DNA from: a virus
Strand: one strand, 5' to 3'
DNA length: 64,000 nt
Virus record (IMG/VR): IMGVR_UViG_3300025000_000067
Location: 38,132 to 102,131 of that record
Shown here: positions 1-64,000 of the stretch, one piece after another
How positions within the stretch are numbered: position 1 is the stretch's first letter
Layout of the letters: each line of letters opens with the position of its first letter
The notes under the pieces: generated by a model
The model's input: the letters and a program-made list of their open reading frames with translations, nothing else
The model's database searches: none
What the model was told of the DNA's origin: nothing
Position numbers and translations under genes: made by a program

Positions 1-16
1 TAGGGATATAAAGCGT

Positions 17-283
17 ATGCCTAAGGCAGAGGAACCTTCAGAAGTCATGCTAAGCCCACAAGAAGCAGTAGATACTATGTACGAGGAGACTCATAGTGAG
101 TCTGAGAATACCCTAATGTTAAGTTCCACAGTAATCTATGTTAATAAAAGGAAATCTGCCTTTTCATTACATCTTGAAAAAAGTATGGATGGATCAGAGA
201 TCAAAGAGGCGCTTTTAAGTTATGCATCCATCTTAGATGACAAGAAAGTTTATGACCTTCTGCTTGATATAGGAGGAGACTAG
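17..283 (+). CDS. hypothetical protein
   Basis: 88-aa ORF; true start may lie upstream of the window. Confidence 0.55.
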   Translation: MPKAEEPSEVMLSPQEAVDTMYEETHSESENTLMLSSTVIYVNKRKSAFSLHLEKSMDGSEIKEALLSYASILDDKKVYDLLLDIGGD

Positions 284-295
284 CATCATCCATCA

Positions 296-362
296 TCCAC
301 TTTTTAAAGATACCTATGTATATTAATAATAGGGGATAGAGCCCCTAAAATAAGTGAAGGAG
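296..362 (+). promoter_or_regulatory. repeated cassette promoter copy 1 (TCCACT-N17-TATATT) + AGGGG/CCCCT hairpin + SD
   Basis: near-identical to copies at 552, 2298 and 2888; fixed 17-bp spacer. Confidence 0.75.
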
Positions 363-370
363 CTGGTCAT

Positions 371-529
371 ATGTTAAAGAGAATCACATTAGCCCATGTC
401 GTTATCTTGGTCCTTGTAGGCATAGCAGTCTTCAGTAAATACCATGAGCCCAAAGCGGTTCAAGGATTTGGTACAAAGGACAATATTGTACCAACGTTCC
501 ATGTGACTTCAAAAGCTACTAAAATGTAA
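371..529 (+). CDS. small membrane/secreted protein (52 aa, not in ORF track)
   Basis: AAGGAG SD; MLKRITLAHVVILVLVGIAVFSKY... hydrophobic N-terminus. Confidence 0.7.
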   Translation: MLKRITLAHVVILVLVGIAVFSKYHEPKAVQGFGTKDNIVPTFHVTSKATKM

Positions 530-551
530 TCTAGGGGCCTACGGGCCCCCG

Positions 552-616
552 TCCACTTTTTTAAAAAGCCTATGTATAGTATTAGTAGGGGATGGAACCC
601 CTAAAACAAGAAGGAG
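552..616 (+). promoter_or_regulatory. repeated cassette promoter copy 2 (TCCACT-N17-TATAGT) + hairpin + SD
   Basis: direct sequence repeat; preceded by a GGGGCC/GGCCCC hairpin. Confidence 0.75.
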
Positions 617-627
617 CGTGTTGAGAA

Positions 628-813
628 ATGAACTACATCAAACAAATGCAAGAAAATGTTGAGGATCTTAAGAAAACCAATGCTGAACAGTGTGAGGTTA
701 TTAATGAATTTTTACACTACCTCGGGTCCTCTAAATTCTGGAATGATCCTACGATTCAGGTTAGCGAAGTCCAACAGATGCTAGTGAATATCAAAATGGC
801 TTTGACCACATAA
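628..813 (+). CDS. hypothetical protein
   Basis: SD AAGGAG, downstream of repeated promoter. Confidence 0.7.
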   Translation: MNYIKQMQENVEDLKKTNAEQCEVINEFLHYLGSSKFWNDPTIQVSEVQQMLVNIKMALTT

Positions 814-882
814 TTACTTCGGAAGTGGGTATATTAAGAGTATAAGGGGCTCCGGCCCCTAAAACAAAAGGAGTGTTAAACG

Positions 883-1173
883 ATGGAAAGATTAACATAT
901 CAATACAACTGTGTTGGATGTCCCAATATCAATGAGCTAAACTACATCATAGACAACGCTAAGGACATCACGTACCAAACTTTTCGAAGGCATGTTGATA
1001 CAGAATCTTTTACTCTGCTAAAAGAGCAGCTAGGTTACACACCACAATTAGCGAGAGACTGTAGCTTAACCCTGGCTAATGACTGGGCCGTAAGCTTTTG
1101 CAAATCAAAAACACCTAAGGGTAAACCTGTGTACTATATACGTCACTCAGCAATTGAACACATTTTTAAGTAG
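883..1173 (+). CDS. hypothetical phage protein
   Basis: SD AAGGAG after hairpin; 96 aa. Confidence 0.75.
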   Translation: MERLTYQYNCVGCPNINELNYIIDNAKDITYQTFRRHVDTESFTLLKEQLGYTPQLARDCSLTLANDWAVSFCKSKTPKGKPVYYIRHSAIEHIFK

Positions 1174-1189
1174 GGGGAGTGGACCTAAG

Positions 1190-1384
1190 ATGAAAAAAGG
1201 CGATTACGTAGAGACTCCTAGATTCTTGATGGTAAAAATTGAAAAGGTATTTCGTAAAATGGAGAGGGCTGTAAAAGAGGGGTATACTGAGCCAACTCAT
1301 TACAGGAATTCAGATTATCACATTAGAGGTAAGTGCCTTGGTGAAAATCGGATGATCTTTGCAGCAGTTAAAAGAGAACTATAG
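1190..1384 (+). CDS. hypothetical protein
   Basis: ATG at 1190 follows GGGGGAG SD (ORF track start 1154). Confidence 0.65.
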   Translation: MKKGDYVETPRFLMVKIEKVFRKMERAVKEGYTEPTHYRNSDYHIRGKCLGENRMIFAAVKREL

Positions 1385-1494
1385 AGGAATACTTCTGTGC
1401 TACGGAAGACAGGCAGGCGCTTAACATCCTGCCTTGATTCGGGCTCACAGGCGAAGAGGCATCGACCTCTAAGATAGAAGGGAAGTTTAGGAAG

Positions 1495-2277
1495 ATGAAT
1501 GAAATTACAGGACCTTTAGAGTTACGAGATGACTATACATCCATAATCGTTAGTTACTCAACAGGCATAGACTCAACAGGGGCCTTAGCCAAAGCCTTAG
1601 AACTTGCTAAGAAGTTACCACGAAAGACCAAAAAGTTTCTGCTTTATTGTGACACAGGTATGGAGTACAAAATTAATACTGGGTTATTCTACCAAGTAGC
1701 AAAAGCGTTTAAATTAGTACCAGTGCTACTTCAGAATGAAAAAACCTTTCTAGATATCCTACTTGAGCGCCAGAAGTGGCCGGATATGAAAAATCGTTGG
1801 TGTACCTCCTATCTTAAGACAGGAGTAACAGATAAATGGATCAGAGCAAATCGTCACATGCTAGGAGAGAGGGTGCTGTTTATAACCGGGGAGCGCCGGG
1901 ATGAAAGTCCACGTAGAGCAAAGTATCCAGAATTGGATTGGCAAAGCACTACGCTCAAAACAGAGCGGAAAGGTAGATTCATATGCCACTGGTATCGGCC
2001 TGTTCTTGACTTTGAGAAGGGTAAAATGTTTGAGTATGGTAAAAAACTCCATATTCCCCCGCACCCCTGCTATGAGTATGTGAATAGATGTAGCTGCATG
2101 TTCTGTGTTTTCATGATGGATAAGCATACTATTGAGAATATGAAAAACCATCCTCAAGACGCACAGAAATGGTTACAGGCAGAACTAAAGATAAATCACA
2201 CCTGGAAGAACAAGATGAGCTTAAATAAGCTCTGGAATGAAAACTGTGAAGAAGCCCCTATGAATATCATTGTCTAA
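1495..2277 (+). CDS. PAPS reductase family protein
   Basis: PP-loop SYSTGIDS, DTGME, RWCTSYLK, GERRDESPRR, C-terminal RCSCMFC. Confidence 0.85.
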   Translation: MNEITGPLELRDDYTSIIVSYSTGIDSTGALAKALELAKKLPRKTKKFLLYCDTGMEYKINTGLFYQVAKAFKLVPVLLQNEKTFLDILLERQKWPDMKNRWCTSYLKTGVTDKWIRANRHMLGERVLFITGERRDESPRRAKYPELDWQSTTLKTERKGRFICHWYRPVLDFEKGKMFEYGKKLHIPPHPCYEYVNRCSCMFCVFMMDKHTIENMKNHPQDAQKWLQAELKINHTWKNKMSLNKLWNENCEEAPMNIIV

Positions 2278-2297
2278 AAGTCATAGGGTGGCTTCCG

Positions 2298-2365
2298 TCC
2301 ACTTTTTAAAAAGGCCTATGTATGGTATTAATAGAGGGGTAGGACCTCTAAAACAAACGAAGGAG
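2298..2365 (+). promoter_or_regulatory. repeated cassette promoter copy 3 (TCCACT-N17-TATGGT) + hairpin + SD
   Basis: direct sequence repeat. Confidence 0.75.
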
Positions 2366-2376
2366 AGTGTATTAAA

Positions 2377-2850
2377 ATGACAGAGAAAATCAATTGGGTA
2401 AAAGTTATGGAAGACAACAGTGAGGCAATAGTTGACACAATCAAACTAGCAAAAGAGGAAGCTTATGGCTGCATGCAAGGATGGCACATTGACGTTGAAA
2501 TAAACGAGGATGGTAAAGTATGGACCAGTGGTCTTAATTCCCATGGAAGTCAATCAATGTCTTCGTGGAAAGGTGAAACCCTTATTGTCTGCCATGTAAA
2601 CTCTTGGGAAGTTGACACAAATGAAGCAGAGGATATTAAGTATTCCCCAGAAATATATGCTGAGTATCTGGCACAGCAGGAAGCCGAAGATGGTTATGAC
2701 TCCGCTTGGGAGTTCATGGAGAATAAATACCCTGAGATTCGCCAACAATGGCAAAAAGATGCTAGAAACTTTGAGATCAGTGAATTTGATGCAGGTGAAC
2801 TGCTGGATAGAGCTATTGAGGGGCAGAGAGCATACCACCAGTTTGACTAA
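2377..2850 (+). CDS. hypothetical acidic protein
   Basis: SD AAGGAG; 157 aa. Confidence 0.8.
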   Translation: MTEKINWVKVMEDNSEAIVDTIKLAKEEAYGCMQGWHIDVEINEDGKVWTSGLNSHGSQSMSSWKGETLIVCHVNSWEVDTNEAEDIKYSPEIYAEYLAQQEAEDGYDSAWEFMENKYPEIRQQWQKDARNFEISEFDAGELLDRAIEGQRAYHQFD

Positions 2851-2887
2851 GTATTTCAGGGGTCCTTAGGCCCCTTTCCTATTATCG

Positions 2888-2953
2888 TCCACTTTTTAAA
2901 AAAGCCTATGTATAGTATTAGTAGAGGGGATCGAGCCCCTAAAATAAAAGGAG
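2888..2953 (+). promoter_or_regulatory. repeated cassette promoter copy 4 (TCCACT-N17-TATAGT) + hairpin + SD
   Basis: direct sequence repeat. Confidence 0.75.
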
Positions 2954-2954
2954 C

Positions 2955-3872
2955 GTGTTGAAGGTGCGAGACACATTTGAAATGGTCAATGGAGCGGTTA
3001 CAGTAATTTTAGGTGGAGCAGACCAGCAAGGTAAGTTTTCTTTTGAAGGTGTTAAAGTATCAACGAAACCTAACGTATTGTTTAAGTCCTATGTTCACAG
3101 CTTAGATAAAAAAGTTAGTGGAGAGCTTACAATCACCTCCCTTCGTGAGCACATCTATGGAAAGATCAAGGTTCAAGCAGATTCGGAGCTTAAAGATTAT
3201 ATCAAAAAGCATATCAATGACACGGCATTTTACACTGAGAAGGATGAATACGAATACAAGTTTTTCTCCCGCGGAGTTAACTCCAAAGATGCATATCCGG
3301 AAATTGACGAGAATATCAACTTAACTTACGGTAGTATTGGCCATGGCTTAGTTAACTGCACAATTAATAATAGATACTGTGTTTACGACCTTGTTCAGGA
3401 CAAATTTATAAGCATTAGATCATCTAGTTATAGCGATGCGGTAGATGTAACCCCACTGCAAATTTTCTATGGGAGAGAACTAAACTTCATTATTGCCCTT
3501 GAGCAGTACAAACTTGGTAAAGCTCACCCGGCCTTTACAGAAGTCGTTAACCTGAATAAGTTCCTTGAGGGTAAAAAGTCAGTGAAACTTAAAATGACCA
3601 ACGGTAAAGTTCATGAGCTTAAAAGCACATCTTCAGAAGTTCGGGCTAATCAAATTATAGAGTGCATCAATGGTGTCTTCTCTATGGAGAATAACTACCA
3701 CCTATCCCCGCGCCTTGAAAAAGATCACACAGGTTTAGAGTTCCTTGATTGCTTGCAGTTCGGTAAACAGACCTATAAAATTAATGCAGCGAACCTAGTA
3801 ATTAAAGCCCCGGCCCCAAAAGTAAAGGCACCTAAGACCCGGGTTCGGAAGTCTAAAAACGCAGCGAAGTAA
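2955..3872 (+). CDS. hypothetical protein with basic C-terminal tail
   Basis: 305-aa ORF behind SD; exact start uncertain. Confidence 0.8.
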   Translation: MLKVRDTFEMVNGAVTVILGGADQQGKFSFEGVKVSTKPNVLFKSYVHSLDKKVSGELTITSLREHIYGKIKVQADSELKDYIKKHINDTAFYTEKDEYEYKFFSRGVNSKDAYPEIDENINLTYGSIGHGLVNCTINNRYCVYDLVQDKFISIRSSSYSDAVDVTPLQIFYGRELNFIIALEQYKLGKAHPAFTEVVNLNKFLEGKKSVKLKMTNGKVHELKSTSSEVRANQIIECINGVFSMENNYHLSPRLEKDHTGLEFLDCLQFGKQTYKINAANLVIKAPAPKVKAPKTRVRKSKNAAK

Positions 3873-3914
3873 TTAATAGGGGCTTCGGCCCCTTAATATA
3901 AAGGAGTGTTTAAG

Positions 3915-4535
3915 ATGGAATTAGCTACTTTTGAGCTACCTAAAGGCTATGAACTTCTGAAGTCTAAGGTCAAAGAGGGCGAAACAGTTGATGGTGGCCC
4001 GGTGCGTATTATCCTAGCTGTAAGAGCTTCTGACGGGGAACATGTTACCTGGGAGTACAATGACAGGAGCAAGTGTTACTGGGGTCACTACTACAGAAGT
4101 AAGTGTTACTGGGGTCACTACTACAGAAGTTTAGAGGCTGCTGAGAGAGACTTCGAAACTAGGAACCCTGACTATACGAAAGCTATCAGAGATGCTAAGG
4201 CGATCTACGAAGAAATGAAGGCCCTCTATGCAGCAGGCAATGAGAACCCAGAGGATTACTTGGTAGTAGCTAAGAAGTATGCTAACTTAGTTACTAAGTA
4301 CGGAAGTTGCAGGGATGGGCTCCATACTGAATGGACTATTCCCGGCACAACATTCCTATCTTCACGGAATACACCTACCTATACTTCCTATAAATCGTTC
4401 ACCAGACTTCCGGATTTCCTTATATTTGCTGAGGACTGTGCTATGATGGTCTATCGCCTAAACGGTGGCGAAGGGTTTACTACGCCAGAGCTTGTGAAGT
4501 TCTTAGACAGTCGGCCTAAGTTCTTAGGGGAATAA
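3915..4535 (+). CDS. hypothetical protein with duplicated KCYWGHYYRS motif
   Basis: ATG 3915 after AAGGAG. Confidence 0.75.
   Translation: MELATFELPKGYELLKSKVKEGETVDGGPVRIILAVRASDGEHVTWEYNDRSKCYWGHYYRSKCYWGHYYRSLEAAERDFETRNPDYTKAIRDAKAIYEEMKALYAAGNENPEDYLVVAKKYANLVTKYGSCRDGLHTEWTIPGTTFLSSRNTPTYTSYKSFTRLPDFLIFAEDCAMMVYRLNGGEGFTTPELVKFLDSRPKFLGE
4071..4130 (+). repeat. perfect 30-bp tandem duplication
   Basis: AAGTGTTACTGGGGTCACTACTACAGAAGT x2. Confidence 0.95.
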
Positions 4536-4573
4536 AAGGGGCTTCGGCCCCTAAAATAAAAGGAGTGCTGTAA

Positions 4574-5113
4574 ATGAAAAAGCTTTTTAAGGCTATGCAA
4601 AGCCTAGTCAACAAACATGTTGAATGCTATCAATCGGACTTCGGAATTGACAAGAAAGTGATCATGGCTAACCCTAATGAAGTTCTTTATTATTGGTACA
4701 TTTGTCAGTATGGGACCTTTCTTGCAAGCGCTACTGACATGCAGTGGGTCGAATCAGGTAGACCAAAATCCGCTAAGTTCTGGTTATCTGAAACTAAGAT
4801 GATCTTTGAAGTTCATATAGATACTAAGGAGCTTAAGTCCATAACCCCATACAAAATGGAGGGTATTATTAAGGCAGCTAAATCTATGTCTGAGAACATT
4901 AAACTTGACTATCTAATCAAGTGGATGGGCAGAGGTCCTATGTTCGAGAATGAGAGGCCTTCTGAAACACTCTACCATGTAGCTGATAGCCTTAACTTTA
5001 AACATCCTAAAATTAATGAACTCATTAAGGATTGCTCAGGTATCCTTACTATTCTTGCTGCCTTAACTGAACTAAAGGCTAGCACAATGCATGAACTAAA
5101 GGAGCGTGCTTAA
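4574..5113 (+). CDS. hypothetical protein
   Basis: SD AAGGAG after hairpin; 179 aa. Confidence 0.8.
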   Translation: MKKLFKAMQSLVNKHVECYQSDFGIDKKVIMANPNEVLYYWYICQYGTFLASATDMQWVESGRPKSAKFWLSETKMIFEVHIDTKELKSITPYKMEGIIKAAKSMSENIKLDYLIKWMGRGPMFENERPSETLYHVADSLNFKHPKINELIKDCSGILTILAALTELKASTMHELKERA

Positions 5114-5516
5114 AATGATGGAATTTAATGACACAGATGTAGTTAAAGAGCTAGTAATCGAGATCAAATTAGAGTTTACAGCATCGGATATTGATAACCT
5201 TATTGTGACGGCTTTTGAGGGTGGTACTGATTATTGGGCAGGCATAATTTATAAAAAAGAGCAGTTTAGTCTTAAACCGAAAGGTGTACCTACGGCACAG
5301 TGGATTACTAAGCTTTTACTTGAGGGGCAAGACGTTGAGCTATGTGATATTGAGGACAGGTCTGAACGTTGGGTACTGAGCTTACAGAAGCTCATGGATG
5401 GTATTGCTTTGAATGCTAAGGAACGTCCAGAGCACATAGACAAGGATAATTGGGATGCTGAGGACGCTGATTGTATTATGCAGTACGCCTTATTCGGGGA
5501 AATTGTATACAGCTAA
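5106..5516 (+). CDS. hypothetical phage protein
   Basis: SD; overlaps upstream stop; followed by GC hairpin + U-tract. Confidence 0.8.
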   Translation: MLKMMEFNDTDVVKELVIEIKLEFTASDIDNLIVTAFEGGTDYWAGIIYKKEQFSLKPKGVPTAQWITKLLLEGQDVELCDIEDRSERWVLSLQKLMDGIALNAKERPEHIDKDNWDAEDADCIMQYALFGEIVYS

Positions 5517-5517
5517 T

Positions 5518-5540
5518 GGGGCTTAAATGCCCCTTCTTTT
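5518..5540 (+). terminator. intrinsic terminator
   Basis: GGGGC..GCCCC stem then TTCTTTT. Confidence 0.55.
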
Positions 5541-5632
5541 CCATAATTTATTTTGTTCAAAGTTGTATAAGTTTGGTCATTATGTGGTATGATAGTATCA
5601 TTGAACTAGTGAAATGAAAGGAGCGGATTATA

Positions 5633-6193
5633 TTGTCAATCGAACCTATTATTTGCCCAGCAGAGGGTAATGGGAAGGTCATGGACTTTCATCAGAAACT
5701 AGGTACTATTCTAGGTCTTACAGGCTCAAAAGAGCTGTACCTATGGGCTAGTAGCTCTGCGAGTGAATACCTGTTCTGCTATGGTAATGCAGAGTACGCG
5801 GTGTCTAAGATTCATTTCTACGATCCAGCAGGGAGAGTCTACACAAATCCTCATGGGTACTTTGGTTACTGGGAGGGCGAAACTAGCTACAGGTATCGAG
5901 GTATAAGCTTTAAGACAAATCAAAAGCTTCTGAAGCGTGTGAAGCTGACGAAAGACTTCAATTGGAAAAAGTCCTACGATGAAGATATTCTGTTCTTTGT
6001 ATCCCGGGGGAGGATGGGATACACCAAACCACAAGCTGAGATATATATCCCCTTCTCATACCTTAGGAACCTAGGGTTTACCGTTGAGGTTGCAGAGTTT
6101 GATCATAATGATGATGAGATTCTGCAGGTGGCTAAGCTGGTAGCGCCAGAATTTTCTGTGATCATAGGTCAAGAAGTTAAATTGAAGGAGTAG
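5633..6193 (+). CDS. hypothetical protein
   Basis: TTG start with AAGGAG; extended -10 TGGTATGAT at 5585-5593. Confidence 0.75.
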   Translation: MSIEPIICPAEGNGKVMDFHQKLGTILGLTGSKELYLWASSSASEYLFCYGNAEYAVSKIHFYDPAGRVYTNPHGYFGYWEGETSYRYRGISFKTNQKLLKRVKLTKDFNWKKSYDEDILFFVSRGRMGYTKPQAEIYIPFSYLRNLGFTVEVAEFDHNDDEILQVAKLVAPEFSVIIGQEVKLKE

Positions 6194-6200
6194 GTGGGGA

Positions 6201-6449
6201 ATGCTTAATCCTATAAAAATTACATGGGAACCTGTAACCTATGGTATGGGGCAGTGGATCGGGTACATGAGGATTAACAATCTACGTAGGGGAGCTGTGC
6301 AAATAGACAGCATAAGAATTGTACTCAAGATATACACTGCTAACCTTTTAACTTGCTCGGAGTTGAATGCACTAACGCATGAGCTAGTGCAAAATCCAAA
6401 TATGAGGGATAAGCTAGTCGAGTTGACGTGCATAGAGGAGGGAGGTTAA
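6201..6449 (+). CDS. hypothetical protein
   Basis: tight operon packing, SD. Confidence 0.6.
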   Translation: MLNPIKITWEPVTYGMGQWIGYMRINNLRRGAVQIDSIRIVLKIYTANLLTCSELNALTHELVQNPNMRDKLVELTCIEEGG

Positions 6450-6452
6450 GCT

Positions 6453-6677
6453 ATGAATCTAATTGATTGCCATGTAACAAAGGTTATCAGTGTTCGGGAA
6501 TTTAACGCTACTGAAGAGTGGAAGCTTGTTAAAGGGGACTGGGGCTTTGGTAATGTCTATACTGAGTTTATGGTGGAGTACTGGGATGACGGCGGGCAGC
6601 AGAAAAAGCCTGAACAATTAATCTTTGAAAGGGGAACTGAGCCAGATGTTAAACCTGGGTACATTTTTCAACACTGA
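6453..6677 (+). CDS. hypothetical protein
   Basis: GGAGG SD. Confidence 0.7.
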   Translation: MNLIDCHVTKVISVREFNATEEWKLVKGDWGFGNVYTEFMVEYWDDGGQQKKPEQLIFERGTEPDVKPGYIFQH

Positions 6678-6880
6678 TGAGGAAGACTAATGAATCTCAA
6701 GCGCACCTTAACTGCTCAAAGTGCAAATGGTCAGACATAAAGGTTAAGGCAGACTACCAGCATAGGGGAGTTGGTTTCTGCCTCGTGCATAAGCAGCAGT
6801 GGATAATCGAACAGCATCCAGAGGAGGATATATCAGAACGGGAATGGGCCAATTCAACCTATGCTAGGTACTACGTCTAA
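6677..6880 (+). CDS. small Cys/His (possible Zn-binding) protein
   Basis: TGATG overlap; CxxC...CxxH. Confidence 0.6.
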   Translation: MRKTNESQAHLNCSKCKWSDIKVKADYQHRGVGFCLVHKQQWIIEQHPEEDISEREWANSTYARYYV

Positions 6881-6912
6881 AGATAAGAAAGAGGAGAGCT
6901 GGGGGTTAAATT

Positions 6913-7407
6913 ATGGCAGAGGACAAAATGCCCAAGCATTGGGAAATGCAAAGAGTATCTAGACTTTCACATGAAGAGCAGCTAGAAAATATGAGGGGTA
7001 GTCTTAGAAGACTAGAGGACAGAAACTCTACGTTAGAACAACGTGTAGAACACCTAAGAGTATCCCGTAGAGTGCTTATGACCTTACTTGAACAACTAGA
7101 GCAGGAAAATGCTTCTGAAATCAAACGCTTGGAAAAACTCTTAGCCTTAGAGAGAAGTCAGAAGAGGCGTGTGTCTAAGGATCATCCTTTATGGGCACCC
7201 CAAGAGCATCCTAGTCTAGATGCTTTAGCCAACGAGTACTTAAAAAGTTACCCTAATGATCCTCAAGCTGTACTAGAAGCCCAAGGTATTAGGGAAAATG
7301 CAAAGAGTATACGTGAGGAGTTTAAATCTGATGAGTCAGAAGTGCTAGCCAGTAAGCAGGATAAGTTGCGGAAAATACGCAGACTTACAGAGCAGGAAAG
7401 AGTCTAA
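6913..7407 (+). CDS. coiled-coil hypothetical protein
   Basis: heptad L/E/R-rich sequence. Confidence 0.7.
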   Translation: MAEDKMPKHWEMQRVSRLSHEEQLENMRGSLRRLEDRNSTLEQRVEHLRVSRRVLMTLLEQLEQENASEIKRLEKLLALERSQKRRVSKDHPLWAPQEHPSLDALANEYLKSYPNDPQAVLEAQGIRENAKSIREEFKSDESEVLASKQDKLRKIRRLTEQERV

Positions 7408-7428
7408 GAAAGAGGAGAGTGTTCAACT

Positions 7429-8043
7429 ATGAAAAGTATTAAGGGGATTGCTGCAGATGCTCGAGACTTAGAACTCATTGAATTAGCCTTTGCTAAAACT
7501 GAGAGAAATCAAGCTGCAACAATCAGCTCCAAGCTAATCTACGGAGCAGCAAGGCAGTGCGGTAAAGTTGACTTCACTGCTTCAGCTTTAGAAGGCCTAC
7601 TAAAAAGTTCACCCATCGAAGTCACGTGTTGCAAATGTGGTGATAAGGGCTTAGCTGAACCTATACCAAGAGTCGATGACAACGTTAAAGAGTGGATCTA
7701 TGAGCTCTGTGACGAAGCTTTTAAGGCCCTAGAGCGAGATCCTAATATACCACCTGATGAAGAGTGCCTACCCGGTAAACCCTGCGCCCGGTGCGCTGAA
7801 ATACTAGCTGAGGTCTTCTGTTCTGAGTGCGGGTGTTTGGTAGATCTGGATGAGCTTTCCAATGAAGAACGCCCTAATAAGGGGTTGTGCAAAGACTGCT
7901 TTGAGGCTATCAGGAGAGCTGGTATTTGCTCAGTATGCGCTTCAGAAGAGTACGATGCAGATGAGTTACAGGAGAGCAGGTGTCCCAGTTGTTATGAAGA
8001 GTTTAGTGCTTACATCGGTGTACAAAAAGAGGAGGAGGAATAA
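7429..8043 (+). CDS. Cys-rich multi-CxxC protein
   Basis: six CxxC pairs; SD AGGAG. Confidence 0.75.
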   Translation: MKSIKGIAADARDLELIELAFAKTERNQAATISSKLIYGAARQCGKVDFTASALEGLLKSSPIEVTCCKCGDKGLAEPIPRVDDNVKEWIYELCDEAFKALERDPNIPPDEECLPGKPCARCAEILAEVFCSECGCLVDLDELSNEERPNKGLCKDCFEAIRRAGICSVCASEEYDADELQESRCPSCYEEFSAYIGVQKEEEE

Positions 8044-8046
8044 GCG

Positions 8047-8865
8047 ATGTTTGTAATTTGTATGAATGACTATCCAGTGGCCACGGCTGAAACTGAACAG
8101 AAAGCATCGAAGGCCCGGGCTTATATTCAAAGGATTTATGACATGCTGTGTATAGCTAGCTCACAATATGGGAGTAAAATTTATATCCATATACATGAAG
8201 TACCTGAAATTTCAACAGTAGAGGATTATCACAATGTCTTTATAAAGTCGGGGGGAGGGCAGTACCAACATATTCTAAATAACCTGATGCACCGAGTATC
8301 GTACCCATTAACTAGCACTGTACCTATACTTAATGCAGAAGAGGCTACTGACCTATTCAAGAACTTTCGGAAAACGTACCCGACCATTGATGAATTCATT
8401 AAGCGTACACAAGCTGAAGGCTGGTCTGTTAGCTCTAAAGAGGAAATCAAGGAAGATATTAATTACTGGAATGTAGCTAGATCATATATGGTGCGTAGTA
8501 ACTGTTTAAAAAGGCAGTACGGATGTGTCATTGTCCGAGCGGACGGGGTTGTAGCTTCTATGGGGTGTAACAAAAGCCGTGTGCCTTGCACCACTTGTGC
8601 TAGGGAAAATGTTGATCATAATTCCGGAGACTATGCAGGGTGCCCGGCTATCCACGCTGAGCAAATGGCTCTTATGAAAGCTAGTGCCCATAACTTGAAA
8701 GGGGCTAAGCTTTACCTAGTTAGTAATGACAACCTAAATGTAACATGCTGCCCTACCTGTCAAAACATAATGAACTGGTATGGAGTAACTCAAGTAACGG
8801 AGGTGTTAATAACGGAGGTGTTAATAACGGAGGTGTTAATAACGGATGAAAGTCAAGAAAATTGA
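8047..8865 (+). CDS. dCMP deaminase-like protein with N-terminal extension
   Basis: SNCLKRQYGCVIV, IHAEQMAL, CCPTC zinc-deaminase motifs in C-terminal half. Confidence 0.8.
   Translation: MFVICMNDYPVATAETEQKASKARAYIQRIYDMLCIASSQYGSKIYIHIHEVPEISTVEDYHNVFIKSGGGQYQHILNNLMHRVSYPLTSTVPILNAEEATDLFKNFRKTYPTIDEFIKRTQAEGWSVSSKEEIKEDINYWNVARSYMVRSNCLKRQYGCVIVRADGVVASMGCNKSRVPCTTCARENVDHNSGDYAGCPAIHAEQMALMKASAHNLKGAKLYLVSNDNLNVTCCPTCQNIMNWYGVTQVTEVLITEVLITEVLITDESQEN
8795..8846 (+). repeat. 15-bp tandem repeat x3 containing a GGAGGTG SD
   Basis: TAACGGAGGTGTTAA x3 + partial. Confidence 0.95.
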
Positions 8866-9040
8866 AAAGCGAATATCTGATGCACTTATAGCAGCACGAA
8901 TGACTAATGCATCATTTGGCTTTGGTGCTAAAACTTCACAGGACATTATTGCAACAACAAAACCATATAGAGATACCTATATCATAGGACCTCTAGAAGA
9001 GGCCTTAAAACTTCTTCGTGAGGGCAAGCGTCATGATTAG
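8846..9040 (+). CDS. hypothetical protein
   Basis: SD supplied by the tandem repeat. Confidence 0.6.
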   Translation: MKVKKIEKRISDALIAARMTNASFGFGAKTSQDIIATTKPYRDTYIIGPLEEALKLLREGKRHD

Positions 9041-10172
9041 GGATTGGCATTGTCCTGAAGGATGCACGGGTGTAGCCCTTTATCAAGGTGCGTGTCCCGA
9101 TGATCTAGGTCCAGATGAACCATGTGTTAATGGAATCCTTGATGATGAGGAGTACAAAGCTTCAGAAGATTCAAGAGATGTTCCTACGCTATTCAAAACT
9201 GAGGAGGAGATACAGACAATGGTTGACTTTAACAAGCTGAGAGCTAATAGGGACCAGAAGGATAGGAGAACTCAACAGAAGACATCGGGAGTGGTTAAAC
9301 CGCTCCCTCGGACTTTTGTTGTATTAGACCTAGAGACAACGGGTTTTGATCGTGTTAATGACCGAATCATTGAAATCGGCGCGGTGAGATTTACAGATGG
9401 TGAGCCTGTGGCCATATTTAATACACTCGTTAACCCAGAAGTGCTTGTAAGTGAAGAGATAACTAAACTTACAGGGCATACCAACGAGGACCTTCTGAAG
9501 GGCATGAGTGAAGATCACGCAATTATCACCTTAATATACTTTCTTCGAAGTGAGCCTATCGTTGGCCACAATGTTCTTTTTGACTATGAGCTATTCTACC
9601 GGGCTGCTGGAAGAATTGAATGTGGTGTGTGTAACCCCTTAATCGATACACTCACCATTGCACGAGACAGGCACAAGTACCCTCACAAGCTCCCAGATAT
9701 GTGTAAGAGGTATAATGTTCACCAAGAAGGCTGGCATAGTGCTTATTTCGATGCCCTAGCATGCGGGGACCTGTTACTCGCTATGCACGCAGAGGATAAA
9801 AACTACCCCGAGGGTAAACAGGTAGCTGACTATACAAATGTGATTGGTTGGAAGAGGCAGTATGGAGAACCTAAGTGGGGACCATCATGGGTAACACTCA
9901 AAGGGCAGGGTGATATGCATGTTCAAGAAGGTCCTCGGAAGGCTAGGCAGGTTATGGTGCCTAAGCATGATAAACCAGATGCTAAGTGGTTCGGCAAAGG
10001 GTGTGCATATCAGGCATGCCAATTTGAAGAAAGTGGTGTTCAAGGGGAAGGTGTAGGTTTTCCAGTACTGACTGCCTGTAGCCATCCTGAAGCATCACAA
10101 AGCATACGAGAAGATAATTGCCAAGCCAACATGCTCTGTCCTATGGGTCTAAGTGATGACCTCCCATTTTGA
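9018..10172 (+). CDS. DEDDh 3'-5' exonuclease (DnaQ/PolC-exo-like)
   Basis: LDLETTG, IIEIGAV, GHNVLFD, DTL, HSAYFD; start uncertain (strong internal SD/ATG at 9219); ends DDLPF. Confidence 0.88.
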   Translation: MRASVMIRDWHCPEGCTGVALYQGACPDDLGPDEPCVNGILDDEEYKASEDSRDVPTLFKTEEEIQTMVDFNKLRANRDQKDRRTQQKTSGVVKPLPRTFVVLDLETTGFDRVNDRIIEIGAVRFTDGEPVAIFNTLVNPEVLVSEEITKLTGHTNEDLLKGMSEDHAIITLIYFLRSEPIVGHNVLFDYELFYRAAGRIECGVCNPLIDTLTIARDRHKYPHKLPDMCKRYNVHQEGWHSAYFDALACGDLLLAMHAEDKNYPEGKQVADYTNVIGWKRQYGEPKWGPSWVTLKGQGDMHVQEGPRKARQVMVPKHDKPDAKWFGKGCAYQACQFEESGVQGEGVGFPVLTACSHPEASQSIREDNCQANMLCPMGLSDDLPF

Positions 10173-10193
10173 AAGAAAGGAGTTGAATCTCCT

Positions 10194-10604
10194 GTGGACA
10201 TGACCCCACACCAAGTACGGGTCTGTAAGAACTGTAAAAATAGGTTTGTTATAGCCTGCGCTTGTTATGACAAAAAGCACTGGGAACTTAATTTAGAATG
10301 CTATGGCTGTACTCATTGCTTTAACAAAAGTTCCACGGACACTGTAATGTGCTACAGGTGCAATAACTTTAGTAAAAAGATTATTAAGCTAAAACCAAAA
10401 GGAGTTGATGATACAGTGGCAAATATCAAAATTGAGTACAGTGCAACGGACCTAAAAAATCTCGTACTGAAGGACCTGCAGGAAAAATTCCCAAACCAAA
10501 AGATTGAGCTGCATCGAGTAAACATTGAAACTAAGTCTAAGCAGAATTATAAGTCTGAGTGGGAGACTGCTGATTTTAGAGCTAGTATTAATGTAAATAT
10601 TTAG
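10194..10604 (+). CDS. Cys-rich hypothetical protein
   Basis: SD AAGGAG; possible internal start. Confidence 0.6.
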   Translation: MDMTPHQVRVCKNCKNRFVIACACYDKKHWELNLECYGCTHCFNKSSTDTVMCYRCNNFSKKIIKLKPKGVDDTVANIKIEYSATDLKNLVLKDLQEKFPNQKIELHRVNIETKSKQNYKSEWETADFRASINVNI

Positions 10605-10621
10605 AGAGGAGTTGATTACTG

Positions 10622-10789
10622 ATGAAAGCTGAGGACTTAGATAGCAAGGCTAATGAAAACGAAACATTTCGCCAATTTATTCAATACGGTGAAAAAGAGT
10701 TTGGTTTAGAGCCACAAGACTTAAATTCAATGTCTGAACAAGAATTAACCGATTATTTAGATTTAATAGATTATCTGTGGACTAAGTAA
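10622..10789 (+). CDS. small acidic protein (55 aa, not in ORF track)
   Basis: AGGAG SD; MKAEDLDSKANENETFRQFI...YLWTK fills the gap exactly. Confidence 0.7.
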   Translation: MKAEDLDSKANENETFRQFIQYGEKEFGLEPQDLNSMSEQELTDYLDLIDYLWTK

Positions 10790-10804
10790 AGGAGTTGAAT
10801 ACCT

Positions 10805-11011
10805 ATGCCTCACTGTAAGTGCACACAAACTGACCAAACATGTAAATGTAACGGATGTGCCGAAGCTTTTGACTGTGATCTATGCCCTGAGCACGGATGT
10901 CAGAAGAACCCAGTAAACGGGGCTAGAACAAGCATGTTCCTATGCTTCTATACGCTTAAGCCAGGATATAGAGAGGCATGGAAAAAATTAAATAAGGGAG
11001 CTGAGAGCTGA
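10805..11011 (+). CDS. Cys-rich protein (CxCxxC..CDLCPEHGC module)
   Basis: SD AAGGAG. Confidence 0.7.
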   Translation: MPHCKCTQTDQTCKCNGCAEAFDCDLCPEHGCQKNPVNGARTSMFLCFYTLKPGYREAWKKLNKGAES

Positions 11012-11484
11012 TGCTATCTAAAACATGTAGTGAAGTTAAAGCAGGGTTGGAGGGTCCTTGTATCCAGCATATAGAAAACACTTGCTTATGCTTAGACTGC
11101 TCAGAGAGTGGGGACTGTCTTTTATGCCCTAAACACGGGTGCCCTGTGTACCCACAAGATCATAACTTTATAGCTGATGTAGAGTTTCAAGGAAACAATG
11201 GTGGGGATTATGTGAAGATAAGCCAGACTGTAGGTCAATCTAAAGAATCATGTCTTAATATTGAAGTCGGTCATTGCTGCGTTGTTACCCTTAGGGCAGT
11301 TGTCCCTGTTGAGTTTCTAACATCACTTATTACTAAGTTCATGTTTACCGATACAGAGGGTATGTCAAGAGCCACGGATGATAAGCTGTCTGACTTTGCT
11401 AGAGAAATCATGGACGAATGGCCTAAGGACTTTGTAGATGAGAGGTTGTCTAAAATAGTTGAAGGAGGTTTTTGGAATGCCTAA
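11011..11484 (+). CDS. Cys-rich module + unknown domain
   Basis: TGATG coupling; same module. Confidence 0.75.
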   Translation: MLSKTCSEVKAGLEGPCIQHIENTCLCLDCSESGDCLLCPKHGCPVYPQDHNFIADVEFQGNNGGDYVKISQTVGQSKESCLNIEVGHCCVVTLRAVVPVEFLTSLITKFMFTDTEGMSRATDDKLSDFAREIMDEWPKDFVDERLSKIVEGGFWNA

Positions 11485-12112
11485 AACGTGTACTGATGTT
11501 GTAACCAGTCCTAATGGTAATCCTCTAGATTGTCTAAACTGTAGGTGCGTAGGGTGTGGGGAGTATAAAGATCCCTATAATGCAAACTGTGACTTATACC
11601 CAGAGCACGGGTGCCCTAAGTACCCACTAATACCTGAACCTGAGAAATGGTCCTATAACTTTACTGAAGACGGTCTATGGGATAATGAAGTCTTTGAAAC
11701 AGGTGAAGAAGCTTACGAGGCTGGTAAAGCGGAAGCCCTAGATCGTGGGGGCGATACCTTCTACATTGGCCAGTTGGTGCCTATCACTATTTCTAGTAAT
11801 GCTGCTGTTGATGTAGATGGGATATTTGATCTAATATCCCAACAATTAGACGATGAGTATGGGTCAGACTTCGAGCACGGTGAGCGGTGGTACGATGCCA
11901 TTACATCCGATGATAAGCTCACCTTGGAGGAGATGCTTAATGCAGCGTTCCACGAGTGGCTTCAGAAGACCAGCAACCAACCTACGAGTTTAACGATTAT
12001 TGACATTGATGAGTACTGCAAGACTGCAAACACATGGGTAGAGAAGCTTAGTACGCAGAAGGCAAAGAGGCTAAGTGAAAAATTAGGGGAGGATATGCTA
12101 AATGAAAACTGA
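11477..12112 (+). CDS. Cys-rich module + acidic domain
   Basis: ATG 11477 after GAAGGAGG; same module. Confidence 0.75.
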   Translation: MPKTCTDVVTSPNGNPLDCLNCRCVGCGEYKDPYNANCDLYPEHGCPKYPLIPEPEKWSYNFTEDGLWDNEVFETGEEAYEAGKAEALDRGGDTFYIGQLVPITISSNAAVDVDGIFDLISQQLDDEYGSDFEHGERWYDAITSDDKLTLEEMLNAAFHEWLQKTSNQPTSLTIIDIDEYCKTANTWVEKLSTQKAKRLSEKLGEDMLNEN

Positions 12113-12527
12113 TATTGAAGTACTCCGGTTCGGGTATAATGATGAACTGTATGCCGTTGTAGAGAAGCTGAAAGATGTGCATAAAGAGGATCCTACGTCA
12201 CTACGCATCTTCGAAGTTGAGGGGGAAACTCGACCTCCTAAAGATCTATACATTTATGGATCGGCTAGTGTTCAGAAGCTCAGGGACTTCTTAAACAGCT
12301 TATACGAGCCAGCTAAACACACCAAGGATTGCTCCTGCATTGACTGCATCAATACATCAGCTATGCGAATGCTGTTGCAGGAGGCAGTTAAGCTCTTTGA
12401 GGGGTTAGATCTTAACCGGGATAGGGCAAATTCTTGGATAGTTAATCTCAGTGAACATGGTCTGCTATATGCTGATATTCTAAGGTTAAAAGGGTCCATA
12501 AGAGACTTACTAGAGCCCCAAGAATAG
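12102..12527 (+). CDS. hypothetical protein
   Basis: GGAGG SD. Confidence 0.7.
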   Translation: MKTDIEVLRFGYNDELYAVVEKLKDVHKEDPTSLRIFEVEGETRPPKDLYIYGSASVQKLRDFLNSLYEPAKHTKDCSCIDCINTSAMRMLLQEAVKLFEGLDLNRDRANSWIVNLSEHGLLYADILRLKGSIRDLLEPQE

Positions 12528-12541
12528 GGGCTCTTTTCCTT
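12512..12541 (+). terminator. intrinsic terminator
   Basis: AGAGCCCC/GGGGCTCT stem + T-tract. Confidence 0.65.
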
Positions 12542-12741
12542 TACTTAGTATGTGGGCAAGCTTACTAAAATAAAAGGAGTGGTTCGTACTATGCTAGAGG
12601 GTATCAGTGGAATAATTGAGGTCTTTGTTACAGTATTTAAAGATTCAAAATATTTTGTTAAATCATTCACTATAGAGGATGTCTGGGGTGGCATAGCCCT
12701 AGTGACTGTGCTGTTCGTGCTAAGTATTTTACTATAAATAC

Positions 12742-12770
12742 TTGTCTATATTTGTTCATCGTTGTATACT
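12742..12770 (+). promoter_or_regulatory. sigmaA-type promoter TTGTCT-N17-TATACT
   Basis: consensus-like hexamers, 17-bp spacer containing the TTTGTTCATCGTTGT motif. Confidence 0.6.
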
Positions 12771-12827
12771 ACTTAACAGGGGGATTTTAGGAAGAACTAA
12801 AATTTTTAAAGGGATGGTGGACAAGCT

Positions 12828-13160
12828 ATGCCAGTTAAATATCCCAGGCCGGCAGCCGGAGCTGTTGCAGAACAAACGGATACCTATGTCAAGAAAGAGA
12901 AGCACCAAGTGGAATTAACTAAGAACCTACGGAAGCCTAGTGTCACTAAAGCTAAAGAGCCTGTAACTGATTGGTTTATACTTCAGGCAGGTGATGACCC
13001 GGGTCCAGGAGATGGTACAGAATGGGTATGGAGAAATGACTTTAAGTCCATTCATAGGGGAACTAGAAAAGAGTGCTTGGATTATATAGTGACCTATAAG
13101 CGTAAGAACCCAAAGGATACAACTGAGATGTTCTTGGCCCATGGGTTAAAGGTGATCTAA
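12828..13160 (+). CDS. hypothetical protein
   Basis: 110-aa ORF. Confidence 0.65.
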   Translation: MPVKYPRPAAGAVAEQTDTYVKKEKHQVELTKNLRKPSVTKAKEPVTDWFILQAGDDPGPGDGTEWVWRNDFKSIHRGTRKECLDYIVTYKRKNPKDTTEMFLAHGLKVI

Positions 13161-13185
13161 TAAAGAGGAAGAGGAGCTGGCGAAT

Positions 13186-13557
13186 ATGAAAGAGATGGAT
13201 GTACTACTAGCACGAAAGCTGCTGATTACTCTAGGTGTACTTACTGAAGTCGATGAGCAGGAGAACGGTGAGATTATTGCTGTACTTACTGCTGAAGACA
13301 TGGCTGCTTATGAGGATCTTGCTTCACAGGCTGCAGAGATTCGTAATTTAGAGAAGTTACTAAAAGAACTTAAGGTTAAAATCAATACGAAAGTACTTGT
13401 GCATAATGCCCGTCGGGATATGTGGTGGAACTGCATAGAAATGCGACATGGAGTAACCAAAGAGCAGAGCACCACTGGATTGCACGTTGATAGGATAAAC
13501 AATGCACTAAGAAAAGGTATACTGGCTGACAATACCTATGGAATTAATCGGACTTAA
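13186..13557 (+). CDS. hypothetical protein
   Basis: GAGGAG SD. Confidence 0.7.
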   Translation: MKEMDVLLARKLLITLGVLTEVDEQENGEIIAVLTAEDMAAYEDLASQAAEIRNLEKLLKELKVKINTKVLVHNARRDMWWNCIEMRHGVTKEQSTTGLHVDRINNALRKGILADNTYGINRT

Positions 13558-13581
13558 GTTAAGAAGAGGAGGAATTTATCC

Positions 13582-14148
13582 ATGAGTAATACTATTGCAG
13601 TGAGTTCTTCAGATTACAAAGAATCAGGTTGTGTAAAGTGTGGTTGTGAGTACTGTTATGGACAGGGTATAAGTGGTGGAGGCACGACACCTGTAGTATG
13701 TGGAGAGTGTGAGACACGATTTATTATCCTTGCAGAAGGCTTAACCAAGTCAAGGATAGGCTTTGGATCTGGGGATGGCCCCGCATCGTACCCTGAGCTA
13801 CAAGCACACCCACGAAAAGGTACTCCTAATCATCCATATATAAGACCTGATGTAAAGCCAGAGGGTGGTGGTGAATACTGGGCACCACGGGGCGTAGGGT
13901 ATGACCTATCGGGCTTCGTCAAATGTAAGGAGGCCGGGGAGCGTATTGTTAAAATGGTGGAAAAAGGCATTGGAAGAACTCCCAAAACTTGGCTAGACTA
14001 CAGACCATCGGAACCTAAATGGGTACAGGTAAAAGTTCAAGCTGTCGATGGGATTAACCTTGAAACGCTGTGTGATTTATGCAAAGATGGAATCATAACG
14101 GAGCAGAGGATAATTACATCCTTAACCATTGAAGCTCTGACTAAGTGA
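13582..14148 (+). CDS. Zn-ribbon-containing hypothetical protein
   Basis: CxxC...CxxC N-terminus; GAGGAGG SD. Confidence 0.75.
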   Translation: MSNTIAVSSSDYKESGCVKCGCEYCYGQGISGGGTTPVVCGECETRFIILAEGLTKSRIGFGSGDGPASYPELQAHPRKGTPNHPYIRPDVKPEGGGEYWAPRGVGYDLSGFVKCKEAGERIVKMVEKGIGRTPKTWLDYRPSEPKWVQVKVQAVDGINLETLCDLCKDGIITEQRIITSLTIEALTK

Positions 14149-14155
14149 TCTTCTG

Positions 14156-14188
14156 AAGCCCTAGTGCCACAAGGCATTGGGGCTTTTC
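14156..14188 (+). terminator. intrinsic terminator ending the accessory region
   Basis: AAGCCCTAGTGCC/GGCATTGGGGCTT stem + T-tract. Confidence 0.7.
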
Positions 14189-14657
14189 CTATACCCGCTC
14201 AATGCCCTCTCATATATGCCTTTGACGAATGTTACATAATAAGCATATGTAACATTCAGGTTTAAGTGGGGGGTGCTCCTATACTCCTAGATGCCTCCTA
14301 TAAATGGGCTAAAAATCCATGACAGAATACTCTGACAGGGTTTATGCAGTCGAGTGCATAATTATGCATAGGTGTTTTCTTGCAATTCTTAGGAGCCTAT
14401 AGTATAGTATAGGGATTTTTAAAATGGGGTGTTTTCATGTGAAAAGGAAAAATGTTACAAGTAGCTGTAACCCTTGGTATCGCTGGGTTTGGGCATTTAT
14501 TACAAAAGTATCCATGTAAAAAATTAGGATATTTTTAAGATGGGGTGAGAGGCTCAGAGAATTGGACTAATGGTCTGACTATTGGTAAGACGAAATTGTA
14601 AATAAATGGAGCCAAAAATGGGGGCAAAATGAGGCCTTTTTGCCTTTTTGAAAAAAA

Positions 14658-14869
14658 TTTTCTCGATTACGTACGAGTTGGTAAGTAATTATTAAAGACA
14701 CAAAGAAAAAAGGGGTCTATAAAAAAAAAAAATGGTTTTTGTACCAATACTGCAAATTTGTTCATAGTTGTTCATAAAAAAGTGCACAAAAAAATAAAAA
14801 AAAAATTTGCAAAAAATAAAACGCTTGGCACCTGATAATTACGTATCAACTCGTACGTAATCGAGAAAA
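14658..14869. repeat. 35-bp inverted repeat (2 mismatches) around a 142-bp A-tract spacer
   Basis: arms 14658-14692 and 14835-14869. Confidence 0.9.
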
Positions 14870-15170
14870 CCTTGAAAACAGTTAAAATGACCTATTTTTG
14901 AAATATATTTTAAAAATGTAGTGTATAAAGTGCATAAAAATTCATAAGAAAACGACAAAGGAAATAAGTACTTTAAGGATGAAAAAATAGTTTTATTTAT
15001 ATTAGGTTTATTTTTTATTTCTTCTTATATATGTATTTTAAAATTGTTTGTTCAAAGTTGTGAACTATTGTCTATCAATTTTCTTATAGATGTGGTAAAA
15101 TACTCCATAGAATTCCTCGGACGCAGGTCCTGGGAGTCCCTATACACCTAGGGAGGAGGCGATTTTACCC

Positions 15171-15992
15171 ATGGGGCATAAACTAATATCTAAGATAAAG
15201 CAGGCTGCAAAACCTGTTAAGTATACACCTGAAGAAATAGCAGTAGCAGAGGCCCCAAAAATAGCTAAAGGGAAAAGACAACGCATGCAACTAAATATGC
15301 CCGTCCCTGCCACACAGACTAGGGTTATAGCTGTTAGCAAAAGAAAAAACCCCATAACAGCACGCAAAGTACTAACGGGCAAGTCTCCGAAGTATGTGCA
15401 GCTTGAGGTTAGAGGTTCTGGCGATAAGGTATATACAATTGTCGTTCCTGCTAGCTACAAGAACGTGATACCGAAGACCTGGAGATGGAACCCTAGGCGC
15501 TACAAGGCTGCTGATATGATAGGTGCTGGGCATCCTATTACCCAAATAGCTAAAGTGCTAGGCATGCATAAGTCTATGATCTATGCATGGTTGCAGCATC
15601 CAGAGTTCAAGGGTCATGTTAATGGGCTCGTGATGGAGACAGGATGGGCCAATAAGCAGGAGCGGATTGCAGGGCTTAACAAAGTGACCCGCTTACTCTT
15701 TGATAAGGTTGTAGCGGAGATTGATGGGGTTAACTTAACAGATAAGTCTATTGGCCCAGTGCTAACAGCCATCCAAACGATTGCCAAGCAGATCGCTCAA
15801 GAAAAAGATGAATTTGTAGAGCAATCGAAGGTGGAGCAGAATACCAACTTGAGCGGTGTCGTTGGTATAGCTATCGCTAATATTGATACTATAATGGCCA
15901 GCAAAAGCGCTGAAGAACGAAGGGCTTTAGAAGCCCAGTTTAAAGATGTCAGTGATGATGTGATTCGGGGTATCACTGGTGAGAAGGAGTAG
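15171..15992 (+). CDS. HTH protein, candidate terminase small subunit
   Basis: HTH ITQIAKVLGMHKSMIYAWLQHPEF then helical C-terminus; first gene of the packaging region. Confidence 0.55.
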   Translation: MGHKLISKIKQAAKPVKYTPEEIAVAEAPKIAKGKRQRMQLNMPVPATQTRVIAVSKRKNPITARKVLTGKSPKYVQLEVRGSGDKVYTIVVPASYKNVIPKTWRWNPRRYKAADMIGAGHPITQIAKVLGMHKSMIYAWLQHPEFKGHVNGLVMETGWANKQERIAGLNKVTRLLFDKVVAEIDGVNLTDKSIGPVLTAIQTIAKQIAQEKDEFVEQSKVEQNTNLSGVVGIAIANIDTIMASKSAEERRALEAQFKDVSDDVIRGITGEKE

Positions 15993-15999
15993 AGGGAAT

Positions 16000-16275
16000 A
16001 TGAAAATATACATTGCTGGTGCTATAACAGGCAATGAAAATTATCAAGCAGAATTTGCACAGGCTGAGAAAGAGTTAACGGAATTAGGGAACACAGTGCT
16101 TAATCCTGCACTACTACCTAAAGGATTTACACAAGAGGAGTACATGAGTGTATGTATCCCAATGCTTAATATTTGTGAGGCGATATACCTACTACGTGGC
16201 TGGGAGCCTAGTATTGGTGCAAATATTGGAAAGCTACATGCAGAGCATGTAGGGAAGATAGTTATCTTCGAATAG
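16000..16275 (+). CDS. DUF4406 / nucleoside deoxyribosyltransferase-like protein
   Basis: MKIYIAGAITG, VLNPA, CEAIYLLRGWEPSIGA. Confidence 0.8.
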   Translation: MKIYIAGAITGNENYQAEFAQAEKELTELGNTVLNPALLPKGFTQEEYMSVCIPMLNICEAIYLLRGWEPSIGANIGKLHAEHVGKIVIFE

Positions 16276-16552
16276 TAGTTGTTAAACAACCTGCACAACG
16301 CCATAGAGTGGACAAACTATGGCTATGAGCGGGTTCGTGTTAAACGAATGAGTAAACAGGGGGAATGATTGTCGTGCCTAAGATTTGTCAAGTATGCAAT
16401 GTTACCTATGGAAGTACCAACCAAACGAAATGCAGCTACTGTGAGAGGCCTCTTCAAATTGTATCCAGCCAGGGCATGTGCCCAAACAGCAGTCTGCAAC
16501 TTCTCCAAGCGGATATGGAGCAGCATAAGAATCCATACTTTGGTACTCACTA

Positions 16553-16741
16553 ATGGCTAATGTGCTGCAGGAGGAACCTGCTACAACCCATATGCGGAAG
16601 TCAAAGCGGTGTAGCCATTGCAACGGTTCAGGCAAGGTTCCAGTATCTTGTATGATACATAATAACCATGGGCTACCTACACGACTAGAACTTAAGGAGT
16701 CGTGCCCGGTGTGTAAAAGGCATGGGTTTGTGAAGGTATAA
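16553..16741 (+). CDS. small Zn-finger protein (DnaJ-like CxxCxGxG)
   Basis: CSHCNGSG ... CPVCKRHG. Confidence 0.5.
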   Translation: MANVLQEEPATTHMRKSKRCSHCNGSGKVPVSCMIHNNHGLPTRLELKESCPVCKRHGFVKV

Positions 16742-16745
16742 GAAA

Positions 16746-16772
16746 AAGATCAACTCGTTAAGAGTTGATCTT
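16746..16772. terminator. bidirectional hairpin between convergent genes
   Basis: AAGATCAACTC-5nt-GAGTTGATCTT. Confidence 0.65.
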
Positions 16773-16925
16773 CTGCTGTTGAAGTTTGAACTTAACAGCT
16801 AGGTCTTTTATAGCTTCATCTAGTAGTTTAGCAATGGAAATTCTTGAGTCTACTGATAGGTTTTTTAGTATTTCGTATGTTTCACGATCAACGGCTGAGC
16901 CTAATTTAACCCTATTCTTAAGCAT
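16758..16925 (-). CDS. ribbon-helix-helix protein (55 aa, not in ORF track)
   Basis: MLKNRVKLGSAVDRETYEILKNLSVDSRISIAKLLDEAIKDL; GGGAGGG SD. Confidence 0.8.
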   Translation of the reverse strand: MLKNRVKLGSAVDRETYEILKNLSVDSRISIAKLLDEAIKDLAVKFKLQQQKINS

Positions 16926-17059
16926 GGGTAGCCCTCCCTAAAGTGGTATGACTTGTAAGTGGAAGCATTTAGCAGTATAGTATATCCAAGTAATTACTGT
17001 TTATGCTACTAGGAAGTACACTAAATGTCAAACTAAATTAGCAAGGGAGTGGGATTAGG

Positions 17060-17209
17060 ATGTTTAAGACAGAGGAACAGGCTCAGGCAGTATTTAGAGT
17101 TTTTATTGATGTTGCGCTTAATCGGGAAGTATCTTTAGTTGATCTTATGCAAATTACACCACGACATATGGATGTAGAGGCAGCTAAAGATTGGCTTAAT
17201 TCCATATGA
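17060..17209 (+). CDS. small hypothetical protein (possibly nonsense-truncated)
   Basis: 49 aa; frame stays open after the TGA. Confidence 0.45.
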   Translation: MFKTEEQAQAVFRVFIDVALNREVSLVDLMQITPRHMDVEAAKDWLNSI

Positions 17210-17300
17210 GCACCTGTAATGAGAAAACAGCTATGCGAGTTACATGGTAAGGACACCTATGAAGAGTGCCTACAAACTATCTTAGGTAATAAGGAGTTAG

Positions 17301-17891
17301 ATGAACAGGTACATACCTATGAATGAATTAACTAAGATAGTTGTTGAAGGCGATATCTTTAAAGTAGACAGCAGAATTATTGCTAAAAACTTTGAAAAGG
17401 ACCACAGGCACGTATTACGAGATATTGATAATCTAATTGCGCAAATAGATGTGTCCAAAATTGGGCACATCTCTGAAAGCTATTTTGTGCCAGCTAAGTA
17501 TGCAGATGTGCATGGTAGGGTACAAAGATTCTATGATATGACTTTTAGAGGTTTTATACTTCTTACTATGGGTTTTACAGGGGAAAAGGCATTTGCTTGG
17601 AAATTAAAGTACATTGATACTTTTGAGTGGCTGAGACAAGAGTACTTAAAAAAGCTAAAAGTACCTGAGCATCCCTTTATAAACCTAGCTACTATGACAG
17701 GTCTTCAAATGGATGTTTTTGAGCGTTTTGTGCCAGATGGTATGACGCTGAGGGAAGGGGCTTTTTGGTTTAATACAGACTTCTATAAGGATATAATTAG
17801 ATCCTATGAAAAGGGAGTAAGGAAGTTTGAGCGTAAACAAGCTAGGCTAAAACAAAAGAAATTAGAATCATCTTCAGAAGTTGAGGACTAA
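17301..17891 (+). CDS. Rha family phage regulatory protein
   Basis: DSRIIAKNFEKDHRHVLRDI ... GFILLTMGFTGEKA..WKLKYI. Confidence 0.88.
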   Translation: MNRYIPMNELTKIVVEGDIFKVDSRIIAKNFEKDHRHVLRDIDNLIAQIDVSKIGHISESYFVPAKYADVHGRVQRFYDMTFRGFILLTMGFTGEKAFAWKLKYIDTFEWLRQEYLKKLKVPEHPFINLATMTGLQMDVFERFVPDGMTLREGAFWFNTDFYKDIIRSYEKGVRKFERKQARLKQKKLESSSEVED

Positions 17892-17928
17892 GGTCAAATA
17901 GACCAGAGCATAAAGGAGGAATACACCG

Positions 17929-18108
17929 ATGTATGATGCAGGGACAACTGTATCGATCATCATTGTGCTTACACTAGGCCTTATGGTCGTTAGCCTAATA
18001 TTCGCTGTAAAGATCATTCAGCTAAAGAAGGTAATTAAAGCCTTAAGAGCTAAGTATACCAAGATTAGAGCTTTAGGCCGAAAGCCTAAGTACTATAACT
18101 GGTCCTAG
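17929..18108 (+). CDS. single-pass membrane protein (59 aa, not in ORF track)
   Basis: AAGGAGG SD; TM segment then basic tail. Confidence 0.65.
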   Translation: MYDAGTTVSIIIVLTLGLMVVSLIFAVKIIQLKKVIKALRAKYTKIRALGRKPKYYNWS

Positions 18109-18120
18109 AGGGGGAACACT

Positions 18121-18327
18121 ATGTTCAAGGTATCAGACACTTTAATACATGCGATTATTATTCTATCCTTATCCGGACTAACTGGTCTGCTTGTTGTAGC
18201 TGTATTTTATGCGTGGGATTGGGCCTTTACCAAGATACTAGAAGTATTAGGCGTTAAAAAATGCTTCGTTGAGTTTTTGATTAAAAAATACCGAGATAAG
18301 CGAGTGACTAAACAGAAGATGGAATAG
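18121..18327 (+). CDS. small membrane protein
   Basis: hydrophobic N-terminus. Confidence 0.6.
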   Translation: MFKVSDTLIHAIIILSLSGLTGLLVVAVFYAWDWAFTKILEVLGVKKCFVEFLIKKYRDKRVTKQKME

Positions 18328-18339
18328 GCAGGTGACATC

Positions 18340-20157
18340 ATGGAGGGCTTCTCACGACAGGAGATATTTGACTATCAAATACGCACTAGGCCCTCTATAT
18401 GGGCTCAGTACCACACTAAGCTAAGGGGAAAGCCTTATCGCTTCGAACAACTCAATCCTGATGGCTCCTTGGACCTACGGAAGGCCTTTCAGATATCCCC
18501 TCAAGAGCAGAATATAGGGCTCCGTGGTCAAAGGCAGTTTCTTCAGCAAATGCTAGATGACCAGCACCCATATAAGTCAGAACAGAAGTCCCGGCAATGT
18601 GGGGCCAGTGAGAACGAGGTTAGAGAAGTCTTATGGTTTGCTGATACTCATCCCTACTCATCTATCGTCTATGTCTTCCCAACGTTTGACCAAGTGGCTG
18701 ACTTCTCAAAGACACGGATCGAGGAGGTTATGAGAGAGTCACCTCATGTGAAGAGTCGTATGGGCTATGACCCAAAGACAGGTAAAAAGAGGCAGGGTGA
18801 AGATCCTGTGGACAATGTACGACTACGGAAGATGGGGGATAACAGCTGGCTCTATTTCCGTAGTGGTAGTACACCAAAAGCCGGAGAAGGAATACCATGC
18901 GACGTGGTTGTGTTCGATGAGATCGACAGAATGGCACCAAATGTCATGATTGCCTTCAATGAAACGCTGTCATCCAGCGCCTATGGATGGAGAAGGGACG
19001 TATCAACCCCTAGCCTCCCTGGTGTAGGTGTGAATGCAAGCTTCAAAGATTCAGATCAACAGCATTGGTTTATGAAATGCCCACACTGTAATCATTGGAC
19101 TACGATGATACATGACTTTCCGAAGGGTGTAGAGCAGCTTACTGTAGACCGCCATGATCGGCCAAATCACAACTTGCATCTAGTCTATGACTGGGTGCAG
19201 GAGTCAGACAGGTACATATACACTTGTTTGAAGTGTAAGAGACCTATTAGTGACGAAATGCGGATCAATGGCATATGGCAACCGCTCTACCCTCATAGAG
19301 ATCGAATCAGGGGTTATCAAATAAGCCAACTTATGTGCCCGTGGATAAGCCCTAGCCAACTCATGCAGAAGAAAGCTGACTATAAGCTAGAGCAGCTGTT
19401 TATGAACTATGTTATTGGCCTAACCTACCTTGGGGACAATGTCATGATATCTAAGGGGGATATTCTTAGATGCTGTGATACGTCGCTTACGAATCCCTAT
19501 GACCTCAGAAGGGATCGTGTGTGTCTAGGTGTAGACTGGGGTAACACATCGTGGGGTACTGCTGGCATGCCTCATCCAGATAACCCAAGTAAGATCATTA
19601 TTCTGGACATATGGGACGTTAAAGATGATGAAGCAGTGACTACAGATGGCCGGAAGAACAACCCACATATATCGAGGACCGCTGATAAGATGAGACAATG
19701 GGATGCTAAACGTGGGGTATTTGACGCAGGCTATGGCAAGGACCGTAACTGGGAGCTTATGCAAGTATTCCCGGGTAAAGTATTTAGCTGTTTCTACCCT
19801 AATCTGTCAACGACCTCAACGAAGAATGTAGATGATCAGTGGCACGAGGATGAGGCCAAGGTTAACGTTGATCGAACACTAGACCTTAAGCTTATGGCCC
19901 GGATGTTTAGAGAAGGGCTCTTTGTGATACCAGCATGGGTTGTGCTTAATCCGCTCTTTGAAACCTTCTTTATCAAGCACCTAACCAACATTGTCCTGAT
20001 AAGAGATATTGAAGAAGATGAGAAGACTAAAAAAGAGATCATATCTGAGAGAGTGGGCACCCTTCCAGGTGGAGATCACTTTGCCCATGCAACGAACTAT
20101 TTGACAATCGCCTTACGGAAGGTTGGTAAAGGTGGCGGGGGAGATTTCTTTTTCTAG
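18340..20157 (+). CDS. terL: terminase large subunit (gpA/SPO1-like)
   Basis: KSRQCGASE Walker A variant, VVFDEIDRM Walker B, STP motif, CPHC Zn module, GVDWG nuclease, C-terminal DHFAHA. Confidence 0.93.
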   Translation: MEGFSRQEIFDYQIRTRPSIWAQYHTKLRGKPYRFEQLNPDGSLDLRKAFQISPQEQNIGLRGQRQFLQQMLDDQHPYKSEQKSRQCGASENEVREVLWFADTHPYSSIVYVFPTFDQVADFSKTRIEEVMRESPHVKSRMGYDPKTGKKRQGEDPVDNVRLRKMGDNSWLYFRSGSTPKAGEGIPCDVVVFDEIDRMAPNVMIAFNETLSSSAYGWRRDVSTPSLPGVGVNASFKDSDQQHWFMKCPHCNHWTTMIHDFPKGVEQLTVDRHDRPNHNLHLVYDWVQESDRYIYTCLKCKRPISDEMRINGIWQPLYPHRDRIRGYQISQLMCPWISPSQLMQKKADYKLEQLFMNYVIGLTYLGDNVMISKGDILRCCDTSLTNPYDLRRDRVCLGVDWGNTSWGTAGMPHPDNPSKIIILDIWDVKDDEAVTTDGRKNNPHISRTADKMRQWDAKRGVFDAGYGKDRNWELMQVFPGKVFSCFYPNLSTTSTKNVDDQWHEDEAKVNVDRTLDLKLMARMFREGLFVIPAWVVLNPLFETFFIKHLTNIVLIRDIEEDEKTKKEIISERVGTLPGGDHFAHATNYLTIALRKVGKGGGGDFFF

Positions 20158-20169
20158 AGGAGGATTAAT

Positions 20170-20484
20170 ATGAAAATGCGGAAGATTGTGCAGAAAGTTG
20201 TACATTTGAAAGAACATAGGGTAGCCGTACTAGCCTATAGAATGTCAGAGGGTTCTGAAGTACAATACCTGACTGCTATGCCTAAGGAAGGTAGGCGCAT
20301 GCTCAAGGAGTTTAGAGAAACTGGTAAGTTTACACGATTAAAACCATGGGTAAGCAGAGATGCCTTAGAAGTTCTAGAGCCTGTGAGTATGACTATGGCA
20401 TACACAGATGGCTGGTACGCTAAGATTCCTGCAGTCATTGACTATAAGGAGGATGAAACAAATGGATATGTACATTGGATTTAA
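20170..20484 (+). CDS. hypothetical protein
   Basis: GAGGAGG SD. Confidence 0.7.
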   Translation: MKMRKIVQKVVHLKEHRVAVLAYRMSEGSEVQYLTAMPKEGRRMLKEFRETGKFTRLKPWVSRDALEVLEPVSMTMAYTDGWYAKIPAVIDYKEDETNGYVHWI

Positions 20485-21076
20485 GATGATCGAGGCAAAG
20501 CCTATGACAGCAAAAGAGGCTAGCCTAATACTATTTGATCGGCCAATTAGCACTGAGAACGCTGATGAAGAAGGTAATGGCTATCTAGTGAAGTATGAAG
20601 ATGGCTACACCTCATGGTCACCTAAAGCTCAGTTTGAAAAGGCATACACAAAATTTGGGACTAGGAGTGCCATAGGTGAAGGCCTAGAAATCAAACCGAT
20701 TGACTCAAGTGTTTGTATAATCAAATTTAAAGAGGACTTCTCACACGAAGAGATTGAGTCATTTAAGAAAGCATGGAGAACTGCGATGTGTAGTCCAGGA
20801 TCACCTAAAGTAACAGCGCTCTGTGTGCCAAATACCATAGACATAAAATCCTTAGAGGGGACAACCTTTGATTTCTCAGTGGCCCTGAAGCTTCTGAAGT
20901 TAGGGTATAAGGTCACAAGAACCTACTGGATGGATGGGGATAGTGTGGTTTACTGGCTAGAGCTGGTAGATAACGATATTCGAAAAGGCCGGATGTACGC
21001 TGGTAACCTAAGCTATTGGGATGATGCAGAGTCGGCAGCTCTGTTAGCTGAAGACTATAAGCTCATGAAGCGCTAA
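20462..21076 (+). CDS. DUF2829/Tad2-like domain fused to a YIGxK...DGYxSWSPK module
   Basis: C-terminal FDFSVALKLLKLGYKVTRTYW...LLAEDY; ATG 20462 after AAGGAGG. Confidence 0.65.
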   Translation: MDMYIGFKMIEAKPMTAKEASLILFDRPISTENADEEGNGYLVKYEDGYTSWSPKAQFEKAYTKFGTRSAIGEGLEIKPIDSSVCIIKFKEDFSHEEIESFKKAWRTAMCSPGSPKVTALCVPNTIDIKSLEGTTFDFSVALKLLKLGYKVTRTYWMDGDSVVYWLELVDNDIRKGRMYAGNLSYWDDAESAALLAEDYKLMKR

Positions 21077-21092
21077 GAGGAGGAAGGGGAAT

Positions 21093-21383
21093 ATGTTAGA
21101 CGCTGGGTGGACTGTGCATGTCGGATGGCTTGTACTTGCGGTATTAGTTGGGGTAATTATCGGTTGTCTAATCCTCGGATTCTTTGCAGGGGCAAAGGAA
21201 CCAAAGTGTGACGAATGCGTGCTGATGTGCAGAGCTGTGTCAAGTGGTAAAGGTACTTACTGCAGCAATCAAATGGCTAAACATAAGGCAGAACCACCAC
21301 TAAAACATAACTGGGAAATAACCCATGCAGATAAACCTACAAGGAGCCCGTACCGTAGAAATGAGCGTCGTAGTAAGGTTTAA
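21093..21383 (+). CDS. membrane-anchored small protein
   Basis: N-terminal TM helix. Confidence 0.65.
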   Translation: MLDAGWTVHVGWLVLAVLVGVIIGCLILGFFAGAKEPKCDECVLMCRAVSSGKGTYCSNQMAKHKAEPPLKHNWEITHADKPTRSPYRRNERRSKV

Positions 21384-21468
21384 TAATCTTCGGAAGTAAA
21401 AGGGCTATTGATTTTCCATAAATAATGGTATTATTAGTTTAATATGCAAATGGGACGGGGGAATTTAT

Positions 21469-22749
21469 ATGAGTCAGATTGGAGATACACGAGAGTATAC
21501 AAATATTGATGAGAGTGCCAGCAAGTTGCTTGCTAAGTGTCCACAATGTCAGGTAAAAGCAGTACCGAAGGGAATCAACTCAACGAGTCCGGGGGCACCA
21601 GGTGAAAAGCACTGCCCTAATTGTGGCCAGATCTTTGGCCGGGGAACCTTCCCGACAAAGGTGCTAACAGTTGCTGTAACTGGGACTGCAGGAGCGGTAA
21701 CCATTGCAGTGGATAAGGCTAGGCTGCAAATGTTATCTGAAGTCCTTCCTGCTATTGCTACCGATAAGTCAGTAGCATGGAGTGTAGCAGCTGGGACAGG
21801 AACAGCGTCAATCAGTTCTGGTGGCTTACTGCAGTCACTAACAAACGGCACTGTTACCGTGTTGGCTACAGCTAACGATGTGACTAAGGTATCCGGAAGC
21901 AGGGTAGTCACGCTAAGTAACCAGAGTATCTGGGTACAGAGTTTAGTAGTTACTGGGGCAGGGAATGCCACAACCGTAGAAACAGACAGAGGCACCCTCC
22001 AAATGGCCGTAGCAGTATTACCTGCTAATGCTGCGGATAGTGCTGTAGTCTGGAGTGTTACAGCGGGTACGGGAACCGCTACAATTAGTGCAGAAGGCCT
22101 ACTCTCTGCAGTGTCTAATGGGACTGTAACCGTTGTAGCAACCGCTCATGATGGCTCAGGGGTTATTGGTAGCCGTGTGATCATGTTAAGTAATCAGAGT
22201 ATCTGGGTAGCTAGCCTAGTTGTATCGGGTGCAGCTGGTGCAACAACTATCACAGTAGATGGTGGTACCCTACAGATGGATGTTGCTGCATTGCCTGCTA
22301 ATGCTACAGATGCTTCTGTAACATGGAGTGTAGCAGCTGGAACTGGTACAGCAACGATTAGTGCGGGTGGATTGTTAACCGCAGTAACAGATGGAACAGT
22401 AACCGTCACAGCCACAGCAGACGATGCGGGTGGAGTTACAGATGATCTAGTAATTACGCTCAGTAATCAAATTAAGCTGGTGACTAGCATTGTAGTAACT
22501 GGAGCGGGAAGTGCAGTAATCATTGATGTAAATGATGGCACCCTTCAGATGGCTGCAGCAGTTTTACCTGTTGATGCCGATGATGGTACCTATACATGGT
22601 CCGTAGAGCCGGGAACCGGGGCAGCTGCGATCAGTGATACTGGGTTACTCACTGCGGTAACCAATGGTACAGTGACCGTAAAAGCTACAGCTAATGATAC
22701 CTCAGGTATTGTTGGTGAGAGGATAATTACAATTAGTAATCAAGTATAA
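21469..22749 (+). CDS. Zn-ribbon + four Ig-like (Big_2-type) repeats
   Basis: four ~91-aa repeats (LP..A.D..V.WSV..GTG.A.IS..GLL...GTVTV.ATA.D) each ending in SNQ. Confidence 0.85.
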   Translation: MSQIGDTREYTNIDESASKLLAKCPQCQVKAVPKGINSTSPGAPGEKHCPNCGQIFGRGTFPTKVLTVAVTGTAGAVTIAVDKARLQMLSEVLPAIATDKSVAWSVAAGTGTASISSGGLLQSLTNGTVTVLATANDVTKVSGSRVVTLSNQSIWVQSLVVTGAGNATTVETDRGTLQMAVAVLPANAADSAVVWSVTAGTGTATISAEGLLSAVSNGTVTVVATAHDGSGVIGSRVIMLSNQSIWVASLVVSGAAGATTITVDGGTLQMDVAALPANATDASVTWSVAAGTGTATISAGGLLTAVTDGTVTVTATADDAGGVTDDLVITLSNQIKLVTSIVVTGAGSAVIIDVNDGTLQMAAAVLPVDADDGTYTWSVEPGTGAAAISDTGLLTAVTNGTVTVKATANDTSGIVGERIITISNQV

Positions 22750-22836
22750 GCTAACCACGAGCCCAGGGGGAATTAAAGAAAGAGCGGAGGAAGGGGACAA
22801 CCTTCGTCTGCTCTTTTTGTTTTAGGTAGAGGAGGT

Positions 22837-24645
22837 ATGGTTATGGATAACATACTAGACATTTGTGCAACAGCCCCAAAAGCTGAAGAGCTTCTGAAGG
22901 CCTTTGCTAGTGGAGAAAAGATAAAGATGGGTAAGCCTAAGTCTGCAATTATTGATCCGTATATGACGACAGGGGCTAACGGCCTAAGACAGAAACCTAC
23001 TGCTGTTCCATACTCTGTGCTTAGACGAATGGCTAAGGTCCCTGCAGTAGCTGCGATCATTAACACAAGACTCAATCAAGTTGCACGGTTCTCTCGACGG
23101 CCACGATTTGAAGGGGATATGGGATTTAAGATCGTACTGAAGGACAGAGAAGCTAAAATGTCAGAGGCCCAGAAAAAACGAGCCTTCGAGCTGGAAGAGT
23201 TCTTCATGACCACAGGTGCCGTGCCTAATGCTAAGCGCAAAGACAACTTTGATAAGTTCATGCGTAAGATTGTACGTGATACCTTGACATTAGATGTTGT
23301 GACCTTTGAAAATGTAGGTAATCGCAAAGGAACCATAGCTGAGATATGGGCTATTGATGGCGCAACGATTGAACTTGTAGCCAGTGATCTAACAGGTGCA
23401 GAGCGGGAAATGCCTGTCTATGAGCCAATGACCCGGGCCGGGCAGTCAATAGCTAAGGACATATCCTATGTGCAGAGGGTTAATGGCCAGATTATTGCGG
23501 AGTTTACAGAAGACGAATTGTGTTTTGCTATTCGCAATCCTCAGACAGATATCAACATGGTGGACTTCGGAATGTCAGAACTTGAAACACTAATAGAGAT
23601 TGTCACAGGAATTATGAATAGCGTCCGGTACAATACAAGCTATTTCAGTGAATCACACCTACCCCAAGGGATACTAGAAATCGTGGGTAGCTATGAAGAC
23701 TCACACTTAGAAGGTTTTAAGAAGCACTGGAAAGCGATGACTAGTGGCGCATCAGGGAAGTGGGCAGTGCCTGTGATGGCCTTAAAAGAAGGAGCAGGGT
23801 TTAAGTTCACAAACTTTAAGGCAAATAATCGGGATATGGAGTTCAATGAGTTCTTAGAGTTTTTGTTCAATATCGCCTGTGCAGTGTATCAGATCGATCC
23901 CAATGAAGTAGGTTTTAAGTCTTGGACCAGTGGTGGCAACGGAGCTATGAAATCGGACAATACAGAAGTCAAGATTGACCAGTCAAAGGATAAAGGATTC
24001 GTCCCGCTCATGCAGTTCTTAGCCAATACCTTCAATTCAGAAGTCGTGGACCGGATTGATGATCAGTTTGCCTTTACATGGATTGGAATTGATGAACAAG
24101 ATGAGGAGCAGAAGTGGGCGCGGTATAAGGAGCAGATTGACTCGGGAGTTGTCGTCGTTGCAGAGATCCGGAAGAAAGAAGACATGGATGAACTGTTGGA
24201 TGAGGAAGGTAAACCCGCTCAATGGACAACAGCACCTGGTAACCCCACCCTAATTCAGGTGTTTATGGCTGAAGTCAATGCTAAGATGGCAGAAGAACAG
24301 CAAGCACAGCAACAACAGCAGGGTGCTATCGACGGAGCACAGGAGAAGATGACTGCTGATGATACCCATAGTAAGGCTTTAGAAGTCATGGATAAGCAAC
24401 ACCAGCAGGGATTAGAAGCTAAGAAGTTGGATCAAGAACATCAAGTTAACCTAGAGAAAATCAAGCATAAACAAGGTCTTGAAGGTAAACAGCTTGACCA
24501 AAAGCATCAGACAAATATTGAACAGATGAAAGCAAAAGCACAGGCTAAGAAGCCACCGCTTAAGAAATCTCTTATAGATTCTTCCGAAGTATTAGATTCC
24601 GAAGAGGACGAGCTGCAGGTATCAATTGAGTGGGGAGATTACTAA
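22837..24645 (+). CDS. portal protein
   Basis: position after terL; portal-like motifs (GMSELE, YFS..P.GIL, DMEF.E.L, AVYQIDP.EVG). Confidence 0.88.
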   Translation: MVMDNILDICATAPKAEELLKAFASGEKIKMGKPKSAIIDPYMTTGANGLRQKPTAVPYSVLRRMAKVPAVAAIINTRLNQVARFSRRPRFEGDMGFKIVLKDREAKMSEAQKKRAFELEEFFMTTGAVPNAKRKDNFDKFMRKIVRDTLTLDVVTFENVGNRKGTIAEIWAIDGATIELVASDLTGAEREMPVYEPMTRAGQSIAKDISYVQRVNGQIIAEFTEDELCFAIRNPQTDINMVDFGMSELETLIEIVTGIMNSVRYNTSYFSESHLPQGILEIVGSYEDSHLEGFKKHWKAMTSGASGKWAVPVMALKEGAGFKFTNFKANNRDMEFNEFLEFLFNIACAVYQIDPNEVGFKSWTSGGNGAMKSDNTEVKIDQSKDKGFVPLMQFLANTFNSEVVDRIDDQFAFTWIGIDEQDEEQKWARYKEQIDSGVVVVAEIRKKEDMDELLDEEGKPAQWTTAPGNPTLIQVFMAEVNAKMAEEQQAQQQQQGAIDGAQEKMTADDTHSKALEVMDKQHQQGLEAKKLDQEHQVNLEKIKHKQGLEGKQLDQKHQTNIEQMKAKAQAKKPPLKKSLIDSSEVLDSEEDELQVSIEWGDY

Positions 24646-24661
24646 AAAGGGGACGGTGTAA

Positions 24662-25021
24662 ATGACTAAGTCTAGATTAAGGCACTGCAAGGATGGCGTT
24701 CAAGAATATGATCTTCTGTGGCTCTGGTGCCCAGGGTGTAACGAGTACCATGCAGTTAAAGTTAACACTTCAAATGGTTGGAATTGGAATGGAAGTCAAG
24801 AAAAACCGACAGTTACACCTTCAATACTAGTGCGAGGTACAAAACCAATAAGTGATGAAGAAGCTAAGAGAATCCTGAATGGTGAGCATATTGAGTCAAT
24901 TCCACTGGTATGTCATAGTTTTGTAACAGACGGTAGAATACAGTTTCTTAGTGATTCAACTCATGTGTTAGCAGGCCAAACAGTGGATTTACCTGAATTG
25001 GACGAAAATGATATTGATTAG
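24662..25021 (+). CDS. DUF6527-like Cys/His protein
   Basis: WCPGCxxxH, WNWNGS.EKPT.TPSI, CHSFVTDGRIQFLSD.TH.LAGQTVDLP. Confidence 0.65.
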   Translation: MTKSRLRHCKDGVQEYDLLWLWCPGCNEYHAVKVNTSNGWNWNGSQEKPTVTPSILVRGTKPISDEEAKRILNGEHIESIPLVCHSFVTDGRIQFLSDSTHVLAGQTVDLPELDENDID

Positions 25022-25026
25022 AGGAG

Positions 25027-26295
25027 TTGAGGAGGTTGAAGCAATTGAATATCGTACTTCCGAAGACTCTGCAGGCATTGTCAAATGATCATAAGCTTCA
25101 GATAGTCTCTGAACTATCTAAGGCCCTAGATATTAAAAGCCCTAAGGCCTCGGGATTAGAACGCACAGTGTGGACCACGAACGATGAGCAGTTACTCGGT
25201 GAAGCTGAGGATGAACTTTATGAAATACTAGTGGGTCCAGCTCTAGAGAATATGGCTGAGCTCATAGCAGCCTTGGAGCGAAGTGATGAGCCAATACAAC
25301 TACAGAAGGCCTTCAGTCCAGAATACTTAACCTATGAAGATCAATTGTTTAAGGCCTTGGACAATGGTAAGCACAAGTTAAGTGATCTTATCAACCTATC
25401 GAAGACTAAGCGCAATGCTTTTACTAAGCTACTGCAGGAGGGTAGTGAGTGGACAAAAGCTAAGCTTAAGCAAATTGACGATATCATGAAACAAAAGTTA
25501 CCGGACTATGCAAAGTTAGCTGAGCAGTTTGCAGTAAGAGCAGCGTTTATAGCTAAGATCCGGAGTCATGCAGACACTGAGATGTTGAGCACTGTAGGCG
25601 CTTTTGTAGACCGCTTTCCCTCAACGATTAAAGAGGCAGAGCATGAAGGGTTAGTTCTAACTCTTAAAGAGCAGGAGAGGGCTAAGGCAGAAGGTCGAAC
25701 AGTGAAGATCCTTCCTCTACAACCCCAAGAACTTAGGGCAGTAGAACATGCAAATTTACGAGCGGGCGATAAGCTGACAGAGATAAGTGATCGCCACCGA
25801 GCAGGTGTCCGGCAATTAGTGATCCGAGCACAGAATGAGCGCTGGGGTGCTCAGAAGTTAGCTCAAGCCCTCTTTGATGCTTTTGGGGAGCAGAACAGAG
25901 ATTGGAGAAGAGTTAGCCTCACAGAAATATCCATGGCAAGTAATGACGCGTTTTTAGCAGGCTGTTCAGAAGGGGATACAGTGTGGGTTCCACCTGTTGA
26001 GGGTAGTTGCGAACACTGTAAAAAACTTATTGAAGGCAAGACCTTCATAGTGACCTCAGACCCGGGAGCTGACCCTCAGAAGTACATATGGGTAGGCAAG
26101 AGTAACTATGGCCGGACGGTTAAGGAGTGGATACCCTGTGTTCCCTTGCACGTTCAATGTCGGCACCGTTTCCACGCCGTGTCTCGATTCTACAAAGTAG
26201 ACCAAGACGGGAAACCTAAGCTTAAGACCACTGTAGAGCTTATTCAGGAGGAAAGGCTTAAAAGGGGCCTTGGTCCAGATTTGAATTTAAAGTAG
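25027..26295 (+). CDS. minor head / head morphogenesis protein (SPP1 gp7/Mu F-like)
   Basis: after portal; RV..TE, CxxC and PLHxxCR motifs. Confidence 0.75.
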   Translation: MRRLKQLNIVLPKTLQALSNDHKLQIVSELSKALDIKSPKASGLERTVWTTNDEQLLGEAEDELYEILVGPALENMAELIAALERSDEPIQLQKAFSPEYLTYEDQLFKALDNGKHKLSDLINLSKTKRNAFTKLLQEGSEWTKAKLKQIDDIMKQKLPDYAKLAEQFAVRAAFIAKIRSHADTEMLSTVGAFVDRFPSTIKEAEHEGLVLTLKEQERAKAEGRTVKILPLQPQELRAVEHANLRAGDKLTEISDRHRAGVRQLVIRAQNERWGAQKLAQALFDAFGEQNRDWRRVSLTEISMASNDAFLAGCSEGDTVWVPPVEGSCEHCKKLIEGKTFIVTSDPGADPQKYIWVGKSNYGRTVKEWIPCVPLHVQCRHRFHAVSRFYKVDQDGKPKLKTTVELIQEERLKRGLGPDLNLK

Positions 26296-27097
26296 CTTTT
26301 AATACTTGTATCAATTCTAAGGACCTACGTTTATAACTTTGTGGATATTCAGTAATAACTCTTTTACTTTTCCAACCGTTGCTAGTTACTCTGTATAGAG
26401 TCCACCCCTGTTCAAATAAAAAGGCTTCTTTCTTTGCATCCTGTAGTTGTTTACGCTCAGAAGAGTGCCACCCACCACCATCTATCTCAATAGCTATCTT
26501 ATTTTCTGGGAAAGCAAAGTCTAAATTAAATATATTAAGAGCATAGTTATGTCTGAAGCCTGTGATGTTAGCCTCAAGTAGCCATTTAGCAAACCATAGT
26601 TCCCATTTAGACATTGGTTGGTGCTCGACGCTCAGGGCACGTTTCTCTAAGTCAGCTTTACTACGTTTGGAGCCACGCACCGCAGCATGTGCTTTAGCTG
26701 TTATAGCAAGATTTTCCTCTTTAGTTGAATTGGCAAAGCGAATTAAGTTAGCCTCTGAGCCACTACGAGTTGGTACACCAAGTCTTTTACACCAATCGAA
26801 TAGTGCAGGGGTAGAAACACTGTACTCACGTTCAAGTGCTTCAATAGATTTATTCTCTACCCATATTTTTTGATTTAGAAGGTCTTTAAGTTGGGGATCA
26901 GTTAGATGCCTAAATATTTTTCTTACCATAGGTAACGGAACACTAAATTTCTTGAGCCAGTTTAGCACCATTGTTCGTGATACGTCTAAGTCATCCATAA
27001 TCATTGTTACTGTCTTAAATTCAATCTCTACCTTGTATCTTAGTAATTCAGCCAGTTCATCATCAGAAAGATGTTTTAATTTCCATCGTACAGCCAT
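26258..27097 (-). CDS. HTH repeats + DUF559/Vsr-like endonuclease (free-standing homing-endonuclease-like)
   Basis: LDFAFPENKIAIEIDGGGWH ... QDAKKE..L...GW; ATG 27097 after AAGGGGG. Confidence 0.8.
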   Translation of the reverse strand: MAVRWKLKHLSDDELAELLRYKVEIEFKTVTMIMDDLDVSRTMVLNWLKKFSVPLPMVRKIFRHLTDPQLKDLLNQKIWVENKSIEALEREYSVSTPALFDWCKRLGVPTRSGSEANLIRFANSTKEENLAITAKAHAAVRGSKRSKADLEKRALSVEHQPMSKWELWFAKWLLEANITGFRHNYALNIFNLDFAFPENKIAIEIDGGGWHSSERKQLQDAKKEAFLFEQGWTLYRVTSNGWKSKRVITEYPQSYKRRSLELIQVLKATLNSNLDQGPF

Positions 27098-27185
27098 TAG
27101 TAATTCCCCCTTGTATAATGTAGTCATAGACATTATACTGCAATCACAGGTAATACACAATTAGTAAAAGAGGAGCTGGCAAAGA

Positions 27186-27440
27186 ATGAAAAAACCTATT
27201 GATACGCAGTTCGTTGCTCAAACCATCGAACGACTGGTAAGGGGCACAGGTTACCCGGTAACCGCTCAAGTTCTGAAGTCCATTGATGTTGACCGGGAGC
27301 AGCTTAGGCATATGGAGCGGAAAGGCCTAGTGAAGTCCTTAGAATTACACTGCAGAGGTCAAATGACTAAGGCCTACTACACAGAAAACATGTGGCCATC
27401 AAAGATATCAGTAAAAGAACCGGAGGTAGCTGAAGTATAG
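27186..27440 (+). CDS. hypothetical protein
   Basis: GAGGAG SD. Confidence 0.7.
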   Translation: MKKPIDTQFVAQTIERLVRGTGYPVTAQVLKSIDVDREQLRHMERKGLVKSLELHCRGQMTKAYYTENMWPSKISVKEPEVAEV

Positions 27441-27451
27441 GAGGGACGAGC

Positions 27452-30400
27452 ATGGAAATACTCAACTTAAAAGACCTAAATATTATAAAGGGGTATTTTA
27501 AGCAAGAACTTCACCCAAGAGCAAGAGATGGTAAGTTTGCTAAAAAGCATGAGGGTATTGTCTCTCCAGTTGTTAGAGAGGAGCCTAAAAAGGCCTCTAA
27601 GACAAGTGCAAAGGCAAAACCTAAGGCAAGTACACCAAAAAAGGATACCAAGAGCAAGACTACCCCAAAAAAGACCGCTCCTAAGAAACCTGATCCAGCA
27701 GTTAAGGTACCAGACAAGAAAACTGCAGCTAAAAAGGTAGCTAAGCCAAAAGAAGCTAAGAAATTCTATAGGTATAGCCCCGGTGCAAGCAGCTTTATAG
27801 AGGCAGTAGGGGCTAAGGAAGTCAAGTTAAAGGCTGTTAAAGGATCATTTTTCATGGAGCACCCGGACCCTGAACATCCCGAGGACACGTATATCTATGA
27901 GACTACAACAGGGACTAGGATAATTTCGTGCTTCACTGGAGAAAAAGATGCTATAAAAATGGCAGAGTCTAGGCTCAAGGGCTGGGGACAGGAATATTTT
28001 GAGGATAGGATGTCTACAAATAAAATGGCCCGTGGTCTAGCACCAGGGCATGAGAATCCTAAGAAAGTAGCTAAACCTGCAGCTAAAACTAAGGAAGCAA
28101 CAGCGCCTAAGATGCCCCCGGTAGTTGATGATCTAGTTAAGAAAAGAGTACCAAGGCCTAAGGTTGTTTTGCTACCTAAGACTAGTGATTCAGAGTTTAG
28201 TGACTTAGCTCCTGACTTCCAAAACAAAGGGCGTGTAAGAGTTATTGCACGTCGAGTAGGTAGTTACGCTGTGCCTAATATGCAGGTAAATAGTCGTGAA
28301 GATGTGGCCCAAGTTTTTGCAGATTTAACCGACTCAGATCGTGAAAAGAGCTATGTGCTGGGAACTAAAAATGGGGAAGTCGTGGGCATCCACTGCGCTC
28401 ACATAGGTAATGTTGATTCAAGTATTATTGACCCTAAGGACATGATGAAAGTACCGCTCCTATCTGGTGCAGATACAGTTTACCTAATCCATAATCACCC
28501 AACAGGAGATAGTACCCCGAGTCAACCGGATGTGGCAGTTACTGAGCGCTTTAGGGATGTAGCAGATCACATGGGTATGCGGTTCGGTGGTCACGTTGTT
28601 ATAGGTGACAATGAGTACACAGCTCTAAATGGTAATGGAAGTATCGTTGAATTCAACAAAAATATGGATCGTTCTAAAATCATGAGAACTGAGCAGGCAC
28701 CTATCTATGAAACCTATCAAGAGAAAGATGCCAGTGTACCTGGGCCTAGGATGAATGGTGTAGATGATGTAAAAGACTACATCAAAAATAATCTTAGTAT
28801 CCATGATGCTGATAAGGCCATTTATATTATTGGAGTTGATACCAAAAATGGTATCACCCATGCTGAGCCCCTTGATGTAACTTTATCACCTAATAAGCTT
28901 CGGAAGAAAGCACTTGAGAGTCTTATTAAAGCAAATAGTAAAAGCTTTTTTATGTACACGGGTTTTGGGTCAAGTGAAGTTATGCATAATGCAGGGATAC
29001 AAGATGCCTCTAAAACTCTAGGTATCCAGCTCTACGATGTCATTGTTCCTAATACCAATAGCCGGCAGGATATTGATGCTGGGCACTGGACCTTTCGCTC
29101 CTATGCTGAGAGAAGCATAATGAACCTTGTTAAAGGACTCTATATTGATCTTCAGAAGGCCCTTGCACCAGGCAAAGTAACCAAGACGCAGGCAAAAGCT
29201 CTGCACAAGGAACTTCCACCTGGAGGAGTATGGCGTTCGATGAATGGGCATCATATTTACATCCTCAATGGTAAGGTATTGGCCGGGGCTATCCCGGGGG
29301 TAAAGAGTGCTAAGAAAGCAACGAAGGCCCATTTAGCAGAACATCAGGAAACCATAGACAAAGAAGCTAAGGCTGCTGCTAAGCTTAAGAAGCTTAAAGC
29401 AAGAAGAGATCCAGCAGGCCTAGAGGGTAAGAAGCCTACAACTAAAACGGGGAAAGAGGCTATTGAAGATACACTCAAAGAAGTTAACAATAAAGAATCC
29501 TCGACAAAACGAACCAAGGTAACCCCTGAGTTTATGGCAAAGCAAAAGGAAGCCGTGGATGCGCTTGCTAAGAAACCAAAGCCTAAGAGCAAGAAAGCAA
29601 CGCTTGAGGAGCAGCAGGCTGAAGCTAAGAAGATGCTTGAGCCTACCACTAAACCTAAAGATAAAGCAAAAGAGATTTTAAACTCTAAAAACGATAAACA
29701 AGATAAGATTATTCAGGCAGCTTCTGAGCTTACAGAAGCTAAACGGGCGACAGATAAGGTTATTAAACGCAAAGGTGTTAATGATATCCGAACCGAAAAA
29801 CAAGCCAACAATGAAACAGCTTACGATGTGGGGGCTAAGATCGGTGGAGCTCGTAAAGATGTCGCAGTTTTTGATGCGTTTCTGAAGAGCTTAAGTGGGC
29901 AAAGCTTAGGGGATGTGGAAAAGATGTCTCCTGAACAGGCGCAGAAGTTGTGTGTTAAGAAGAATCTTCTAAAGCCTGTAGACTTTGAAGCAGATTATAA
30001 ACGAGGCGTGGACATAAATGTAGCTATCACAAAACAGCTTATTTATGATCGTATAACCCCTAAGCCTAGCGATGATACCCCTGAAGCAAGGGCAGGATAT
30101 CTACATGCTATTAAAGAACTACAACGGCAGCTAGAACCTGTTACATCATGGGATGAGTTTAAGAAAGCAACTCGTAACCTAGGAGACTGGATGAAGGCTG
30201 AAACGCCTAAGAATATGGGTGACCAGCAACGCTACTTAGAATATGCCCAAAAACAGTATGAAAAAGAACCAACTGAAGATGACCTAAAGGAAAGGGTCTA
30301 TACACCAGGATCAGATGTAAAATGGGTAACACTTACGCGTGATGAGTGGAAGAAGAAAAAGCTGGATAGGGTAAATGATGTCAAGCGAGACATTGAATTT

Positions 30401-33400
30401 GCTAAAAAAACTGCACAAAGCCCATATGCACCGCTCGGAGAGAAGTTAACGAACTTCTTTACAAATTACGAGAGTCGTGATCGGACTATGCAGACGGTAG
30501 CTAGTAAAAATATGACATGGGATAAATACATCTCTAAGCAAAAAGAAGCTTCGGAAGCACATAAAGAGGAAAAAGGAGCGAAGACTAAGACTAAGTGGGA
30601 AAAGATGATGCCTGCTAAGATTCAGCGCTCAGGTGGACGTGATACTAAGGTTCAAAAACCTGAAGAAATGGTAAAAACTTTCGGCTTTAAGGGGATAGAA
30701 TTTGGTAACTGGGTTGACGATAAGAGCGGAAACTTTCACCTAGTCAAGTGTGCTGAAGCCTTTCATGACCTAGCGGATATTCTAGGTCTTCAGGACAAAG
30801 ATGTGTCGATGAATGGTAGGTTATCTATGGCTTTTGGTGCCCGGGGTAAGGGTAAAGCCTTAGCTCACTATGAGGCTTTAAGTAAGGCTATAAATATTAC
30901 TAAAGAAGGCGGGGCCGGGTCCTTAGCCCACGAGTGGGGCCATGCCATGGATAATATTCTCTATCAGGAGAGCGCAGGCAGAAATTCAACGAATCTAGCT
31001 TCTGAAGGTATGGGAGACGTAGGGGATAAGCGAATCAAAGCGTCTTACGAAGTCCTTATGGATGCTATTCTTAAAGGCGATGGCTCAGGGATTGAATACG
31101 TTGACAATAAAGACAATGATTACTATAGCTATTATCCTAAGCGAAGACAGGCAGTAGCCGATTTAGGAATAGCAGGAGCTGTACTCAAATACAGCAAAGA
31201 GCTAGACTCTGCGCGTGATAGGGCATTGTCCAGTACAGAAGACTGGGCACAACGCTATAATTATGATAAAGCTAAGAAAGAAAAAGAAATCAAAAAGATT
31301 TTACGAAAACACACCACGGATAAGAACGCTATGGTTCAGGAAATGGCCTATCACCATAAAAAACTAACAGGCGAAGTACTAGACAAGATACCCGTACCAA
31401 ATGGTATGTCCCAATTTTACACAGATTCTAAGAATGTAGGCGGGGATACTGATTACTGGATTAGTAACTGTGAACTCTTTGCACGGGCCTTTGAAACCTA
31501 TGTTGAGAGCAAGATGAGGACAGGAAAGATCAAAAACGATTACCTAGTGCATGGGTCTTGGTATGATACAAAGTCTACACCATACCCAAAAGGTAAAGAA
31601 CGTGATGCTATCAATGGTGCATTTGATGAGCTTATGAAGAACGTTAGAAACTCAGGAGCCATTCAGAAAGGCCTATCCTTCGATCTTCAGAAGGGCATTA
31701 TTGGACGAAGTGACCTACAAAGACCCGTAATACCTATTACCCGAAGTGCATACAACGTAGCGAATACAGAAGGTATACTTTATATCCCTACCAACCGTTT
31801 GCAGACCCCTTTTCAGACAGACAAAGCTCTTGACTTCGATAAGGTCAGATCCAATGTAACCCGGATGGAAAATGGTGAAAACATTGACCCTATCATCATT
31901 GGCTGGAACTATGAGGTCCATGATGGCCATCACAAGCTTGAGGCAAGTAAAATACAAGGCTATACCCACTGCCCATGTATCATTGGTGAATTCAACGGCA
32001 TCGACAAGCAGAGGCTTTTTGAAGAGTACTCGGAGCTATGGAAATCCTTTAGGGAAGACTACGCTGAACCCAAAAAGTATAAAACTAGATCTTTAAAGAC
32101 AGACATCGAAACCACGGACCTAGACGGTGAAAAGAAAGCCATTATTGATTACTCCGAGCGCCTGAAGCAGATCAAAGACCCTAGGATCCGGAAGATCCTT
32201 GTAGAGATTATTGCCGATGAGAAGAACCATAAGCATAACCTTGCACAAGTACTATCATATCTTAATGGTGATAAGACCGCTCTTAACAGCAATAAGCTTC
32301 AGAAGTCCTTGGTCTACTTACCAGAGGTAGACACTGGGCTAAGCGCCTTTCCCTATGATAATGCATCGGGGATTATGTTCCGTGGTATTGGCCAAAAAGA
32401 GTATGACTTCATTCAGAAGTCTGGGTACATCCAGACCAAGGGTAAAGGAAACGATGCAGACCAAGAGAATGTTGTTACCTGCTTCAGTACCCTCTTCAGT
32501 CAAGCAGAAGGTTATGCTAGAAGTAACTATGATCTATACAACGAGACAATGGCCTATGTTTTAGTTGTAGAATACAGGGGAGTAGAAAATGAGCTAGGTG
32601 AAATAGAAGTTCTAGAGAAGACACCTGCTAGCTCCATCTTTGGTGTGATTCCAGTTCCTAAGACTCCAGTAATGAAAGGACTCTACATTGACTTAAAAAA
32701 GTCGATAACCCGCTCAGAGGCTAAGAAAGTACACAAAGACCTTCCTGAAGGTGGTGTCTGGCGTACACTCATGGGCCACCACGTCTACATCAAAGACGGT
32801 AAGATCTTAGCGGGATCAGTACCCGGGGTCAAAGGTGTAAAGAAGGCGACTAAGGAGCATCTAGCAGGGCATCAGAAGACCATTGATAAAGAGGCTAAGA
32901 AGGCTGTACCAAAGGCTAATGAAGTTAAGGGATTAGTACAAAGAGAAGTGGGGCAATTAGATAGGGGTATGACCGCACTAGCTAAGGGGAAGAAATTAAG
33001 GGCTAAGCTAGGAGATATTCATAGTTCAGAGGATACGTATAATGCCTATGCACGAAAAGTAAGTGAATACAAGGATAGGCTAGGAACTGACCCTCACAAG
33101 CTAACTTATGGTGACTTTTATAGTACTGCTAGAGAGTATCAAGGTTTTATAGGCAGTGATGAAATGCCCCTTAATGCTCTAGCCAAGATGAACAGATTAC
33201 CTAATAATGGGCTAAGGCGTGAGCTAGAACTGCACTATAACTTTGTTAAAAGGGCACTGGAGGAAGGAAAAGAAGTTCCTCCTGAAGTACTCAAAGATTA
33301 CCCTGAATTAGTTAGCGTCCATAAATCTGAAAAGCCTGTGTATGATAAGGCTAAGGGGGAAGGAACCTCCAAAACAAAAGGAGTGGACGCTAAGATGGGT

Positions 33401-34918
33401 AGTAGATTGAGCGCAACCAATGCTAAAAAACTTATGGGCGAGTACGGTGTACCAGCAGGTCATAGAGAAGCCGTACTGAATACACTGAAACACAGCACAA
33501 CGTCAAATAGCTTTAGTGCCCAAGGGCGGGATGAGTTAGATGTCACAGGTAGTAAACAAGTTATAGGACGAGAGTATAGCGCGGTGGATGTTCAGAAGGC
33601 CGTCGAATCCTATAAGAAAGATAAGAAGTTTGCTAAAGACGTCGCTGCTAAGGCCATAGCCATAAATGATGCTGCTAAACAGGAGAAAAAGGCTAAGAGT
33701 GATGCTAAGGCTCAAAAAGAGCTGGAACATGATGAATTCTTAGAGACGATCAAAGCTAACACTGATCAGATGTATAAAGATCAGGAAACACGTGAAGCTA
33801 AGAAGAACAGAACTCCTGAGCAGGTTGCTGCAGACGAAAAAGCTTTTGCAGACTTTGACCCTTTGGCTCTTCTGATGGCAGGTACTGAGCCTAATAAAGA
33901 ACCTTGGGAGATGACACCTGATGAATACTTTCATGACAAGATGGTTAAAACGGGGTACATGAAAGGGGCACAAGGTGAATACGTAGGAGTTATACATGAT
34001 CGATACAGGGAACACTTAGCAGGTAGTGCTAGCTTAGCACAGCAGAAAGAATGGTCAGATCAAGAGCATAAAAAACTAATACTCAAACATCATGCAGAGA
34101 CTACTTCTATGGCTGATGCTTTCAAGGAGTTTATGGATGCTAATAAACCCAAAGAAGAGCCAAAAATAGCCCAGTACTATAAGTCAAATAAATCTGTAGG
34201 AGACAGAACAGGTAAGTTAACTTATGTACCTGTAGATGGTAAACGGATTGATATAGGTGGCGATGTCCATGCTTTCATACACAAAGGAGCAGGGGGTCGA
34301 GGTTGGGTGATCACAGAAGTTCGTTCAGGTATTATGCTTGCTAATGGTAAAACTCAAGATGAAACAATGGTAAAAGCTCGGGAAGCCGTGACTAAGTTAG
34401 GCCCTACTAAACTAGCTGAAGGGGTAAAGAAGCACATAGACAAACATGGTGAAAGTCCAGCAACAGCAGAGCCAGGTAAAGCTGGCACCATATTCGGTTC
34501 TGAGCAGCCAGTAACACCCTACCATATAGCTGTACCTAAGGGTAAAAACGGTAAAGCTAAGTATACGCCCGTGCACAATGCGGAAAAAGTGAACGTAGGA
34601 AAAGGTATCCATGCTTTTATCCATGGGCGAGAAGGAGACTGGGCAGTTTCAGAAGCCCGCTCTGGTCTTAAAATTACGAGCAACAGTAGTAAGAATTTAG
34701 CTGTAAAAATAGCTAAGGAGTTAATAGAGCGCAACAGGGAAAATCTTGATACTATGATTCAGAAGCATATTGAAAAACATGGTGAATCTCCTAAGACAGC
34801 GCCTACGTTTGATGAGTACGTCAAAAAAGAAGTTAAGGGATCTACGGATCATTTGTCAGTAGAGGCATGGGGTAGCTACAGAAGAAGTTACGATTCCATA
34901 TACAATGGTAAAAGATAG
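27452..34918 (+). CDS. giant polyvalent protein (JAB/RadC x2, HExxH + LPD1-like, ParB-like, ferritin-like, ART-like, repeats)
   Basis: HNHPTGDSTPSQPD; GSLAHEWGH and ELFARAFETYV; DGHHKLEA; E..Y..DEKNH; FRG/FST/EIE. Confidence 0.85.
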   Translation: MEILNLKDLNIIKGYFKQELHPRARDGKFAKKHEGIVSPVVREEPKKASKTSAKAKPKASTPKKDTKSKTTPKKTAPKKPDPAVKVPDKKTAAKKVAKPKEAKKFYRYSPGASSFIEAVGAKEVKLKAVKGSFFMEHPDPEHPEDTYIYETTTGTRIISCFTGEKDAIKMAESRLKGWGQEYFEDRMSTNKMARGLAPGHENPKKVAKPAAKTKEATAPKMPPVVDDLVKKRVPRPKVVLLPKTSDSEFSDLAPDFQNKGRVRVIARRVGSYAVPNMQVNSREDVAQVFADLTDSDREKSYVLGTKNGEVVGIHCAHIGNVDSSIIDPKDMMKVPLLSGADTVYLIHNHPTGDSTPSQPDVAVTERFRDVADHMGMRFGGHVVIGDNEYTALNGNGSIVEFNKNMDRSKIMRTEQAPIYETYQEKDASVPGPRMNGVDDVKDYIKNNLSIHDADKAIYIIGVDTKNGITHAEPLDVTLSPNKLRKKALESLIKANSKSFFMYTGFGSSEVMHNAGIQDASKTLGIQLYDVIVPNTNSRQDIDAGHWTFRSYAERSIMNLVKGLYIDLQKALAPGKVTKTQAKALHKELPPGGVWRSMNGHHIYILNGKVLAGAIPGVKSAKKATKAHLAEHQETIDKEAKAAAKLKKLKARRDPAGLEGKKPTTKTGKEAIEDTLKEVNNKESSTKRTKVTPEFMAKQKEAVDALAKKPKPKSKKATLEEQQAEAKKMLEPTTKPKDKAKEILNSKNDKQDKIIQAASELTEAKRATDKVIKRKGVNDIRTEKQANNETAYDVGAKIGGARKDVAVFDAFLKSLSGQSLGDVEKMSPEQAQKLCVKKNLLKPVDFEADYKRGVDINVAITKQLIYDRITPKPSDDTPEARAGYLHAIKELQRQLEPVTSWDEFKKATRNLGDWMKAETPKNMGDQQRYLEYAQKQYEKEPTEDDLKERVYTPGSDVKWVTLTRDEWKKKKLDRVNDVKRDIEFAKKTAQSPYAPLGEKLTNFFTNYESRDRTMQTVASKNMTWDKYISKQKEASEAHKEEKGAKTKTKWEKMMPAKIQRSGGRDTKVQKPEEMVKTFGFKGIEFGNWVDDKSGNFHLVKCAEAFHDLADILGLQDKDVSMNGRLSMAFGARGKGKALAHYEALSKAINITKEGGAGSLAHEWGHAMDNILYQESAGRNSTNLASEGMGDVGDKRIKASYEVLMDAILKGDGSGIEYVDNKDNDYYSYYPKRRQAVADLGIAGAVLKYSKELDSARDRALSSTEDWAQRYNYDKAKKEKEIKKILRKHTTDKNAMVQEMAYHHKKLTGEVLDKIPVPNGMSQFYTDSKNVGGDTDYWISNCELFARAFETYVESKMRTGKIKNDYLVHGSWYDTKSTPYPKGKERDAINGAFDELMKNVRNSGAIQKGLSFDLQKGIIGRSDLQRPVIPITRSAYNVANTEGILYIPTNRLQTPFQTDKALDFDKVRSNVTRMENGENIDPIIIGWNYEVHDGHHKLEASKIQGYTHCPCIIGEFNGIDKQRLFEEYSELWKSFREDYAEPKKYKTRSLKTDIETTDLDGEKKAIIDYSERLKQIKDPRIRKILVEIIADEKNHKHNLAQVLSYLNGDKTALNSNKLQKSLVYLPEVDTGLSAFPYDNASGIMFRGIGQKEYDFIQKSGYIQTKGKGNDADQENVVTCFSTLFSQAEGYARSNYDLYNETMAYVLVVEYRGVENELGEIEVLEKTPASSIFGVIPVPKTPVMKGLYIDLKKSITRSEAKKVHKDLPEGGVWRTLMGHHVYIKDGKILAGSVPGVKGVKKATKEHLAGHQKTIDKEAKKAVPKANEVKGLVQREVGQLDRGMTALAKGKKLRAKLGDIHSSEDTYNAYARKVSEYKDRLGTDPHKLTYGDFYSTAREYQGFIGSDEMPLNALAKMNRLPNNGLRRELELHYNFVKRALEEGKEVPPEVLKDYPELVSVHKSEKPVYDKAKGEGTSKTKGVDAKMGSRLSATNAKKLMGEYGVPAGHREAVLNTLKHSTTSNSFSAQGRDELDVTGSKQVIGREYSAVDVQKAVESYKKDKKFAKDVAAKAIAINDAAKQEKKAKSDAKAQKELEHDEFLETIKANTDQMYKDQETREAKKNRTPEQVAADEKAFADFDPLALLMAGTEPNKEPWEMTPDEYFHDKMVKTGYMKGAQGEYVGVIHDRYREHLAGSASLAQQKEWSDQEHKKLILKHHAETTSMADAFKEFMDANKPKEEPKIAQYYKSNKSVGDRTGKLTYVPVDGKRIDIGGDVHAFIHKGAGGRGWVITEVRSGIMLANGKTQDETMVKAREAVTKLGPTKLAEGVKKHIDKHGESPATAEPGKAGTIFGSEQPVTPYHIAVPKGKNGKAKYTPVHNAEKVNVGKGIHAFIHGREGDWAVSEARSGLKITSNSSKNLAVKIAKELIERNRENLDTMIQKHIEKHGESPKTAPTFDEYVKKEVKGSTDHLSVEAWGSYRRSYDSIYNGKR

Positions 34919-34958
34919 CCTTCGGAAGTCTGTGTATAATTAATTCCTAAAGTCTGGT

Positions 34959-34998
34959 AAAATGGGGCTAAGTGGCTTAGGCTGCTTAGCCCCATTTT
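34959..34998. other. long hairpin between the two giant genes (terminator or processing site)
   Basis: AAAATGGGGCTAAG ... CTTAGCCCCATTTT; TATAAT at 34935. Confidence 0.7.
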
Positions 34999-35023
34999 TA
35001 TTTGTCCAGAAGGAGGGATTCAT

Positions 35024-38000
35024 ATGAATCTATACATAGATTTAGAGAAAGCCATAGGTACAGTATCATGGAGAGAGGAAATTCACCCTCGGGATAAATT
35101 CGGAAAGTTTTCCTCTATCAAAGGTGGCTCAAGTGTCGTTACTCATACTGGAAAAACAGGCACTGTTGAGAAGGTAGACGGGGACTATTACCATGTGCGT
35201 CATGCAGATGGCAAGAAAAGCAGAGTTAAACGTAGTAATGTCATCCATGCCAATGACCACAAAAAGATCATGGACGCCCAGGCTAAGACCAAGAAGCGGA
35301 AGGCTTCTGCTGCAGTGGGTCAAACAACCAAAGCAGCGAATAGGGCTAATGGTACAGGTAAAGCCACAGAGCCTAAGCTAGTTTTGACCAGTGGCAAAAA
35401 GCAGCAATCCACTAAGGTAAAAGCAATGGAGCAGAAGGCCACGGCCGAGAACAAAGCAAATAGAAGAGCTAAGAAAGAGCGTGACCTTTCGGCCCCTGAT
35501 ATACTTCGGAAGCCCATTGAACAGGGAACGACTGGTAGGTCATCCCAGATGAAAAATACTGAGCAGAGTTCTCATGCAGAGGACTACAAAGATTTAGAGA
35601 ATAACCCTGAAGCTACGTCAAGGCTTGATGAGATGTGGAACTCAAAAGAAGCTAAGGCGCTTATGAAGAAAGAGCCAGGTAAACGATCAGAGGCTGATAT
35701 TCGCAGAATCGCTGGGGATATGACTACTCAAAATGACCGATTAGCTTATCACACAACCCTTCAGATGGGAAAGGCCCGGGGAATGAATCTCCTAAGTCAA
35801 GTTAACCGAATTGAGGACGTTGGACCGAGCGGTGATGGAGAGGTCCACAACCAAGAGACGGGGTATTATGGGGATCTTCTTCAAACAGCCCGAGCATCTA
35901 TGTATGAGACTCTATACCGGGTCATGAGCGGAAGTCAGAATCCTGGTAAAGATACTAATATTGGAGCCCATGTCATATCCCGTATGAAGCAGAAGCTTCA
36001 CAAGGATATGTATGCTCTTCTGAATGAAGTCCCGGCACCTCATGAGATCAGGGGAGCACTGGCAGACCTGCATAAAGGGGAAGCAGAACTAATCCAGAGC
36101 CTAGGCCATACACCATCGATGGAGGAACTTGCAAATCATTTGCAACAGACTTCGGCTAAGTTTAAAAGCGCACCGATTATGGACAATCCAACCTATGATG
36201 AAAAGACAGGTCAATGGGTAGCTACCAAGAAACGGATCACAGATCCAGTTGAGCGTCTAAAGACACTGCAGGCCTATAGGGATCGTCAGAAGACCAGTAC
36301 CTTAGATAAGGACATTGATGGAGAAGAAGGGACAGCAGGTTCAGCTGCAGCTAATGTAAAAAGTACAGAAGCGACACCTGATGAACAGTATGAGCAGAAG
36401 GAGCGTCAAAAAGAGCTTAAGACAGCGATCCCTAAAGTTCTGCAGGACATAGGCCTTAGCAGCAAAGAAAAACTAGTCTTCATGGTTATGTTTGGAAGTC
36501 CCTCAGCTAAGATCAACAAAGGAAATATGACCCTTGACGAAGTAGCTGAAGCTATTAACAGGCAGGGCGGGTACGAAGGTGGTAAGCAGGCAACCAAGGA
36601 CTGGGTTAATAAGTATTACAGAAGCGCTATGGTTAAATTATCTGATGCTCGAACAAAGAATCACCCGGCCTTAAAAGAACTTGCTATGATGAAGTCTCTC
36701 GTATTCAATCTCGTTATGAAGTCACTCTATGAGTATGATCTTGTGAAGTCCCTGAATTCATGGGGAATAGGCACTGATATTTTAGTATACAAGCAAACGA
36801 GAATTGCCACGGCAGATAACCTTCTTTCCTTGCAGAAGTCTATGGCACCCCAAGAGTACATTGGATCGATAGTCTACACCGAGGGTGGAGAGCTCCATGC
36901 CCGAATTGTGGAGTTCGGTTTACCTGAAGATAATGAGCTTTATAAAAGCTTCAACTCGTCTTTAGAGAAGTCCATGTTTCCTCATAAAGGTAAGCAACAC
37001 GAAGTCAATAAAAAGATGGGTGACTATGTAAAAGCCAATGCAAAAAAGTACTCTAGCCTTTCTGAAGCCCAGCATGGATCGGCTAAGAAAAAGAGTTCTG
37101 GGCATACATGGTCAGAAGAACTCCTTCTGAAGAACCCGGGCAGCGCATGGATTACATGGGGCGGTAAGCGGGTCCTAGTCAACACGTCTGATGGTAATCT
37201 CATCTATGATTCAGCGAATGAAGTTCATAGAGAGGAACATAATCAAGGGGCTCCAGAAGATAAGATTGACTTCCACCATGAGCAAGACACTGGGCATAAG
37301 GATGCGGGTATCGAAGCCTTTAAAGAAGACATGGAAGGTATGCGTAAGTCCTGGCGTGGTGACGAAACGGATAAGGACTTAGGCATACGGAAGACCTACC
37401 TGAGAGAACACGAGCACAAAGGGCACCATGACTATGCCAACTTCACAGAAGATGAGCAAAAAGCCTATGAGAGCATGAGTGAGGACGAGCGCAAAAAGTT
37501 TCTAGGTAACCGTTATCTGGGCAAAGAAGGAGTTAAAGAAGCTCTACAGAAGTACCGTGACAGTGGAGATACTGAAGCAGATCGAAAAGAGGCTATGGAT
37601 GCCCTATCCAAGGCAGGATCTATGGCAGGTAAAAATGCAAAGATGATGATTGGTAAAACAGGTAACAGTGGCCTATTAGCCCAAGTACGTAAAGGCGCTG
37701 ATGAAGATACCATAGTCGACTTGCTAGGTCAGAACGAACTTACAAGGGCTAAAGAAGAGGCTAGTAAAAAACTTTTACCTGATGGGACGTATCTGGTAGG
37801 AAATCCTCTTACAGGTAAGACAATAGCACTAAAGATTAAGAACGAAGTCACTAAGGCGGGCCAGGGTGGGGCTCATACAAGGTTCGGATCAACGATTGCT
37901 GAAGTCTTTGACCCTGATGGGGGTCAGCACGAGGACCTAAATACATGGGGTGGTCTAGGGAAGGCTCTAGGGTACACAGGTGCTGATGCTTCAGGACTTC

Positions 38001-41000
38001 AAGACATCTTAGCTAAAAAAGCCAACTCTGAGGGTGATAAGCCCTTTATGAAGCAGATCGATGAAGCTGAATATGCTAAGGCACGGTCCAATACCAAGCT
38101 AGGACTTCAGGAGGGCATGGCTCACAAGGACTTCAAGCTTGTTAATCAAAGTCGGAATAAAAAAGGTGAAGTAACAAGTCACACGTATGCACAGGACATG
38201 CCCGATGGAACCCAAAACACGGTTATGGTAGATGCTAAGGGGACGATCACAGATCCAGTCATGGCGCGTCTTCTGAAACAGAGAAAACCTATCGCCAATG
38301 CTGGCGATTTGCATGAGGTCATGCAAGGAGCCGTAGGTAATAGGGCATGGGTTACTGCTCATTCAGGTTCTGGAACTCATGTTAGTGACTCCTTAGGTCA
38401 TCACATTCAGCTTGAATATGATGGAAAAGGTGCCCCTAGGGTAGTCGGTGGAGAGTATGACAGTTACAGATTTATGGACACCAATGACATCCCCAAGGGA
38501 GCGGTGGATCCTGCAACAGGAGAGCCTATCAAAGCCTTATTCAAAGGCGGAAAGCTTGTAGATCGAGGTCTGACTACTAAGAACAAAGTAGCCATGAAGG
38601 AAGGAAACGCTGTTCTTTATCCTGGAGAAAAAGGATTCAGAAAAGGGCGTATTCATGCTATCGAAGGGGACACTTACAAGGTAACGGACGGTAAAGGCCA
38701 TGTTATAGGGATGTTCAAGAAGTCAGAGCTTAAGCAAGCTTCTGAAGAAGGCCGAACCTTATCAGCGAGTGGCCAGTCAGTTGTTAAAACAGCAAAGACG
38801 GGCACACACCGGATGGATACCACGAGCACCTTCAAAGCGGATAATCCTAAGGATCAGAAGAAAGTTGACAAGGTAAAAGAGCTATTCAGTCAAGCCCTTC
38901 AGAAGGCAGGTATAAACAGCGCCTTTGATAAAGACGGTGTTATGAATAACCAACTAGAACTATCAGACGCTATGATGAAGCAGCTAACCAAACGTCTCGG
39001 AAGATCAAAAGCAGGTAAAGAACTTCTTAAGCAGTTTAAGAGTGCTTATACAAAAGAACTTGAAATTCATGTACCTGAAGCTATGAGAGATCAAGTATCT
39101 ACCTATGGGGTTAGAGTCCTAAGCAATGGAACAGCTAAGATTTCAGCAGGTAAGTTTGAAGAGCTTAGAGAAGCCCTAGGAGGCCTGTCTGTAAGTCATG
39201 ATGCTAGAGAACATCTAGCAGAACATTTCAACCGTAAGGATCGTAAGCCTAAGAGTCCTGAAGAGCTTCAGAAGGCCTATCAACCGAATGCTAGTGACTC
39301 AGAAAGTGCCTTTGGCCAAGCGTACCAAGCACAGTTTAAACCAGGTGGTCGGATAATGAAGCAAGGTCTTTATAGTACGCAGCTTGCTGGGGTATCCCAC
39401 TTAGTTGAACGAGGGCGGGGAATAGTTGGACACGGAATGGGCACCGGCAAAACAATCACAGGTGTAGCAGCTGCTTTACACGAGAAGGCTAAGGCTATTT
39501 CTGAAGGAAGAAAGCCAGGAAAGACGCTTGTTGTCTCCCCTGCTGGAATTCAATCGGACTGGGGTAAGGAGATCGGTGGAGAGACTAATTCCAGAGCTCT
39601 CTACATTGGGTCTGAGGGTAATCTTCGGAAGAAGGATTCTAGTGGTAACTGGATGAAGTCTGAGGGCGGGCGTCATATGTTTGGGCAAGAGGGCACTGAA
39701 CAAGAGGCTGTGAGTTCTAAGCACTTTGTAAATAATATCAGCAGCATAGGCTCAGAAGACCATGACTTCCACATTATGTCCTATGACCAATTCATGAAAC
39801 ACCGAGATGTACTTTCTAAGTCCGGCCTGTACGACAATATTATTGTCGATGAAATTCATGCTTTTAAGAATCAAGGAAGACAGCGTGGTAAATCCTTAGC
39901 TGAAACAACTGATTCCTTTAAAAACGTTTGGGGCCTGTCTGGTACTCCCATGGAAAATGATGCTCGTGAAGTCCATAGCCTTATTGATACCGTCACAGGT
40001 GGAAGACATGAACTTGGTACAGCTAAGGAGTTTACAGATAAGTTCCTTATGAAGGACAAAAATGGTAAAGTTATTGGAGTTAAGCCAGCCATGGCGGATA
40101 AGCTTGGGGATATCGTAGCTAATATTGTTCAGTTCAGGGGTTCAGAAGACGTACAGTACAGTGATAGGTCCAAGATTCACTTTCCCCACATCATCGGAAG
40201 CGACGCAGCTCAAAAGGAAAATGCACCCGAAGACTTCATGAGTAACATGGCAGACCGTAACCGAGATCATAAGACAACGGATTACTATGGAACCAAGCAC
40301 TCTGTGTTTGACTTTGAAAGTGGAAGTCATGAGGTAACAGGCAAAAATGGTGAAACATATACATCCCAGACAACTTCGCCAGCTAATCTGAGCCCTGCTC
40401 AACAGAAGTTCTATAACGATTACCATGCAGTTCAGAAGCAATACCTGCCTGATGCTAAACTTCAGGAGATGGTTAAAGCTAGTGCCACGGGGTATGACAA
40501 CACTGAAAAGGGTGAAACGTCCAAGAATTACCTAACTGCTATGCAGAAGCTTCAGAAGCACCTAAATGCACCACTGGCGAGTAGGATGTATGTGCCCGGT
40601 GGGGGAAGTGCTCTAGATTCAGGAGATACAGATGTTCAGGCAGTAGCAGAAGCTGGGGCCAAGGCCAAGAAAGTGAAATCCGGAGGATTAAAACCCTATA
40701 ACCCAGTTACAGGTGAAGGCCACTATAAAGTCGATGAGCATGGCAACAAGCGGTACTTTGAGAGCGATGGGGAAGGTAGTTTTAAACGAAATAGTGACGG
40801 AAGTCCTAAGCTTCTCCCACCAATGCACCACAACAACCCTAAGGCTGAGTACATGAAGCAGCGAATAAGCACCTACCTAGATTCATTAGCTACGGAAAAC
40901 GAGGCTAGGGCTAAAGCAGGTAAACCAGAGCTGATGCCCAAAGTCGTTGTGAAGTCTAGTTACACTACCTTTGGAACCGATGTTGCAGACGGGGTTATTC

Positions 41001-41662
41001 GCGATCTACAGCGTGAGCACCCACACTTAGCTTATTGGGCAGATAAGCTGCAGAAGCAGGGTCAAAGTCTAGCTGCGGGGCAGTTTACCGGAGAGGCTAA
41101 GGACCGGGAGGAGACTAAGACCGGATTTAGAGGAAATAAAAACAGTTATGCAAAAGATCAGGGTAATATGTGGGCTACCACTGTGTCTCCAGCAGGCAAG
41201 GAGGGTGTAGACTTTGGTAATGCTCACCTAATGCTTATGATGGACCAGGATTGGAACCCTCAGAAGATGGCGCAGTTTACTGCACGTGTCAGGCGCTCAG
41301 ATTCTGCAACAAAAGGACATGAGCAAGTAGGACGAGCTAATAGTGTACGCATCGAATCTCTGCACATGCCCGGAACCATCGAAGACTTTATGTTCAACGC
41401 TGAAGATATTAAAATGGGGGATATTCAGAGAGTCACTAAGGCTACGCGAGATGCTGAAGAGGTTACTAAATTTGGAGATTCAGAGTCTAAAATTAGCTCA
41501 ACAAAGAACTTCACTAGGAGCCAGAAGCGCAGAGCAGGCGCTAAGCCAAAGGGTACAACAGGTGACCCAGGTAGTGCCCAAAGACCAAAGTCTAATGAAA
41601 ATCCCCCAACCCAAGTAGGAAGGCAAGTAGCTAAGGCTCTTAAGTTGGTAGTTATTCTATAA
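35024..41662 (+). CDS. giant protein: KOW-like + sigma70-like domain + SNF2-type SF2 helicase
   Basis: sigma regions 2-4 at ~35700-36650; helicase GMGTGKT (~39434), DEIH (39848), SGTP, AGKEGVDF, WNP..MAQFTARVRR. Confidence 0.85.
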   Translation: MNLYIDLEKAIGTVSWREEIHPRDKFGKFSSIKGGSSVVTHTGKTGTVEKVDGDYYHVRHADGKKSRVKRSNVIHANDHKKIMDAQAKTKKRKASAAVGQTTKAANRANGTGKATEPKLVLTSGKKQQSTKVKAMEQKATAENKANRRAKKERDLSAPDILRKPIEQGTTGRSSQMKNTEQSSHAEDYKDLENNPEATSRLDEMWNSKEAKALMKKEPGKRSEADIRRIAGDMTTQNDRLAYHTTLQMGKARGMNLLSQVNRIEDVGPSGDGEVHNQETGYYGDLLQTARASMYETLYRVMSGSQNPGKDTNIGAHVISRMKQKLHKDMYALLNEVPAPHEIRGALADLHKGEAELIQSLGHTPSMEELANHLQQTSAKFKSAPIMDNPTYDEKTGQWVATKKRITDPVERLKTLQAYRDRQKTSTLDKDIDGEEGTAGSAAANVKSTEATPDEQYEQKERQKELKTAIPKVLQDIGLSSKEKLVFMVMFGSPSAKINKGNMTLDEVAEAINRQGGYEGGKQATKDWVNKYYRSAMVKLSDARTKNHPALKELAMMKSLVFNLVMKSLYEYDLVKSLNSWGIGTDILVYKQTRIATADNLLSLQKSMAPQEYIGSIVYTEGGELHARIVEFGLPEDNELYKSFNSSLEKSMFPHKGKQHEVNKKMGDYVKANAKKYSSLSEAQHGSAKKKSSGHTWSEELLLKNPGSAWITWGGKRVLVNTSDGNLIYDSANEVHREEHNQGAPEDKIDFHHEQDTGHKDAGIEAFKEDMEGMRKSWRGDETDKDLGIRKTYLREHEHKGHHDYANFTEDEQKAYESMSEDERKKFLGNRYLGKEGVKEALQKYRDSGDTEADRKEAMDALSKAGSMAGKNAKMMIGKTGNSGLLAQVRKGADEDTIVDLLGQNELTRAKEEASKKLLPDGTYLVGNPLTGKTIALKIKNEVTKAGQGGAHTRFGSTIAEVFDPDGGQHEDLNTWGGLGKALGYTGADASGLQDILAKKANSEGDKPFMKQIDEAEYAKARSNTKLGLQEGMAHKDFKLVNQSRNKKGEVTSHTYAQDMPDGTQNTVMVDAKGTITDPVMARLLKQRKPIANAGDLHEVMQGAVGNRAWVTAHSGSGTHVSDSLGHHIQLEYDGKGAPRVVGGEYDSYRFMDTNDIPKGAVDPATGEPIKALFKGGKLVDRGLTTKNKVAMKEGNAVLYPGEKGFRKGRIHAIEGDTYKVTDGKGHVIGMFKKSELKQASEEGRTLSASGQSVVKTAKTGTHRMDTTSTFKADNPKDQKKVDKVKELFSQALQKAGINSAFDKDGVMNNQLELSDAMMKQLTKRLGRSKAGKELLKQFKSAYTKELEIHVPEAMRDQVSTYGVRVLSNGTAKISAGKFEELREALGGLSVSHDAREHLAEHFNRKDRKPKSPEELQKAYQPNASDSESAFGQAYQAQFKPGGRIMKQGLYSTQLAGVSHLVERGRGIVGHGMGTGKTITGVAAALHEKAKAISEGRKPGKTLVVSPAGIQSDWGKEIGGETNSRALYIGSEGNLRKKDSSGNWMKSEGGRHMFGQEGTEQEAVSSKHFVNNISSIGSEDHDFHIMSYDQFMKHRDVLSKSGLYDNIIVDEIHAFKNQGRQRGKSLAETTDSFKNVWGLSGTPMENDAREVHSLIDTVTGGRHELGTAKEFTDKFLMKDKNGKVIGVKPAMADKLGDIVANIVQFRGSEDVQYSDRSKIHFPHIIGSDAAQKENAPEDFMSNMADRNRDHKTTDYYGTKHSVFDFESGSHEVTGKNGETYTSQTTSPANLSPAQQKFYNDYHAVQKQYLPDAKLQEMVKASATGYDNTEKGETSKNYLTAMQKLQKHLNAPLASRMYVPGGGSALDSGDTDVQAVAEAGAKAKKVKSGGLKPYNPVTGEGHYKVDEHGNKRYFESDGEGSFKRNSDGSPKLLPPMHHNNPKAEYMKQRISTYLDSLATENEARAKAGKPELMPKVVVKSSYTTFGTDVADGVIRDLQREHPHLAYWADKLQKQGQSLAAGQFTGEAKDREETKTGFRGNKNSYAKDQGNMWATTVSPAGKEGVDFGNAHLMLMMDQDWNPQKMAQFTARVRRSDSATKGHEQVGRANSVRIESLHMPGTIEDFMFNAEDIKMGDIQRVTKATRDAEEVTKFGDSESKISSTKNFTRSQKRRAGAKPKGTTGDPGSAQRPKSNENPPTQVGRQVAKALKLVVIL

Positions 41663-41681
41663 AGCGCGGAGGTTTAAGACT

Positions 41682-41933
41682 GTGGATGAACAAATGTTCA
41701 ACGCTAACTCATTTGAAGAGCTAAAAGATACTTCTGAAGTTAAAGCAGCTGTACAGTACCTAGCAAAAAACGAAGTAAAGTTCAGGCAAGAGCTATCTTC
41801 TGCAGGTATGGACTATGATATGATACAGACAGAGGTAGGAGTCTTATGGGTAAACCTTCTCAAAAGGTGTGCTAAGTTTAAGTACTCTGATTATATAGTA
41901 GTCTCTAAAAAGGCTATCTACGGCATCAAGTAA
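41682..41933 (+). CDS. hypothetical protein
   Basis: GGAGG SD, GTG start. Confidence 0.65.
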   Translation: MDEQMFNANSFEELKDTSEVKAAVQYLAKNEVKFRQELSSAGMDYDMIQTEVGVLWVNLLKRCAKFKYSDYIVVSKKAIYGIK

Positions 41934-41958
41934 CCTAAGCATGGGAGGTGTGTAGGCT

Positions 41959-42162
41959 ATGGTACAGTGTCCTGGATGCAAAAGAATCATTATGGATTCA
42001 ATGCAGAGTGGCGGGTACAAGATCCGCTCACGGATGATTCTATTCTCAGATGGTAAAGCCATAGCCATATGCCCTACGTGTAAAACACATGTTGAAGTCC
42101 CGATTATCCTAGGAGCTATACCAGAAGAACCACATAAAAGTAAATTATTCATAAATAAGTAG
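41959..42162 (+). CDS. Zn-ribbon protein (Mu Com-like)
   Basis: VQCPGCKR ... AICPTCKT; GGGAGGTG SD. Confidence 0.65.
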   Translation: MVQCPGCKRIIMDSMQSGGYKIRSRMILFSDGKAIAICPTCKTHVEVPIILGAIPEEPHKSKLFINK

Positions 42163-42193
42163 GGCTTACTTATGAATAATTATGTAATTTATC

Positions 42194-42222
42194 TTGCCAT
42201 TTACTTCCGAAGTTGGTACTAT
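42194..42222 (+). promoter_or_regulatory. promoter TTGCCA-N17-TACTAT with ACTTCCGAAGT palindrome in the spacer
   Basis: consensus-like hexamers upstream of the head operon. Confidence 0.7.
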
Positions 42223-42258
42223 TAACAATAGTTAAATATTTAGGGCAACAAAATCCGT

Positions 42259-42361
42259 GTATAACACAGCTAGGATGGCCCAAGACACGTAGACTAGGCC
42301 AAGGTTTCGCCAGCTCACCTAGCCAAGCAGCGTGTCTTTGGACATCCTAGCTGTGTTATAC
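42259..42361 (+). other. long structured leader hairpin (31-bp stem, 29/31 paired)
   Basis: arms 42259-42289 and 42331-42361. Confidence 0.85.
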
Positions 42362-42391
42362 TTACACCTACTTCGGAAGGTGGTGAAATGA

Positions 42392-43996
42392 ATGCTAGTC
42401 AGTAATGAAACGGTACAAGAGGATACTTATAGGGTATTTGTGCCTATTGAAGATCATGATCTTATAAAGTCCATTGAGATCGATGAAAACGGCGACTACA
42501 TAGTACAGGGTGTCATGACGTCTGATAACAAAGACGAAGAAGATGATAGCATCACACCAGAAGGTATGGATTGTAGCTATTTTCTGGATAAGGGTTGGAT
42601 AAAGTACGAGCATGGTAACTCCCCTAAGCAATTTATAGGTGAGCCTCTAGCGGTTAAAATAGGTCAATTTACACACCCTACAAGACATGAGGTAGTCAAG
42701 GGTATCTTTGTAAAAGCTAAACTTTTTGCTCAGAGAAAGCTCGCTCAAGAAGCAATTCAGACTATGCAAGACCTTCAGAAGAGCCACACTAAACGCACAA
42801 TGGGTTGGTCTATTGAAGGAAATGTTAAAGAACGAAATCGTAAGACAGGAAAAATTGTAAAATCCGTTTTACGAAATCTTGTGCTTACCATGAATCCGGT
42901 GAACACAATTACATGGGCTGAGCTTGCTAAGTCGTTTGAGAAAAACCATGAGCTAACGATTAGCTTAGATGTTGAAAAATCAATGGATACTTCAGGAGCT
43001 GCAGCTATCATGCCTCAGTCCTTGGAAGGTGAAACTCAAGATCCCCAGACAGATTGGGTTAAGCTCTTTAGGAAGTTTTGTAGAGGTAACTTTTTACAGA
43101 AGTCCCTACGTGATAAGTTCGTCGCTGGCTCACAGGGCGTTGTAGGTACGATGACCTATACTTTCGCCTTGGAAAACGGGCTAGATAACGAAGAGGCGTA
43201 CTCATTCGCCTCCTATATACTAGGTAAACATGCTGTTTTAAAATCTATTTTTAGTACAAATTTTGGGGGTGGGGCTATGGGTAAGACAAAAGAACTTGCT
43301 GGTCTGCTAGACGCAGATTTGGAAGAACTTCGAAAGTCCTTAGAACTGAATACAGAAGACGATGAAACGCTTACGAAGTCCAGTAACAAGGATGACGAAG
43401 ATGATGAAGATGCAGATGGCGACGAAGATGGCGACGAAGATGGCGACGAAGATGCAGATGGCGACGAAGATGATGAAGATACGAAAGAAAAATCTCTTCA
43501 GATGGACTTCCGGAAATCTCTAATCGACCATAAGGATGGTGCTCAGGCGCTTGAAGTATCTGATTTTTTATCAGACATGGTGGACGAGCTTGGTTACAGT
43601 ATGGGTGGCCTTTCAAAGTCTCTAGGCCTTGTGTCTAAGCAGCAGGTAACAATGACGAAAGCCCTTATGGGTGCCTTTGATGTCATTAAGAGCTTGACTG
43701 AAAAAATTGAGACGATGCAGACTGATAATGCAGAGCTTAAGAAGTCTCTTGATGGTGTTATGAATCTCCCCATTGGGCGTAAGGGTGCAGTAAGTCCACG
43801 AGACATTACAACGCTTAAGAAGTCTATTGAAGGCGACAAAGGTGGCCTCACACGGCAGCAAGCCGGGGCAATTCTCATGAAGTCATTCGATGCTAAGCTA
43901 ATTCCAGGTTCAGCTGTTACAAGATTCGAGGCAGGGACACCACTGCAGAACCTAGGTTTGCCAGATTCAGTAAAAGCTGAACTTGGTATGCAATAA
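42392..43996 (+). CDS. prohead protease-scaffold fusion
   Basis: upstream of MCP; KYEHG and GWSIEG (His/Ser), PVN motif; acidic DGDE repeat and coiled coil; ~15 xKS/KA motifs. Confidence 0.85.
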   Translation: MLVSNETVQEDTYRVFVPIEDHDLIKSIEIDENGDYIVQGVMTSDNKDEEDDSITPEGMDCSYFLDKGWIKYEHGNSPKQFIGEPLAVKIGQFTHPTRHEVVKGIFVKAKLFAQRKLAQEAIQTMQDLQKSHTKRTMGWSIEGNVKERNRKTGKIVKSVLRNLVLTMNPVNTITWAELAKSFEKNHELTISLDVEKSMDTSGAAAIMPQSLEGETQDPQTDWVKLFRKFCRGNFLQKSLRDKFVAGSQGVVGTMTYTFALENGLDNEEAYSFASYILGKHAVLKSIFSTNFGGGAMGKTKELAGLLDADLEELRKSLELNTEDDETLTKSSNKDDEDDEDADGDEDGDEDGDEDADGDEDDEDTKEKSLQMDFRKSLIDHKDGAQALEVSDFLSDMVDELGYSMGGLSKSLGLVSKQQVTMTKALMGAFDVIKSLTEKIETMQTDNAELKKSLDGVMNLPIGRKGAVSPRDITTLKKSIEGDKGGLTRQQAGAILMKSFDAKLIPGSAVTRFEAGTPLQNLGLPDSVKAELGMQ

Positions 43997-44035
43997 GTAC
44001 CTACAGAAAATAGTAGTAGTAAAGGGGGTAAACCT

Positions 44036-45505
44036 ATGTTTGAAAACTTTAACGGCCTTGAGGACGGGTTTGGGCAAGGTACAGTTGGGGAACTTGAGGA
44101 GCTTAATAAAGCGCTAGGCACCGGGGAGCAGGGAGATGCCTATGGTAGTTTTAATGATATGTCGGCGCTGCGTCCACAGTCTTTAGAAGCAACCCTTAAA
44201 GTGGTTACCGCGACGACAGACCAAATTAAGTTCTGGAAACGCATCGGGAAGAAACAGGCATTTAATACTGTTGAAGAGTTCAACGTAATGGACAGCATGG
44301 GGGGAAATTCTTCTCCGTTCTTCGTTGAGGGTGGCCTTCCAAATGAAGAAGATTCACACTACCTCCGTCAAGCCCAGTACGTTAAATTCCTCGGGACAAC
44401 TCGTGTCATCACACATCCTGCAACTATAGTGCGTAACACAGTTGGTGATATCGTTGCCCGCGAAACTACAAATGGAACATCTTGGCTTTTGATGCAGCTT
44501 GAAAAAGCTCTATACTTTGGTAATTCCGCTCTTGACCCCTTGGCTTTTGACGGAGTTATGATGCAGGTTATAAATGCTGTTGCTGGAAAAACCTATGCGA
44601 ATCAGCACGTTATTGATATGAAGGGTCAACCACTGGATGAGAATACCATGGAAGACGCTTCAGCGATTATTGCAGATAACTTCGGAAGAGGTAAATTAGA
44701 GCTGCACTTAACGAACCAAGTTAATAAGGACCTATCCAAGCTTGTTATGGGCTCAAGTGGTCGGCAGCGGGTAATGATGGGCCAAGGTCAGGAAATAATG
44801 TTAGGCCAGCCTATCGGAGGCTACATGGCAAATGCTGGCCCGATTGAGTTTGTTAATAACATATTCCTTAAGCCACAGGCTACGGTTCCTTCTGCCTCAG
44901 CTAAAGGGGCGCCTGCTGTACCAACATACCCGGGCGGTCAGATAGTAGCCGGATCATCCGGGGCTACAATCCCTTCAGGAACCTACTACTACTTTGTAAC
45001 AGCTAAAAACAGCGCAGGAGAATCAGCACCAGTGTCTATGGGGTCTGTAGCTGTAACTCTAGGACAAGCAGTTACTTTAACCATTAATCGAGTAGTCGGT
45101 GATCCTCCGGCAAAGTCTTATAAGGTCTATCGTGGTACGAAGTCTACAGCTGCTGATGCCTTGTTTGCCTTTGAAATCAAGGACTCTGGTGCAGAAACAA
45201 CTCAAGCTATTATAGACACAAATGCTGATATTCCGGGAACACATAGTGCAATGGCACTAGATAATGATCCAGAAAACGTATTATCATTTAAACAGCTTGC
45301 ACCACTTATGAAGCTGCCTTTAGCTCGCATTTCAGCTGCAGAGCGCTTTATGATCCTGCTTTATGGCATGATTCAAGTGTACAACCCTCGGAGAATCATC
45401 GTGTTTAAAAACATTGGAACACTGGGCCTTAACTCCAACCGTGAGCTCTTCACCCCAAATTATGATGCTCCTAGCTTCGGTACAGTTCGCCCAAGCCTTC
45501 AGTAA
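44036..45505 (+). CDS. major capsid protein (SPO1/K-like, FN3-like insertion)
   Basis: ELNKALGTG, ALRPQSLE, EKALYFGNS, YYYFVTAKNSAGESAP. Confidence 0.9.
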   Translation: MFENFNGLEDGFGQGTVGELEELNKALGTGEQGDAYGSFNDMSALRPQSLEATLKVVTATTDQIKFWKRIGKKQAFNTVEEFNVMDSMGGNSSPFFVEGGLPNEEDSHYLRQAQYVKFLGTTRVITHPATIVRNTVGDIVARETTNGTSWLLMQLEKALYFGNSALDPLAFDGVMMQVINAVAGKTYANQHVIDMKGQPLDENTMEDASAIIADNFGRGKLELHLTNQVNKDLSKLVMGSSGRQRVMMGQGQEIMLGQPIGGYMANAGPIEFVNNIFLKPQATVPSASAKGAPAVPTYPGGQIVAGSSGATIPSGTYYYFVTAKNSAGESAPVSMGSVAVTLGQAVTLTINRVVGDPPAKSYKVYRGTKSTAADALFAFEIKDSGAETTQAIIDTNADIPGTHSAMALDNDPENVLSFKQLAPLMKLPLARISAAERFMILLYGMIQVYNPRRIIVFKNIGTLGLNSNRELFTPNYDAPSFGTVRPSLQ

Positions 45506-45528
45506 TACCATCTATTTAGTACACACAG

Positions 45529-45563
45529 GTGAGGGCTAGGGCTAGTATCTAGCCCTCACTTTT
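45529..45563 (+). terminator. intrinsic terminator after MCP
   Basis: GTGAGGGCTAG/CTAGCCCTCAC + TTTT. Confidence 0.75.
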
Positions 45564-45587
45564 AGATTTTGAAAGCGAGGTAAAAGC

Positions 45588-45893
45588 ATGGCACAGGTTC
45601 AAAAGTGTTTTGGTGATCTACCAGAAAACGTTGTAGTCCTTTCAGAAGTCGTGTCTTTCGACTCAAACGGTTTTGCAGAGGTATCTGATGAGGTAGCAGA
45701 AATACTGGTGCAGGTTCCCGGGTATAAGGAAGTAGTGGAAGAAACAGTAGTGGAAGAAACAGTAGTGGAAGAAACTAACCAAGCTGAAGCACCTGCTGAA
45801 GAAATTAACCAAGCTGAAGCACCTGCTGAAGAGACTAACCAAGCTGTAGTACCTAAAAAGCCTGCACAACGAAGAACATCTACCTCTAGGTAG
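45588..45893 (+). CDS. small protein with VVEET and EETNQAEAPA tandem repeats
   Basis: 15-bp and 30-bp DNA repeats at ~45731-45845. Confidence 0.75.
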   Translation: MAQVQKCFGDLPENVVVLSEVVSFDSNGFAEVSDEVAEILVQVPGYKEVVEETVVEETVVEETNQAEAPAEEINQAEAPAEETNQAVVPKKPAQRRTSTSR

Positions 45894-45908
45894 TAAGGGA
45901 GTGATGAA

Positions 45909-46166
45909 ATGCTAGGTGTAGCAGGTTTTAGACAATATAAAGTTATTGTAGGTGCAGTAGGGACTCTAGGTACTCAGTATGCTTATATTGAAGTTACCAA
46001 TGATACTGGAGCAGACGTTTTGCTCTATCTTAATGATTTTCCCGAGGGTGGTCATCCGGCTACAGATGGTATACCTATTAAGGCCGGGACAACTCGACCT
46101 ATTCCAGTGACTTGTTATAACTTCGTAGCATCAGGCACCGTCACTGTTGTAGCTTATGGGATGTAG
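45909..46166 (+). CDS. putative virion protein
   Basis: position; SD. Confidence 0.65.
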   Translation: MLGVAGFRQYKVIVGAVGTLGTQYAYIEVTNDTGADVLLYLNDFPEGGHPATDGIPIKAGTTRPIPVTCYNFVASGTVTVVAYGM

Positions 46167-46177
46167 GAGGGTATCTA

Positions 46178-47014
46178 ATGGCTATTATAACCTATGCAGA
46201 GACAAACTTACCAGATGTAGACGAAATACAGAGTACATGGTGTTTTGGACTTCCGTTCTTCGACAGCTATGGAAACTCAATAGAGGAAACCTCTGTACAG
46301 AAGCTCATAGACGGGGCTAGACGTCAGGTAGAGAGGCACTTAGGTATCTTTCTGAAGCCTAAGTTAATCGCCTCTAACCCTGAAGAACGAGGACTAGTAG
46401 AAGGAACGGATTATGAGATAGCTGAACCACCCTACGACTACGATGCAAAAGCTTATGCTAACATGGGTTTTACGCAGCTTAGGGAACGTCCAGTACAGAA
46501 GATAACCGGTTTAAAGTTGGTCCTTCCGAATGGTCAAGTTATCGTTGATTTCCTAACTAGGCCAGAGTGGGTAAAACTTTATCCTAAATCAGGGCAGTTT
46601 CAGATTGTCCCTTATGCTGGGGATCCAACTATTTTTAGCCTTCTAGGTGGAACACAGATGGGTTATGGATTTATGACGGGGCAGCTTAACCGCTCAGTAC
46701 CTCAAATGTGGTACATCGACTACATTGCAGGGTACGCCAAGAACAGGATACCTGAAGACATTCGAAACATTGTTGCTAAAATGGTCGCAGTCGATGTTCT
46801 TGGTATTATCGGCGAAGCCTATAAGTCTGGCTTAACAGGTATGTCAACGTCAATTGACGGTCTATCTGAGAGTGTGAGTTATACAACCTCTGCAAACAGT
46901 ACTTTGTATAGCGCCCACATTAAGCAGTACAAAGAAGAAATATCTGACTTTTTTGATGAAACGAAGTCAGGTGTCAGAAGCTCTGAACGTGGCTTAACCT
47001 TTACAGTCCTTTAA
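46178..47014 (+). CDS. head-tail adaptor/neck protein
   Basis: position; YIAGY..IPEDI, SIDGLSES motifs. Confidence 0.7.
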   Translation: MAIITYAETNLPDVDEIQSTWCFGLPFFDSYGNSIEETSVQKLIDGARRQVERHLGIFLKPKLIASNPEERGLVEGTDYEIAEPPYDYDAKAYANMGFTQLRERPVQKITGLKLVLPNGQVIVDFLTRPEWVKLYPKSGQFQIVPYAGDPTIFSLLGGTQMGYGFMTGQLNRSVPQMWYIDYIAGYAKNRIPEDIRNIVAKMVAVDVLGIIGEAYKSGLTGMSTSIDGLSESVSYTTSANSTLYSAHIKQYKEEISDFFDETKSGVRSSERGLTFTVL

Positions 47015-47028
47015 GGGGGGGTGGATAC

Positions 47029-47763
47029 GTGCAAACTCCTGTATTAAATGTTGTTAAGCTTGAGGAGATGCTTGATCGTAGGGGCAGACCTGTTAGGTGG
47101 CAAGAAACTATTATATGCTCCTGCTGGAACCCTGATAGCGGTTCTCCGGATTATACGTGCCTAGCTTGCCATGGTAAAGGGCATGTGTACCAGACACCTA
47201 TAGAATCAAAAGCCTTAATTACGAGTATCACACTGAGTAAGGACTTTGAGGCCATGGCCGGGGTATTTGAAGTTGGGGATGCGGTAATGACCGTACCAAA
47301 AAGAATCCCTGTACGCCACCCACTAAATAGTATGCCTACAGGTCAATACACAAACAACCCAATCTTCGGTATTGGTATGTATGATAAGATCACACTTCTT
47401 GATGATGAGTTCAAGTCTTCTGAAGTTCTGGTCAGAGACACACCTATTAATGCTCGACCACCAGATACCCTGCTTAATACTGACATCACCCACGTTAAGT
47501 CCATACAAAAGTACAATCCTATGACAGGTGGAGTAGTGATCTATAGACCTGGGATAGACTTTGAAATGGCAGGAAATGTCGTACTATGGCTTGAAGATGG
47601 GCTGTCACCTGAAGTAGGGGAGCAGTATAGCGCTGCATATTACCATAGGCCAACATACGTAGTTACAGCAACGCTACCGAAGCCTAGACATCAAGATGGT
47701 CAGGACTTTCCGCGCTATGTAGCCCTGCGCTACTTGTCTGGAGGAGTTGAGCGCATTGTATGA
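47029..47763 (+). CDS. head closure/neck protein
   Basis: CSC...C..C.G.G pattern; position. Confidence 0.65.
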   Translation: MQTPVLNVVKLEEMLDRRGRPVRWQETIICSCWNPDSGSPDYTCLACHGKGHVYQTPIESKALITSITLSKDFEAMAGVFEVGDAVMTVPKRIPVRHPLNSMPTGQYTNNPIFGIGMYDKITLLDDEFKSSEVLVRDTPINARPPDTLLNTDITHVKSIQKYNPMTGGVVIYRPGIDFEMAGNVVLWLEDGLSPEVGEQYSAAYYHRPTYVVTATLPKPRHQDGQDFPRYVALRYLSGGVERIV

Positions 47764-48599
47764 GTTTGCTAACAATTGCAGCAGATGTTCCTAACCTAGA
47801 TAATGTGCTCAGATCCGTTGAAAAGGCAGGACAGGGGAACCTCCCGTATACTTCTGAAGCTGTGCGTGCAGCTCTTACAGATGTTATACAGAGAACTTGG
47901 GTTGAGTATGCGTCTGGTGTTACAGTGACCTACTCAGGGGGAACGTTCCACATTAGCGTTGTTTCGGGGGAATACACCCGCAGTATTCAAGAAGGTCTTA
48001 AGATGCTGGGGAATCTTACAGGTGAAGTTATGACGACCTCAGGACATGGAAGACTCATTGAAGATGGCATAAAACCCTACAACCAAAAAGACGGACTCCT
48101 ATCATCACCAAAAGCTAAGGTTGGAAAAGGTGGCTCTCGATACATCACAGTACCCTTTAGGCATGGAACACCGGGGACAGTTACGATGGCAGCGATGCCT
48201 AAGCACGTACACGACCAAGCAAAGACACTTGGGTTCAGTCGCAAGAATAACTTCTTAACTGCCTTAGTTACCGGACGAAAGTATGCATGGGGTGGTCACC
48301 TGCAGGAGACGTCTGATGGGCAAAGAAGTCACGTAAGCCCGCACCCAGGCAAGGGGTACACATGGAAAACCGGGCTATTTAGTGGCATGGTGAAAATGGG
48401 TAAGCCAAACCATTCTCAATATATGACCTTCCGAAGAGTATCGACTAACTCAGATCCTGCATCTTGGCAATTCCCTGGGGTTAAGCCTAGGCCAATACGT
48501 GAAGCAGTTGTGGAAAATACACGAGAGGAAGTCTTACAGCTTATTCGGAGTGGCTTTGAGATGGACCTGTACTTTATGGGCTTAGGGGGTGGTCAATAG
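47760..48599 (+). CDS. neck/tail completion protein
   Basis: YITVPFRHGTP, YMTFRRVS..S.P.SW..PG; position. Confidence 0.6.
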   Translation: MSLLTIAADVPNLDNVLRSVEKAGQGNLPYTSEAVRAALTDVIQRTWVEYASGVTVTYSGGTFHISVVSGEYTRSIQEGLKMLGNLTGEVMTTSGHGRLIEDGIKPYNQKDGLLSSPKAKVGKGGSRYITVPFRHGTPGTVTMAAMPKHVHDQAKTLGFSRKNNFLTALVTGRKYAWGGHLQETSDGQRSHVSPHPGKGYTWKTGLFSGMVKMGKPNHSQYMTFRRVSTNSDPASWQFPGVKPRPIREAVVENTREEVLQLIRSGFEMDLYFMGLGGGQ

Positions 48600-49153
48600 T
48601 GGGCTTTACTTTTGCTACAGTTGATGTGAAACAGGAACTTGTTGATGGCCTAAAAGCAGGTCTTGTAGGCTTAGGTTACACAGGTAAGAACACAATTAAT
48701 GTACTAAAAGCTGACCCGCAAAAGCCCACTGAGTTACCATGCGTAGGAATTAACCGTGCTGATGACTCAGAAAGTTCACAATCGATATCTGATGGACAGG
48801 GCACTTCATATGATCCAATTACAAAAGTGAACACAACATTCTATGGCACCTTCTTTGCAGAAGCCCAAGAAATTCGTATATGGCACACAAACGCTGATGA
48901 GCGGGAGAAGCTATACCTAGCAACGAAGGCTATACTCTTTAGTATGAGAAATTACTTAGCTGAAAAAGGGCTCATAAACTTTAATCTGCGTAGCGGTAGG
49001 GATGAGCAGGACAGTACGATGGCACAGGCCCCTATGGTGATGTACTGGGCATCAATAACCATGAGTTACTTAAATCCACTTGATGTGTCCTTTACAGAAG
49101 TCGTAGAGCCTATTACTAGCGTAGACGATCAAGGAACTTTAGGTATTTATTAA
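48599..49153 (+). CDS. putative tail terminator
   Basis: position before sheath. Confidence 0.55.
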   Translation: MGFTFATVDVKQELVDGLKAGLVGLGYTGKNTINVLKADPQKPTELPCVGINRADDSESSQSISDGQGTSYDPITKVNTTFYGTFFAEAQEIRIWHTNADEREKLYLATKAILFSMRNYLAEKGLINFNLRSGRDEQDSTMAQAPMVMYWASITMSYLNPLDVSFTEVVEPITSVDDQGTLGIY

Positions 49154-49173
49154 CGGGAAAGGGGGAGATAACT

Positions 49174-49389
49174 ATGCCTGATAAAAAGAAAACACCTTCA
49201 GAAGAAGAAGATGTGGCGTACCCAGCAGAATTAGCCCGTCAAATGACCTTAGCTGAATTTATCACTGAGTTAAGGCCACATAGGGGGCTAGTGGCTAGTT
49301 TTAAGGTTGAAGAAAAGGACCTCAGCCCTAGGAGTCAAGTAGCGTGGGCAGAGGCCTTTAAAGCTCAATCTGAACGCGTCTATAAATAG
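49174..49389 (+). CDS. hypothetical protein
   Basis: SD. Confidence 0.6.
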   Translation: MPDKKKTPSEEEDVAYPAELARQMTLAEFITELRPHRGLVASFKVEEKDLSPRSQVAWAEAFKAQSERVYK

Positions 49390-49407
49390 TAGGGGAGGTA
49401 TGGAAGG

Positions 49408-50832
49408 ATGGCAATTAACATCTCCTTTGGAGGAGCTAATATTAAACGACCAGGAGCCTACTCAACGGTAGATACTGCAAGTATGTCCCCTGCATCGGCT
49501 GGGGGATTTAAGGTCTTGGCTTGTATTGGTATTGTGCCTGGGCTAGCAGCGCAGGTAGAGACAACTACAGTCGTCGGCACTATAACTACAGCTGGAAATG
49601 TTACCGTGGTAGTTACAGCCTTAGGAATGACAAATTCACCAAAAACAATCTCAGTTGCAGTTGCCTTAGCTGATGATGCTTCTGCAGTTGCAACTAAAAT
49701 CAGGGCATCGTTATCCGCGGACACGAATATTGCTGGGTTCTTCACTGTAGGGGGCACTGGTGCAGTGGTTACACTAACTGCAAAAGTCACGGCCTTGAAC
49801 GATGATTCACTGAATATTAGTGTAGCCAATGGGACGAGTGTTGGACTGACAAGTGCACTTACTTCGACTACAGCAACCCCGGGAGGGACGAGCGGAACTC
49901 CTGTAGGAACAGTATCTTACTTTAATGATCCTACAGTAGCAGGAACTATGATAGCATCCTGTGAACTTCTGGATCTTATGAAGCTTAGCTGGGGTCATGG
50001 TGCTGACTTGATTGCAGTATCTCCCGTGGCTTCTATAGGAGCTGATTCTGACTGGCAAGCTGCTATAGACCTTCTAACCGTTGAGAGCGTTGATGGGATT
50101 ATGATAGCCAGTACAGCACAGGCTATCCAAGTCAAAGTTGACACGCACTGTACCCTGATGTCCTCGATTAAGAACCGCAGAGAGCGCCGAGCTTTTTATG
50201 GGCATGCCACTGGATTATCGGTATCCGCAGTTATTGCATTACAGAGCGCCATAAACAGTGAGTTGGCTCTGATGGCTACCCCGGGCATGTATGTCTTTGA
50301 TGATGTAGGTAACAAAGTTTTGAAGCCGTCGAACTACCTTGCAGCAGCGTATGCCGGTCTATGGGCTGGAAGATCCTCTCAAGATCCGATTACCTATAAG
50401 TACGTTAAGTGTGTAGGGTTAGAGAAGGTATATGACGGGGTAGAGATCGAGACTCTGCTCACTGGACATATATCACCTACTGAGTATGTCCGAAATAAAG
50501 GCTACCGAGTCGTGCAAGGAGTCACTTGCTCTGCTAGTTCTGACCTTACTCAGCAGGAGCTTTCAGTATCCTCAATAAAGGTAGAAATTAGTCAAACGAT
50601 CAGAGGCTATCTTGAGGATAAGTATGTAGGTAGAGCTGGTGTCTATGGCATCGAAGTATCTATATACAATGACCTAGTTTCTATTTTAGAGGGGTTCAAA
50701 AGCACTGGGTTAATTTCTGGCTACGCCAAGCAAAAAGTCACTAAAGCCGGTACTTCATTTATTATTGATTGGGAAGGTATTCCGACACTTCCAATTAATA
50801 ACTTTCTGATAACCACGCACCTAAGACTCTAG
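49408..50832 (+). CDS. tail sheath protein
   Basis: N-terminal KRPGAY; sheath-like C-terminus; precedes tube gene. Confidence 0.85.
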   Translation: MAINISFGGANIKRPGAYSTVDTASMSPASAGGFKVLACIGIVPGLAAQVETTTVVGTITTAGNVTVVVTALGMTNSPKTISVAVALADDASAVATKIRASLSADTNIAGFFTVGGTGAVVTLTAKVTALNDDSLNISVANGTSVGLTSALTSTTATPGGTSGTPVGTVSYFNDPTVAGTMIASCELLDLMKLSWGHGADLIAVSPVASIGADSDWQAAIDLLTVESVDGIMIASTAQAIQVKVDTHCTLMSSIKNRRERRAFYGHATGLSVSAVIALQSAINSELALMATPGMYVFDDVGNKVLKPSNYLAAAYAGLWAGRSSQDPITYKYVKCVGLEKVYDGVEIETLLTGHISPTEYVRNKGYRVVQGVTCSASSDLTQQELSVSSIKVEISQTIRGYLEDKYVGRAGVYGIEVSIYNDLVSILEGFKSTGLISGYAKQKVTKAGTSFIIDWEGIPTLPINNFLITTHLRL

Positions 50833-50871
50833 AACTTCAAAATTCTAAAATAGTGGGGAGGGGTATAGCCT

Positions 50872-51408
50872 ATGTCTACTCTAGGACCTTCGGGTACACA
50901 AACTGTTCATTCTGGTAATACAATTAAGCTAAAAATTAATGGTGCTGTAGTTGGCCGAGCACAATCTGTCGATGGCCGTAGGTCATTTGGTCAGCAGGCT
51001 CAATATGAGCTAGGATCTATTATGCCTAAAGAGCATGTAGCCCTCCGTTACGAGGGTACAGTAACCGTAGATAAATTCATGGTGCGTAAAAAGTCACTTA
51101 AGGATCTTGGATTAGCTGCATTAGGTATCGGTATTCTTAACTTAGGAGTTATTGATATCGAAGTTACTGATAAGTATACTAATGATATCATCATCGTTTA
51201 CCGCAACTGCTCTCTTCAGGATTGCAGTGAAAACTTTCGTGTTAATGCTATAGCTGGTCAGAATGCTACATGGCAGTACCTTTCCTCTGACAATGGTGTA
51301 GTTGAAGTTACATCGCCTGATGCAGCTGCTCAAGCTATTATAAGCGCAGCTGCAGAATCAGCAGCTCAAGCTATTACAGATTCTAATGCTATCAATGATG
51401 TATTCTAA
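50872..51408 (+). CDS. tail tube protein
   Basis: QTVHSGNTI...VGRAQS...FG...YELGSIMP.EHV.LRYEG (K/SPO1-type tube). Confidence 0.85.
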   Translation: MSTLGPSGTQTVHSGNTIKLKINGAVVGRAQSVDGRRSFGQQAQYELGSIMPKEHVALRYEGTVTVDKFMVRKKSLKDLGLAALGIGILNLGVIDIEVTDKYTNDIIIVYRNCSLQDCSENFRVNAIAGQNATWQYLSSDNGVVEVTSPDAAAQAIISAAAESAAQAITDSNAINDVF

Positions 51409-51517
51409 AACACTCGCATATTAACTTCCGAAGTATATAGAATAACCCCTACCAAAAAGGTGGGGGTTATTCTATAATAAGGCAATAAGCTAGTACTAAT
51501 AAAAAGGGGTTGGCAAA

Positions 51518-51958
51518 GTGTCTAATAATGAGGAAAATAGAGCACTAGTAGCAGATCTTATGGCTAAAGCTGAGCAGGTTAAACTTGGGGGAGAACTAAA
51601 AGCTGGAGTGTATATTGACCACACAACGGTCTTCGGAACGGAACTTAAAGGTAGTGTAGTATTTAAACGCCCTACTATGCTCGACTATGTAAAAATAGGT
51701 GCTATTAAATCCGAGTATCTGCGGAGTTCAGGGGTTGTTAACGCTAATTTAGTCGATAATAGCGTTAAGTTTATAGCCCAGGTCATGGCCACTCTACAAG
51801 TTGTTATTGTGAAGTCCCCAGAATGGCTCATTAAATTAGACAGCGTGCAAGAGCCTGACATCCTCTACCACGTTTATGAGAAATATGAGGAATGGGAAAA
51901 CTCCTTTCGAAAGGTCCTTGAAAAACCAGTACCTGAGCATAGCGAAACTCCCGAATGA
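51518..51958 (+). CDS. tail assembly chaperone
   Basis: between tube and tape measure genes. Confidence 0.7.
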   Translation: MSNNEENRALVADLMAKAEQVKLGGELKAGVYIDHTTVFGTELKGSVVFKRPTMLDYVKIGAIKSEYLRSSGVVNANLVDNSVKFIAQVMATLQVVIVKSPEWLIKLDSVQEPDILYHVYEKYEEWENSFRKVLEKPVPEHSETPE

Positions 51959-52265
51959 ACGGAAAATTTGGATTCTTAGGAGATTTTATGCTGGAGGTAC
52001 AGGATGCTTACCTCCCACAGACCCTAGAATCTTAGCTATGACACCAGAAATGGTAGAGCTAGAGTTCGCCCATATAGCTATTGATCGAAAGCTTAAAGAT
52101 GGTGATACTGAGCAGTATGAAGATCCAGACTTCGATGCTTATGAAAAAGAATCCGAGGAATTGGATAATAGGTTATCTGACGATTATATTCCAGACTATA
52201 TTTCGCAGGTACTGCCTAAAATCTCAGAAGACGATGCCTCGTGGGAAGACATTAGTGATGATTAG
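51905..52265 (+). CDS. tail assembly chaperone extension (+1 frame)
   Basis: overlapping ORF without a good SD; TCC TTT CGA at 51902-51910. Confidence 0.6.
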
Positions 52266-52323
52266 ACTCTTATGAAGTCCGATGGTTAAGAACATGACCG
52301 TCGGACTTTAAGCTAGGTAGGGG

Positions 52324-55300
52324 GTGGTAGGCATGAGCTCTACAGAACAGGCTGTACGTGTTACAGCACAAGGAGAATTTGGACAGCTGCAACGAGGGCT
52401 TAAAGACCTTCAAAGCGATCTTAAAAATGTTTTAGGCGAAGTGGATAAGGGTGCACGTAGGGGTGGGATGTTTGATGATACCCAGCTAAGGGCACTAGAT
52501 GTTTACAGAAGGCGCTTTAAAGAAACCCTAGCGGATCTAGACAAGGAATTTGAAAAACAAGCAGACTCAGTAGATGCTCTTAACGCGAAGATGAAAAAAG
52601 CTTACGCTTGGGAACGTGAAGAGCTTAAGGATCAGATAAAACAGCGTCGAGAGAATTTAGACGTTATTGATAGAACAAGGAGACAGCTTGAGCAGACGTA
52701 CCAAAGGCGTAATACAGAAGCTCAAAGCTACGGGAGCTCTAACCCTGCACCTAGTGGAAGATCTAGTGGATCAGATAGCGGATCAGATAGCGGATTTGCT
52801 ATGCTCGGGGCAGGTTCTGTCATATCAAGAACTTTGGGTGCTGTTAGTATTATCGGTAAATTTGCCTTAGGCTTAGCTGGCGTGGGTAGCCTACTTGGTA
52901 TGGCTACAGAAGCTTATCAGTTAGCACATACACGAGAGATAGGATCACTAGACTTAGCACAACGTCTTAGAGGTAATGGCTTTAGTGGCTCAAATACGAA
53001 AATGTATGACGATGTAGGAGCTATTGGGCGAAGCAGTGGTATGGGATACTCTCAAGCGGAGTCATGGCAGTTACAGGAGGCCTATACTTCAGAAGCTGGG
53101 GAGTTGGGGGCAAAAGGACAGGAAGCTCTTCAGAAGTTCTCTCGTGGCTATGGCTTAGATGCTACTACTGTGGGTAGTATGGCCGGAAATGCTAAACAAC
53201 TTGGTGGAGTATCTGGGCCTAAACAATTTGCTGATATGATTGCTACCTCTGTAGAAAAGTCAGGTATGACACCTCGCATTTTAGAGGTTATGAAGACAAG
53301 TAATACCCTCCTTCAGAATCTCAATACATCCTTTAAAGATGGAAGCACTTCGCAGATCATAGCATATCAGACAACCCTAGATAGACTAGGTAACGAAAAT
53401 GGTATGACAAGGCTCACAGGTGCTCAAGGTGCTAATGTTATAGGCGGACTGGGAGGAATATACCAACCGGACAACGATAAGTGGAAATGGATGGGTATAA
53501 CAGCCCTTCAGAAGTACAATCCAGACAAATATAGCAAAATGGGACTCTATGATCTGGAGTCATCGTTTGAAGATGGCATGCAGAATAAAGATAACATACC
53601 AGCTATGGCAAAGTACCTTAAAGAGACATCCGGTGGGGATAATGATAACTTTAAGCGCATGATGCAAGGTTGGCTTATGGACGGTGGATTTAAGGCCACA
53701 AAGAGTGAAGTAACAGAACTCGATAAAGTAACTGATGGGTTTACAGCTTTTGATCCAGACAAAATCGATAAGGTCTTAGGCACCGACTCTGGGGCAAAAT
53801 ACGACACCGAGAGAAAGGGTGAACTAGGGCAGCATATTATGGACGTTGATGCTGAATTTAGTAAAAACTTGGAAAAAATAGGACAGAAAATGCTACCTAT
53901 TGTTACACAAATGAAGTCTAGCATTAATGATCTATATGGATTAGTTGATGGATCAGCTAACTTTTCTGAAGTTTTTGGAAAGATAGTAAAATTATTTGAA
54001 GATACAGGTGTAGGAGCCTTTGTATCAACTCCAAAGGAACCTACAGATGGTACAGGGGGTACAGACTCAGGCTTAGGAACAGCAGCAGGCATAGTTATTG
54101 GTGGTGGAATAGCTGGGCGCTTAGGTGTTAAAGCCTATGAAAGGTTTAGAAGTGCAGACACAGAACTAATAGAAGAAGGTCCGACTAGAAGTAGGGCCGA
54201 ACAGTACCAAAGATTGCAAGACAGGGTTACATCTTCAGAAGGGGTTGGTGGCTCAGCTTCAGAAGGAGTGGGTACTAGGTTTGGGCGTTTTGTAAATAAG
54301 GTAAAGGGACTTGGCAAAGGTACTAATACCTTAAACAGTATACTTAGTGTCATACCTGCTGGTATAGCGGGTTATGAGGCTGAAAAAGAGAATCCAGATG
54401 CTCCTTTTATAGACAAATTAGGTAGCGCACTGGAAAAGCTACTCCCTTTTGACTGGAATAAGACTAATTTCTCAGCAGAGTCTATGGGTGACTCTGATAT
54501 GCTAAGTACTACGAGCACAAAGCCCGGAAGTCTAGCTAATTTGAGTAAAATGGGTGTTACAGATATCTTAGATCTTAGCACAAAAGGAAAATCATCTTTA
54601 GAGGACTTAAAAACTAGGGGTTTAATGTCCTATACATCCATTGAACAAATCACAGCAGCTAAATTCGATGAAATTAAACAGATTCACAAAAATTACTATG
54701 ATCTTTTAGGTATTAAAGACGGTGTAAGTAGCGGTGTTGGCCGTACAGCAGGGAATACGACGGAAGAAAAAGTGTGGAACATGTTAGCTGATAAGGGTCT
54801 TAAGCCCGGAGCTATTTCAGGTATCATGGGTAATATTAATGCTGAATCAAGTTTTGACCCAAAAGCTGTTAATCCTAGTAGTGGGGCTTATGGTGTTGGT
54901 CAATGGCTAGGTGGTCGCCTAGACAACTTAAAAACCTATGCAAAAGACTTAGGTAAAGATCCTAGTGACCTGCAGACGCAAATAGATTTCCTTTGGAAGG
55001 AATTTAATGGTGGCGACCCAACGACAGGCTCTATCCTAAATTCGCATGGTGGACTTAGTGCCTTTAATGAGATGAATGCTTCTGATGCATCTAGCACCTT
55101 TGAAAAATCTTTTGAACGCTCCGGTGGCGCTCTATTACAGGAACGTGCAAAATCAGCGAACGGCTATTTTAATAAGTATGGAAGCCTAGGGACTTCAGTA
55201 GGCTCTCCCACAGGTGGTGTTTTTAGGAATTGGCAGAGCAAGATAACATCAAAGTTCGGAGCTAACCGTGGTGACCATGAGCACTCAGGCTTAGACATTG

Positions 55301-55911
55301 ACGGAGAACAGGGTGATCCACTAAATGCTTTAGCGGGAGGTAGAGTTACAGGGCTTACTATAGACGATGGAAGTCAGTATGATAATGACGCTCAGGGCAA
55401 AGGGAAGAACACAAACATGGGTGGCACAGAAATGATGGTTACAATGCCGGATGGTAGTGCCTATTCCTATAGTCATATGTCTAAGATAAACCCAGGCATT
55501 TTTTCTAAGTGGTTTTCAGGTAATCATGATATAGCTGTTAACGCAGGAGATAATCTCGGGAGTATGGGAGGGGATATAGACGAGCCTGGGAGCGGATCTT
55601 CTACAACAGGGTCACACCTACACCTAGGGTACAGAGACGCTAATGGTGTCGCGCAAAATCCTGAAGACCTTCTGAACTCTCTCAATGCTGGTGATTCTAG
55701 CATTTTAGGTGGGAACAATGTGTCTAGTACAGGGCAGAGCACTAATGCACATATTACAGTAGATGTTAACCTCTCAGGGGATAAAGTTTCTCAACTTAAC
55801 AATATGACAGCAGAAACTCTTAAATCGCTTGTTCAGACGCTTGTTCAGCAAGGTATAGAAGCCTATAAGAGGCAACAGATGGCTATGAATCCTACAGTAG
55901 GGGGGTGGTAA
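52324..55911 (+). CDS. tape measure protein with tail lysozyme and M23 peptidase domains
   Basis: GIMGNINAES..GAYGVGQW; HSGLD...YSH...HLH; likely start ATG 52333. Confidence 0.85.
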   Translation: MVGMSSTEQAVRVTAQGEFGQLQRGLKDLQSDLKNVLGEVDKGARRGGMFDDTQLRALDVYRRRFKETLADLDKEFEKQADSVDALNAKMKKAYAWEREELKDQIKQRRENLDVIDRTRRQLEQTYQRRNTEAQSYGSSNPAPSGRSSGSDSGSDSGFAMLGAGSVISRTLGAVSIIGKFALGLAGVGSLLGMATEAYQLAHTREIGSLDLAQRLRGNGFSGSNTKMYDDVGAIGRSSGMGYSQAESWQLQEAYTSEAGELGAKGQEALQKFSRGYGLDATTVGSMAGNAKQLGGVSGPKQFADMIATSVEKSGMTPRILEVMKTSNTLLQNLNTSFKDGSTSQIIAYQTTLDRLGNENGMTRLTGAQGANVIGGLGGIYQPDNDKWKWMGITALQKYNPDKYSKMGLYDLESSFEDGMQNKDNIPAMAKYLKETSGGDNDNFKRMMQGWLMDGGFKATKSEVTELDKVTDGFTAFDPDKIDKVLGTDSGAKYDTERKGELGQHIMDVDAEFSKNLEKIGQKMLPIVTQMKSSINDLYGLVDGSANFSEVFGKIVKLFEDTGVGAFVSTPKEPTDGTGGTDSGLGTAAGIVIGGGIAGRLGVKAYERFRSADTELIEEGPTRSRAEQYQRLQDRVTSSEGVGGSASEGVGTRFGRFVNKVKGLGKGTNTLNSILSVIPAGIAGYEAEKENPDAPFIDKLGSALEKLLPFDWNKTNFSAESMGDSDMLSTTSTKPGSLANLSKMGVTDILDLSTKGKSSLEDLKTRGLMSYTSIEQITAAKFDEIKQIHKNYYDLLGIKDGVSSGVGRTAGNTTEEKVWNMLADKGLKPGAISGIMGNINAESSFDPKAVNPSSGAYGVGQWLGGRLDNLKTYAKDLGKDPSDLQTQIDFLWKEFNGGDPTTGSILNSHGGLSAFNEMNASDASSTFEKSFERSGGALLQERAKSANGYFNKYGSLGTSVGSPTGGVFRNWQSKITSKFGANRGDHEHSGLDIDGEQGDPLNALAGGRVTGLTIDDGSQYDNDAQGKGKNTNMGGTEMMVTMPDGSAYSYSHMSKINPGIFSKWFSGNHDIAVNAGDNLGSMGGDIDEPGSGSSTTGSHLHLGYRDANGVAQNPEDLLNSLNAGDSSILGGNNVSSTGQSTNAHITVDVNLSGDKVSQLNNMTAETLKSLVQTLVQQGIEAYKRQQMAMNPTVGGW

Positions 55912-57470
55912 CCAGTATGGCAACTGGTGTTACAAATAAGCCTGATGGTGGGTCATTCGCTAGGAACCATTCGCCTATTGCACAGGTATCTTTTCATACG
56001 GAAGACAAACTATATCAAGCTAGAGGGGTAATAGCTGGCACTAGTCACGATATAGATCCTACAAATCAACTGCTATCGATTACTACAAATAAGATGCTCA
56101 GTTCTCCGGCCGGCACTTTTTCTACATCTTTATCAGGTGACGATTGGTTTATGCCTAATGGCACCCCAAAACTTAGGCCCAATGATCTAGCTATTATTTA
56201 TATGGGGTACAGAGCACCAAGCAGCAGTGTACTATGGATCGATGGTACTAGTCATACATCTAGTGAAGACCTGAGCACTGTAATGATAGGTCTTATAGAT
56301 ACAGTTACGCGCACTAGGTCTGGGGGTGGTAATGGCATTCAACCACAGACCACTACCACAGTTACAGGTAGAGACTTCGGAAAGCTCCTCATTAAATCGA
56401 TGCTTAAGTTTTACCCAGAATTAAACTGGGATACGACTAAAGAGCAGCACTTTTTTCTGGCACAGACAGGATGGATAGCGCTCCTACGGGCGTTTACAGG
56501 TGCTGATGCTATCGTAGGAACACCGGCTAAAATACTGGATACTATTATGAGATCCGTTCTTAAAAAGCTAGTAGGAATAAGCTGGAAAGTGTATGATGAT
56601 AATATAACGGGGTCTACTGGTGGTGCTAAAACTGCAGAACTTGGGAGTATGCTACGCTATCGTTTTGCTGCAACAGACTTTAGTATACCATTCTACATGA
56701 CCGTGCAGCAGTATGAGGGCAGCGTCTGGAACTTAATGGAGAGAGTAAACCTAAGACCTTTCACAGAGCTATTTATTGATACAAGAGATCGTTGGGAAGT
56801 TGACTGGGGTGATGGACATGCTCAACAGCTTGTTACTGAGATATGTGAGGAATCCAGTGACATGGCTAAAGGTCAATTATCCGATGATAAAGGGAAGTGG
56901 GCTTACCCGGCCACTATGTTTGGTAAGAAAGACGGTGCTCAGGCAGTTGTTACCTTCAGAAATACACCCTTCACAAAAGATCTATGGGCTAAGCTTAGGT
57001 CACATGAGATACTAGAGGAGGATATTATTAGCGAAAGCCTATCTTATTCGGATAACGAAAACTACAATATCTTCTGGGCCGGTACAACACTAACACCCTT
57101 CGCGTCTACATTTGATCTAAAAAGAGTAAACCCACCTATGATCAATGAGGATAATGTTAAGCGATATGGCCTAAGTGCTTTAGAAGTCCAAATTGAGGGT
57201 CTTCAATTAACAGATGTTACTCAAACTATAGCTTTAACTACAATGGCAAAGAGTTTAAATCAAAAACTTAGGGATTGGTTTGAACATAATAATGAGTACC
57301 TGTCAGGAACACTGGTAATTAGGGGTAAGGGTGATCTAAAAATTGGACAGAAGCTTATACACAAATCCATAGGGATGGAATTTTATATAGAGGGTGTTTC
57401 ACAAAGCTACCAAGTGTATGGGGAGTGGCACACAACTGCTCAAGTAACTCGGGGGAGACTCATCACGTAG
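55905..57470 (+). CDS. baseplate hub protein
   Basis: position; TGRDFGK, FYIEGVSQ...TRG; likely start ATG 55917. Confidence 0.65.
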   Translation: MVTSMATGVTNKPDGGSFARNHSPIAQVSFHTEDKLYQARGVIAGTSHDIDPTNQLLSITTNKMLSSPAGTFSTSLSGDDWFMPNGTPKLRPNDLAIIYMGYRAPSSSVLWIDGTSHTSSEDLSTVMIGLIDTVTRTRSGGGNGIQPQTTTTVTGRDFGKLLIKSMLKFYPELNWDTTKEQHFFLAQTGWIALLRAFTGADAIVGTPAKILDTIMRSVLKKLVGISWKVYDDNITGSTGGAKTAELGSMLRYRFAATDFSIPFYMTVQQYEGSVWNLMERVNLRPFTELFIDTRDRWEVDWGDGHAQQLVTEICEESSDMAKGQLSDDKGKWAYPATMFGKKDGAQAVVTFRNTPFTKDLWAKLRSHEILEEDIISESLSYSDNENYNIFWAGTTLTPFASTFDLKRVNPPMINEDNVKRYGLSALEVQIEGLQLTDVTQTIALTTMAKSLNQKLRDWFEHNNEYLSGTLVIRGKGDLKIGQKLIHKSIGMEFYIEGVSQSYQVYGEWHTTAQVTRGRLIT

Positions 57471-57501
57471 GTACACCTTCGGAAGGGAATGGGGGTATTT
57501 T

Positions 57502-57945
57502 ATGCATGAGCAATCAGGGTTGGGTGCTCGAAAAATACATCGAATGCCTACGTATGATGGCACACAGATTGGTCGTATTACCAGTGCTGAGGGCTTTAAA
57601 GAATTTGGGAGAATCGAAGCTATTTTTCTTGACTATGGGCAACCATTTCCTATATGGGTAAGCGGTTCTGTAGATAGGGAGCCCGTGAGTGGTGATATGA
57701 TTCTTGTAGGGTTTATACAAGGTAGGCAAGATAGTCCATACATGCTAGGTTATGTCAGGAATGAAGCCTATACTTCTAATTTTATCCTAGTAGAAAAAGA
57801 CAAAATTACCCTACAGATACCAACAGATCCCGAGGATATAAAAGGCCACTTGCTTGATGATAGTAAGAAAGCTAGCCGTACCATACTTGAACTTACTGCA
57901 TCGGGTGCTACACTAAATGGTAAGCAGATAGCAACTATTGGCTAA
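57502..57945 (+). CDS. putative baseplate spike (gpV/OB-fold-like)
   Basis: P..GD..LVGF..G...P..LG. Confidence 0.55.
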   Translation: MHEQSGLGARKIHRMPTYDGTQIGRITSAEGFKEFGRIEAIFLDYGQPFPIWVSGSVDREPVSGDMILVGFIQGRQDSPYMLGYVRNEAYTSNFILVEKDKITLQIPTDPEDIKGHLLDDSKKASRTILELTASGATLNGKQIATIG

Positions 57946-57972
57946 TTGGTTAGGCAGAGGAGGGTGTAGGCA

Positions 57973-58575
57973 TTGGCCTTAGTATCAAATAGAACAGCGA
58001 ATCTTAAAAAAAGCTATCATCAAACATTTGAAATCCATACAAGTGGAAATACTAAAGTCGTTGTACGTCATACACTTATGCTTAACCCACAGAGTTTAAC
58101 CCAAGCGGAGCAGGCAAAAACAAGTGTAACACAGACCATTGGTGGGGTTTATGTCACAGACTTCGGTGAGGGCCTTCAGCAGGTAACCATTGCGGGTACG
58201 ACAGGATATAAGCAAAGGTATAATGCTGATGGTGAGCTACGTGATGGATTTGAGGAATTTAAACACTTCCGAAATGAAGTTTATCGTAAATTTGTTAAAT
58301 CAAATGACCCAGACTACATGATGTTTTGGTATAATTGGGAAGACGAGGAATATTACAGGATTCAGCCGATATCATTTCGCTTGCAAAGAAGTGTATCGGA
58401 ACCACTCCTTTACCGCTATGAATTTTCCTTCACCTGCCTAAATGAGGCTATCAAAGGTTATAAGGCCTCAGAGGTATATGATTCCAGCCTTGATTTTTCC
58501 GCGCTAGAAACATCCTTGTTTACGTCTACGGGTAATGCTACTAATGTCCTAAATGCTATGCTAGGAAATACTTAG
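57973..58575 (+). CDS. baseplate/tube-initiator-like protein
   Basis: LNPQSL, DFGEG...I.GTTG, RS...PLLY.Y. Confidence 0.55.
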   Translation: MALVSNRTANLKKSYHQTFEIHTSGNTKVVVRHTLMLNPQSLTQAEQAKTSVTQTIGGVYVTDFGEGLQQVTIAGTTGYKQRYNADGELRDGFEEFKHFRNEVYRKFVKSNDPDYMMFWYNWEDEEYYRIQPISFRLQRSVSEPLLYRYEFSFTCLNEAIKGYKASEVYDSSLDFSALETSLFTSTGNATNVLNAMLGNT

Positions 58576-58596
58576 AAGGGGAGGTGTAAAGGGCTT

Positions 58597-58974
58597 ATGG
58601 CCATCATGGAGGGTACTCTGTACTTACCTGCAGAACGCCTAAACTTTAGAAATTACCCTGAAGTAGCCACTTTGATGGGTGACATTAAAGATATTATTAG
58701 GTATTCCATAGAAGTTGGTAATGCTATAAAAGCTTATACTAGCAGTACACTCGATCGTATAAACCTTAACATCGTGGATCTTCAAAGGTGCATCCTGTTA
58801 TGCCGTACGGTATGTAGCACTCTAGGCTTAGCTCCTAATGTCTGCTATGACATCCTAGTAGAAATAAGGTCCCTACAAAACACACTGCAAACTCTTGTAT
58901 TTGTGAAAAATAGGTACGGAAGCCAGTATATAGGTGTACCTACGAATTTGACCATTAGGCCTAGTATTTTGTAG
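58597..58974 (+). CDS. hypothetical baseplate-region protein
   Basis: GGAGGTG SD. Confidence 0.6.
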   Translation: MAIMEGTLYLPAERLNFRNYPEVATLMGDIKDIIRYSIEVGNAIKAYTSSTLDRINLNIVDLQRCILLCRTVCSTLGLAPNVCYDILVEIRSLQNTLQTLVFVKNRYGSQYIGVPTNLTIRPSIL

Positions 58975-58991
58975 CAGGAGTTGAGGTACTT

Positions 58992-59912
58992 ATGATAGAG
59001 CATGTACTAACAGATGCTGATTCCCTACAATCACTAGCTCTTACATACCTAAAAGATGCTACACGCTGGGGGGAAATTGCTGATTATAATAGGCTTAGGT
59101 ATCCGTACATACTTCGAAGTAAGGAAGATATAAAAGACTTCTTCGGAAGTGGTTATATTACTATTGTACGTTCTGGGTACCAAAATGAAGCGCTTATACA
59201 AAAGGGTTGGACGTTTAAAACAGAATCAAGCCTACTAACAGGTAACACTGTTAGGGTATTCGAAGTTATAGAGGATACTGTTATACCCGCCGGGGTTCAG
59301 CAGTACGATGTTCCTCTCCGGTGCATCGTCCCTGGAGACTTCGGAAATGTTATGGAGTATACGATTACAGAAGCTGGGGATAATACCGTGCAGCTGAGTG
59401 GTATACAGTACCTAAGCATCTATAATGAATTAAAATTTTCTGGTGGTAGGACCTTGGATGTACGAATTACCGGAGAGTCTATATACATCCCTGTAGCATC
59501 AACTATTATGGCCCCAGAGGACGCCATAAAGATGCTTAGTTTCCTCGGTGGAGAAGATATACTACTTGATGATACAGGAAACCTTATTATAGAAGACGGT
59601 GGGGACTTGGCATCCATAAGTGGCACCAACAATATCCGCTATGCTGTAGCATCACGCTTAAAATCGGAGATTAATGATATAGCTCAACACCCGGAATACG
59701 GAACAGACTTACAGGACTTAATTGGCAGCCCAAACATCTCTAACCGAGAAAAGCTTATGGAGATTGCTGTCTACAGGTCTTTAGCTCAGGAAAGTAGGAT
59801 TACAGAAGTTTCTATAGTGAGCCTTACCGTGACTGGGACAAGTGTATTGTTAAGCTTAACTTACAAACTGTCGATGAACGGAGCATCGGACAGTATCACC
59901 CTAAGCTTATAG
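58992..59912 (+). CDS. LysM-like + gp25/W-like baseplate protein
   Basis: DSLQSLA..YL....W..IA..N; C-terminal HPEYG. Confidence 0.7.
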   Translation: MIEHVLTDADSLQSLALTYLKDATRWGEIADYNRLRYPYILRSKEDIKDFFGSGYITIVRSGYQNEALIQKGWTFKTESSLLTGNTVRVFEVIEDTVIPAGVQQYDVPLRCIVPGDFGNVMEYTITEAGDNTVQLSGIQYLSIYNELKFSGGRTLDVRITGESIYIPVASTIMAPEDAIKMLSFLGGEDILLDDTGNLIIEDGGDLASISGTNNIRYAVASRLKSEINDIAQHPEYGTDLQDLIGSPNISNREKLMEIAVYRSLAQESRITEVSIVSLTVTGTSVLLSLTYKLSMNGASDSITLSL

Positions 59913-59937
59913 TCTACTTTGAAAGAGGTGCTACACA

Positions 59938-61107
59938 ATGTCTTTTGAGCGAAAATCTATGGAGTACCTCACCAATCGGATGATTGGTTGGGTGCAGGGT
60001 GTTTCCACTAGATTGACTGACTTTCGCGTCGGTTCAAAAAATCGGGCCCTTATTGAAGCTGTAGCATTAGTTACTGAGGAGCTCTATGATAAAGTTTTTA
60101 GAGGCCTTAGACAGCTCATTGAAGATAGTATCTATGCTATCTTCAACTTCAATAAGATACCTGTAATCTATACTACAGGCATAGTCACTTTCTCTAGGAG
60201 TACGCCTGCAAACCAGAATTATACTATTACTGTAGGGACAATGCTTATGTCCCAAGCAACTCAGTACAGTGCACCTATTCGCTTCTATACGAGTGCTGAT
60301 GCTGTGCTATCTACTGGGACTACATCTGTGGACGTCCCTGTCATCTGTGATTTACCGGGAGTACAAGGAAACATAGCAGCAGGAACTTTAACGACATTTA
60401 TACAAAAACCTATAGGTATTGAAGCAGTTACAAATTCCTTAGAATTTAGTACAGGTGCAGAAGAAGAAACTAAAGAAAATCAGAAAGATAGATTTCAAGA
60501 ATTCTTTGAAGCCCAAGCCCGGGGAGTTCTGCAATCCGTGGAGTATGGTGCTAAACTGGCAAAAGTAATAGACCCTACAACAGGCAGTCCTATAGAAGTC
60601 GTGTTGCAGGCCGTAGCTATAGAAAACCTACCTATCCGTAAAGGCGAAGTTGACCTCTATGTGTGGAATGGTGTAGGAGTAGCATCAGCAGACCTTATTA
60701 CTGCCATAAATACTATACTAAAAGGGTACTATGATTCGGATGGAAATCCTGTGTATGGGTATAAGCCCGCTGGTATTATGGTAAACGTATACTCAGCGTC
60801 AACTAAACTCGTCAAAGTTAGAGTAATTGCTGTAGCTGAAATATACACAACTGTAGACCTTCTGAAGCCTCTAATGGAGGCTGAGATAACTAGGTACTTT
60901 GCCAGTTTAATTATTGGGCAAATGATCGAGCAGCCAAACCAGACCGTTGTACAATCTGCTTTACAGGCAGGTATTAAAAAAATAGATGGAGTGTATGATG
61001 TGAAGGTATACCTGTCAATTGATGATGGGGTAACATTTACCACAGATAATGTTACTGTGCTAGGGGCACAAATTGCTCTAGTAAGTTTTCCGGTAGTGTA
61101 CGTTTAA
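59938..61107 (+). CDS. baseplate J-like wedge protein
   Basis: TDFRVGS, G..GN, TGAEEET. Confidence 0.85.
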   Translation: MSFERKSMEYLTNRMIGWVQGVSTRLTDFRVGSKNRALIEAVALVTEELYDKVFRGLRQLIEDSIYAIFNFNKIPVIYTTGIVTFSRSTPANQNYTITVGTMLMSQATQYSAPIRFYTSADAVLSTGTTSVDVPVICDLPGVQGNIAAGTLTTFIQKPIGIEAVTNSLEFSTGAEEETKENQKDRFQEFFEAQARGVLQSVEYGAKLAKVIDPTTGSPIEVVLQAVAIENLPIRKGEVDLYVWNGVGVASADLITAINTILKGYYDSDGNPVYGYKPAGIMVNVYSASTKLVKVRVIAVAEIYTTVDLLKPLMEAEITRYFASLIIGQMIEQPNQTVVQSALQAGIKKIDGVYDVKVYLSIDDGVTFTTDNVTVLGAQIALVSFPVVYV

Positions 61108-61120
61108 GGGGTGAAGTTAC

Positions 61121-62593
61121 TTGAAAATGATGAGCAAGCTTTTAGGCCACCTAGGTAGGGTATGGAACACAGCCCCTAAGGACTTTGAATCTTTAGTCTT
61201 ACAGCAAAATAACGGTGCACATAGCCTAATAACTGTAGAAACAAGTCAAATATCCTTTCACTCTACACCCTTTCGAAGCAGCATGACTGCCAGGCAAGTT
61301 CTATCTCTAGATGCATATAGTCTTAGTGGCCTTGCCGAGGCGATCAATAGCCTAGGGTACAGCGCATATATTACACAGAAAGCGGTAGACTCTGGTTATG
61401 GAAGTCTAAAAGCCTGTACTTTGATGCCTATTGAAAACGTACCTATACTAAGCGCTACGTTATCATCCTTTACTTCACCTTTATGGCAACTTTTATATCC
61501 GTTATCCCGCCTACTAGAGGAATTAGATAACGATACAGAAAAAGCTATGGCTCAGGTGTACACGAGTTCAATTACCGGGACGTGGATGGATTATTGGGCA
61601 ACTTTTTTTAAGCTTAAGCGCTTACCTGAGGAATCGGATACTCACTTCCAAAAACGCCTGTTTGTGGCTCTAATGAACATGAAAACCAATAATGTAGCCC
61701 TTCAGGAGCTTCTGAAGTACACAACAGGTGGCAGTGCTATAGTTTCAGACCATGCACCAGCTCAGTTTAAGGTTTTAATTGACCCTAAATATATGAGTAC
61801 GGTAGCATCTGTTCACCAAATTATTACAGAAGCTAAAGGTGCCGGCATTGATTACTTCCTAAATTACCTAAGTGTAGAAGAGGAGAGCTACATAGCCTAC
61901 TTCAGGGATACTAACGGGGTGTCTTTTGCAGACTCTGATGCCGTGCGTAGCTTAATGAACATGACCTGTTCTGAGCATACTTATGATTATGAACAGGACA
62001 GGCTCAAGATGTTTCGGGTCGGCTTTACCAAAATACTTACAGGTGGTTTTAAGCTGCTGCCGAAGACAACAGTATCTAAGAGTATGAGAGCAGTGCTTGC
62101 TGAAAGCTCTATGAGTGCCCTAGGGTCCTATACTGAAGCTTTTGTAGCTCCCCTAACCTCAGACTCTAAGAGTATGCAGACAACTAATTCTGATGTATAC
62201 TTAGCACCAACCGAAGCTGAGCACAGAGAAGTGCACTTGAGTGAACTGACTGAAGCAGTTGTAGACATACACACACTGGAAGTATTATGTACTTTCCTAG
62301 AGGAATTTGAAACCCCGCTAGAAGAAGTTGCATCTAAGATAGCACTTGTAACGTGCAATAATGCCTATGTACCACCTTCCGAAGTTCAGAGTAAAAGTCT
62401 AGTGCTTACCACAGAGGAAAGTTATAAAGATCCTACTATTAAGGGTACTTGGGGATTTACGACTAACTATAGTCGCACTTTTAGCCCTACAAATGCATTG
62501 GCTAAGGCTAAGTTATCAAAACGAGATATACGAATGCAGGAAACTTTAAGTATGCTTTTAACAGTGGATGGAGTAATCATCAAAGCGATGTAA
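61121..62593 (+). CDS. baseplate wedge protein (gpI-like)
   Basis: G.WMDYWA.FF...R..EESD; K.AGI. Confidence 0.6.
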   Translation: MKMMSKLLGHLGRVWNTAPKDFESLVLQQNNGAHSLITVETSQISFHSTPFRSSMTARQVLSLDAYSLSGLAEAINSLGYSAYITQKAVDSGYGSLKACTLMPIENVPILSATLSSFTSPLWQLLYPLSRLLEELDNDTEKAMAQVYTSSITGTWMDYWATFFKLKRLPEESDTHFQKRLFVALMNMKTNNVALQELLKYTTGGSAIVSDHAPAQFKVLIDPKYMSTVASVHQIITEAKGAGIDYFLNYLSVEEESYIAYFRDTNGVSFADSDAVRSLMNMTCSEHTYDYEQDRLKMFRVGFTKILTGGFKLLPKTTVSKSMRAVLAESSMSALGSYTEAFVAPLTSDSKSMQTTNSDVYLAPTEAEHREVHLSELTEAVVDIHTLEVLCTFLEEFETPLEEVASKIALVTCNNAYVPPSEVQSKSLVLTTEESYKDPTIKGTWGFTTNYSRTFSPTNALAKAKLSKRDIRMQETLSMLLTVDGVIIKAM

Positions 62594-62613
62594 AAATAGA
62601 GGAGGAAAACACT

Positions 62614-63189
62614 ATGCAATACTCAGAAGAGTTCAAAACCCCAAAGGGATTTATAGATGTTTACGGCCACAAGGGTAGCCCAGAGTTTGTAAAAATTGGA
62701 CTAGGGGAAAAACAGGGGTACTTCGTTATCCCTAAAGATTCAATTGTTCAAGAAATGCATGTTAAGAATTTAGTGGTTGCTAAGGCATCTAAATTTATGG
62801 CAAAGCGTATGGTCCCCGGTGTTTCATGGGGTGCAGGAATAGGATACCTAGAGCTTGGCACAGGTGTTGGCACAGGAACTACTCAAGCACCGCAGGCAGA
62901 AGCTTCAACTCAGGAGGCACTTAGAACATCACTTATACGGAATCCTATTTCAGCGTGGACCTATCTTGACGGTGATGGCGCACCAACTGCTACAGAGACA
63001 AACGTGGTGCAGTACTCAACAACTTTCACAGAATTAGAGGCCATAGGTGCTCTAGTGGAGATGGGCTTATTCGGTGGTGACGCAACAGCTACTGCAGGGA
63101 CCGGATATATGTTTAACTACAAGGTCTTTGCGGTCTGGAATAAAGATGACACTATGCAATTAACTATCCGCTGGGAGATAACATACTAA
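62614..63189 (+). CDS. baseplate/tail fibre attachment protein
   Basis: KNLVV, LGTG, EMGLFGG, W.ITY. Confidence 0.6.
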   Translation: MQYSEEFKTPKGFIDVYGHKGSPEFVKIGLGEKQGYFVIPKDSIVQEMHVKNLVVAKASKFMAKRMVPGVSWGAGIGYLELGTGVGTGTTQAPQAEASTQEALRTSLIRNPISAWTYLDGDGAPTATETNVVQYSTTFTELEAIGALVEMGLFGGDATATAGTGYMFNYKVFAVWNKDDTMQLTIRWEITY

Positions 63190-63229
63190 AACTAGGTGCC
63201 ATACCTAGGTTAAGAGGAGGGGTAGTCAG

Positions 63230-64000
63230 ATGCCTGATTTTACAGTTGTGGATAAATTTGACCCGAGTAAGTCATTTACTCGGGTGGTCTTCGGAAGTGA
63301 TTCTGTTCTTTTAGAGGTAGAGTTAAATGAGCTTCAGAAAATCCAGAATTACCAGCGGGCACTTTTAGCACGCTTACTAGTGACTAATGGGTTTGTAGCA
63401 AAAACAGCTATGACGCTTTCTAGTAGCATTCTGACCGTCCCAGCAGATACTATACTAGTTAATGGGGACTTCATCGAAGTCCTAGAGAATATGTCACTAG
63501 GTGTCTCAAGCGGTGACACGGTGTACGCTGCTATTTCTGAAGTTGAGGTTACGAGCTTAACCACCCTAAAAAAGAGCGGAAATCTAAGTGGTGGGAGTAC
63601 CATTACTAACGATCTTTTAGATGGTCGCGTGGGTGAAGAAACTACGCATCGGACACAAAAGCAAATTCAGCTTGTGAAGTCAAATTCTGACACAAGCAAA
63701 ACCTATATACCAGTAGCAACGATTACAAGTGTAGACACATTTACTGACAATCGTACTTTAGTAGTACCCACTTCTGTAATACAAACCCAACCCCTCACCA
63801 TTCCACATGGACTAAGCTTAGTCACAACAGACCGCAAAACGCCCATTAATGCGCTTGCGTTTAATGGAATAACTAGACTTAATATACTAGGTAAAGATGG
63901 AAACTGTGAGGATATTAGTAAGTGGGGTTATGGAGGATGTTCTATCTCACTTGATTCTTCTAATTATGCAGTTGGTAGTAATAGCATTAAAATAACGTTA
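63230..64000 (+). CDS. tail fibre-type protein, truncated by window end
   Basis: GAGGAGG SD; MPDFTVVDKFDPSKSF..LLEVELNELQ; appears open to the window end. Confidence 0.65.
   Translation, partial: MPDFTVVDKFDPSKSFTRVVFGSDSVLLEVELNELQKIQNYQRALLARLLVTNGFVAKTAMTLSSSILTVPADTILVNGDFIEVLENMSLGVSSGDTVYAAISEVEVTSLTTLKKSGNLSGGSTITNDLLDGRVGEETTHRTQKQIQLVKSNSDTSKTYIPVATITSVDTFTDNRTLVVPTSVIQTQPLTIPHGLSLVTTDRKTPINALAFNGITRLNILGKDGNCEDISKWGYGGCSISLDSSNYAVGSNSIKITL

Follow-up and report, generated by a model that had tools for sequence, protein, structure and literature searches.

The 9-letter palindrome CTTCNGAAG recurs about once per kb in the genome of an uncultured groundwater phage (G000; record of 102,131 bp), with the majority of copies within genes. 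Codon use and comparison with related phages show that the word is selected at the DNA level, strand-symmetrically and mainly via synonymous codon choice. In the window, the whole 64,000-nt stretch that was analyzed, there are 51 exact copies between positions 36 and 63297; the original prediction had put the number at about 50 by eye, and every position it listed is among the 51. Its estimate of about one copy expected from composition is close to the mean of 0.91 given by dinucleotide shuffles of the window (maximum, 4). The excess is stronger than first stated. The whole record contains 79 copies, compared with 5 of the reversed control GAAGNCTTC. The sites in the window are listed below without strand; G002 is a relative at 81.5% nucleotide identity, and G003 is a motif-poor relative.

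36–44, center A
817–825, center G, intergenic
3631–3639, center A
3954–3962, center T
5927–5935, center T
7940–7948, center A
9160–9168, center A, kept in G002
9492–9500, center T, kept in G002
11960–11968, center A, lost in G002
14150–14158, center T, intergenic; 2 nt past the stop of ORF 13582–14148, just 5' of a terminator-like hairpin
17872–17880, center A, lost in G002
20891–20899, center T, kept in G002
21388–21396, center G, intergenic; G002 keeps the site with center C
22891–22899, center T, portal gene; G003 has the same L-L-K without the word
24581–24589, center C
25057–25065, center C
28898–28906, center G, giant protein 1
29150–29158, center A, giant protein 1
30549–30557, center G, giant protein 1
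30999–31007, center T, giant protein 1
31685–31693, center A, giant protein 1
32297–32305, center A, giant protein 1
34920–34928, center G, intergenic; 2 nt past the stop of giant protein 1
35504–35512, center G, giant protein 2
37124–37132, center T, giant protein 2
38739–38747, center T, giant protein 2
38897–38905, center A, giant protein 2; G003 writes the same L-Q-K as CTTCAAAAG
39266–39274, center A, giant protein 2
39623–39631, center G, giant protein 2; L-R-K versus L-K-K in G003
40550–40558, center A, giant protein 2
41731–41739, center T, inside small ORF 41682–41933
42204–42212, center C, intergenic; within the spacer of a promoter-like TTGCCA-N17-TACTAT
42371–42379, center G, intergenic; overlaps the ribosome-binding site of the prohead protease gene
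42773–42781, center A, protease gene
44680–44688, center G, major capsid gene; the sole aligned site shared with motif-poor G003
47417–47425, center T
47851–47859, center T
48428–48436, center C
49196–49204, center A
51425–51433, center C, intergenic
53087–53095, center A, tape-measure-like gene
53128–53136, center A
53506–53514, center A
54233–54241, center A
54257–54265, center A
57477–57485, center G, intergenic
59141–59149, center G
60859–60867, center T
61709–61717, center T
62376–62384, center C
63289–63297, center G, in open-ended ORF 63230–64000

Equal frequency of comparable spaced palindromes, which the original prediction had named as counting against it, is not seen. In a survey of half-sites of 3 to 6 nt with gaps of 0 to 8 nt, CTTCNGAAG is the sole extreme outlier, with 79 copies versus 4.1 expected from half-site frequencies; the runner-up unrelated palindrome reaches 18 versus 6.3. 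Across the genome, the 79 copies have a mean spacing of 1.29 kb and a largest gap of 4.5 kb and are more evenly placed than random (coefficient of variation of 0.76 versus 0.98; about 0.5% of simulations are as low). Sequences one mismatch away from the word are in about 3-fold excess (158 versus 55), not depleted, and the edges of the word are sharp, with flanks carrying less than 0.17 bit of information.

Some 84% of copies lie within genes, in all three frames (33 in frame 0, 23 to 26 in frame 1, and 4 to 7 in frame 2) and also in minus-strand genes, and the intergenic density is 1.3 to 2.3 times the coding density; all four center bases, several frames, and intergenic copies are each seen, as first described. 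Synonymous-codon shuffles return 21.9 copies and codon-order shuffles return 15.7, compared with the 79 observed in the genome. Both procedures keep the 13 intergenic sites unaltered, so the comparison for coding DNA is 66 observed versus about 9 (synonymous) and about 3 (codon order). Reproduction of the count by codon-preserving shuffles, the other result that would have spoken against the prediction, is likewise not seen. Word spelling is expected by chance in 3 to 10% of compatible peptides. In G000, the word encodes 33 of 85 L-[QPRL]-K peptides (39%; 2.7 expected) and 26 of 33 [SPTA]-S-E-[VADEG] peptides (79%; 3.5 expected), and relatives reach 100 of 123 and 42 of 47, respectively. In motif-poor G003, 0 of 43 peptides of the first type and 1 of 17 of the second are spelled this way. 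At 20 orthologous sites compared between G003 and G000, the peptide is identical without the word at 8, and amino acids were altered to create sites at the other 12. L-x-K coding alone is thus insufficient, as originally argued, given that shuffles fall short and G003 spells the same peptides otherwise. Of the 32 sites aligned between G000 and G002, 26 persist (null, 25.6%; P = 7e-11).

The word is abundant in related phages and not in candidate hosts. Relatives with at least 65% capsid-protein identity are all word-rich (0.8 to 2.5 sites per kb), and five complete word-rich genomes, with GC contents of 43 to 58%, carry 79 to 191 sites each; the word was not found in relatives at 43% capsid identity or less. 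In most relatives it takes the form CTTCSGAAG, and S accounts for 95% of centers in G017 and 37% in G000. This clade's CTTCSGAAG differs from the words GTTTAAAC and GTTTACAC. G003, G004, and G005, a nested group placed as sister to the G000 clade (support, 100/100), have the word at background level only, showing that it is a clade trait lost in this single nested sublineage. Five candidate host genomes (Desulfosporosinus), assigned solely by likeness of the endolysin wall-binding domain, contain 83 to 117 copies versus 53 to 92 of the control, i.e., background, and host DNA is about 35-fold poorer in the word than phage DNA.

The original prediction allowed for either a dispersed site for a dimeric protein or a modification-maintained motif like HIP1. 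We found the HIP1-like reading unsupported, as the five candidate host genomes are at background, phage genes show no methyltransferase signature, and neighbors of the word are enriched rather than depleted. A mutational or repair drive more generally, HIP1-like or resembling very-short-patch-repair conversion toward a methylase site, is very unlikely: although relatives have converted almost every synonymous opportunity and the motif boundaries are sharp, the core gene set has no methyltransferase or Vsr-type gene, and the only Vsr-fold gene (window positions 26258 to 27160) was inserted specifically in G000 and is missing from G002. The enriched one-mismatch neighbors, the amino acid changes that made sites, and the even spacing also argue against such a drive. 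Action at the RNA or protein level is largely refuted and extremely improbable, whether the word is taken as an mRNA signal such as a cUUCGg tetraloop, as a side effect of encoding L-x-K or S-E peptides, or as an operator or promoter element. With a stem of 4 bp and a loop of 1 nt, the word is unable to fold, and coding-strand G and C centers are nearly equal in four genomes (54/59, 57/63, 55/64, and 40/56), indicating that mRNA shows no UUCG preference. Intergenic copies do favor a G or C center (11 of 13, P = 0.0025, as first scored, with the copy at 41731 counted as intergenic when it really lies in ORF 41682–41933), −10-like hexamers or a ribosome-binding site are found close to some copies, and 84% of the copies fall within mRNA of a single strand. 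However, placement relative to promoter-like hexamers is inconsistent, both gene orientations and all three frames are used, and the peptide-preserving shuffles and the alternative spellings in G003 speak against a peptide by-product.

The word is probably a double-stranded DNA docking site for a phage-encoded, symmetric, sequence-specific protein, kept by selection at about 1 to 2 copies per kb. Protein binding of the word, the identity of its reader, and the effect of binding are inferred. The part of the original prediction that called for a dimeric protein fares well, in that DNA-level selection and strand symmetry make a symmetric or dimeric reader the best reading; as to its comparison with parS/NBS/matS-like sites, the phage genes yielded no protein of the ParB, Noc, or MatP type. 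A systematic presence/absence screen for genes in all complete motif-rich genomes but missing from G003 and G005 yields only SprT-like, winged-helix, and zinc-ribbon genes, plus a further gene that falls where G003 is unassembled. Comparative genomics thus narrows the phage-encoded candidates to three genes; because this gene-loss evidence comes from one loss event, a single coincidence in time is what links gene and word. Two of the three lie within the window, flanking both giant polyvalent-protein genes, and would be the alternative readers to the SprT-like protein:

27186–27440, + strand, winged-helix protein P0064, 84 aa, candidate reader (AlphaFold2, Foldseek, profile search)
27452–34918, + strand, giant protein 1, polyvalent, 2488 aa, RadC-like JAB domain and LPD1, 6 sites
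35024–41662, + strand, giant protein 2, polyvalent, 2212 aa, SNF2 ATPase, 7 sites
41959–42162, + strand, C4 zinc-ribbon protein, 67 aa, third gene lost with the word (presence/absence screen)

The zinc-ribbon protein is 51 to 60% identical in G017, G021, and G023, with no match in G003 or G005. The leading candidate for the reader, or for its partner, is the Spartan/SprT-like zinc protein encoded at genome positions 5288 to 6352, 32 kb upstream of the window start. Human SPRTN recognizes DNA structure and is not known to read a sequence word. It is the best structural match of the phage protein, whose model matches the SPRTN protease and zinc-binding DNA subdomain (6MDX/6MDW; E = 5e-4, 173 to 185 aligned columns), the two sharing a SprT-like core of metalloprotease plus DNA-contacting zinc subdomain. 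Unlike SPRTN, the phage protein has an additional alpha/beta domain at its C terminus as well as, in most lineages, a helix-turn-helix; its long forms carry an HTH_50 domain. In the G000/G002 lineage, HExxH reads HQxxH, with the catalytic Glu replaced by Gln, and the C-terminal helix-turn-helix of relatives is absent, so that this protein, if it is the reader, must read via its zinc subdomain or C-terminal domain. The word remains under purifying selection in G000/G002 despite the reduced protein. A copy of the word lies 47 to 71 nt upstream of the SprT-like gene in G000, L252, G017, and G022, with none seen upstream of it in G021 and G023. An unrelated phage (L269) has a 199-aa SprT-like core without the word.

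It is rather unlikely that P0064, and not the SprT-like protein, reads the word, with a dimer coating it and tethering or guiding the two giant proteins on the incoming genome; these giant proteins resemble capsid-delivered anti-defense proteins. The AlphaFold2 model of P0064 (pLDDT of 82) has an H-H-H plus beta-hairpin topology, and Foldseek returns winged-helix domains only, with weak E-values of 6e-3 or worse. In profile searches, each motif-rich genome has exactly one copy; G003 and G005 have none, and their syntenic slot is empty. P0064 has a conserved place directly 5' of the polyvalent genes and is intact and 88% conserved in G000/G002, in which the SprT-like protein is truncated. Against it, the same single loss event underlies the evidence, and no copy of the word is consistently near its gene. 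A host-encoded reader is unlikely but deserves somewhat more weight. Here a conserved factor of spore-forming Bacillota, such as a helicase-nuclease with a Chi-like stop, a modification enzyme giving a "self" mark, or a chromosome-organizing protein, would make each copy helpful to the phage, and the disappearance of the word from G003 would reflect a host switch. The lack of a methyltransferase or ParB-like gene among those found in the phage is consistent with this idea, as is the retention of one word in phages of 43 to 58% GC, which implies different hosts. The sharp motif edges resemble those of enzyme recognition sites, and the near-saturated coding opportunities suggest an additive per-site benefit, as with Chi. 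However, the word is at background in the five candidate hosts, it is a strict palindrome whereas Chi-type signals are asymmetric, and three phage genes vanish together with it. Center specificity also varies among phage lineages of similar GC (G017 versus G000), which fits a reader evolving with the phage.

Known systems offer partial parallels, and our literature search found no paper describing the pairing of the word with the phage's own DNA-binding protein. Cluster O mycobacteriophages carry a 17-bp dyad-symmetric repeat, TGTTCGGNNNCCGAACA, with 34 copies in Corndog; it is conserved across the cluster, partly in genes, and absent from the host genome, and single base changes destroy sites (PMC4351075). 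In that study, a dimeric protein was inferred to bind the repeat and a role in transcription was judged unlikely, with no function assigned (PMC4351075). The word described here is likewise a palindrome dispersed through the phage genome, conserved in its group, partly genic, and not enriched in the host. It differs in being 9 bp long, 2 to 5 times more numerous (79 to 191 per ~100 kb), and 84% genic in three frames with near-saturated compatible peptides; in addition, the phage is of another type and its host of another phylum, and a natural word-loss lineage exists. The stoperators of Cluster A mycobacteriophages are immunity repressor sites across the genome (PMC9283540, PMC6550527). The resemblance to the present word lies in many copies of one site over the phage's own genome, but the word is a strict palindrome and mostly coding, and no integrase or repressor was detected among the phage genes scanned. 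Stoperators, by comparison, are asymmetric sites of 13 to 14 bp, oriented with transcription, mostly intergenic, and recognized in temperate phages by a monomeric repressor. They represent dozens of copies of a phage protein's own site, with site and protein specificity co-evolving between lineages. Chi, DNA uptake sequences, KOPS/SRS, HIP1, and parS/NBS/matS are also short protein-read words over-represented genome-wide, whose benefit grows with chromosome coverage. These are host-enriched cellular words; Chi, uptake sequences, and KOPS are asymmetric, and parS, NBS, and matS are 13 to 16 bp long with few to ~70 copies per several megabases. The present word, in contrast, is phage-specific.

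In the reading that we favor, a phage-encoded symmetric protein would dock on the copies of the word and would bind the duplexes CTTCGGAAG or CTTCAGAAG specifically. The phage chromosome would be marked and loaded along its full length, and word-poor host DNA would be spared. Such binding may guard or self-mark phage DNA, or it may tether co-injected proteins.

The window holds 51 exact copies of the nine-letter palindrome CTTCNGAAG (CTTC-N-GAAG; CTTCGGAAG and CTTCAGAAG are forms of it), in agreement with the roughly 50 of the original prediction, every listed copy of which is among them. Dinucleotide-preserving shuffles of the window give a mean of 0.91 copies and a maximum of 4. The complete-rated 102,131-bp record, of which the window is bases 38132-102131, contains 79 copies, compared with 5 of the reversed control GAAGNCTTC. 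We then compared the word with every palindrome having half-sites of 3 to 6 nt and gaps of 0 to 8 nt, taking expectations from half-site frequencies. The word is the lone outlier (79 observed, 4.1 expected), the runner-up among unrelated palindromes reaching 18 against 6.3, so that comparable spaced palindromes are not equally frequent.

CTTC and GAAG show no enrichment in other spacings or arrangements, and GAAG is by far the most frequent continuation after CTTCN. Flanking positions carry less than 0.17 bit of information each (~800 sites pooled from six genomes), indicating that the unit is exactly 8+1 bases and not a piece of a longer motif. The copies are not 9-bp insertions either, as they differ from the corresponding sites of the related contig G003 by substitutions. 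Their spacing is more even than random, with a gap coefficient of variation of 0.76 versus 0.98, a value that low occurring in ~0.5% of simulations; the largest gap between copies is 4.5 kb. Coding DNA holds 84% of the copies, and site density is 1.3 to 2.3 times higher between genes than within them in all five complete genomes of the clade.

As originally predicted, coding of L-x-K peptides does not suffice to explain the word, which occupies frame 0 (L-x-K) at 33 sites, frame 1 (x-S-E-x) at 23 to 26, and frame 2 at 4 to 7, and is also found in minus-strand genes and between genes. Codon-preserving shuffles do not reproduce the 79 copies: synonymous shuffling gives 21.9 and codon-order shuffling 15.7, both totals including 13 intergenic sites that were not shuffled. 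Within coding DNA only, 66 sites are observed versus ~9 and ~3, respectively. Further, L-[QPRL]-K is spelled CTT-CNG-AAG in 33 of the 85 such tripeptides in the genome, where codon usage predicts 2.7, and 26 of 33 [SPTA]-S-E-[VADEG] tetrapeptides carry the word (3.5 expected). Richer genomes use up to 81% of L-x-K and 89 to 90% of S-E opportunities. The shuffles and this peptide-opportunity test together reject peptide or codon bias as the cause.

Comparison with the related contig G002 (81.5% nucleotide identity) shows that 26 of 32 alignable sites are kept, whereas 25.6% of arbitrary 8-position windows are conserved (binomial P = 7e-11). At one intergenic site the centre changes from G to C between G000 and G002, leaving a site intact. 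In G003, which at ~67% identity is more distant than G002, 1 of 23 sites is kept; of 20 orthologous coding positions, 8 spell the same peptide with other codons (L-Q-K as CTACAAAAG, for instance) and the other 12 differ in amino acids. One-mismatch variants of the word are enriched about 3-fold (158 versus 55). This excess fits decay and turnover of selected sites and is the opposite of the depletion expected under repair drive, an origin of the word that we consider very improbable. The minus-strand DUF559/MTES_1575 endonuclease was examined as a source of such a drive and rejected, being an insertion present only in the genome studied here (G000).

We also considered whether the word acts in RNA. 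Four relatives have a centre base that is nearly always G or C, and both bases are near-equal on their coding strand (54/59, 57/63, 55/64, and 40/56), which indicates that mRNA has no preference for a cUUCGg loop. A hairpin with 4 bp of stem and a single loop base is in any case unable to fold. With balanced centres, and with flanks devoid of extended complementarity or information, an RNA cUUCGg tetraloop or hairpin is rejected; Rfam has no match anywhere in the window. We give next to no credence to an explanation at the level of RNA or peptide. A promoter element is likewise rejected, its placement relative to -35/-10-like hexamers being inconsistent. A separate inverted repeat, with arms of ~19 nt (GTGTATAACACAGCTAGGATG and its complement) ~70 nt apart, lies at window ~42255-42360 in the leader of the protease-capsid operon, flanked by two copies of the word, and may act as an operator or form an RNA structure.

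Relatives were gathered by scanning public viral contigs for the pattern and by capsid-protein searches. All contigs with capsid identity of at least 65% carry 0.8 to 2.5 sites per kb (n = 18; GC, 43% to 58%), and the five complete genomes among them contain 79, 133, 161, 191, and 134 sites. The sole exception within the clade is the sublineage of G003, G004, and G005, which has 2 sites in 80 kb. The word was not found in relatives at or below 43% capsid identity. A maximum-likelihood capsid tree unites the motif-rich contigs and G003/G004/G005 in one clade (100/100 support) and places the poor sublineage as sister to the G000/G002 lineage (100/100 support), with rich lineages around it, so the simplest history has a single gain and a single loss.

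The centre base varies within the clade, most relatives using CTTCSGAAG. It is G or C in 95% of sites in the related genome G017 (IMGVR_UViG_3300042934_000426; GC, 45%) and in only 37% of all sites in G000 (GC, 43%). Intergenic sites of G000 favour G or C (11 of 13 as first scored). Genes were called as simple ORFs; two of these sites fall in small or open-ended ORFs, and 10 of 11 remain after they are moved. Besides its 133 copies of CTTCSGAAG, G017 is enriched in the gapless palindrome CTTCGAAG (68 versus 14.8 expected), an enrichment not seen in G000 (3 copies) or in G016. A search for a replacement word in G003 yielded only a weak excess of CCTCNGAGG (7 versus 0.8) and was set aside. In whole records, CCTCWGAGG shows a slight excess in G003 and G005 (7 versus 0.8 and 6 versus 0.3); one copy aligns to a CTTCAGAAG site of G000 and one to a near-site. 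The excess is not strong enough to identify a switched word.

The core word also occurs in two unrelated contigs, G026 and G027, as local 17-bp iterons beside an integrase-like gene that has no homologue here. Arrays of the 17-bp palindrome ATTTCTTCGGAAGAAAT, with a 21-bp period and flanking an AT-rich core, lie in these contigs at:

L085:2281-2512
L053:7505-7910

They adjoin a 493-aa protein whose N terminus resembles the arm-binding domain of Bacteroidota-type integrases. These arrays are local and represent a use of the core word separate from that in the phage. Contig G029 has triplets with a 30-bp period.

The phage is a myovirus of roughly 100 kb, recovered from metagenomes of groundwater and sediment, with identified terminase, portal, protease-scaffold, capsid, sheath, and tape measure genes. 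Its large terminase is distantly related (32%) to those of SPO1-type Bacillus phages. Replication and repair genes include an archaeo-eukaryotic primase fused to an MCM-like helicase, SNF2 helicases, RuvC, a Cas4-like nuclease, ThyX, dUTPase, and dCMP deaminase. The wall-binding end of the endolysin resembles proteins of Desulfosporosinus and of a metagenome-assembled Bacillota genome (51 to 62% identity over ~90 aa), on which basis these bacteria are tentative hosts. In five genomes of these tentatively assigned hosts, the word occurs 83 to 117 times per 3 to 5 Mb, versus 53 to 92 for the control, and its density is ~35 times higher in the phage. The word is thus conserved through the phage clade while candidate hosts stay at background. 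Reading of the word by a host-encoded protein strikes us as rather unlikely. The alternative first suggested, a modification-maintained motif of the HIP1 type, is not favoured by the sequence data, given this host background and the lack of a methyltransferase motif (DPPY-type or PCQ/ENV) in any frame of the phage. The word is a palindromic double-stranded DNA word held by strong selection, evenly spread and specific to the phage and not to its candidate hosts.

To identify candidate readers, we screened for G000 genes that the four other complete motif-rich genomes all contain but that are undetectable in G003 and G005, using 44 core genes and then every ORF of at least 35 aa. Only four genes pass: a polymerase-exonuclease, a SprT-like zinc protein, an 84-aa protein, and a 67-aa C4 zinc-ribbon protein. 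The polymerase-exonuclease gene is located in the unassembled part of G003, which is 83% complete. The other three, with the neighbouring features referred to below, are as follows.

Screened-in genes and neighbouring features
genome 5288-6352, 32.8 kb ahead of the first window base, SprT-like zinc protein
window 27186-27440, 84-aa protein
window 41959-42162, plus strand, 67-aa C4 zinc-ribbon protein, in the 730-bp "gap" that separates giant protein 2 from the protease gene; like the 83-aa gene there, absent from an ORF list cut at 100 aa
window 41682-41933, plus strand, 83-aa gene in the same 730-bp "gap"
window 41844-42152, minus strand, 102-aa ORF, rejected as an antisense shadow of the 67-aa zinc-ribbon and 83-aa genes
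window 27452-34918, plus strand, giant "polyvalent" protein 1, 2488 aa (RadC-JAB, LPD1)
window 35024-41662, plus strand, giant "polyvalent" protein 2, 2212 aa (SNF2)
window 26258-27160, minus strand, 300-aa DUF559/REase_MTES_1575 (Vsr-like fold) endonuclease-domain protein, antisense inside the head module
window 1495-2277, PAPS-reductase-domain protein (phrog_424), within a block of lineage-specific ORFans

Profile and protein searches find both small genes in one copy in each rich genome and not in G003 or G005, where the syntenic regions are covered. G003 lacks the SprT-like gene, whereas all five complete motif-rich genomes and another 10 motif-rich loci have it, a pattern that amounts to one loss event in one clade. 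Three genes of nucleic-acid-binding type were lost together with the word, linked through a single loss event. In G003, the SprT-like neighbourhood in the replication-origin region (L011:5200-10000, G003 25.2-30 kb) is replaced by three genes, encoding a plasmid-type RepA_N initiator, a DnaD/HTH_36 protein, and an HU-like (Bac_DNA_binding) protein. Giant protein 1 is split or rearranged in the same contig, into ORFs of 286, 1433, 84, and 364 aa.

The structural model of the SprT-like protein has a metalloprotease domain and a zinc subdomain, and its best matches are DNA-bound human SPRTN (6MDX, 6MDW; E = 5e-4). Long forms, in relatives G017, G021, G022, and G023, have an intact HExxH and a C-terminal helix-turn-helix (HTH_50; E = 7e-8). 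In the short form, that of the G000/G002 lineage, a deletion has removed the helix-turn-helix along with the C-terminal linker. Both the G000 protein and its 79%-identical relative L252 carry HQxxH in place of HExxH, and Glu-to-Gln is the same change used in the laboratory to inactivate such proteases. We take the short form to be a retained protein, probably protease-dead. A copy of the word lies 47 to 71 nt upstream of the SprT-like gene in G000, L252, G017, and G022, where the chance of a site falling in that interval is only a few percent; none was seen at the gene in G021 or G023. Loci with further close homologues are motif-rich in 10 of 10 cases. The unrelated phage L269 encodes only the SprT-like core (199 aa) and lacks the word, and neither GTTTAAAC (like GTTTACAC, another short word unlike the one here) nor any strong palindrome was found in the unrelated SprT-bearing loci L269 and L263.

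The 84-aa protein is modelled (pLDDT 82) as a classic winged helix made of three helices plus a beta-hairpin. The Foldseek matches are all winged-helix DNA-binding domains, with weak E-values (among them TFIIIC, the B. subtilis replication terminator protein, PadR, and DnaD-N). Its gene lies directly upstream of both giant polyvalent genes in all genomes. Other candidates were rejected. The PAPS-reductase gene, considered as a modifier, has homologues (63 to 65% identity) in unrelated motif-free phages and is absent from G017, and the ParMR and DNA-translocation operon is missing from the motif-rich G022 and G023. No ParB, Noc, or MatP-type domain was detected among ~70 phage proteins scanned. 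No repressor or integrase turned up in the proteins scanned. The 970-bp segment holding the endonuclease gene corresponds to ~376 bp in G002 and looks like a mobile insertion.

We lean toward a phage-encoded docking word, on which a symmetric phage protein would dock along the whole chromosome. Coding opportunities are nearly saturated, as the benefit appears to rise with each added site, and such a rising benefit fits a function that needs coverage. Among such functions could be the labelling of phage DNA as self, its protection from host enzymes that move along DNA, or the retention of co-delivered proteins on it. The SprT-like protein is a possible but tentative reader, or direct partner of the reader; the winged-helix protein is a more doubtful one, and the remainder of our confidence in a phage reader goes to the zinc-ribbon protein or an unseen protein. 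More specifically, and again only as a tentative proposal, the word may be a "self" barcode read by a Spartan-like DNA-docked zinc protein, possibly with the winged-helix, zinc-ribbon, and giant polyvalent proteins. Once docked, that protein would protect or service phage DNA specifically, for instance by removing or halting host proteins that move along it, as part of a widespread, undescribed protein-and-word system whose specificity diversifies between phage groups.

Our literature search found no paper on the word, the matches being primers only. Chi, uptake sequences, KOPS, and HIP1 are words of cells with enrichment in the host, and most of them are asymmetric. Chi-like sequences are asymmetric and host-enriched, whereas the word is palindromic and its host count equals the control. 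The parS, NBS, and matS sites, 13- to 16-bp palindromes, are longer and far sparser. Restriction-modification sites share the sharp short palindrome with a free centre base, matched here by flanks below 0.17 bit, but are usually avoided, whereas the word is enriched and no cognate enzyme was found in the phage. Like the word, Cluster A stoperators form an array of sites for a phage protein; they are asymmetric, oriented with transcription, mainly intergenic, and read by the immunity repressor, in contrast to a strict palindrome that is 84% coding. The closest published case is a 17-bp palindrome of Cluster O mycobacteriophages, present in 34 copies, partly in genes, absent from the host, and of unknown function, for which the authors proposed a dimeric protein and doubted a transcriptional role (PMC4351075). 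As in Cluster O, we find an exact inverted repeat in tens of copies throughout the genome (79 in 102 kb), conserved across a phage cluster, with the tentatively assigned hosts at background. Neither the word nor its length nor the phage group is the same; the resemblance is of kind only.

We infer protein binding, which would make the word a dispersed protein-recognition word, a known kind. What is unusual is its density, the near-saturation of its coding opportunities, its spread through a clade of wide GC range, and the existence of a natural loss lineage. Work on Chi, uptake sequences, and KOPS showed how cells recognise their own DNA and guide machines along it; to our knowledge, almost nothing is understood of comparable genome-wide words in phages. 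Here the pressure on the DNA is such that up to 80 to 90% of word-capable peptides carry the word, in a clade spanning 43 to 58% GC. Words of this type break the usual assumption that synonymous sites are neutral, and they offer strong signatures by which uncultured phages can be binned and classified. The sister lineage lacking both the word and the three genes is a natural control, making the question of who reads the word, and why, directly testable. If the Spartan-like protein is the reader, a very common phage gene family would acquire its first function, and a new means by which a virus marks its own chromosome would come to light.

Follow-up and report, generated by a model that had tools for sequence, protein, structure and literature searches.

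The region described here lies in a window of 64,000 nucleotides (the whole stretch of DNA that was analysed) from the ~102-kb genome of an uncultured phage with a capsid of the SPO1/A511 type, for which no cultured relative was found in the phage collection searched. Two giant open reading frames, A and B, are flanked by the portal and minor head genes on one side and by the prohead protease and major capsid protein (MCP) genes on the other, an order conserved in five relatives. The coordinates of both giants, the protease-scaffold and the MCP agree with those in a preliminary description of this DNA; in the following lists and throughout the text a slash marks a predicted cut.

22837-24645, + strand: portal protein, matching PHROG portal families; candidate cuts ELLK/A (K21) and PLKK/S (K577)
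25027-26295, + strand: minor head protein, weak phrog_2662 match, synteny kept in relatives
27186-27440, + strand: small 84-aa gene, found upstream of cargo genes in four relatives
27452-34918, + strand: giant A, 2488 aa
35024-41662, + strand: giant B, 2212 aa
42392-43996, + strand: prohead protease-scaffold fusion (phrog_1028, E = 4e-42), with 15-19 K/S sites
44036-44110, + strand: predicted MCP propeptide, aa 1-25, ending ELNK/A, conserved in five relatives
44111-45505, + strand: mature MCP of the SPO1/A511 type (phrog_752, E = 5e-79; whole gene 44036-45505)

The protease part of the fusion (aa about 7-190) shares 32% identity with the prohead protease gp84 of Listeria phage A511 (blastp, E = 2e-28), with flanking K/S sites common to both, and its homology extends to 752 phage records. 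The protease domain gave no match in Pfam, even at E values up to 10, and none to the sequence of any solved structure in the PDB; H74 and S140, both invariant, may be its catalytic residues. The MCP is 34-38% identical to those of Bacillus SPO1-like phages among the matches listed, and less than 60% identical in all 779 records (tblastn). In the A511 RefSeq record (NC_009811) the mature peptide of cps begins at residue 24, after ALK/S, and the ELNK/A site (K25) of the MCP described here, where a cut is presumed, aligns with this annotated maturation cut (ALK/SF). The scaffold part offers a much larger sample of sites, since each of 94 protease-scaffold homologues carries 7-20 of them (10-20 in the full-length ones). 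Across 20 conserved site columns in 77 protease-scaffold homologues, P1 is Lys in 91% and Arg in 2.6%, P1' is Ser in 76%, Gly in 11% and Ala in 11%, and P3 is hydrophobic in ~89%. Several independent though indirect lines of evidence point to K/[SAG] as the sequence that the prohead protease probably recognizes.

The preliminary description had suggested comparing the frequency of a [LIVMF]xK[SAG] motif in head and tail proteins; the statistical case from this loose form is weak, and stricter forms give a clearer excess. By density alone the loose form is not special in the giants, where 9.6 and 11.8 matches per 1000 aa fall inside the spread seen for unrelated proteins of the window. When a hydrophobic residue is added ([LIVMF]xK[SAG][LIVMFY]), 15 matches are observed against 0.8 expected in the scaffold, and 13 against 3.9 and 10 against 2.9 in the giants, compared with 26 against 15.1 in the rest of the window; for [DE][LIVMF]xK[SAG] the figures are 14 against 3.6 in the giants, 9 against 0.5 in the scaffold and 10 against 6.0 elsewhere in the window (13,450 aa). 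With a weight matrix trained on scaffold sites, the giants were enriched only about 2-fold, certain tail and early proteins scored high too, and joints with G or A at P1' fell below a typical scaffold site, which has S at this position. Conservation was also compared among the five related phages: 18 of 22 conserved Lys residues in the scaffold are followed by [SAG], against 7 of 49 in the terminase, connector and tail proteins, with a hydrophobic P3 in just one of those seven. The sites kept in these relatives are those of the scaffold, MCP K25, portal K21 and K577 (5/5 relatives), K1406, K1414 and K1531 of giant A, and K557-K649 and K2204 of giant B. Taken together, occurrence, conservation and placement of the extended motif, [DE]-L-x-K/[SAG], are far beyond chance. 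Among the sites quoted earlier for other head proteins, those of the MCP and portal are conserved and two of the three in the minor head protein are not. This last protein, which resembles the C-terminal part of fused portal proteins, has K109 as the only conserved site among its motif matches, and none of the three matches in the 84-aa protein is conserved in the five related phages.

Giant A can be divided into a leader, six predicted products and three octapeptide joints:

27452-27490, + strand: leader, aa 1-13 (MEILNLKDLNIIK/G); the homologue P0100 has the same leader and HPR..GKF start, its K20/S corresponding to K13/G
27491-29134, + strand: predicted product A1, aa 14-561 (Pfam RadC, 76.7 bits)
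29135-29158, + strand: joint 1, octapeptide GLYIDLQK between the cuts after K561 and K569; leader ends of homologues align here, pLDDT <50
29159-31669, + strand: predicted product A2, aa 570-1406 (Pfam LPD1, 73.8 bits, cut-off 27; PHROG matches)
31670-31693, + strand: joint 2, octapeptide GLSFDLQK between the cuts after K1406 and K1414, both sites conserved in relatives
31694-32044, + strand: predicted product A3, aa 1415-1531, ending ELWK/S (PHROG ParB-like nuclease families)
32045-32305, + strand: predicted product A4, aa 1532-1618 (Pfam Rubrerythrin, 29.4 bits, above cut-off)
32306-32677, + strand: predicted product A5, aa 1619-1742, an ADP-ribosyltransferase (ART)-fold domain by Foldseek
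32678-32701, + strand: joint 3, octapeptide GLYIDLKK between the cuts after K1742 and K1750, pLDDT <50
32702-34915, + strand: predicted product A6, aa 1751-2488, with a second module A and two C-terminal repeats (phrog_7408-like)

A1 is composed of an HPR..GKF tag, a Lys/Pro/Ala-rich arm, a RadC/JAB domain whose HNHP..D motif is intact, and an unassigned domain; this part is missing from the orthologous genes of four relatives (G001-G004). A2 contains module A (LPPGGVWR..GHH.YI), a Lys-rich linker, a helical domain, a zincin (HEWGH, aa 1160) and LPD1. A3 is a ParB/sulfiredoxin-fold domain (Foldseek matches to Noc, ParB and sulfiredoxin), and A4 a rubrerythrin/ferritin-like helical cassette with K/S at both flanks that is absent from most homologues, whose consensus joins EVWK/S straight to the ART-fold module. 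A5 matches cholera toxin A1/LT, Tpt1/KptA and Rhs TreX in Foldseek with a probability of about 1.0, and contains the motifs FRG (1643), FSTL (1678) and E-x-E (about 1717). In A6 a region of unassigned fold separates the second module A from the C-terminal repeats; its counterpart is a gene of its own in G003 (473 aa) and G004 (515 aa).

The motifs first quoted for giant A were all found at the nucleotides reported (IIKG at aa 11-14, NLVKGLYIDLQKA at 558-570, AIQKGLSFDLQKG at 1403-1415, LWKS at 1529-1532, LQKS at 1616-1619 and VMKGLYIDLKKS at 1740-1751), and their proposed role as module boundaries is supported, if indirectly, by gene starts in relatives and by linker positions in a structural model of the giant. 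In relatives, aa 569-1740 of giant A constitute one gene and aa 1746 onward another, and joint 3 is a gene boundary in G003 and G004. Both giants and most of their homologues, including the cargo genes of relatives, begin with leaders of 9-20 aa that end in K/[SAG] with a hydrophobic P3, a consensus derived independently, from the scaffold. About 27 of 46 leader ends align exactly to K13, K561 or K569, K1618, or K1742 or K1750. At joint 1, the positions matched by leaders of separate homologous genes are K569/A570 and K561/G562; the leaders of P0101 and P0104 end at the residue aligned to K1618/S, and those of about 17 separate genes at K1750/S1751 in joint 3. P0133 begins with a leader ending K/SFREDYA, which matches K1531, a residue nearly invariant in the homologue alignment of the A2 region, and K1406 is invariant in 24 aligned homologues. 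In the AlphaFold model of aa 562-1750, all five internal/leader joints are at edges of segments with pLDDT <50 (that of aa 1407-1431 starts just past K1406 and includes K1414), while the non-conserved motif matches K812, K905 and K1145 are inside confident secondary structure, as is the conserved K1208.

Module A belongs to a family uncatalogued in Pfam and PHROGs and is rare, with 66 matching clusters among 1.84 billion protein representatives. In the 43 clearer clusters a K-site precedes 13 of the 16 internal copies and 18 of the 27 N-terminal ones. In a separate count of internal tags, nine of 16 have a second K two residues upstream, giving a double site. The internal joints would be excisable octapeptides, with K/G-LYIDLxK/ as the typical form. 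The LYIDL leader had been proposed as a shared head-targeting signal. At least three homologous genes (one of G004, P0118 and P0124) are leaderless and start at the post-cut residue, which argues against the leader being essential for targeting. Almost every predicted cut site is followed by an ~80-aa conserved module or by an HPR..GKF module, and either of these could equally be the targeting element.

Giant B has a simpler organization:

35024-35050, + strand: leader, aa 1-9 (MNLYIDLEK/A), with K/[SA]-ending leaders in all orthologues seen
35051-36694, + strand: predicted product B1, aa 10-557 (AlphaFold model of aa 195-665, Foldseek)
36695-36970, + strand: cluster of six K/S sites (K557, 566, 575, 605, 641 and 649), conserved in relatives
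36971-41635, + strand: predicted product B2, aa 650-2204 (Pfam SNF2-rel_dom, 67 bits; phrog_62)
41636-41659, + strand: C-terminal tail ALKLVVIL after K2204, of conserved form

B1 consists of a W.E..HPR..GKF tag, an SH3-like domain (weak Pfam match), a basic arm and a sigma-70-fold domain. Sigma factors account for every one of the top 50 Foldseek matches, which span 314-387 alignment columns (best E = 1.5e-4); in Pfam, Sigma70_r3 was found below cut-off (E = 1.2e-3), and neither Sigma70_r2 nor Sigma70_r4 was matched in giant B. B2 contains unassigned domains and an SNF2 helicase with the motifs GTGKT (1473) and DEIH (1609). The ends of the protein are as first described (MNLYIDLEKA and VAKALKLVVIL), and the form of the tail, xK/[AS][LIM]KLV[IV][LIM]L-end, is conserved and the only one of its kind in the 102-kb genome. 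The six-site cluster (aa 557-649) is also present as described, all six sites being kept in four relatives and four of them in the distant G005. The first three sites are in a confident helix of the AlphaFold model rather than in a linker, and the last two are in a region of low pLDDT.

Because relatives encode their units separately, the giants can be described as polyprotein-like fusions of head-cargo genes, and since a Lys cut site is also present at every joint, giants A and B are probably, as had been suggested, loaded into the capsid and cut to separate proteins. The simplest objection, that the motif reflects composition in Lys-rich giants and LYIDL is just the first strand of the repeated module A, draws on the background density of the loose motif and on the two LYIDL copies that precede module A. 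It is very improbable, since the tag also precedes unrelated modules (HPR-SH3, ART fold, SFREDYA, ParB-like), leaders differ in sequence and keep a constant K/[SAG] end, leaderless genes begin exactly at P1', pLDDT is low over the tag and the extended motif exceeds expectation (14 against 3.6). The leaders and joints could otherwise stay uncut and serve in docking or assembly, by binding scaffold, portal or shell, or the leaders alone might be removed from giants that otherwise stay whole. There are precedents in DarB of phage P1 (250 kDa), which has an N-terminal targeting signal of 30 aa and is detected as a large protein (PMC9024508), and in the N4 vRNAP, which is packaged unprocessed (PMC5512222), and the helical state of the first three sites in the giant B cluster points in the same direction. 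Nevertheless, the internal joints consist of a complete leader plus an extra upstream K/ site, are in predicted linkers and coincide with gene boundaries elsewhere, and a pure docking signal would not need a strict Lys at P1 followed by a small P1' residue, as at the annotated capsid cut; this explanation is improbable.

A further candidate is the zincin metallopeptidase inside giant A itself, which could cut the joints in the head or after injection. Strict specificity for Lys at P1 is rare among zincins. The HEWGH motif is intact, adjoins LPD1 and is invariant in 24 homologues, and embedded peptidases have been proposed to process polyvalent proteins (Iyer et al. 2017, PMC5512222). However, the same site consensus appears in scaffold, MCP and portal and matches the annotated A511 cut, no such protein is annotated in the portal-to-MCP block of A511, and G005 keeps its K/[GSA] leaders with no LPD1 or zincin match among its four cargo proteins, so that cutting by the zincin seems quite improbable.

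We consider it rather likely, on comparative sequence grounds, that head cargo is encoded between the minor head gene and the protease, that the A511-type prohead protease cuts the giants and that their products leave with the DNA. The assignment of cleavage to the prohead protease is well supported, albeit indirectly, and from the genomic context we infer packaging and ejection; what is said of cleavage itself and of product activities is likewise deduced. The protease would have the A511-type requirement for Lys at P1, with a preferred [DE]-L-x-K/ followed by S, A or G and then a hydrophobic residue. It would digest the scaffold fused to it at about 15 sites and trim the MCP at K25; trimming of the portal, at K21 and K577, is probable as well. 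Both giants would lose their short N-terminal leaders, and giant B its C-terminal tail too. Cutting of the internal joints (K/G-LYIDLxK/) would free the octapeptide spacer, so that giant A would yield about six products (RadC/JAB, zincin-LPD1, ParB-like, ferritin-like hairpin, ART-fold and C-terminal module) and giant B two large ones, the sigma-70-fold and SNF2 helicase proteins, all of which would exit the head with the DNA.

It can be proposed, tentatively and with considerable doubt, that B1 (aa 10-557) is a sigma-70-family factor that the prohead protease frees in the capsid from the SNF2 helicase and that is injected with the DNA to redirect the host RNA polymerase, and that LYIDLxK/ is a plug-in joint. 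Injected B1 would immediately steer the host core RNA polymerase to phage promoters whose -35 is non-canonical, and the K/G-LYIDLxK/ octapeptide would allow this lineage to add, remove and fuse injected proteins at will. Four copies of TCCACT-N17-TATRKT are present at positions 296-2916, as example candidate promoters for B1.

If the cuts are real, this lineage has turned one capsid-maturation protease into a general release system, with a swappable injected set (anti-restriction, ADP-ribosylation, nuclease, helicase and perhaps a sigma factor) connected by an eight-residue spacer. The capsids of Gram-positive-type phages could then be loaded with foreign proteins by following a simple rule. 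The resemblance to A511 capsid maturation lies in the homologous protease and MCP and in the Lys cut near the N terminus at an aligned position; A511, in contrast, has its protease and probable scaffold (gp85) in two genes of the portal-to-MCP block, with no giant cargo gene between them.

By analogy, the giant system may be seen as a variant of those known from T4 (capsid-targeting sequence, CTS), phiKZ and P1 (Dar). In T4, the leaders of IPI-III and Alt (about 10 aa) end in the protease consensus and are removed by gp21, the cargo is located in the head and ejected, the scaffold/core is digested at many sites, and Alt, an ADP-ribosyltransferase, is trimmed at both termini, as predicted for giant B (PMC9026906). 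The differences from T4 are Lys instead of Glu at P1, a scaffold-fused protease of the A511/SPO1 type, concatenation of the cargo to 2200-2500 aa with internal double sites, and the existence of leaderless homologues. In phiKZ and SPN3US a single prohead protease (gp175/gp245, A-x-E) trims numerous head proteins, among them portal, MCP and ejected enzymes, and propeptides are cut at several sites; however, 13 of 14 mapped cuts take off N-terminal propeptides, a polyprotein yielding several mature enzymes is not described there, and specificity and lineage differ (PMC10052503). P1 DarB is also a giant, helicase-bearing polyvalent protein whose gene adjoins the portal and protease genes, and an N-terminal signal directs its packaging, after which it presumably enters the cell together with the DNA (PMC9024508). 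DarB differs in carrying a methyltransferase, a family not matched in the giants (Pfam, PHROG), which have the SNF2 helicase only; internal processing of DarB is not reported, and the P1 capsid is cut after Glu (E120/S121) instead of Lys. The giants show the hallmarks of polyvalent proteins, namely several unrelated domains per polypeptide, an LPD domain and a virion/late-gene setting, and the combination of LPD1, zincin, ParB-like, ART, SNF2 and RadC domains in one polypeptide in a late-gene context, with predicted delivery with the DNA and processing into units, is that described by Iyer et al. (2017, PMC5512222). These authors assign the processing to embedded peptidases, whereas the joints described here carry a prohead-protease site, and, if true, this would give a testable answer on how polyvalent proteins are processed, one that points to the prohead protease rather than only to embedded peptidases.

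The head genes of the window, and the two giant ORFs among them (giant A and giant B), are laid out as follows.

Window: right-hand 64 kb of the 102-kb IMG/VR virus record
18340-20157, plus strand: terminase, then the gene of an Ig-domain protein
22837-24645, plus strand: portal
25027-26295, plus strand: minor head protein, then a gene of 84 aa
27452-34918, plus strand: giant A, 2488 aa
35024-41662, plus strand: giant B, 2212 aa
42392-43996, plus strand: protease-scaffold fusion
44036-45505, plus strand: major capsid protein, SPO1/A511-type

Giant A contains RadC/JAB and LPD1 domains, a zincin HEWGH motif (aa 1160), a ParB-like domain, a rubrerythrin-like hairpin and an ADP-ribosyltransferase-fold domain, and giant B contains an SNF2 helicase. 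The LPD1 domain places the architecture and context with those of phage-type polyvalent proteins (Iyer et al. 2017, PMC5512222), and the RadC/JAB domain of this polyvalent protein (window 28289-28636, aa 280-395) has an intact JAMM motif. The portal and minor head genes are separated by a DUF6527 gene (24662-25021; 45.5 bits), and a 222-aa ORF after the terminase (20408-21076) has a weak match, below the cut-off, to Tad2, a Thoeris anti-defence protein. The minor head gene and the 84-aa gene are separated by ~890 bp, a gap occupied by a minus-strand ORF of 300 aa (26258-27160). This ORF has a DUF559/REase_MTES_1575 (Vsr-like endonuclease) domain and probably represents an inserted mobile endonuclease; the same spacing is ~20 bp in the related phage genome G001 and ~270 bp in G003 and G004.

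Gene fusion and fission, as read from sequence comparison, provide the decisive evidence for regarding the giants as polyproteins. Relatives have two to four separate cargo genes in the interval from the minor head gene to the protease, and each opens with a 9-20-residue leader whose end reads hydrophobic-x-K|[SAG], where K| denotes a candidate cut after lysine (in G003, for example, ...DLIK|AITR...). The leader is followed either by module A, of ~80 aa (ITR..AK.VHK.LP.GG.WRT..GHH.YI), or by W.E..HPR..GKF and an SH3-like module, and a W.E..HPR...G.F tag stands directly after the first candidate cut of both giants; module A, the HPR-SH3 N terminus and the leaders matched nothing in Pfam or PHROGs. 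Residues 569-1740 of giant A correspond to one gene in relatives and those from 1746 onward to another, and of 46 leaders aligned pairwise with giant A, ~27 have their ends precisely at K13|G, K561|G, K569|A, K1618|S, K1742|G or K1750|S. The leader of one homologue (P0133) ends at K|SFREDYA, equivalent to K1531|S, and the rubrerythrin-like piece (aa 1532-1618), missing from most homologues, looks like an inserted cassette because it has K|S at either end. The N-terminal leader recurs in the internal tags, its start methionine replaced by K-G (K|G-LYIDLxK|, the form of nine of 16), so that cutting at both lysines would free an octapeptide spacer. Giant A is thus made up of three or more fused cargo genes, plus smaller cassettes, with their leaders retained at the joints, and comparable fusions recur in the homologues P0099, P0100 and P0140. 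The giant B orthologue of G001 is split into two ORFs (L007:1350-6119 and 6931-9177) by a break of ~800 bp within the SNF2 motif I region (GHG...); the break may represent an intron or an inserted homing endonuclease.

The protease shares 32% identity (E = 2e-28) with the prohead protease annotated in Listeria phage A511, and K|S sites flank the protease domain in both. Searches of Pfam, NCBIfam and PDB sequences assigned the domain to no family, and blastn of the protease-MCP region found no match among phages. Genomes of Paenibacillus also encode this protease domain. Lys-Ser processing is reportedly described in the LP65 paper. All 94 protease-scaffold homologues contain 7-20 strict sites (10-20 in the full-length ones), and an alignment of 77 of them has 20 conserved site columns, in which K occupies P1 in 91% (R in 2.6%), S, G or A stands at P1', L predominates at P3 and a hydrophobic residue follows at P2'. 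The scaffold is otherwise variable, the K-S pairs being its invariant points, the signature expected of self-digestion sites. In A511, the RefSeq mat_peptide annotation starts the mature capsid protein at residue 24, after ALK|SF, which aligns with ELNK|ALGTG of the window capsid protein, a site kept in five relatives. The capsid protein of A511 (L084 45292-46695) has its cleavage site and N-arm repeated in the C-terminal part of the prohead protease (43442-44236), with FMK|SWTTGHGTTPDTQ..AGALRRE in the protease and ALK|SFTTGYGITPDTQ..AGALRRE in the capsid protein.

The preliminary description had pointed to [LIVMF]xK[SAG] motifs in the giants and head proteins, and every motif it quoted was found in place. 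This loose motif is no denser in the giants than in other proteins, which makes density a weak argument, and it was the extended versions that proved enriched in the giants and scaffold. Requiring a hydrophobic P2' gave 15 matches in the scaffold (0.8 expected) and 13 and 10 in the giants (3.9 and 2.9 expected), against 26 in the rest of the window (15.1 expected); requiring an acidic P4 gave 14 in the giants (3.6 expected) and nine in the scaffold (0.5 expected), against ten in the other 13,450 aa (6.0 expected). A position weight matrix trained on the scaffold sites had modest specificity. Conservation was compared across five related phage genomes (G001-G005), whose protease-scaffolds are 35-56% identical to that of the window. 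[SAG] follows 18 of the 22 conserved lysines of the scaffold, versus seven of 49 in the terminase, connector and tail proteins, only one of these seven having a hydrophobic P3. The proposed sites in the capsid protein (K25) and portal (K21 and K577) are conserved, as are K1406, K1414 and K1531 of giant A and all six cluster sites and K2204 of giant B. Two of the three matches quoted for the minor head protein, as well as the three in the 84-aa protein, are not conserved and were rejected as sites.

The proposal that the motif falls at domain junctions held for the joints of giant A covered by an AlphaFold model (aa 562-1750, 24 homologues, mean pLDDT 71.9), in which K569, K1406/1414, K1531, K1618 and K1742/1750 lie at the edges of segments with pLDDT below 50 between well-folded domains; the motif matches K812, K905, K1145 and K1208 are within confident helices or strands. 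The model of the giant B cluster is mixed and gives no clean linker picture, with K557, K566 and K575 in a confident helix and K641 and K649 in low-confidence sequence. A helical setting is compatible with cutting, because the scaffold sites are helical by nature too (coiled coils are the sole PDB sequence matches of that region). A purely structural role of the LYIDLxK tag is disfavoured.

The joints might instead be cut by the zincin embedded in giant A, since such zincins were proposed by Iyer et al. as processors of polyvalent proteins. Yet the scaffold, capsid protein and portal have the same site as the joints; an annotated cut after lysine exists in A511, and the head-gene block of that phage, from portal to MCP, has no annotated polyvalent protein of this kind; and the four cargo proteins of the distant relative G005 retain K|[GSA] leaders and match neither LPD1 nor a zincin. 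The zincin is therefore disfavoured, and the prohead protease is much more likely to be the enzyme that cuts the joints.

The initial observation is confirmed and its interpretation partly supported. The reading of these sites as cut sites, and of the giants as polyproteins, has good support from comparative and structural prediction, whereas packaging and ejection of their products are suggested by context. No element other than the leader is shared by all cargo types, and a genome-wide ORF scan found such leaders in the two giants only. The leader resembles the 10-aa capsid-targeting sequence of T4 (PMC9026906) and the N-terminal signal of P1 DarB (PMC9024508). It is a candidate targeting element, but three homologues start at P1' without one (in G004, the gene before it closes with ...LYIDLRKERR-stop, after which come a Shine-Dalgarno sequence and ATG-AITR), and module A, the HPR..GKF module and the giant B C-terminal tail are alternatives. 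This hydrophobic tail, ALKLVVIL (window 41636-41659), follows a K|A site and occurs nowhere else in the 102-kb genome. It may act as a docking peptide or as a second propeptide; its form, K|[AS][LIM]KLV[IV][LIM]L-end, is conserved in nearly all orthologues seen, except that one (L021) ends differently and distant ones are merely similar.

Residues ~195-560 of giant B (window 35606-36703) are predicted to fold as a sigma-70-family protein, every top Foldseek PDB match being a sigma factor (S, B or A; best E = 1.5e-4). Pfam Sigma70_r2 has no match anywhere in the 102-kb genome, and the sole Sigma70_r4 match (12.9 bits, below the cut-off; genome 32463-32540, minus strand) is weak and lies outside giant B. 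Four exact plus-strand copies of TCCACT-N17-TATRKT (window 296-324, 552-580, 2298-2326 and 2888-2916) have nearly identical spacers and small ORFs downstream. With one mismatch allowed there are five matches, all exact, versus 1.9 expected, the fifth on the minus strand (53457-53485); these copies could be promoters read by a phage sigma.

Module A with a preceding site is limited to 66 clusters among 1.84 billion representatives, and among the 43 clearer matches examined a site stands ahead of the module in 13 of the 16 internal and 18 of the 27 N-terminal ones. The leader-cargo architecture was found in none of the cultured phages searched, whose matches are limited to the zincin-LPD1 core (Stx and Bacillus phages), and the phage literature searched held nothing relevant on the LYIDL string. 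Cargo with cleavable leaders, trimming of ejected proteins by prohead proteases and processing of polyvalent proteins into units were already known; new here are the lysine-specific protease of A511 type, the putative polyprotein organisation with octapeptide joints, and a cargo that includes a predicted sigma-70-fold module.

Follow-up and report, generated by a model that had tools for sequence, protein, structure and literature searches.

The window, that is, the whole stretch of 64,000 nucleotides analyzed here, contains a head-morphogenesis block in which the genes follow each other in the order portal, minor-head-like gene, giant ORF, P0001, protease-scaffold, and capsid. P0001 is the second of two neighboring giant ORFs. 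From its N-terminus on, it is made of a short motif, an SH3-like barrel, a Lys-rich linker, a sigma module, a cluster of predicted cut sites, a region of 640 aa, and an SNF2 ATPase. The coordinates of all features are collected in Table 1.

Table 1. Features in the window. Arrows within motifs mark the predicted cut; aa numbers in the rows from P0001 to the C-terminal motif are those of P0001.
Feature	Position in window	Strand	Evidence or remark
TCCACT-N17-TATRKT, 29-nt promoter-like element, 4 of 6 copies	296-324, 552-580, 2298-2326, 2888-2916	+	
Portal gene and 422-aa minor-head-like gene	22837-26295	+	upstream of both giant ORFs
Neighboring 2488-aa polyprotein (RadC/JAB, LPD1)	27452-34918	+	N-terminal motifs common with P0001
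P0001, 2212-aa polyprotein ORF	35024-41662	+	homologues full-length at 2200-2340 aa
N-terminal LEK↓A motif, aa 7-10 in MNLYIDLEKA	35042-35053	+	matched in 12/19 homologues
HPRDKFGKF (aa 21-29), then SH3/KOW-like small barrel (aa 30-73)	35084-35242	+	weak YajC, Myosin_N matches
Sigma domain 2, aa ~225-335, regions 2.1-2.4	35696-36028	+	profile and structure matches
Quoted motifs, domain 2			QNDRLAY aa 236-242; GDLLQ aa 283-287; IGAHVIS aa 313-319
Sigma domain 3, aa 336-420, regions 3.0/3.1 with small insertion	36029-36283	+	Pfam r3, colinear profile
Region 3.2 "sigma finger" linker	36284-36385	+	alignment to SigA
Quoted motifs, domain 3 to finger			VPAPHEIR aa 336-343; LIQSLGHTPSMEELANHL aa 356-373; STLDKDIDGEEG aa 425-436
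Sigma domain 4, aa ~455-545, region 4.1 and 4.2 helix-turn-helix	36386-36658	+	profile, TIGR02937
Quoted motifs, domain 4			LSSKEKLVFMVMFG aa 478-491; MTLDEVAEAI aa 502-511; TKDWV aa 524-528; AMVKL aa 535-539
Six [LIVMF]-x-K-[SA] motifs, aa 555, 564, 573, 603, 639, 647	36686-36976	+	predicted prohead-protease sites
Conserved middle region, aa 652-1294 (~640 aa)	36977-38905	+	ends at LQK↓A
SNF2-family ATPase	39401-41296	+	SNF2-rel_dom aa 1460-1678, Helicase_C aa 2022-2091
C-terminal VAK↓A motif	41627-41638	+	18/19 homologues; stop codon 8 residues on
Prohead protease-scaffold fusion	42392-43996	+	17 [LIVMF]xK[SA] motifs vs 1.6 expected
Major capsid protein	44036-45505	+	ELNK↓ALGTG at aa 23-26

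We looked for an anchor domain of the MuF/SPP1 gp7 type in or near P0001, as in packaged polyvalent or ejection proteins, and examined the 422-aa upstream ORF. Its only PHROG match is a weak one to a portal family (E-value 4e-5), and a Pfam search with it found no match, while its L017 counterpart matches phrog_115, "minor head protein" (E-value 3e-5). Relatives of P0001 at 42-46% identity keep the same gene order. In a clade at about 24% identity, the sigma module is a stand-alone protein of some 700-740 aa found in the same head position, and because of this we consider the SNF2 fusion to be optional. An exhaustive search with a single query sequence found 12 clusters. In 50,697 phage records, neither a megablast with the ORF nor a tblastn with the sigma stretch reported a match, and thus no cultured relative. 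No bacterial relative was detected among 185,579 species genomes, and no relatives of P0030 or P0031 turned up in IMG/VR. Compared with two relatives at 96% protein identity, P0001 is under strong purifying selection, with a pN/pS of about 0.04 (132-136 synonymous and 14-16 nonsynonymous codon changes).

The original prediction proposed a sigma70-like domain with its regions in the correct order, and all the motifs it quoted are indeed found in the 2212-aa ORF, in the order stated. A profile of the family (A2), when compared to 177,635 PDB sequences, matches sigma factors only, the best with an E-value of 3.1e-10, and the alignment is colinear over regions 2.2-2.4, 3.0/3.1, 3.2, and 4. The AF2 model (pLDDT 73.7) has sigma chains throughout its top 50 Foldseek matches (E-value 3e-5, probability 1.00). 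VIA-align superposes it on the sigma2 domain of WhiG (Z 8.8, rmsd 2.9 Å over 99 residues) and on the N-domain of SigE (Z 8.3, rmsd 2.2 Å over 78 residues), where a Z of 8-9 is within the range of unrelated helical models. The module also has its own peculiarities. An insertion of about 25 aa separates region 2.1 (QNDRLAY) from region 2.2 (GDLLQ), and there is another insertion in the turn of the domain 4.2 helix-turn-helix. The finger has the family consensus S-L-D-x-N-x-G-x-E-G-E, which aligns with SLETPIGxEEDS of SigA, and its linker has low pLDDT and is disordered in the AF2 model, as expected of an extended linker.

The result is less clear-cut when P0001 is searched by itself. The check proposed with the original prediction was for matches to the Pfam sigma families r2, r3, and r4. 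Sigma70_r3 is matched at aa 349-378 (E-value 0.001), but with 15.8-19.6 bits it is below the cut-off of 25.3, and the cut-offs for r2 and r4 are not reached. TIGR02937 matches the domain 4 stretch with an E-value of 2.8e-4 and 16 bits vs. a cut-off of 42.9. P0001 alone reaches no curated Pfam or NCBIfam sigma cut-off. On the other hand, the relative P0028 passes Sigma70_r4 (27.4 bits vs. 24.1), the relative P0031 passes Sigma70_r2 (28.5 bits vs. 24), and the Sigma70_r3 family is recorded for three homologues. As to homology itself, we are almost certain that aa ~225-550 of P0001 are a divergent module of the sigma-70 family. No second sigma-family gene was detected in the 102-kb phage genome.

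In primary sigma factors, the region 2.3 aromatics Y425, F427, Y430, W433, and W434 (E. coli sigma70 numbering) are responsible for -10 recognition and melting. That these aromatics are replaced in the IGAHVIS stretch had been noted from the sequence, and the profile alignment confirms it: the residues at those positions are, respectively, T311, I313, H316, S319, and R320. Since the melting aromatics are all replaced, promoter opening may be impaired or it may work differently. H316 and R320 are invariant across the family, which points to a changed function and not to a lost one.

Region 2.2 is where a sigma factor of this type would be expected to contact the polymerase. The DLxQ motif (GDLLQ) aligns to DLIQ of SigA, and in it D284 is invariant and Q287 is present in at least 90% of homologues. 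We modeled aa 220-340 in complex with residues 200-350 of the B. subtilis beta-prime subunit, used as a stand-in for the host, and obtained a score of 0.69, compared with 0.01 for the best of 3 controls; 58 of 80 solved complexes reach the mark for this score, as do 2 of 110 mismatched pairs. The modeled interface places region 2.2 (aa 279-298) against beta-prime 260-290. Of the three runs, one scored 0.00, contact agreement among them is at least 0%, and the pLDDT of the partner goes down to 41. Moreover, with a stand-in for the host and with solved structures of similar complexes in existence, the score may only reflect likeness.

The rest of P0001 gives us its context. The LYIDLxK[AS] motif of its N-terminus is also found at the head of the neighboring 2488-aa ORF and repeated within it, and HPRDKFGKF has an identical position in both proteins. 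Most homologues without the full N-terminal LEK↓A match retain LxK. For the N-terminal 200 aa, Pfam and PDB sequence searches give nothing but weak SH3-like matches, and for the middle region (aa 652-1294) they give no match; the LQK↓A at the end of the middle region (aa 1292-1295) is kept in 18 of 19 homologues. The ATPase has a Walker A (GMGTGKT, aa 1471-1477) and a DEIH motif (aa 1609-1612). It had been suggested that this ATPase might help the sigma module, and our results weaken that suggestion in several ways. Conserved cut-site motifs separate the two parts, the sigma module of the distant clade occupies this head position by itself, and the best solved relatives of the ATPase are of the Rad54/ISWI type. 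In particular, a RapA-like SNF2 partner is not supported, as the solved relatives among the matches listed are of the Rad54/ISWI/CHD type.

The original prediction also placed a cluster of putative cleavage sites directly after the sigma domain, and motifs resembling cleavage sites are present there. All six are kept in 18-19 of the 19 full-length homologues, and the stand-alone sigma proteins carry the motif as well, at their C-terminus. P0001 has 20 such motifs in total vs. 8.1 expected, and for neither P0001 nor the scaffold did any of 300 shuffles match the observed count. The capsid motif ELNK↓ALGTG is at the propeptide position, and it is retained in distant relatives. We predict that the cluster consists of prohead-protease sites, perhaps within a tail that targets the protein to the head. 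It could instead be a structural or docking element and not be cut at all.

As for the promoters that such a sigma factor would read, the TCCACT-N17-TATRKT elements of Table 1 are possible targets. Their -10 box is close to the host type, so that they could equally well serve another factor that appropriates the host sigma. A survey of TCCACT-N17-TATNNT in five related records found it absent from three, with 3 and 1 matches in the other two; these phages also have different 4.2 recognition helices, and for this reason the survey is neutral on the pairing of sigma and promoter. The genome also has host-type promoters, for instance TTGACA-N17-TAAACT and TTGATA-N17-TATAAT, and with these, it is not obvious that transcription would need an injected sigma in order to begin. 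We considered the repeated box TTGTTCAAAGTTGTATAAACT as a second class of phage promoters and rejected it. The box adjoins or overlaps ordinary promoters of the TTGACA/TTGATA-N17-TATAAT type, and it looks more like an operator than like a new promoter.

From these elements we infer packaging, cleavage, injection, and sigma activity as follows. The polyprotein would enter the prohead, perhaps by means of the shared N-terminal LYIDLxK/HPRxxGKF motifs or of the conserved tail after the sigma module. The prohead protease would then cut at [LIVMF]-x-K↓[S/A] sites, removing the first 9 residues and freeing a fragment of about 60 kDa (aa ~10-557) that contains the SH3-like domain and the sigma module, apart from the SNF2 ATPase. 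This fragment would stay in the filled head and leave it with the DNA. Inside the cell, its region 2.2 would bind the beta-prime clamp helices of the host core RNAP, and domain 4 together with the altered region 2.3/2.4 would steer the RNAP to phage promoters before any phage protein synthesis. The idea of an injected sigma fits the head position, the protease-type motifs, the conserved region 2.2 and finger, and the finding of no other sigma. Taking the whole chain together, we lean toward a sigma factor in a head polyprotein that is packaged, freed by the protease, ejected, and able to redirect the host RNAP to phage promoters. The broader statement is one that we put forward only tentatively, namely that a clade of ~100-kb myoviruses, seen in metagenomes only, packages a protease-freed sigma factor and reprograms the host core RNAP at time zero by means of a -10 surface in which an invariant His/Arg pair takes the place of the universal Tyr/Trp residues.

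Other explanations have to be weighed against this one. The replacement of every aromatic in region 2.3, in a protein whose conserved core-binding region 2.2 models onto the beta-prime clamp helices and whose phage carries host-type promoters, would fit a decoy, either injected or made late, that has kept core binding and lost promoter melting, and that displaces the host sigma so that the RNAP is shut off or held. We consider such a decoy unlikely. A pure decoy needs no DNA-reading parts, and yet the domain 4 helix-turn-helix, region 2.4, and the finger are retained under strong purifying selection; the invariant replacements H316 and R320 point to a changed function; and a decoy would block the RNAP on which a phage with no detected RNAP of its own depends, although the search for a T7-type RNAP (PF00940) carries little weight, as its control also reported no match. 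It is more unlikely still that the protein is not virion cargo, in which case it would be a sigma factor acting late within the cell, or a late or lysogenic regulator that happens to sit in a late operon, with the LxKS motifs being structural. Known phage sigma factors do act within the infected cell, and the genome has no other sigma detected for its middle and late genes. But clades at 24-46% identity all have the protein between the minor-head and the protease genes, whether it is fused to SNF2 or not, and the motif cluster, conserved in 18-19 of 19 homologues, is common to the scaffold and the capsid propeptide. The N-terminal motifs are common to a neighboring giant protein of the polyvalent type, and a 2212-aa fusion or a multi-domain protein of ~700 aa is unlike any cytoplasmic phage sigma.

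A sigma-derived domain could also have no dealings with RNAP, and serve to anchor the polyprotein, or its SNF2 motor, at a specific site of the phage genome, in the head or at entry, for piloting or end protection. Sigma domains 2 and 4 are DNA-binding modules, and there are polyvalent SNF2 proteins, P1 DarB among them, whose target is incoming DNA (PMC5512222). We find such an anchor improbable: conservation extends to the parts that only an RNAP would require, namely the core-binding motif in region 2.2 and the finger in region 3.2, and there are stand-alone versions without the SNF2 part. Finally, a helical region could resemble sigma factors by chance or composition without being homologous to them. 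This possibility is effectively refuted. Even if P0001 alone gives nothing better than a sub-threshold Pfam r3 match, and Z values of 8-9 are also seen for unrelated helical models, the profile matches are exclusive to sigma factors and colinear over four regions (E-value 3e-10), every one of the top 50 Foldseek matches is a sigma chain, and the curated cut-offs for r2 and r4 are passed by relatives.

Phage transcription is thought to start in one of two ways, either from early promoters that mimic those of the host, or with a complete RNAP brought in the particle. If our proposal of an injected sigma is true, this would be the first sigma factor delivered by a virion and a third way of starting phage transcription. 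It would also be a cheaper solution, in which the specificity subunit alone is carried. The phage would have control of promoters before any gene expression, and perhaps it would evade defenses that detect transcription or translation at an early stage. The module can be seen as a natural experiment, in which the core-binding helix, the finger, and domain 4 are kept and the aromatics that open the -10 are all swapped; if it is active, it shows another way of melting a promoter. With it, the domains catalogued for polyvalent virion proteins would come to include one for transcription initiation, and the predicted hydrophobic-x-Lys↓Ser cleavage code may help to map cargo in this group of phages.

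How does this protein compare with known systems? It resembles the group 1-3 sigma-70 factors (SigA/RpoD, SigB, WhiG/FliA) in the order sigma2, sigma3, 3.2 finger, and sigma4, and in having the region 2.2 DLxQ, the SLxxxxGxE finger motif, and the 4.1/4.2 helix-turn-helix. It differs from them in having T, I, H, S, and R in place of the 2.3 aromatics, in the insertions at 2.1-2.2, in domain 3, and in the 4.2 turn, and in being placed inside a 2212-aa head polyprotein, where an SH3-like domain and a Lys-rich linker precede it.

For giant proteins with several domains whose genes lie among those of the virion, packaging and injection have been proposed (Iyer et al. 2017, PMC5512222). P0001 is like these polyvalent proteins, and like P1 DarB, in being giant, multidomain, located among virion genes, and in having a SWI2/SNF2 ATPase (PMC5512222); unlike them, it has no methylase partner within the ORF. 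The RadC/JAB and LPD1 domains of its neighbor are catalogued in the same survey (PMC5512222), which does not mention a sigma domain ("sigma" has 0 occurrences), and in the literature that we searched for a sigma module in a head polyprotein, we found no description of such an arrangement. In SPN3US, the prohead protease processes ejection proteins (PMC10052503). Like them, and like T4 Alt and the T4 internal proteins, P0001 has a motif in common with scaffold and capsid (PMC5512222, PMC10052503, PMC7411985). The predicted site in P0001 is hydrophobic-x-Lys↓Ser/Ala, whereas the T4 and phiKZ-like sites are of the Glu type. T4 Alt acts on the host RNAP at the very start of infection by ADP-ribosylation, whereas the P0001 cargo would replace sigma.

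The classical phage factors SPO1 gp28 and gp33/34, T4 gp55, and phiEco32 gp36 are small, stand-alone proteins produced after infection from early or middle genes. The P0001 module would be like them in being a specificity subunit that the phage supplies for the host core RNAP (PMC8948821). Unlike them, it lies in the head-morphogenesis block, flanked by prohead-protease-type motifs, and it is fused to other cargo domains or, in the distant clade, adjacent to them. The closest parallel in timing would be the virion RNAPs of N4 (vRNAP) and phiKZ/AR9, which the particle brings in together with the genome, making it possible to read early genes without new protein (PMC13434306, PMC5449584). Those phages deliver the catalytic polymerase, whereas P0001 would deliver only a sigma-like specificity subunit, and use the core of the host.

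Is the module a sigma factor? Every motif quoted in the original prediction is present, in the order it gave, at aa 236-539 of the 2212-aa head-module protein, and its assignment to sigma70 is borne out by profile matches to PDB sigma factors and by structural matches of the AF2 model to sigma chains. The proposed Pfam check gave a divided answer: the 2212-aa protein alone shows only Sigma70_r3, sub-threshold at 15.8-19.6 bits against a cut-off of 25.3, whereas distant family members pass the curated cut-offs for Sigma70_r2 (P0031, 28.5 vs. 24) and Sigma70_r4 (P0028, 27.4 vs. 24.1); another, P0027, has an r3 match of 20.6 bits. With TIGR02937, the module stretch is the only sigma signal in the genome, and a weak one.

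An exhaustive phmmer search over 1.84 billion representatives matched just 12 clusters, and a word-indexed search returned 22 homologues of 1250-2340 aa, one of them auto-named 'specialized sigma subunit' by the JGI pipeline. When a profile of ten family members was searched against all PDB sequences, sigma factors made up all 60 matches listed (best SigA, 3.1e-10), with alignments colinear in separate stretches, regions 2.2-2.4 with 3.0/3.1, and 3.2 with 4.1/4.2. For the AF2 model of aa 201-560 (22 sequences, mean pLDDT 73.7), each of the best 50 Foldseek matches is a sigma chain, over ~280-370 columns with probability 1.00; global TM-scores stay low, since the relative placement of the model's three domains is unlike that in holoenzyme-bound sigma. 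VIA-align gives the module model a Z of 8-9, and its sigma2 part superposes rigidly on WhiG (rmsd 2.9 Å over 99 residues) and on the SigE N-domain (2.2 Å over 78 residues). Relative to two relatives at 96% protein identity, the stretch differs synonymously in 132-136 codons and nonsynonymously in 14-16 (pN/pS ~0.04), counts that indicate strong purifying selection. Its fold and five of its six regional signatures make the module a member of the sigma-70 family; region 2.3 departs from its signature, and the module by itself scores below the curated sigma cut-offs. The family evidence as a whole is decisive for sigma identity, and we regard homology to the sigma-70 family as almost certain.

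The module opens with region 2.1 (QNDRLAY), followed by a ~25-residue insertion that appears in the model as a hairpin of low confidence. In region 2.2 (GDLLQTARASMYETL), which lines up with the SigA helix DLIQEG, D284 is invariant in the family and Q287 is present in at least 90% of homologues. After region 2 come regions 3.0/3.1, then the finger, where the family consensus SLDxNxGxEGE aligns to the SLETPIGxEEDS motif, and last regions 4.1 (LSSKEKLVFMVMFG) and 4.2, an HTH with an insertion in its turn. The predicted replacement of the region 2.3 aromatics extends to every one used by primary sigmas: in E. coli sigma70 numbering, Y425 corresponds to T311, F427 to I313, Y430 to H316, W433 to S319 and W434 to R320, and Q323 stands at the Q437 position. 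H316 and R320 are invariant in 22/22 sequences, a pattern that speaks for altered function rather than decay.

The 102,131-bp record is rated complete by CheckV; the window is its right-hand 64 kb and holds a myovirus structural block, whose major capsid protein shares ~37% identity with its counterparts in SPO1-like Bacillus phages. The portal and a 422-aa minor-head-like gene are separated from the protease by two giant ORFs, of 2488 and 2212 aa. The order portal, minor head gene, giant ORF, sigma-SNF2 ORF, protease-scaffold, capsid is kept in relatives (42-46% identity, ~94-107-kb genomes, three with terminal repeats). In the most telling case, a clade represented by contig L017, the sigma module (~24% identical) is a stand-alone protein of ~740 aa that ends with three LxK/S motifs (a slash marks a predicted cut). 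Its neighbours are, on one side, a minor head protein and an 824-aa ORF and, on the other, the protease-scaffold and capsid genes, with a DNA methyltransferase gene also in the interval. Since this stand-alone sigma sits in the head block, sequence comparison indicates that the conserved unit there is the N-terminal domain, sigma module and motif-rich tail, the SNF2 ATPase appearing as an optional fusion partner.

Positions of features in the window and, left of it, in the genome record
Feature	Window (nt)	Genome (nt)	Strand	Content
Terminase large subunit	18340-20157
Portal	22837-24645
2488-aa neighbour ORF	27452-34918			RadC/JAB aa 280-395; HEWGH zincin-like motif; LPD1 aa 1332-1400
Gap before sigma-SNF2 ORF	34919-35023			105 nt
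2212-aa sigma-SNF2 ORF	35024-41662		+	SNF2 ATPase aa 1460-2091
Prohead protease fused to scaffold	42392-43996			534 aa
Major capsid protein	44036-45505
Tail sheath	49408-50832
Tape measure	52324-55911
Minus-strand block		31734-37730	-	replication-initiation protein (phrog_9381), 825-aa unknown-function protein, partition protein (phrog_691)
tRNA-Ile		12477-12552		anticodon TAT
TCCACT-N17 element	296-324, 552-580, 2298-2326, 2888-2916	3268, 7962	+
Hairpin leader	342, 598, 856, 2936, 4548	3315, 3965, 8015
21-nt box	5553, 15048	7274, 17651, 27289
Palindrome (examples)	34920, 42204, 42371, 51425

In another relative (contig L009, 14090-14966), ~880 bp with a 213-aa LAGLIDADG endonuclease ORF, probably a group I intron, split the SNF2 gene precisely within Walker A, after GHG; the database proteins P0010 and P0017 stop at this position too.

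The motif [LIVMF]-x-K-[SA], read as a predicted prohead-protease site, occurs 17 times in the protease-scaffold (1.6 expected) and 20 times in the 2212-aa ORF (8.1 expected), counts reached by 0/300 shuffles in each case; other ORFs of at least 150 aa are at or only modestly over expectation. The capsid protein has it once near its N-terminus, as ELNK/ALGTG (aa 23-26), where the propeptide cut is expected. The pattern recurs in 56%-GC relatives and in a far more distant clade, with 16-17 motifs in their scaffolds and ELNK/ALGTG or ELVK/ALGTG in their capsids. The cleavage-site cluster said to follow the sigma module directly is indeed found: six predicted sites in 100 residues (aa 555, 564, 573, 603, 639 and 647), kept in 18-19 of the 19 full-length homologues. 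Those at aa 1292 and 2202 are kept in 18/19 and that at aa 1975, just before the helicase C-terminal domain, in 19/19; the N-terminal one at aa 7 is matched in 12/19, with its L-x-K part in most others, and the remaining occurrences are mostly unconserved. The first 30 residues (LYIDLEK/A, EIHPRDKFGKF) match the start of the 2488-aa neighbour at the same positions, and LYIDLxK recurs at two of its internal junctions. The sigma module is probably head cargo.

The neighbour itself resembles a string of cargo modules. At its two junctions, LYIDLxK[AS] is followed by GGVWR..GHH.YI, which also heads the distant sigma-module proteins P0027 and P0030.

A complex model of aa 220-340 with B. subtilis beta-prime 200-350, as stand-in host, scored 0.69, with one of three runs at 0.00 and the best of three controls at 0.01; the mark for this score is reached by 58/80 solved complexes and 2/110 mismatched pairs. 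The modelled interface places region 2.2 (aa 279-298, Q287 central) on the stand-in's beta-prime clamp helices (260-290), with contacts agreeing between runs in at least 0% and beta-prime pLDDT down to 41. Because sigma/beta-prime complexes have already been solved, the pass shows likeness, not proof of core binding.

All steps beyond sigma homology are ones that we infer. The polyprotein would be built into the prohead, where the prohead protease would trim its N-terminus and cut after the sigma module, freeing a ~60 kDa fragment. Ejected with the DNA, this fragment would bind host core RNAP via region 2.2, the finger and domain 4, and direct it to phage-specific promoters in early transcription. 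A protein that is all-helical and built like beads on a string lends itself well to unfolded passage through a tail tube. We give the whole chain, from packaging to early transcription, somewhat better than an even chance. The lost region 2.3 aromatics favor a decoy that would bind core RNAP and shut down the host; with H316 and R320 invariant, we consider this unlikely. A late intracellular sigma that is never packaged, to be weighed beside the conserved cleavage-type motifs, seems less likely still, and a sigma-derived DNA anchor, beside the conserved region 2.2, is improbable. Chance resemblance, given the family evidence, is barely credible.

Which promoters might the module read? No second sigma-family gene was detected in the genome with PF04542, PF04545, TIGR02937 or the family's own profile, which very divergent phage sigmas could escape; a T7-type RNAP search gave no match, its control being equally silent. 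A 29-nt promoter-like element, TCCACT-N17-TAT(A/G)(G/T/A)T, has six copies, all 60-80 nt ahead of a gene start, and its spacer is conserved too (TTTTTAAAxAxxCCTATG). The element's -10 resembles the host type whereas its -35 differs from TTGACA, so either the module sigma or, as at T4 middle promoters, host sigma together with a phage activator could read it. Ordinary host-type promoters also occur in the genome.

Other repeats also occur in the genome. At least eight gene starts, with and without the TCCACT element, have a conserved leader, a GGGG-loop-CCCC hairpin, then CCCCTAAAA(T/C)AAAAGGAG and a start codon ~10 nt on; it is a possible signal for 5' UTR stability, processing or translation. 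A 21-nt box, TTGTTCAAAGTTGTATAAACT, has five copies at 0-5 mismatches, where shuffles have 0-1 copies; it lies beside or over host-type -35/-10 pairs and resembles an operator at which a phage regulator would act. The palindrome CTTCNGAAG has 79 copies in 102 kb against ~1.9 expected, 66 coding and 13 intergenic, several just upstream of -10-like hexamers. In the gap before the sigma-SNF2 ORF, CTTCGGAAG is followed by the extended -10-like TGTGTATAAT, then by a GC-rich hairpin with a T-run and finally by a ribosome-binding site, an arrangement that is either a terminator of the upstream ORF or a regulated leader. The left arm of the genome holds replication genes. Just left of the window lies the sole large minus-strand block, whose replication initiator and partition protein hint at a plasmid-like prophage state, or persistence as a plasmid. 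No tRNA genes were found in the window; one lies to its left.

In full-text literature searches, no description of a sigma factor being packaged or injected came up, and the survey defining polyvalent virion proteins has 0 occurrences of 'sigma' (PMC5512222). Sigma factors and polyvalent head cargo are each known separately, and here they would be combined. The idea of an injected sigma is of high interest because it is directly testable. Its nearest functional precedents are the virion RNA polymerases of N4 and phiKZ/AR9, which act on transcription at time zero (PMC13434306, PMC5449584), as does T4 Alt, also a near precedent (PMC5512222); the protease-processed ejection proteins of SPN3US are a further functional precedent (PMC10052503).
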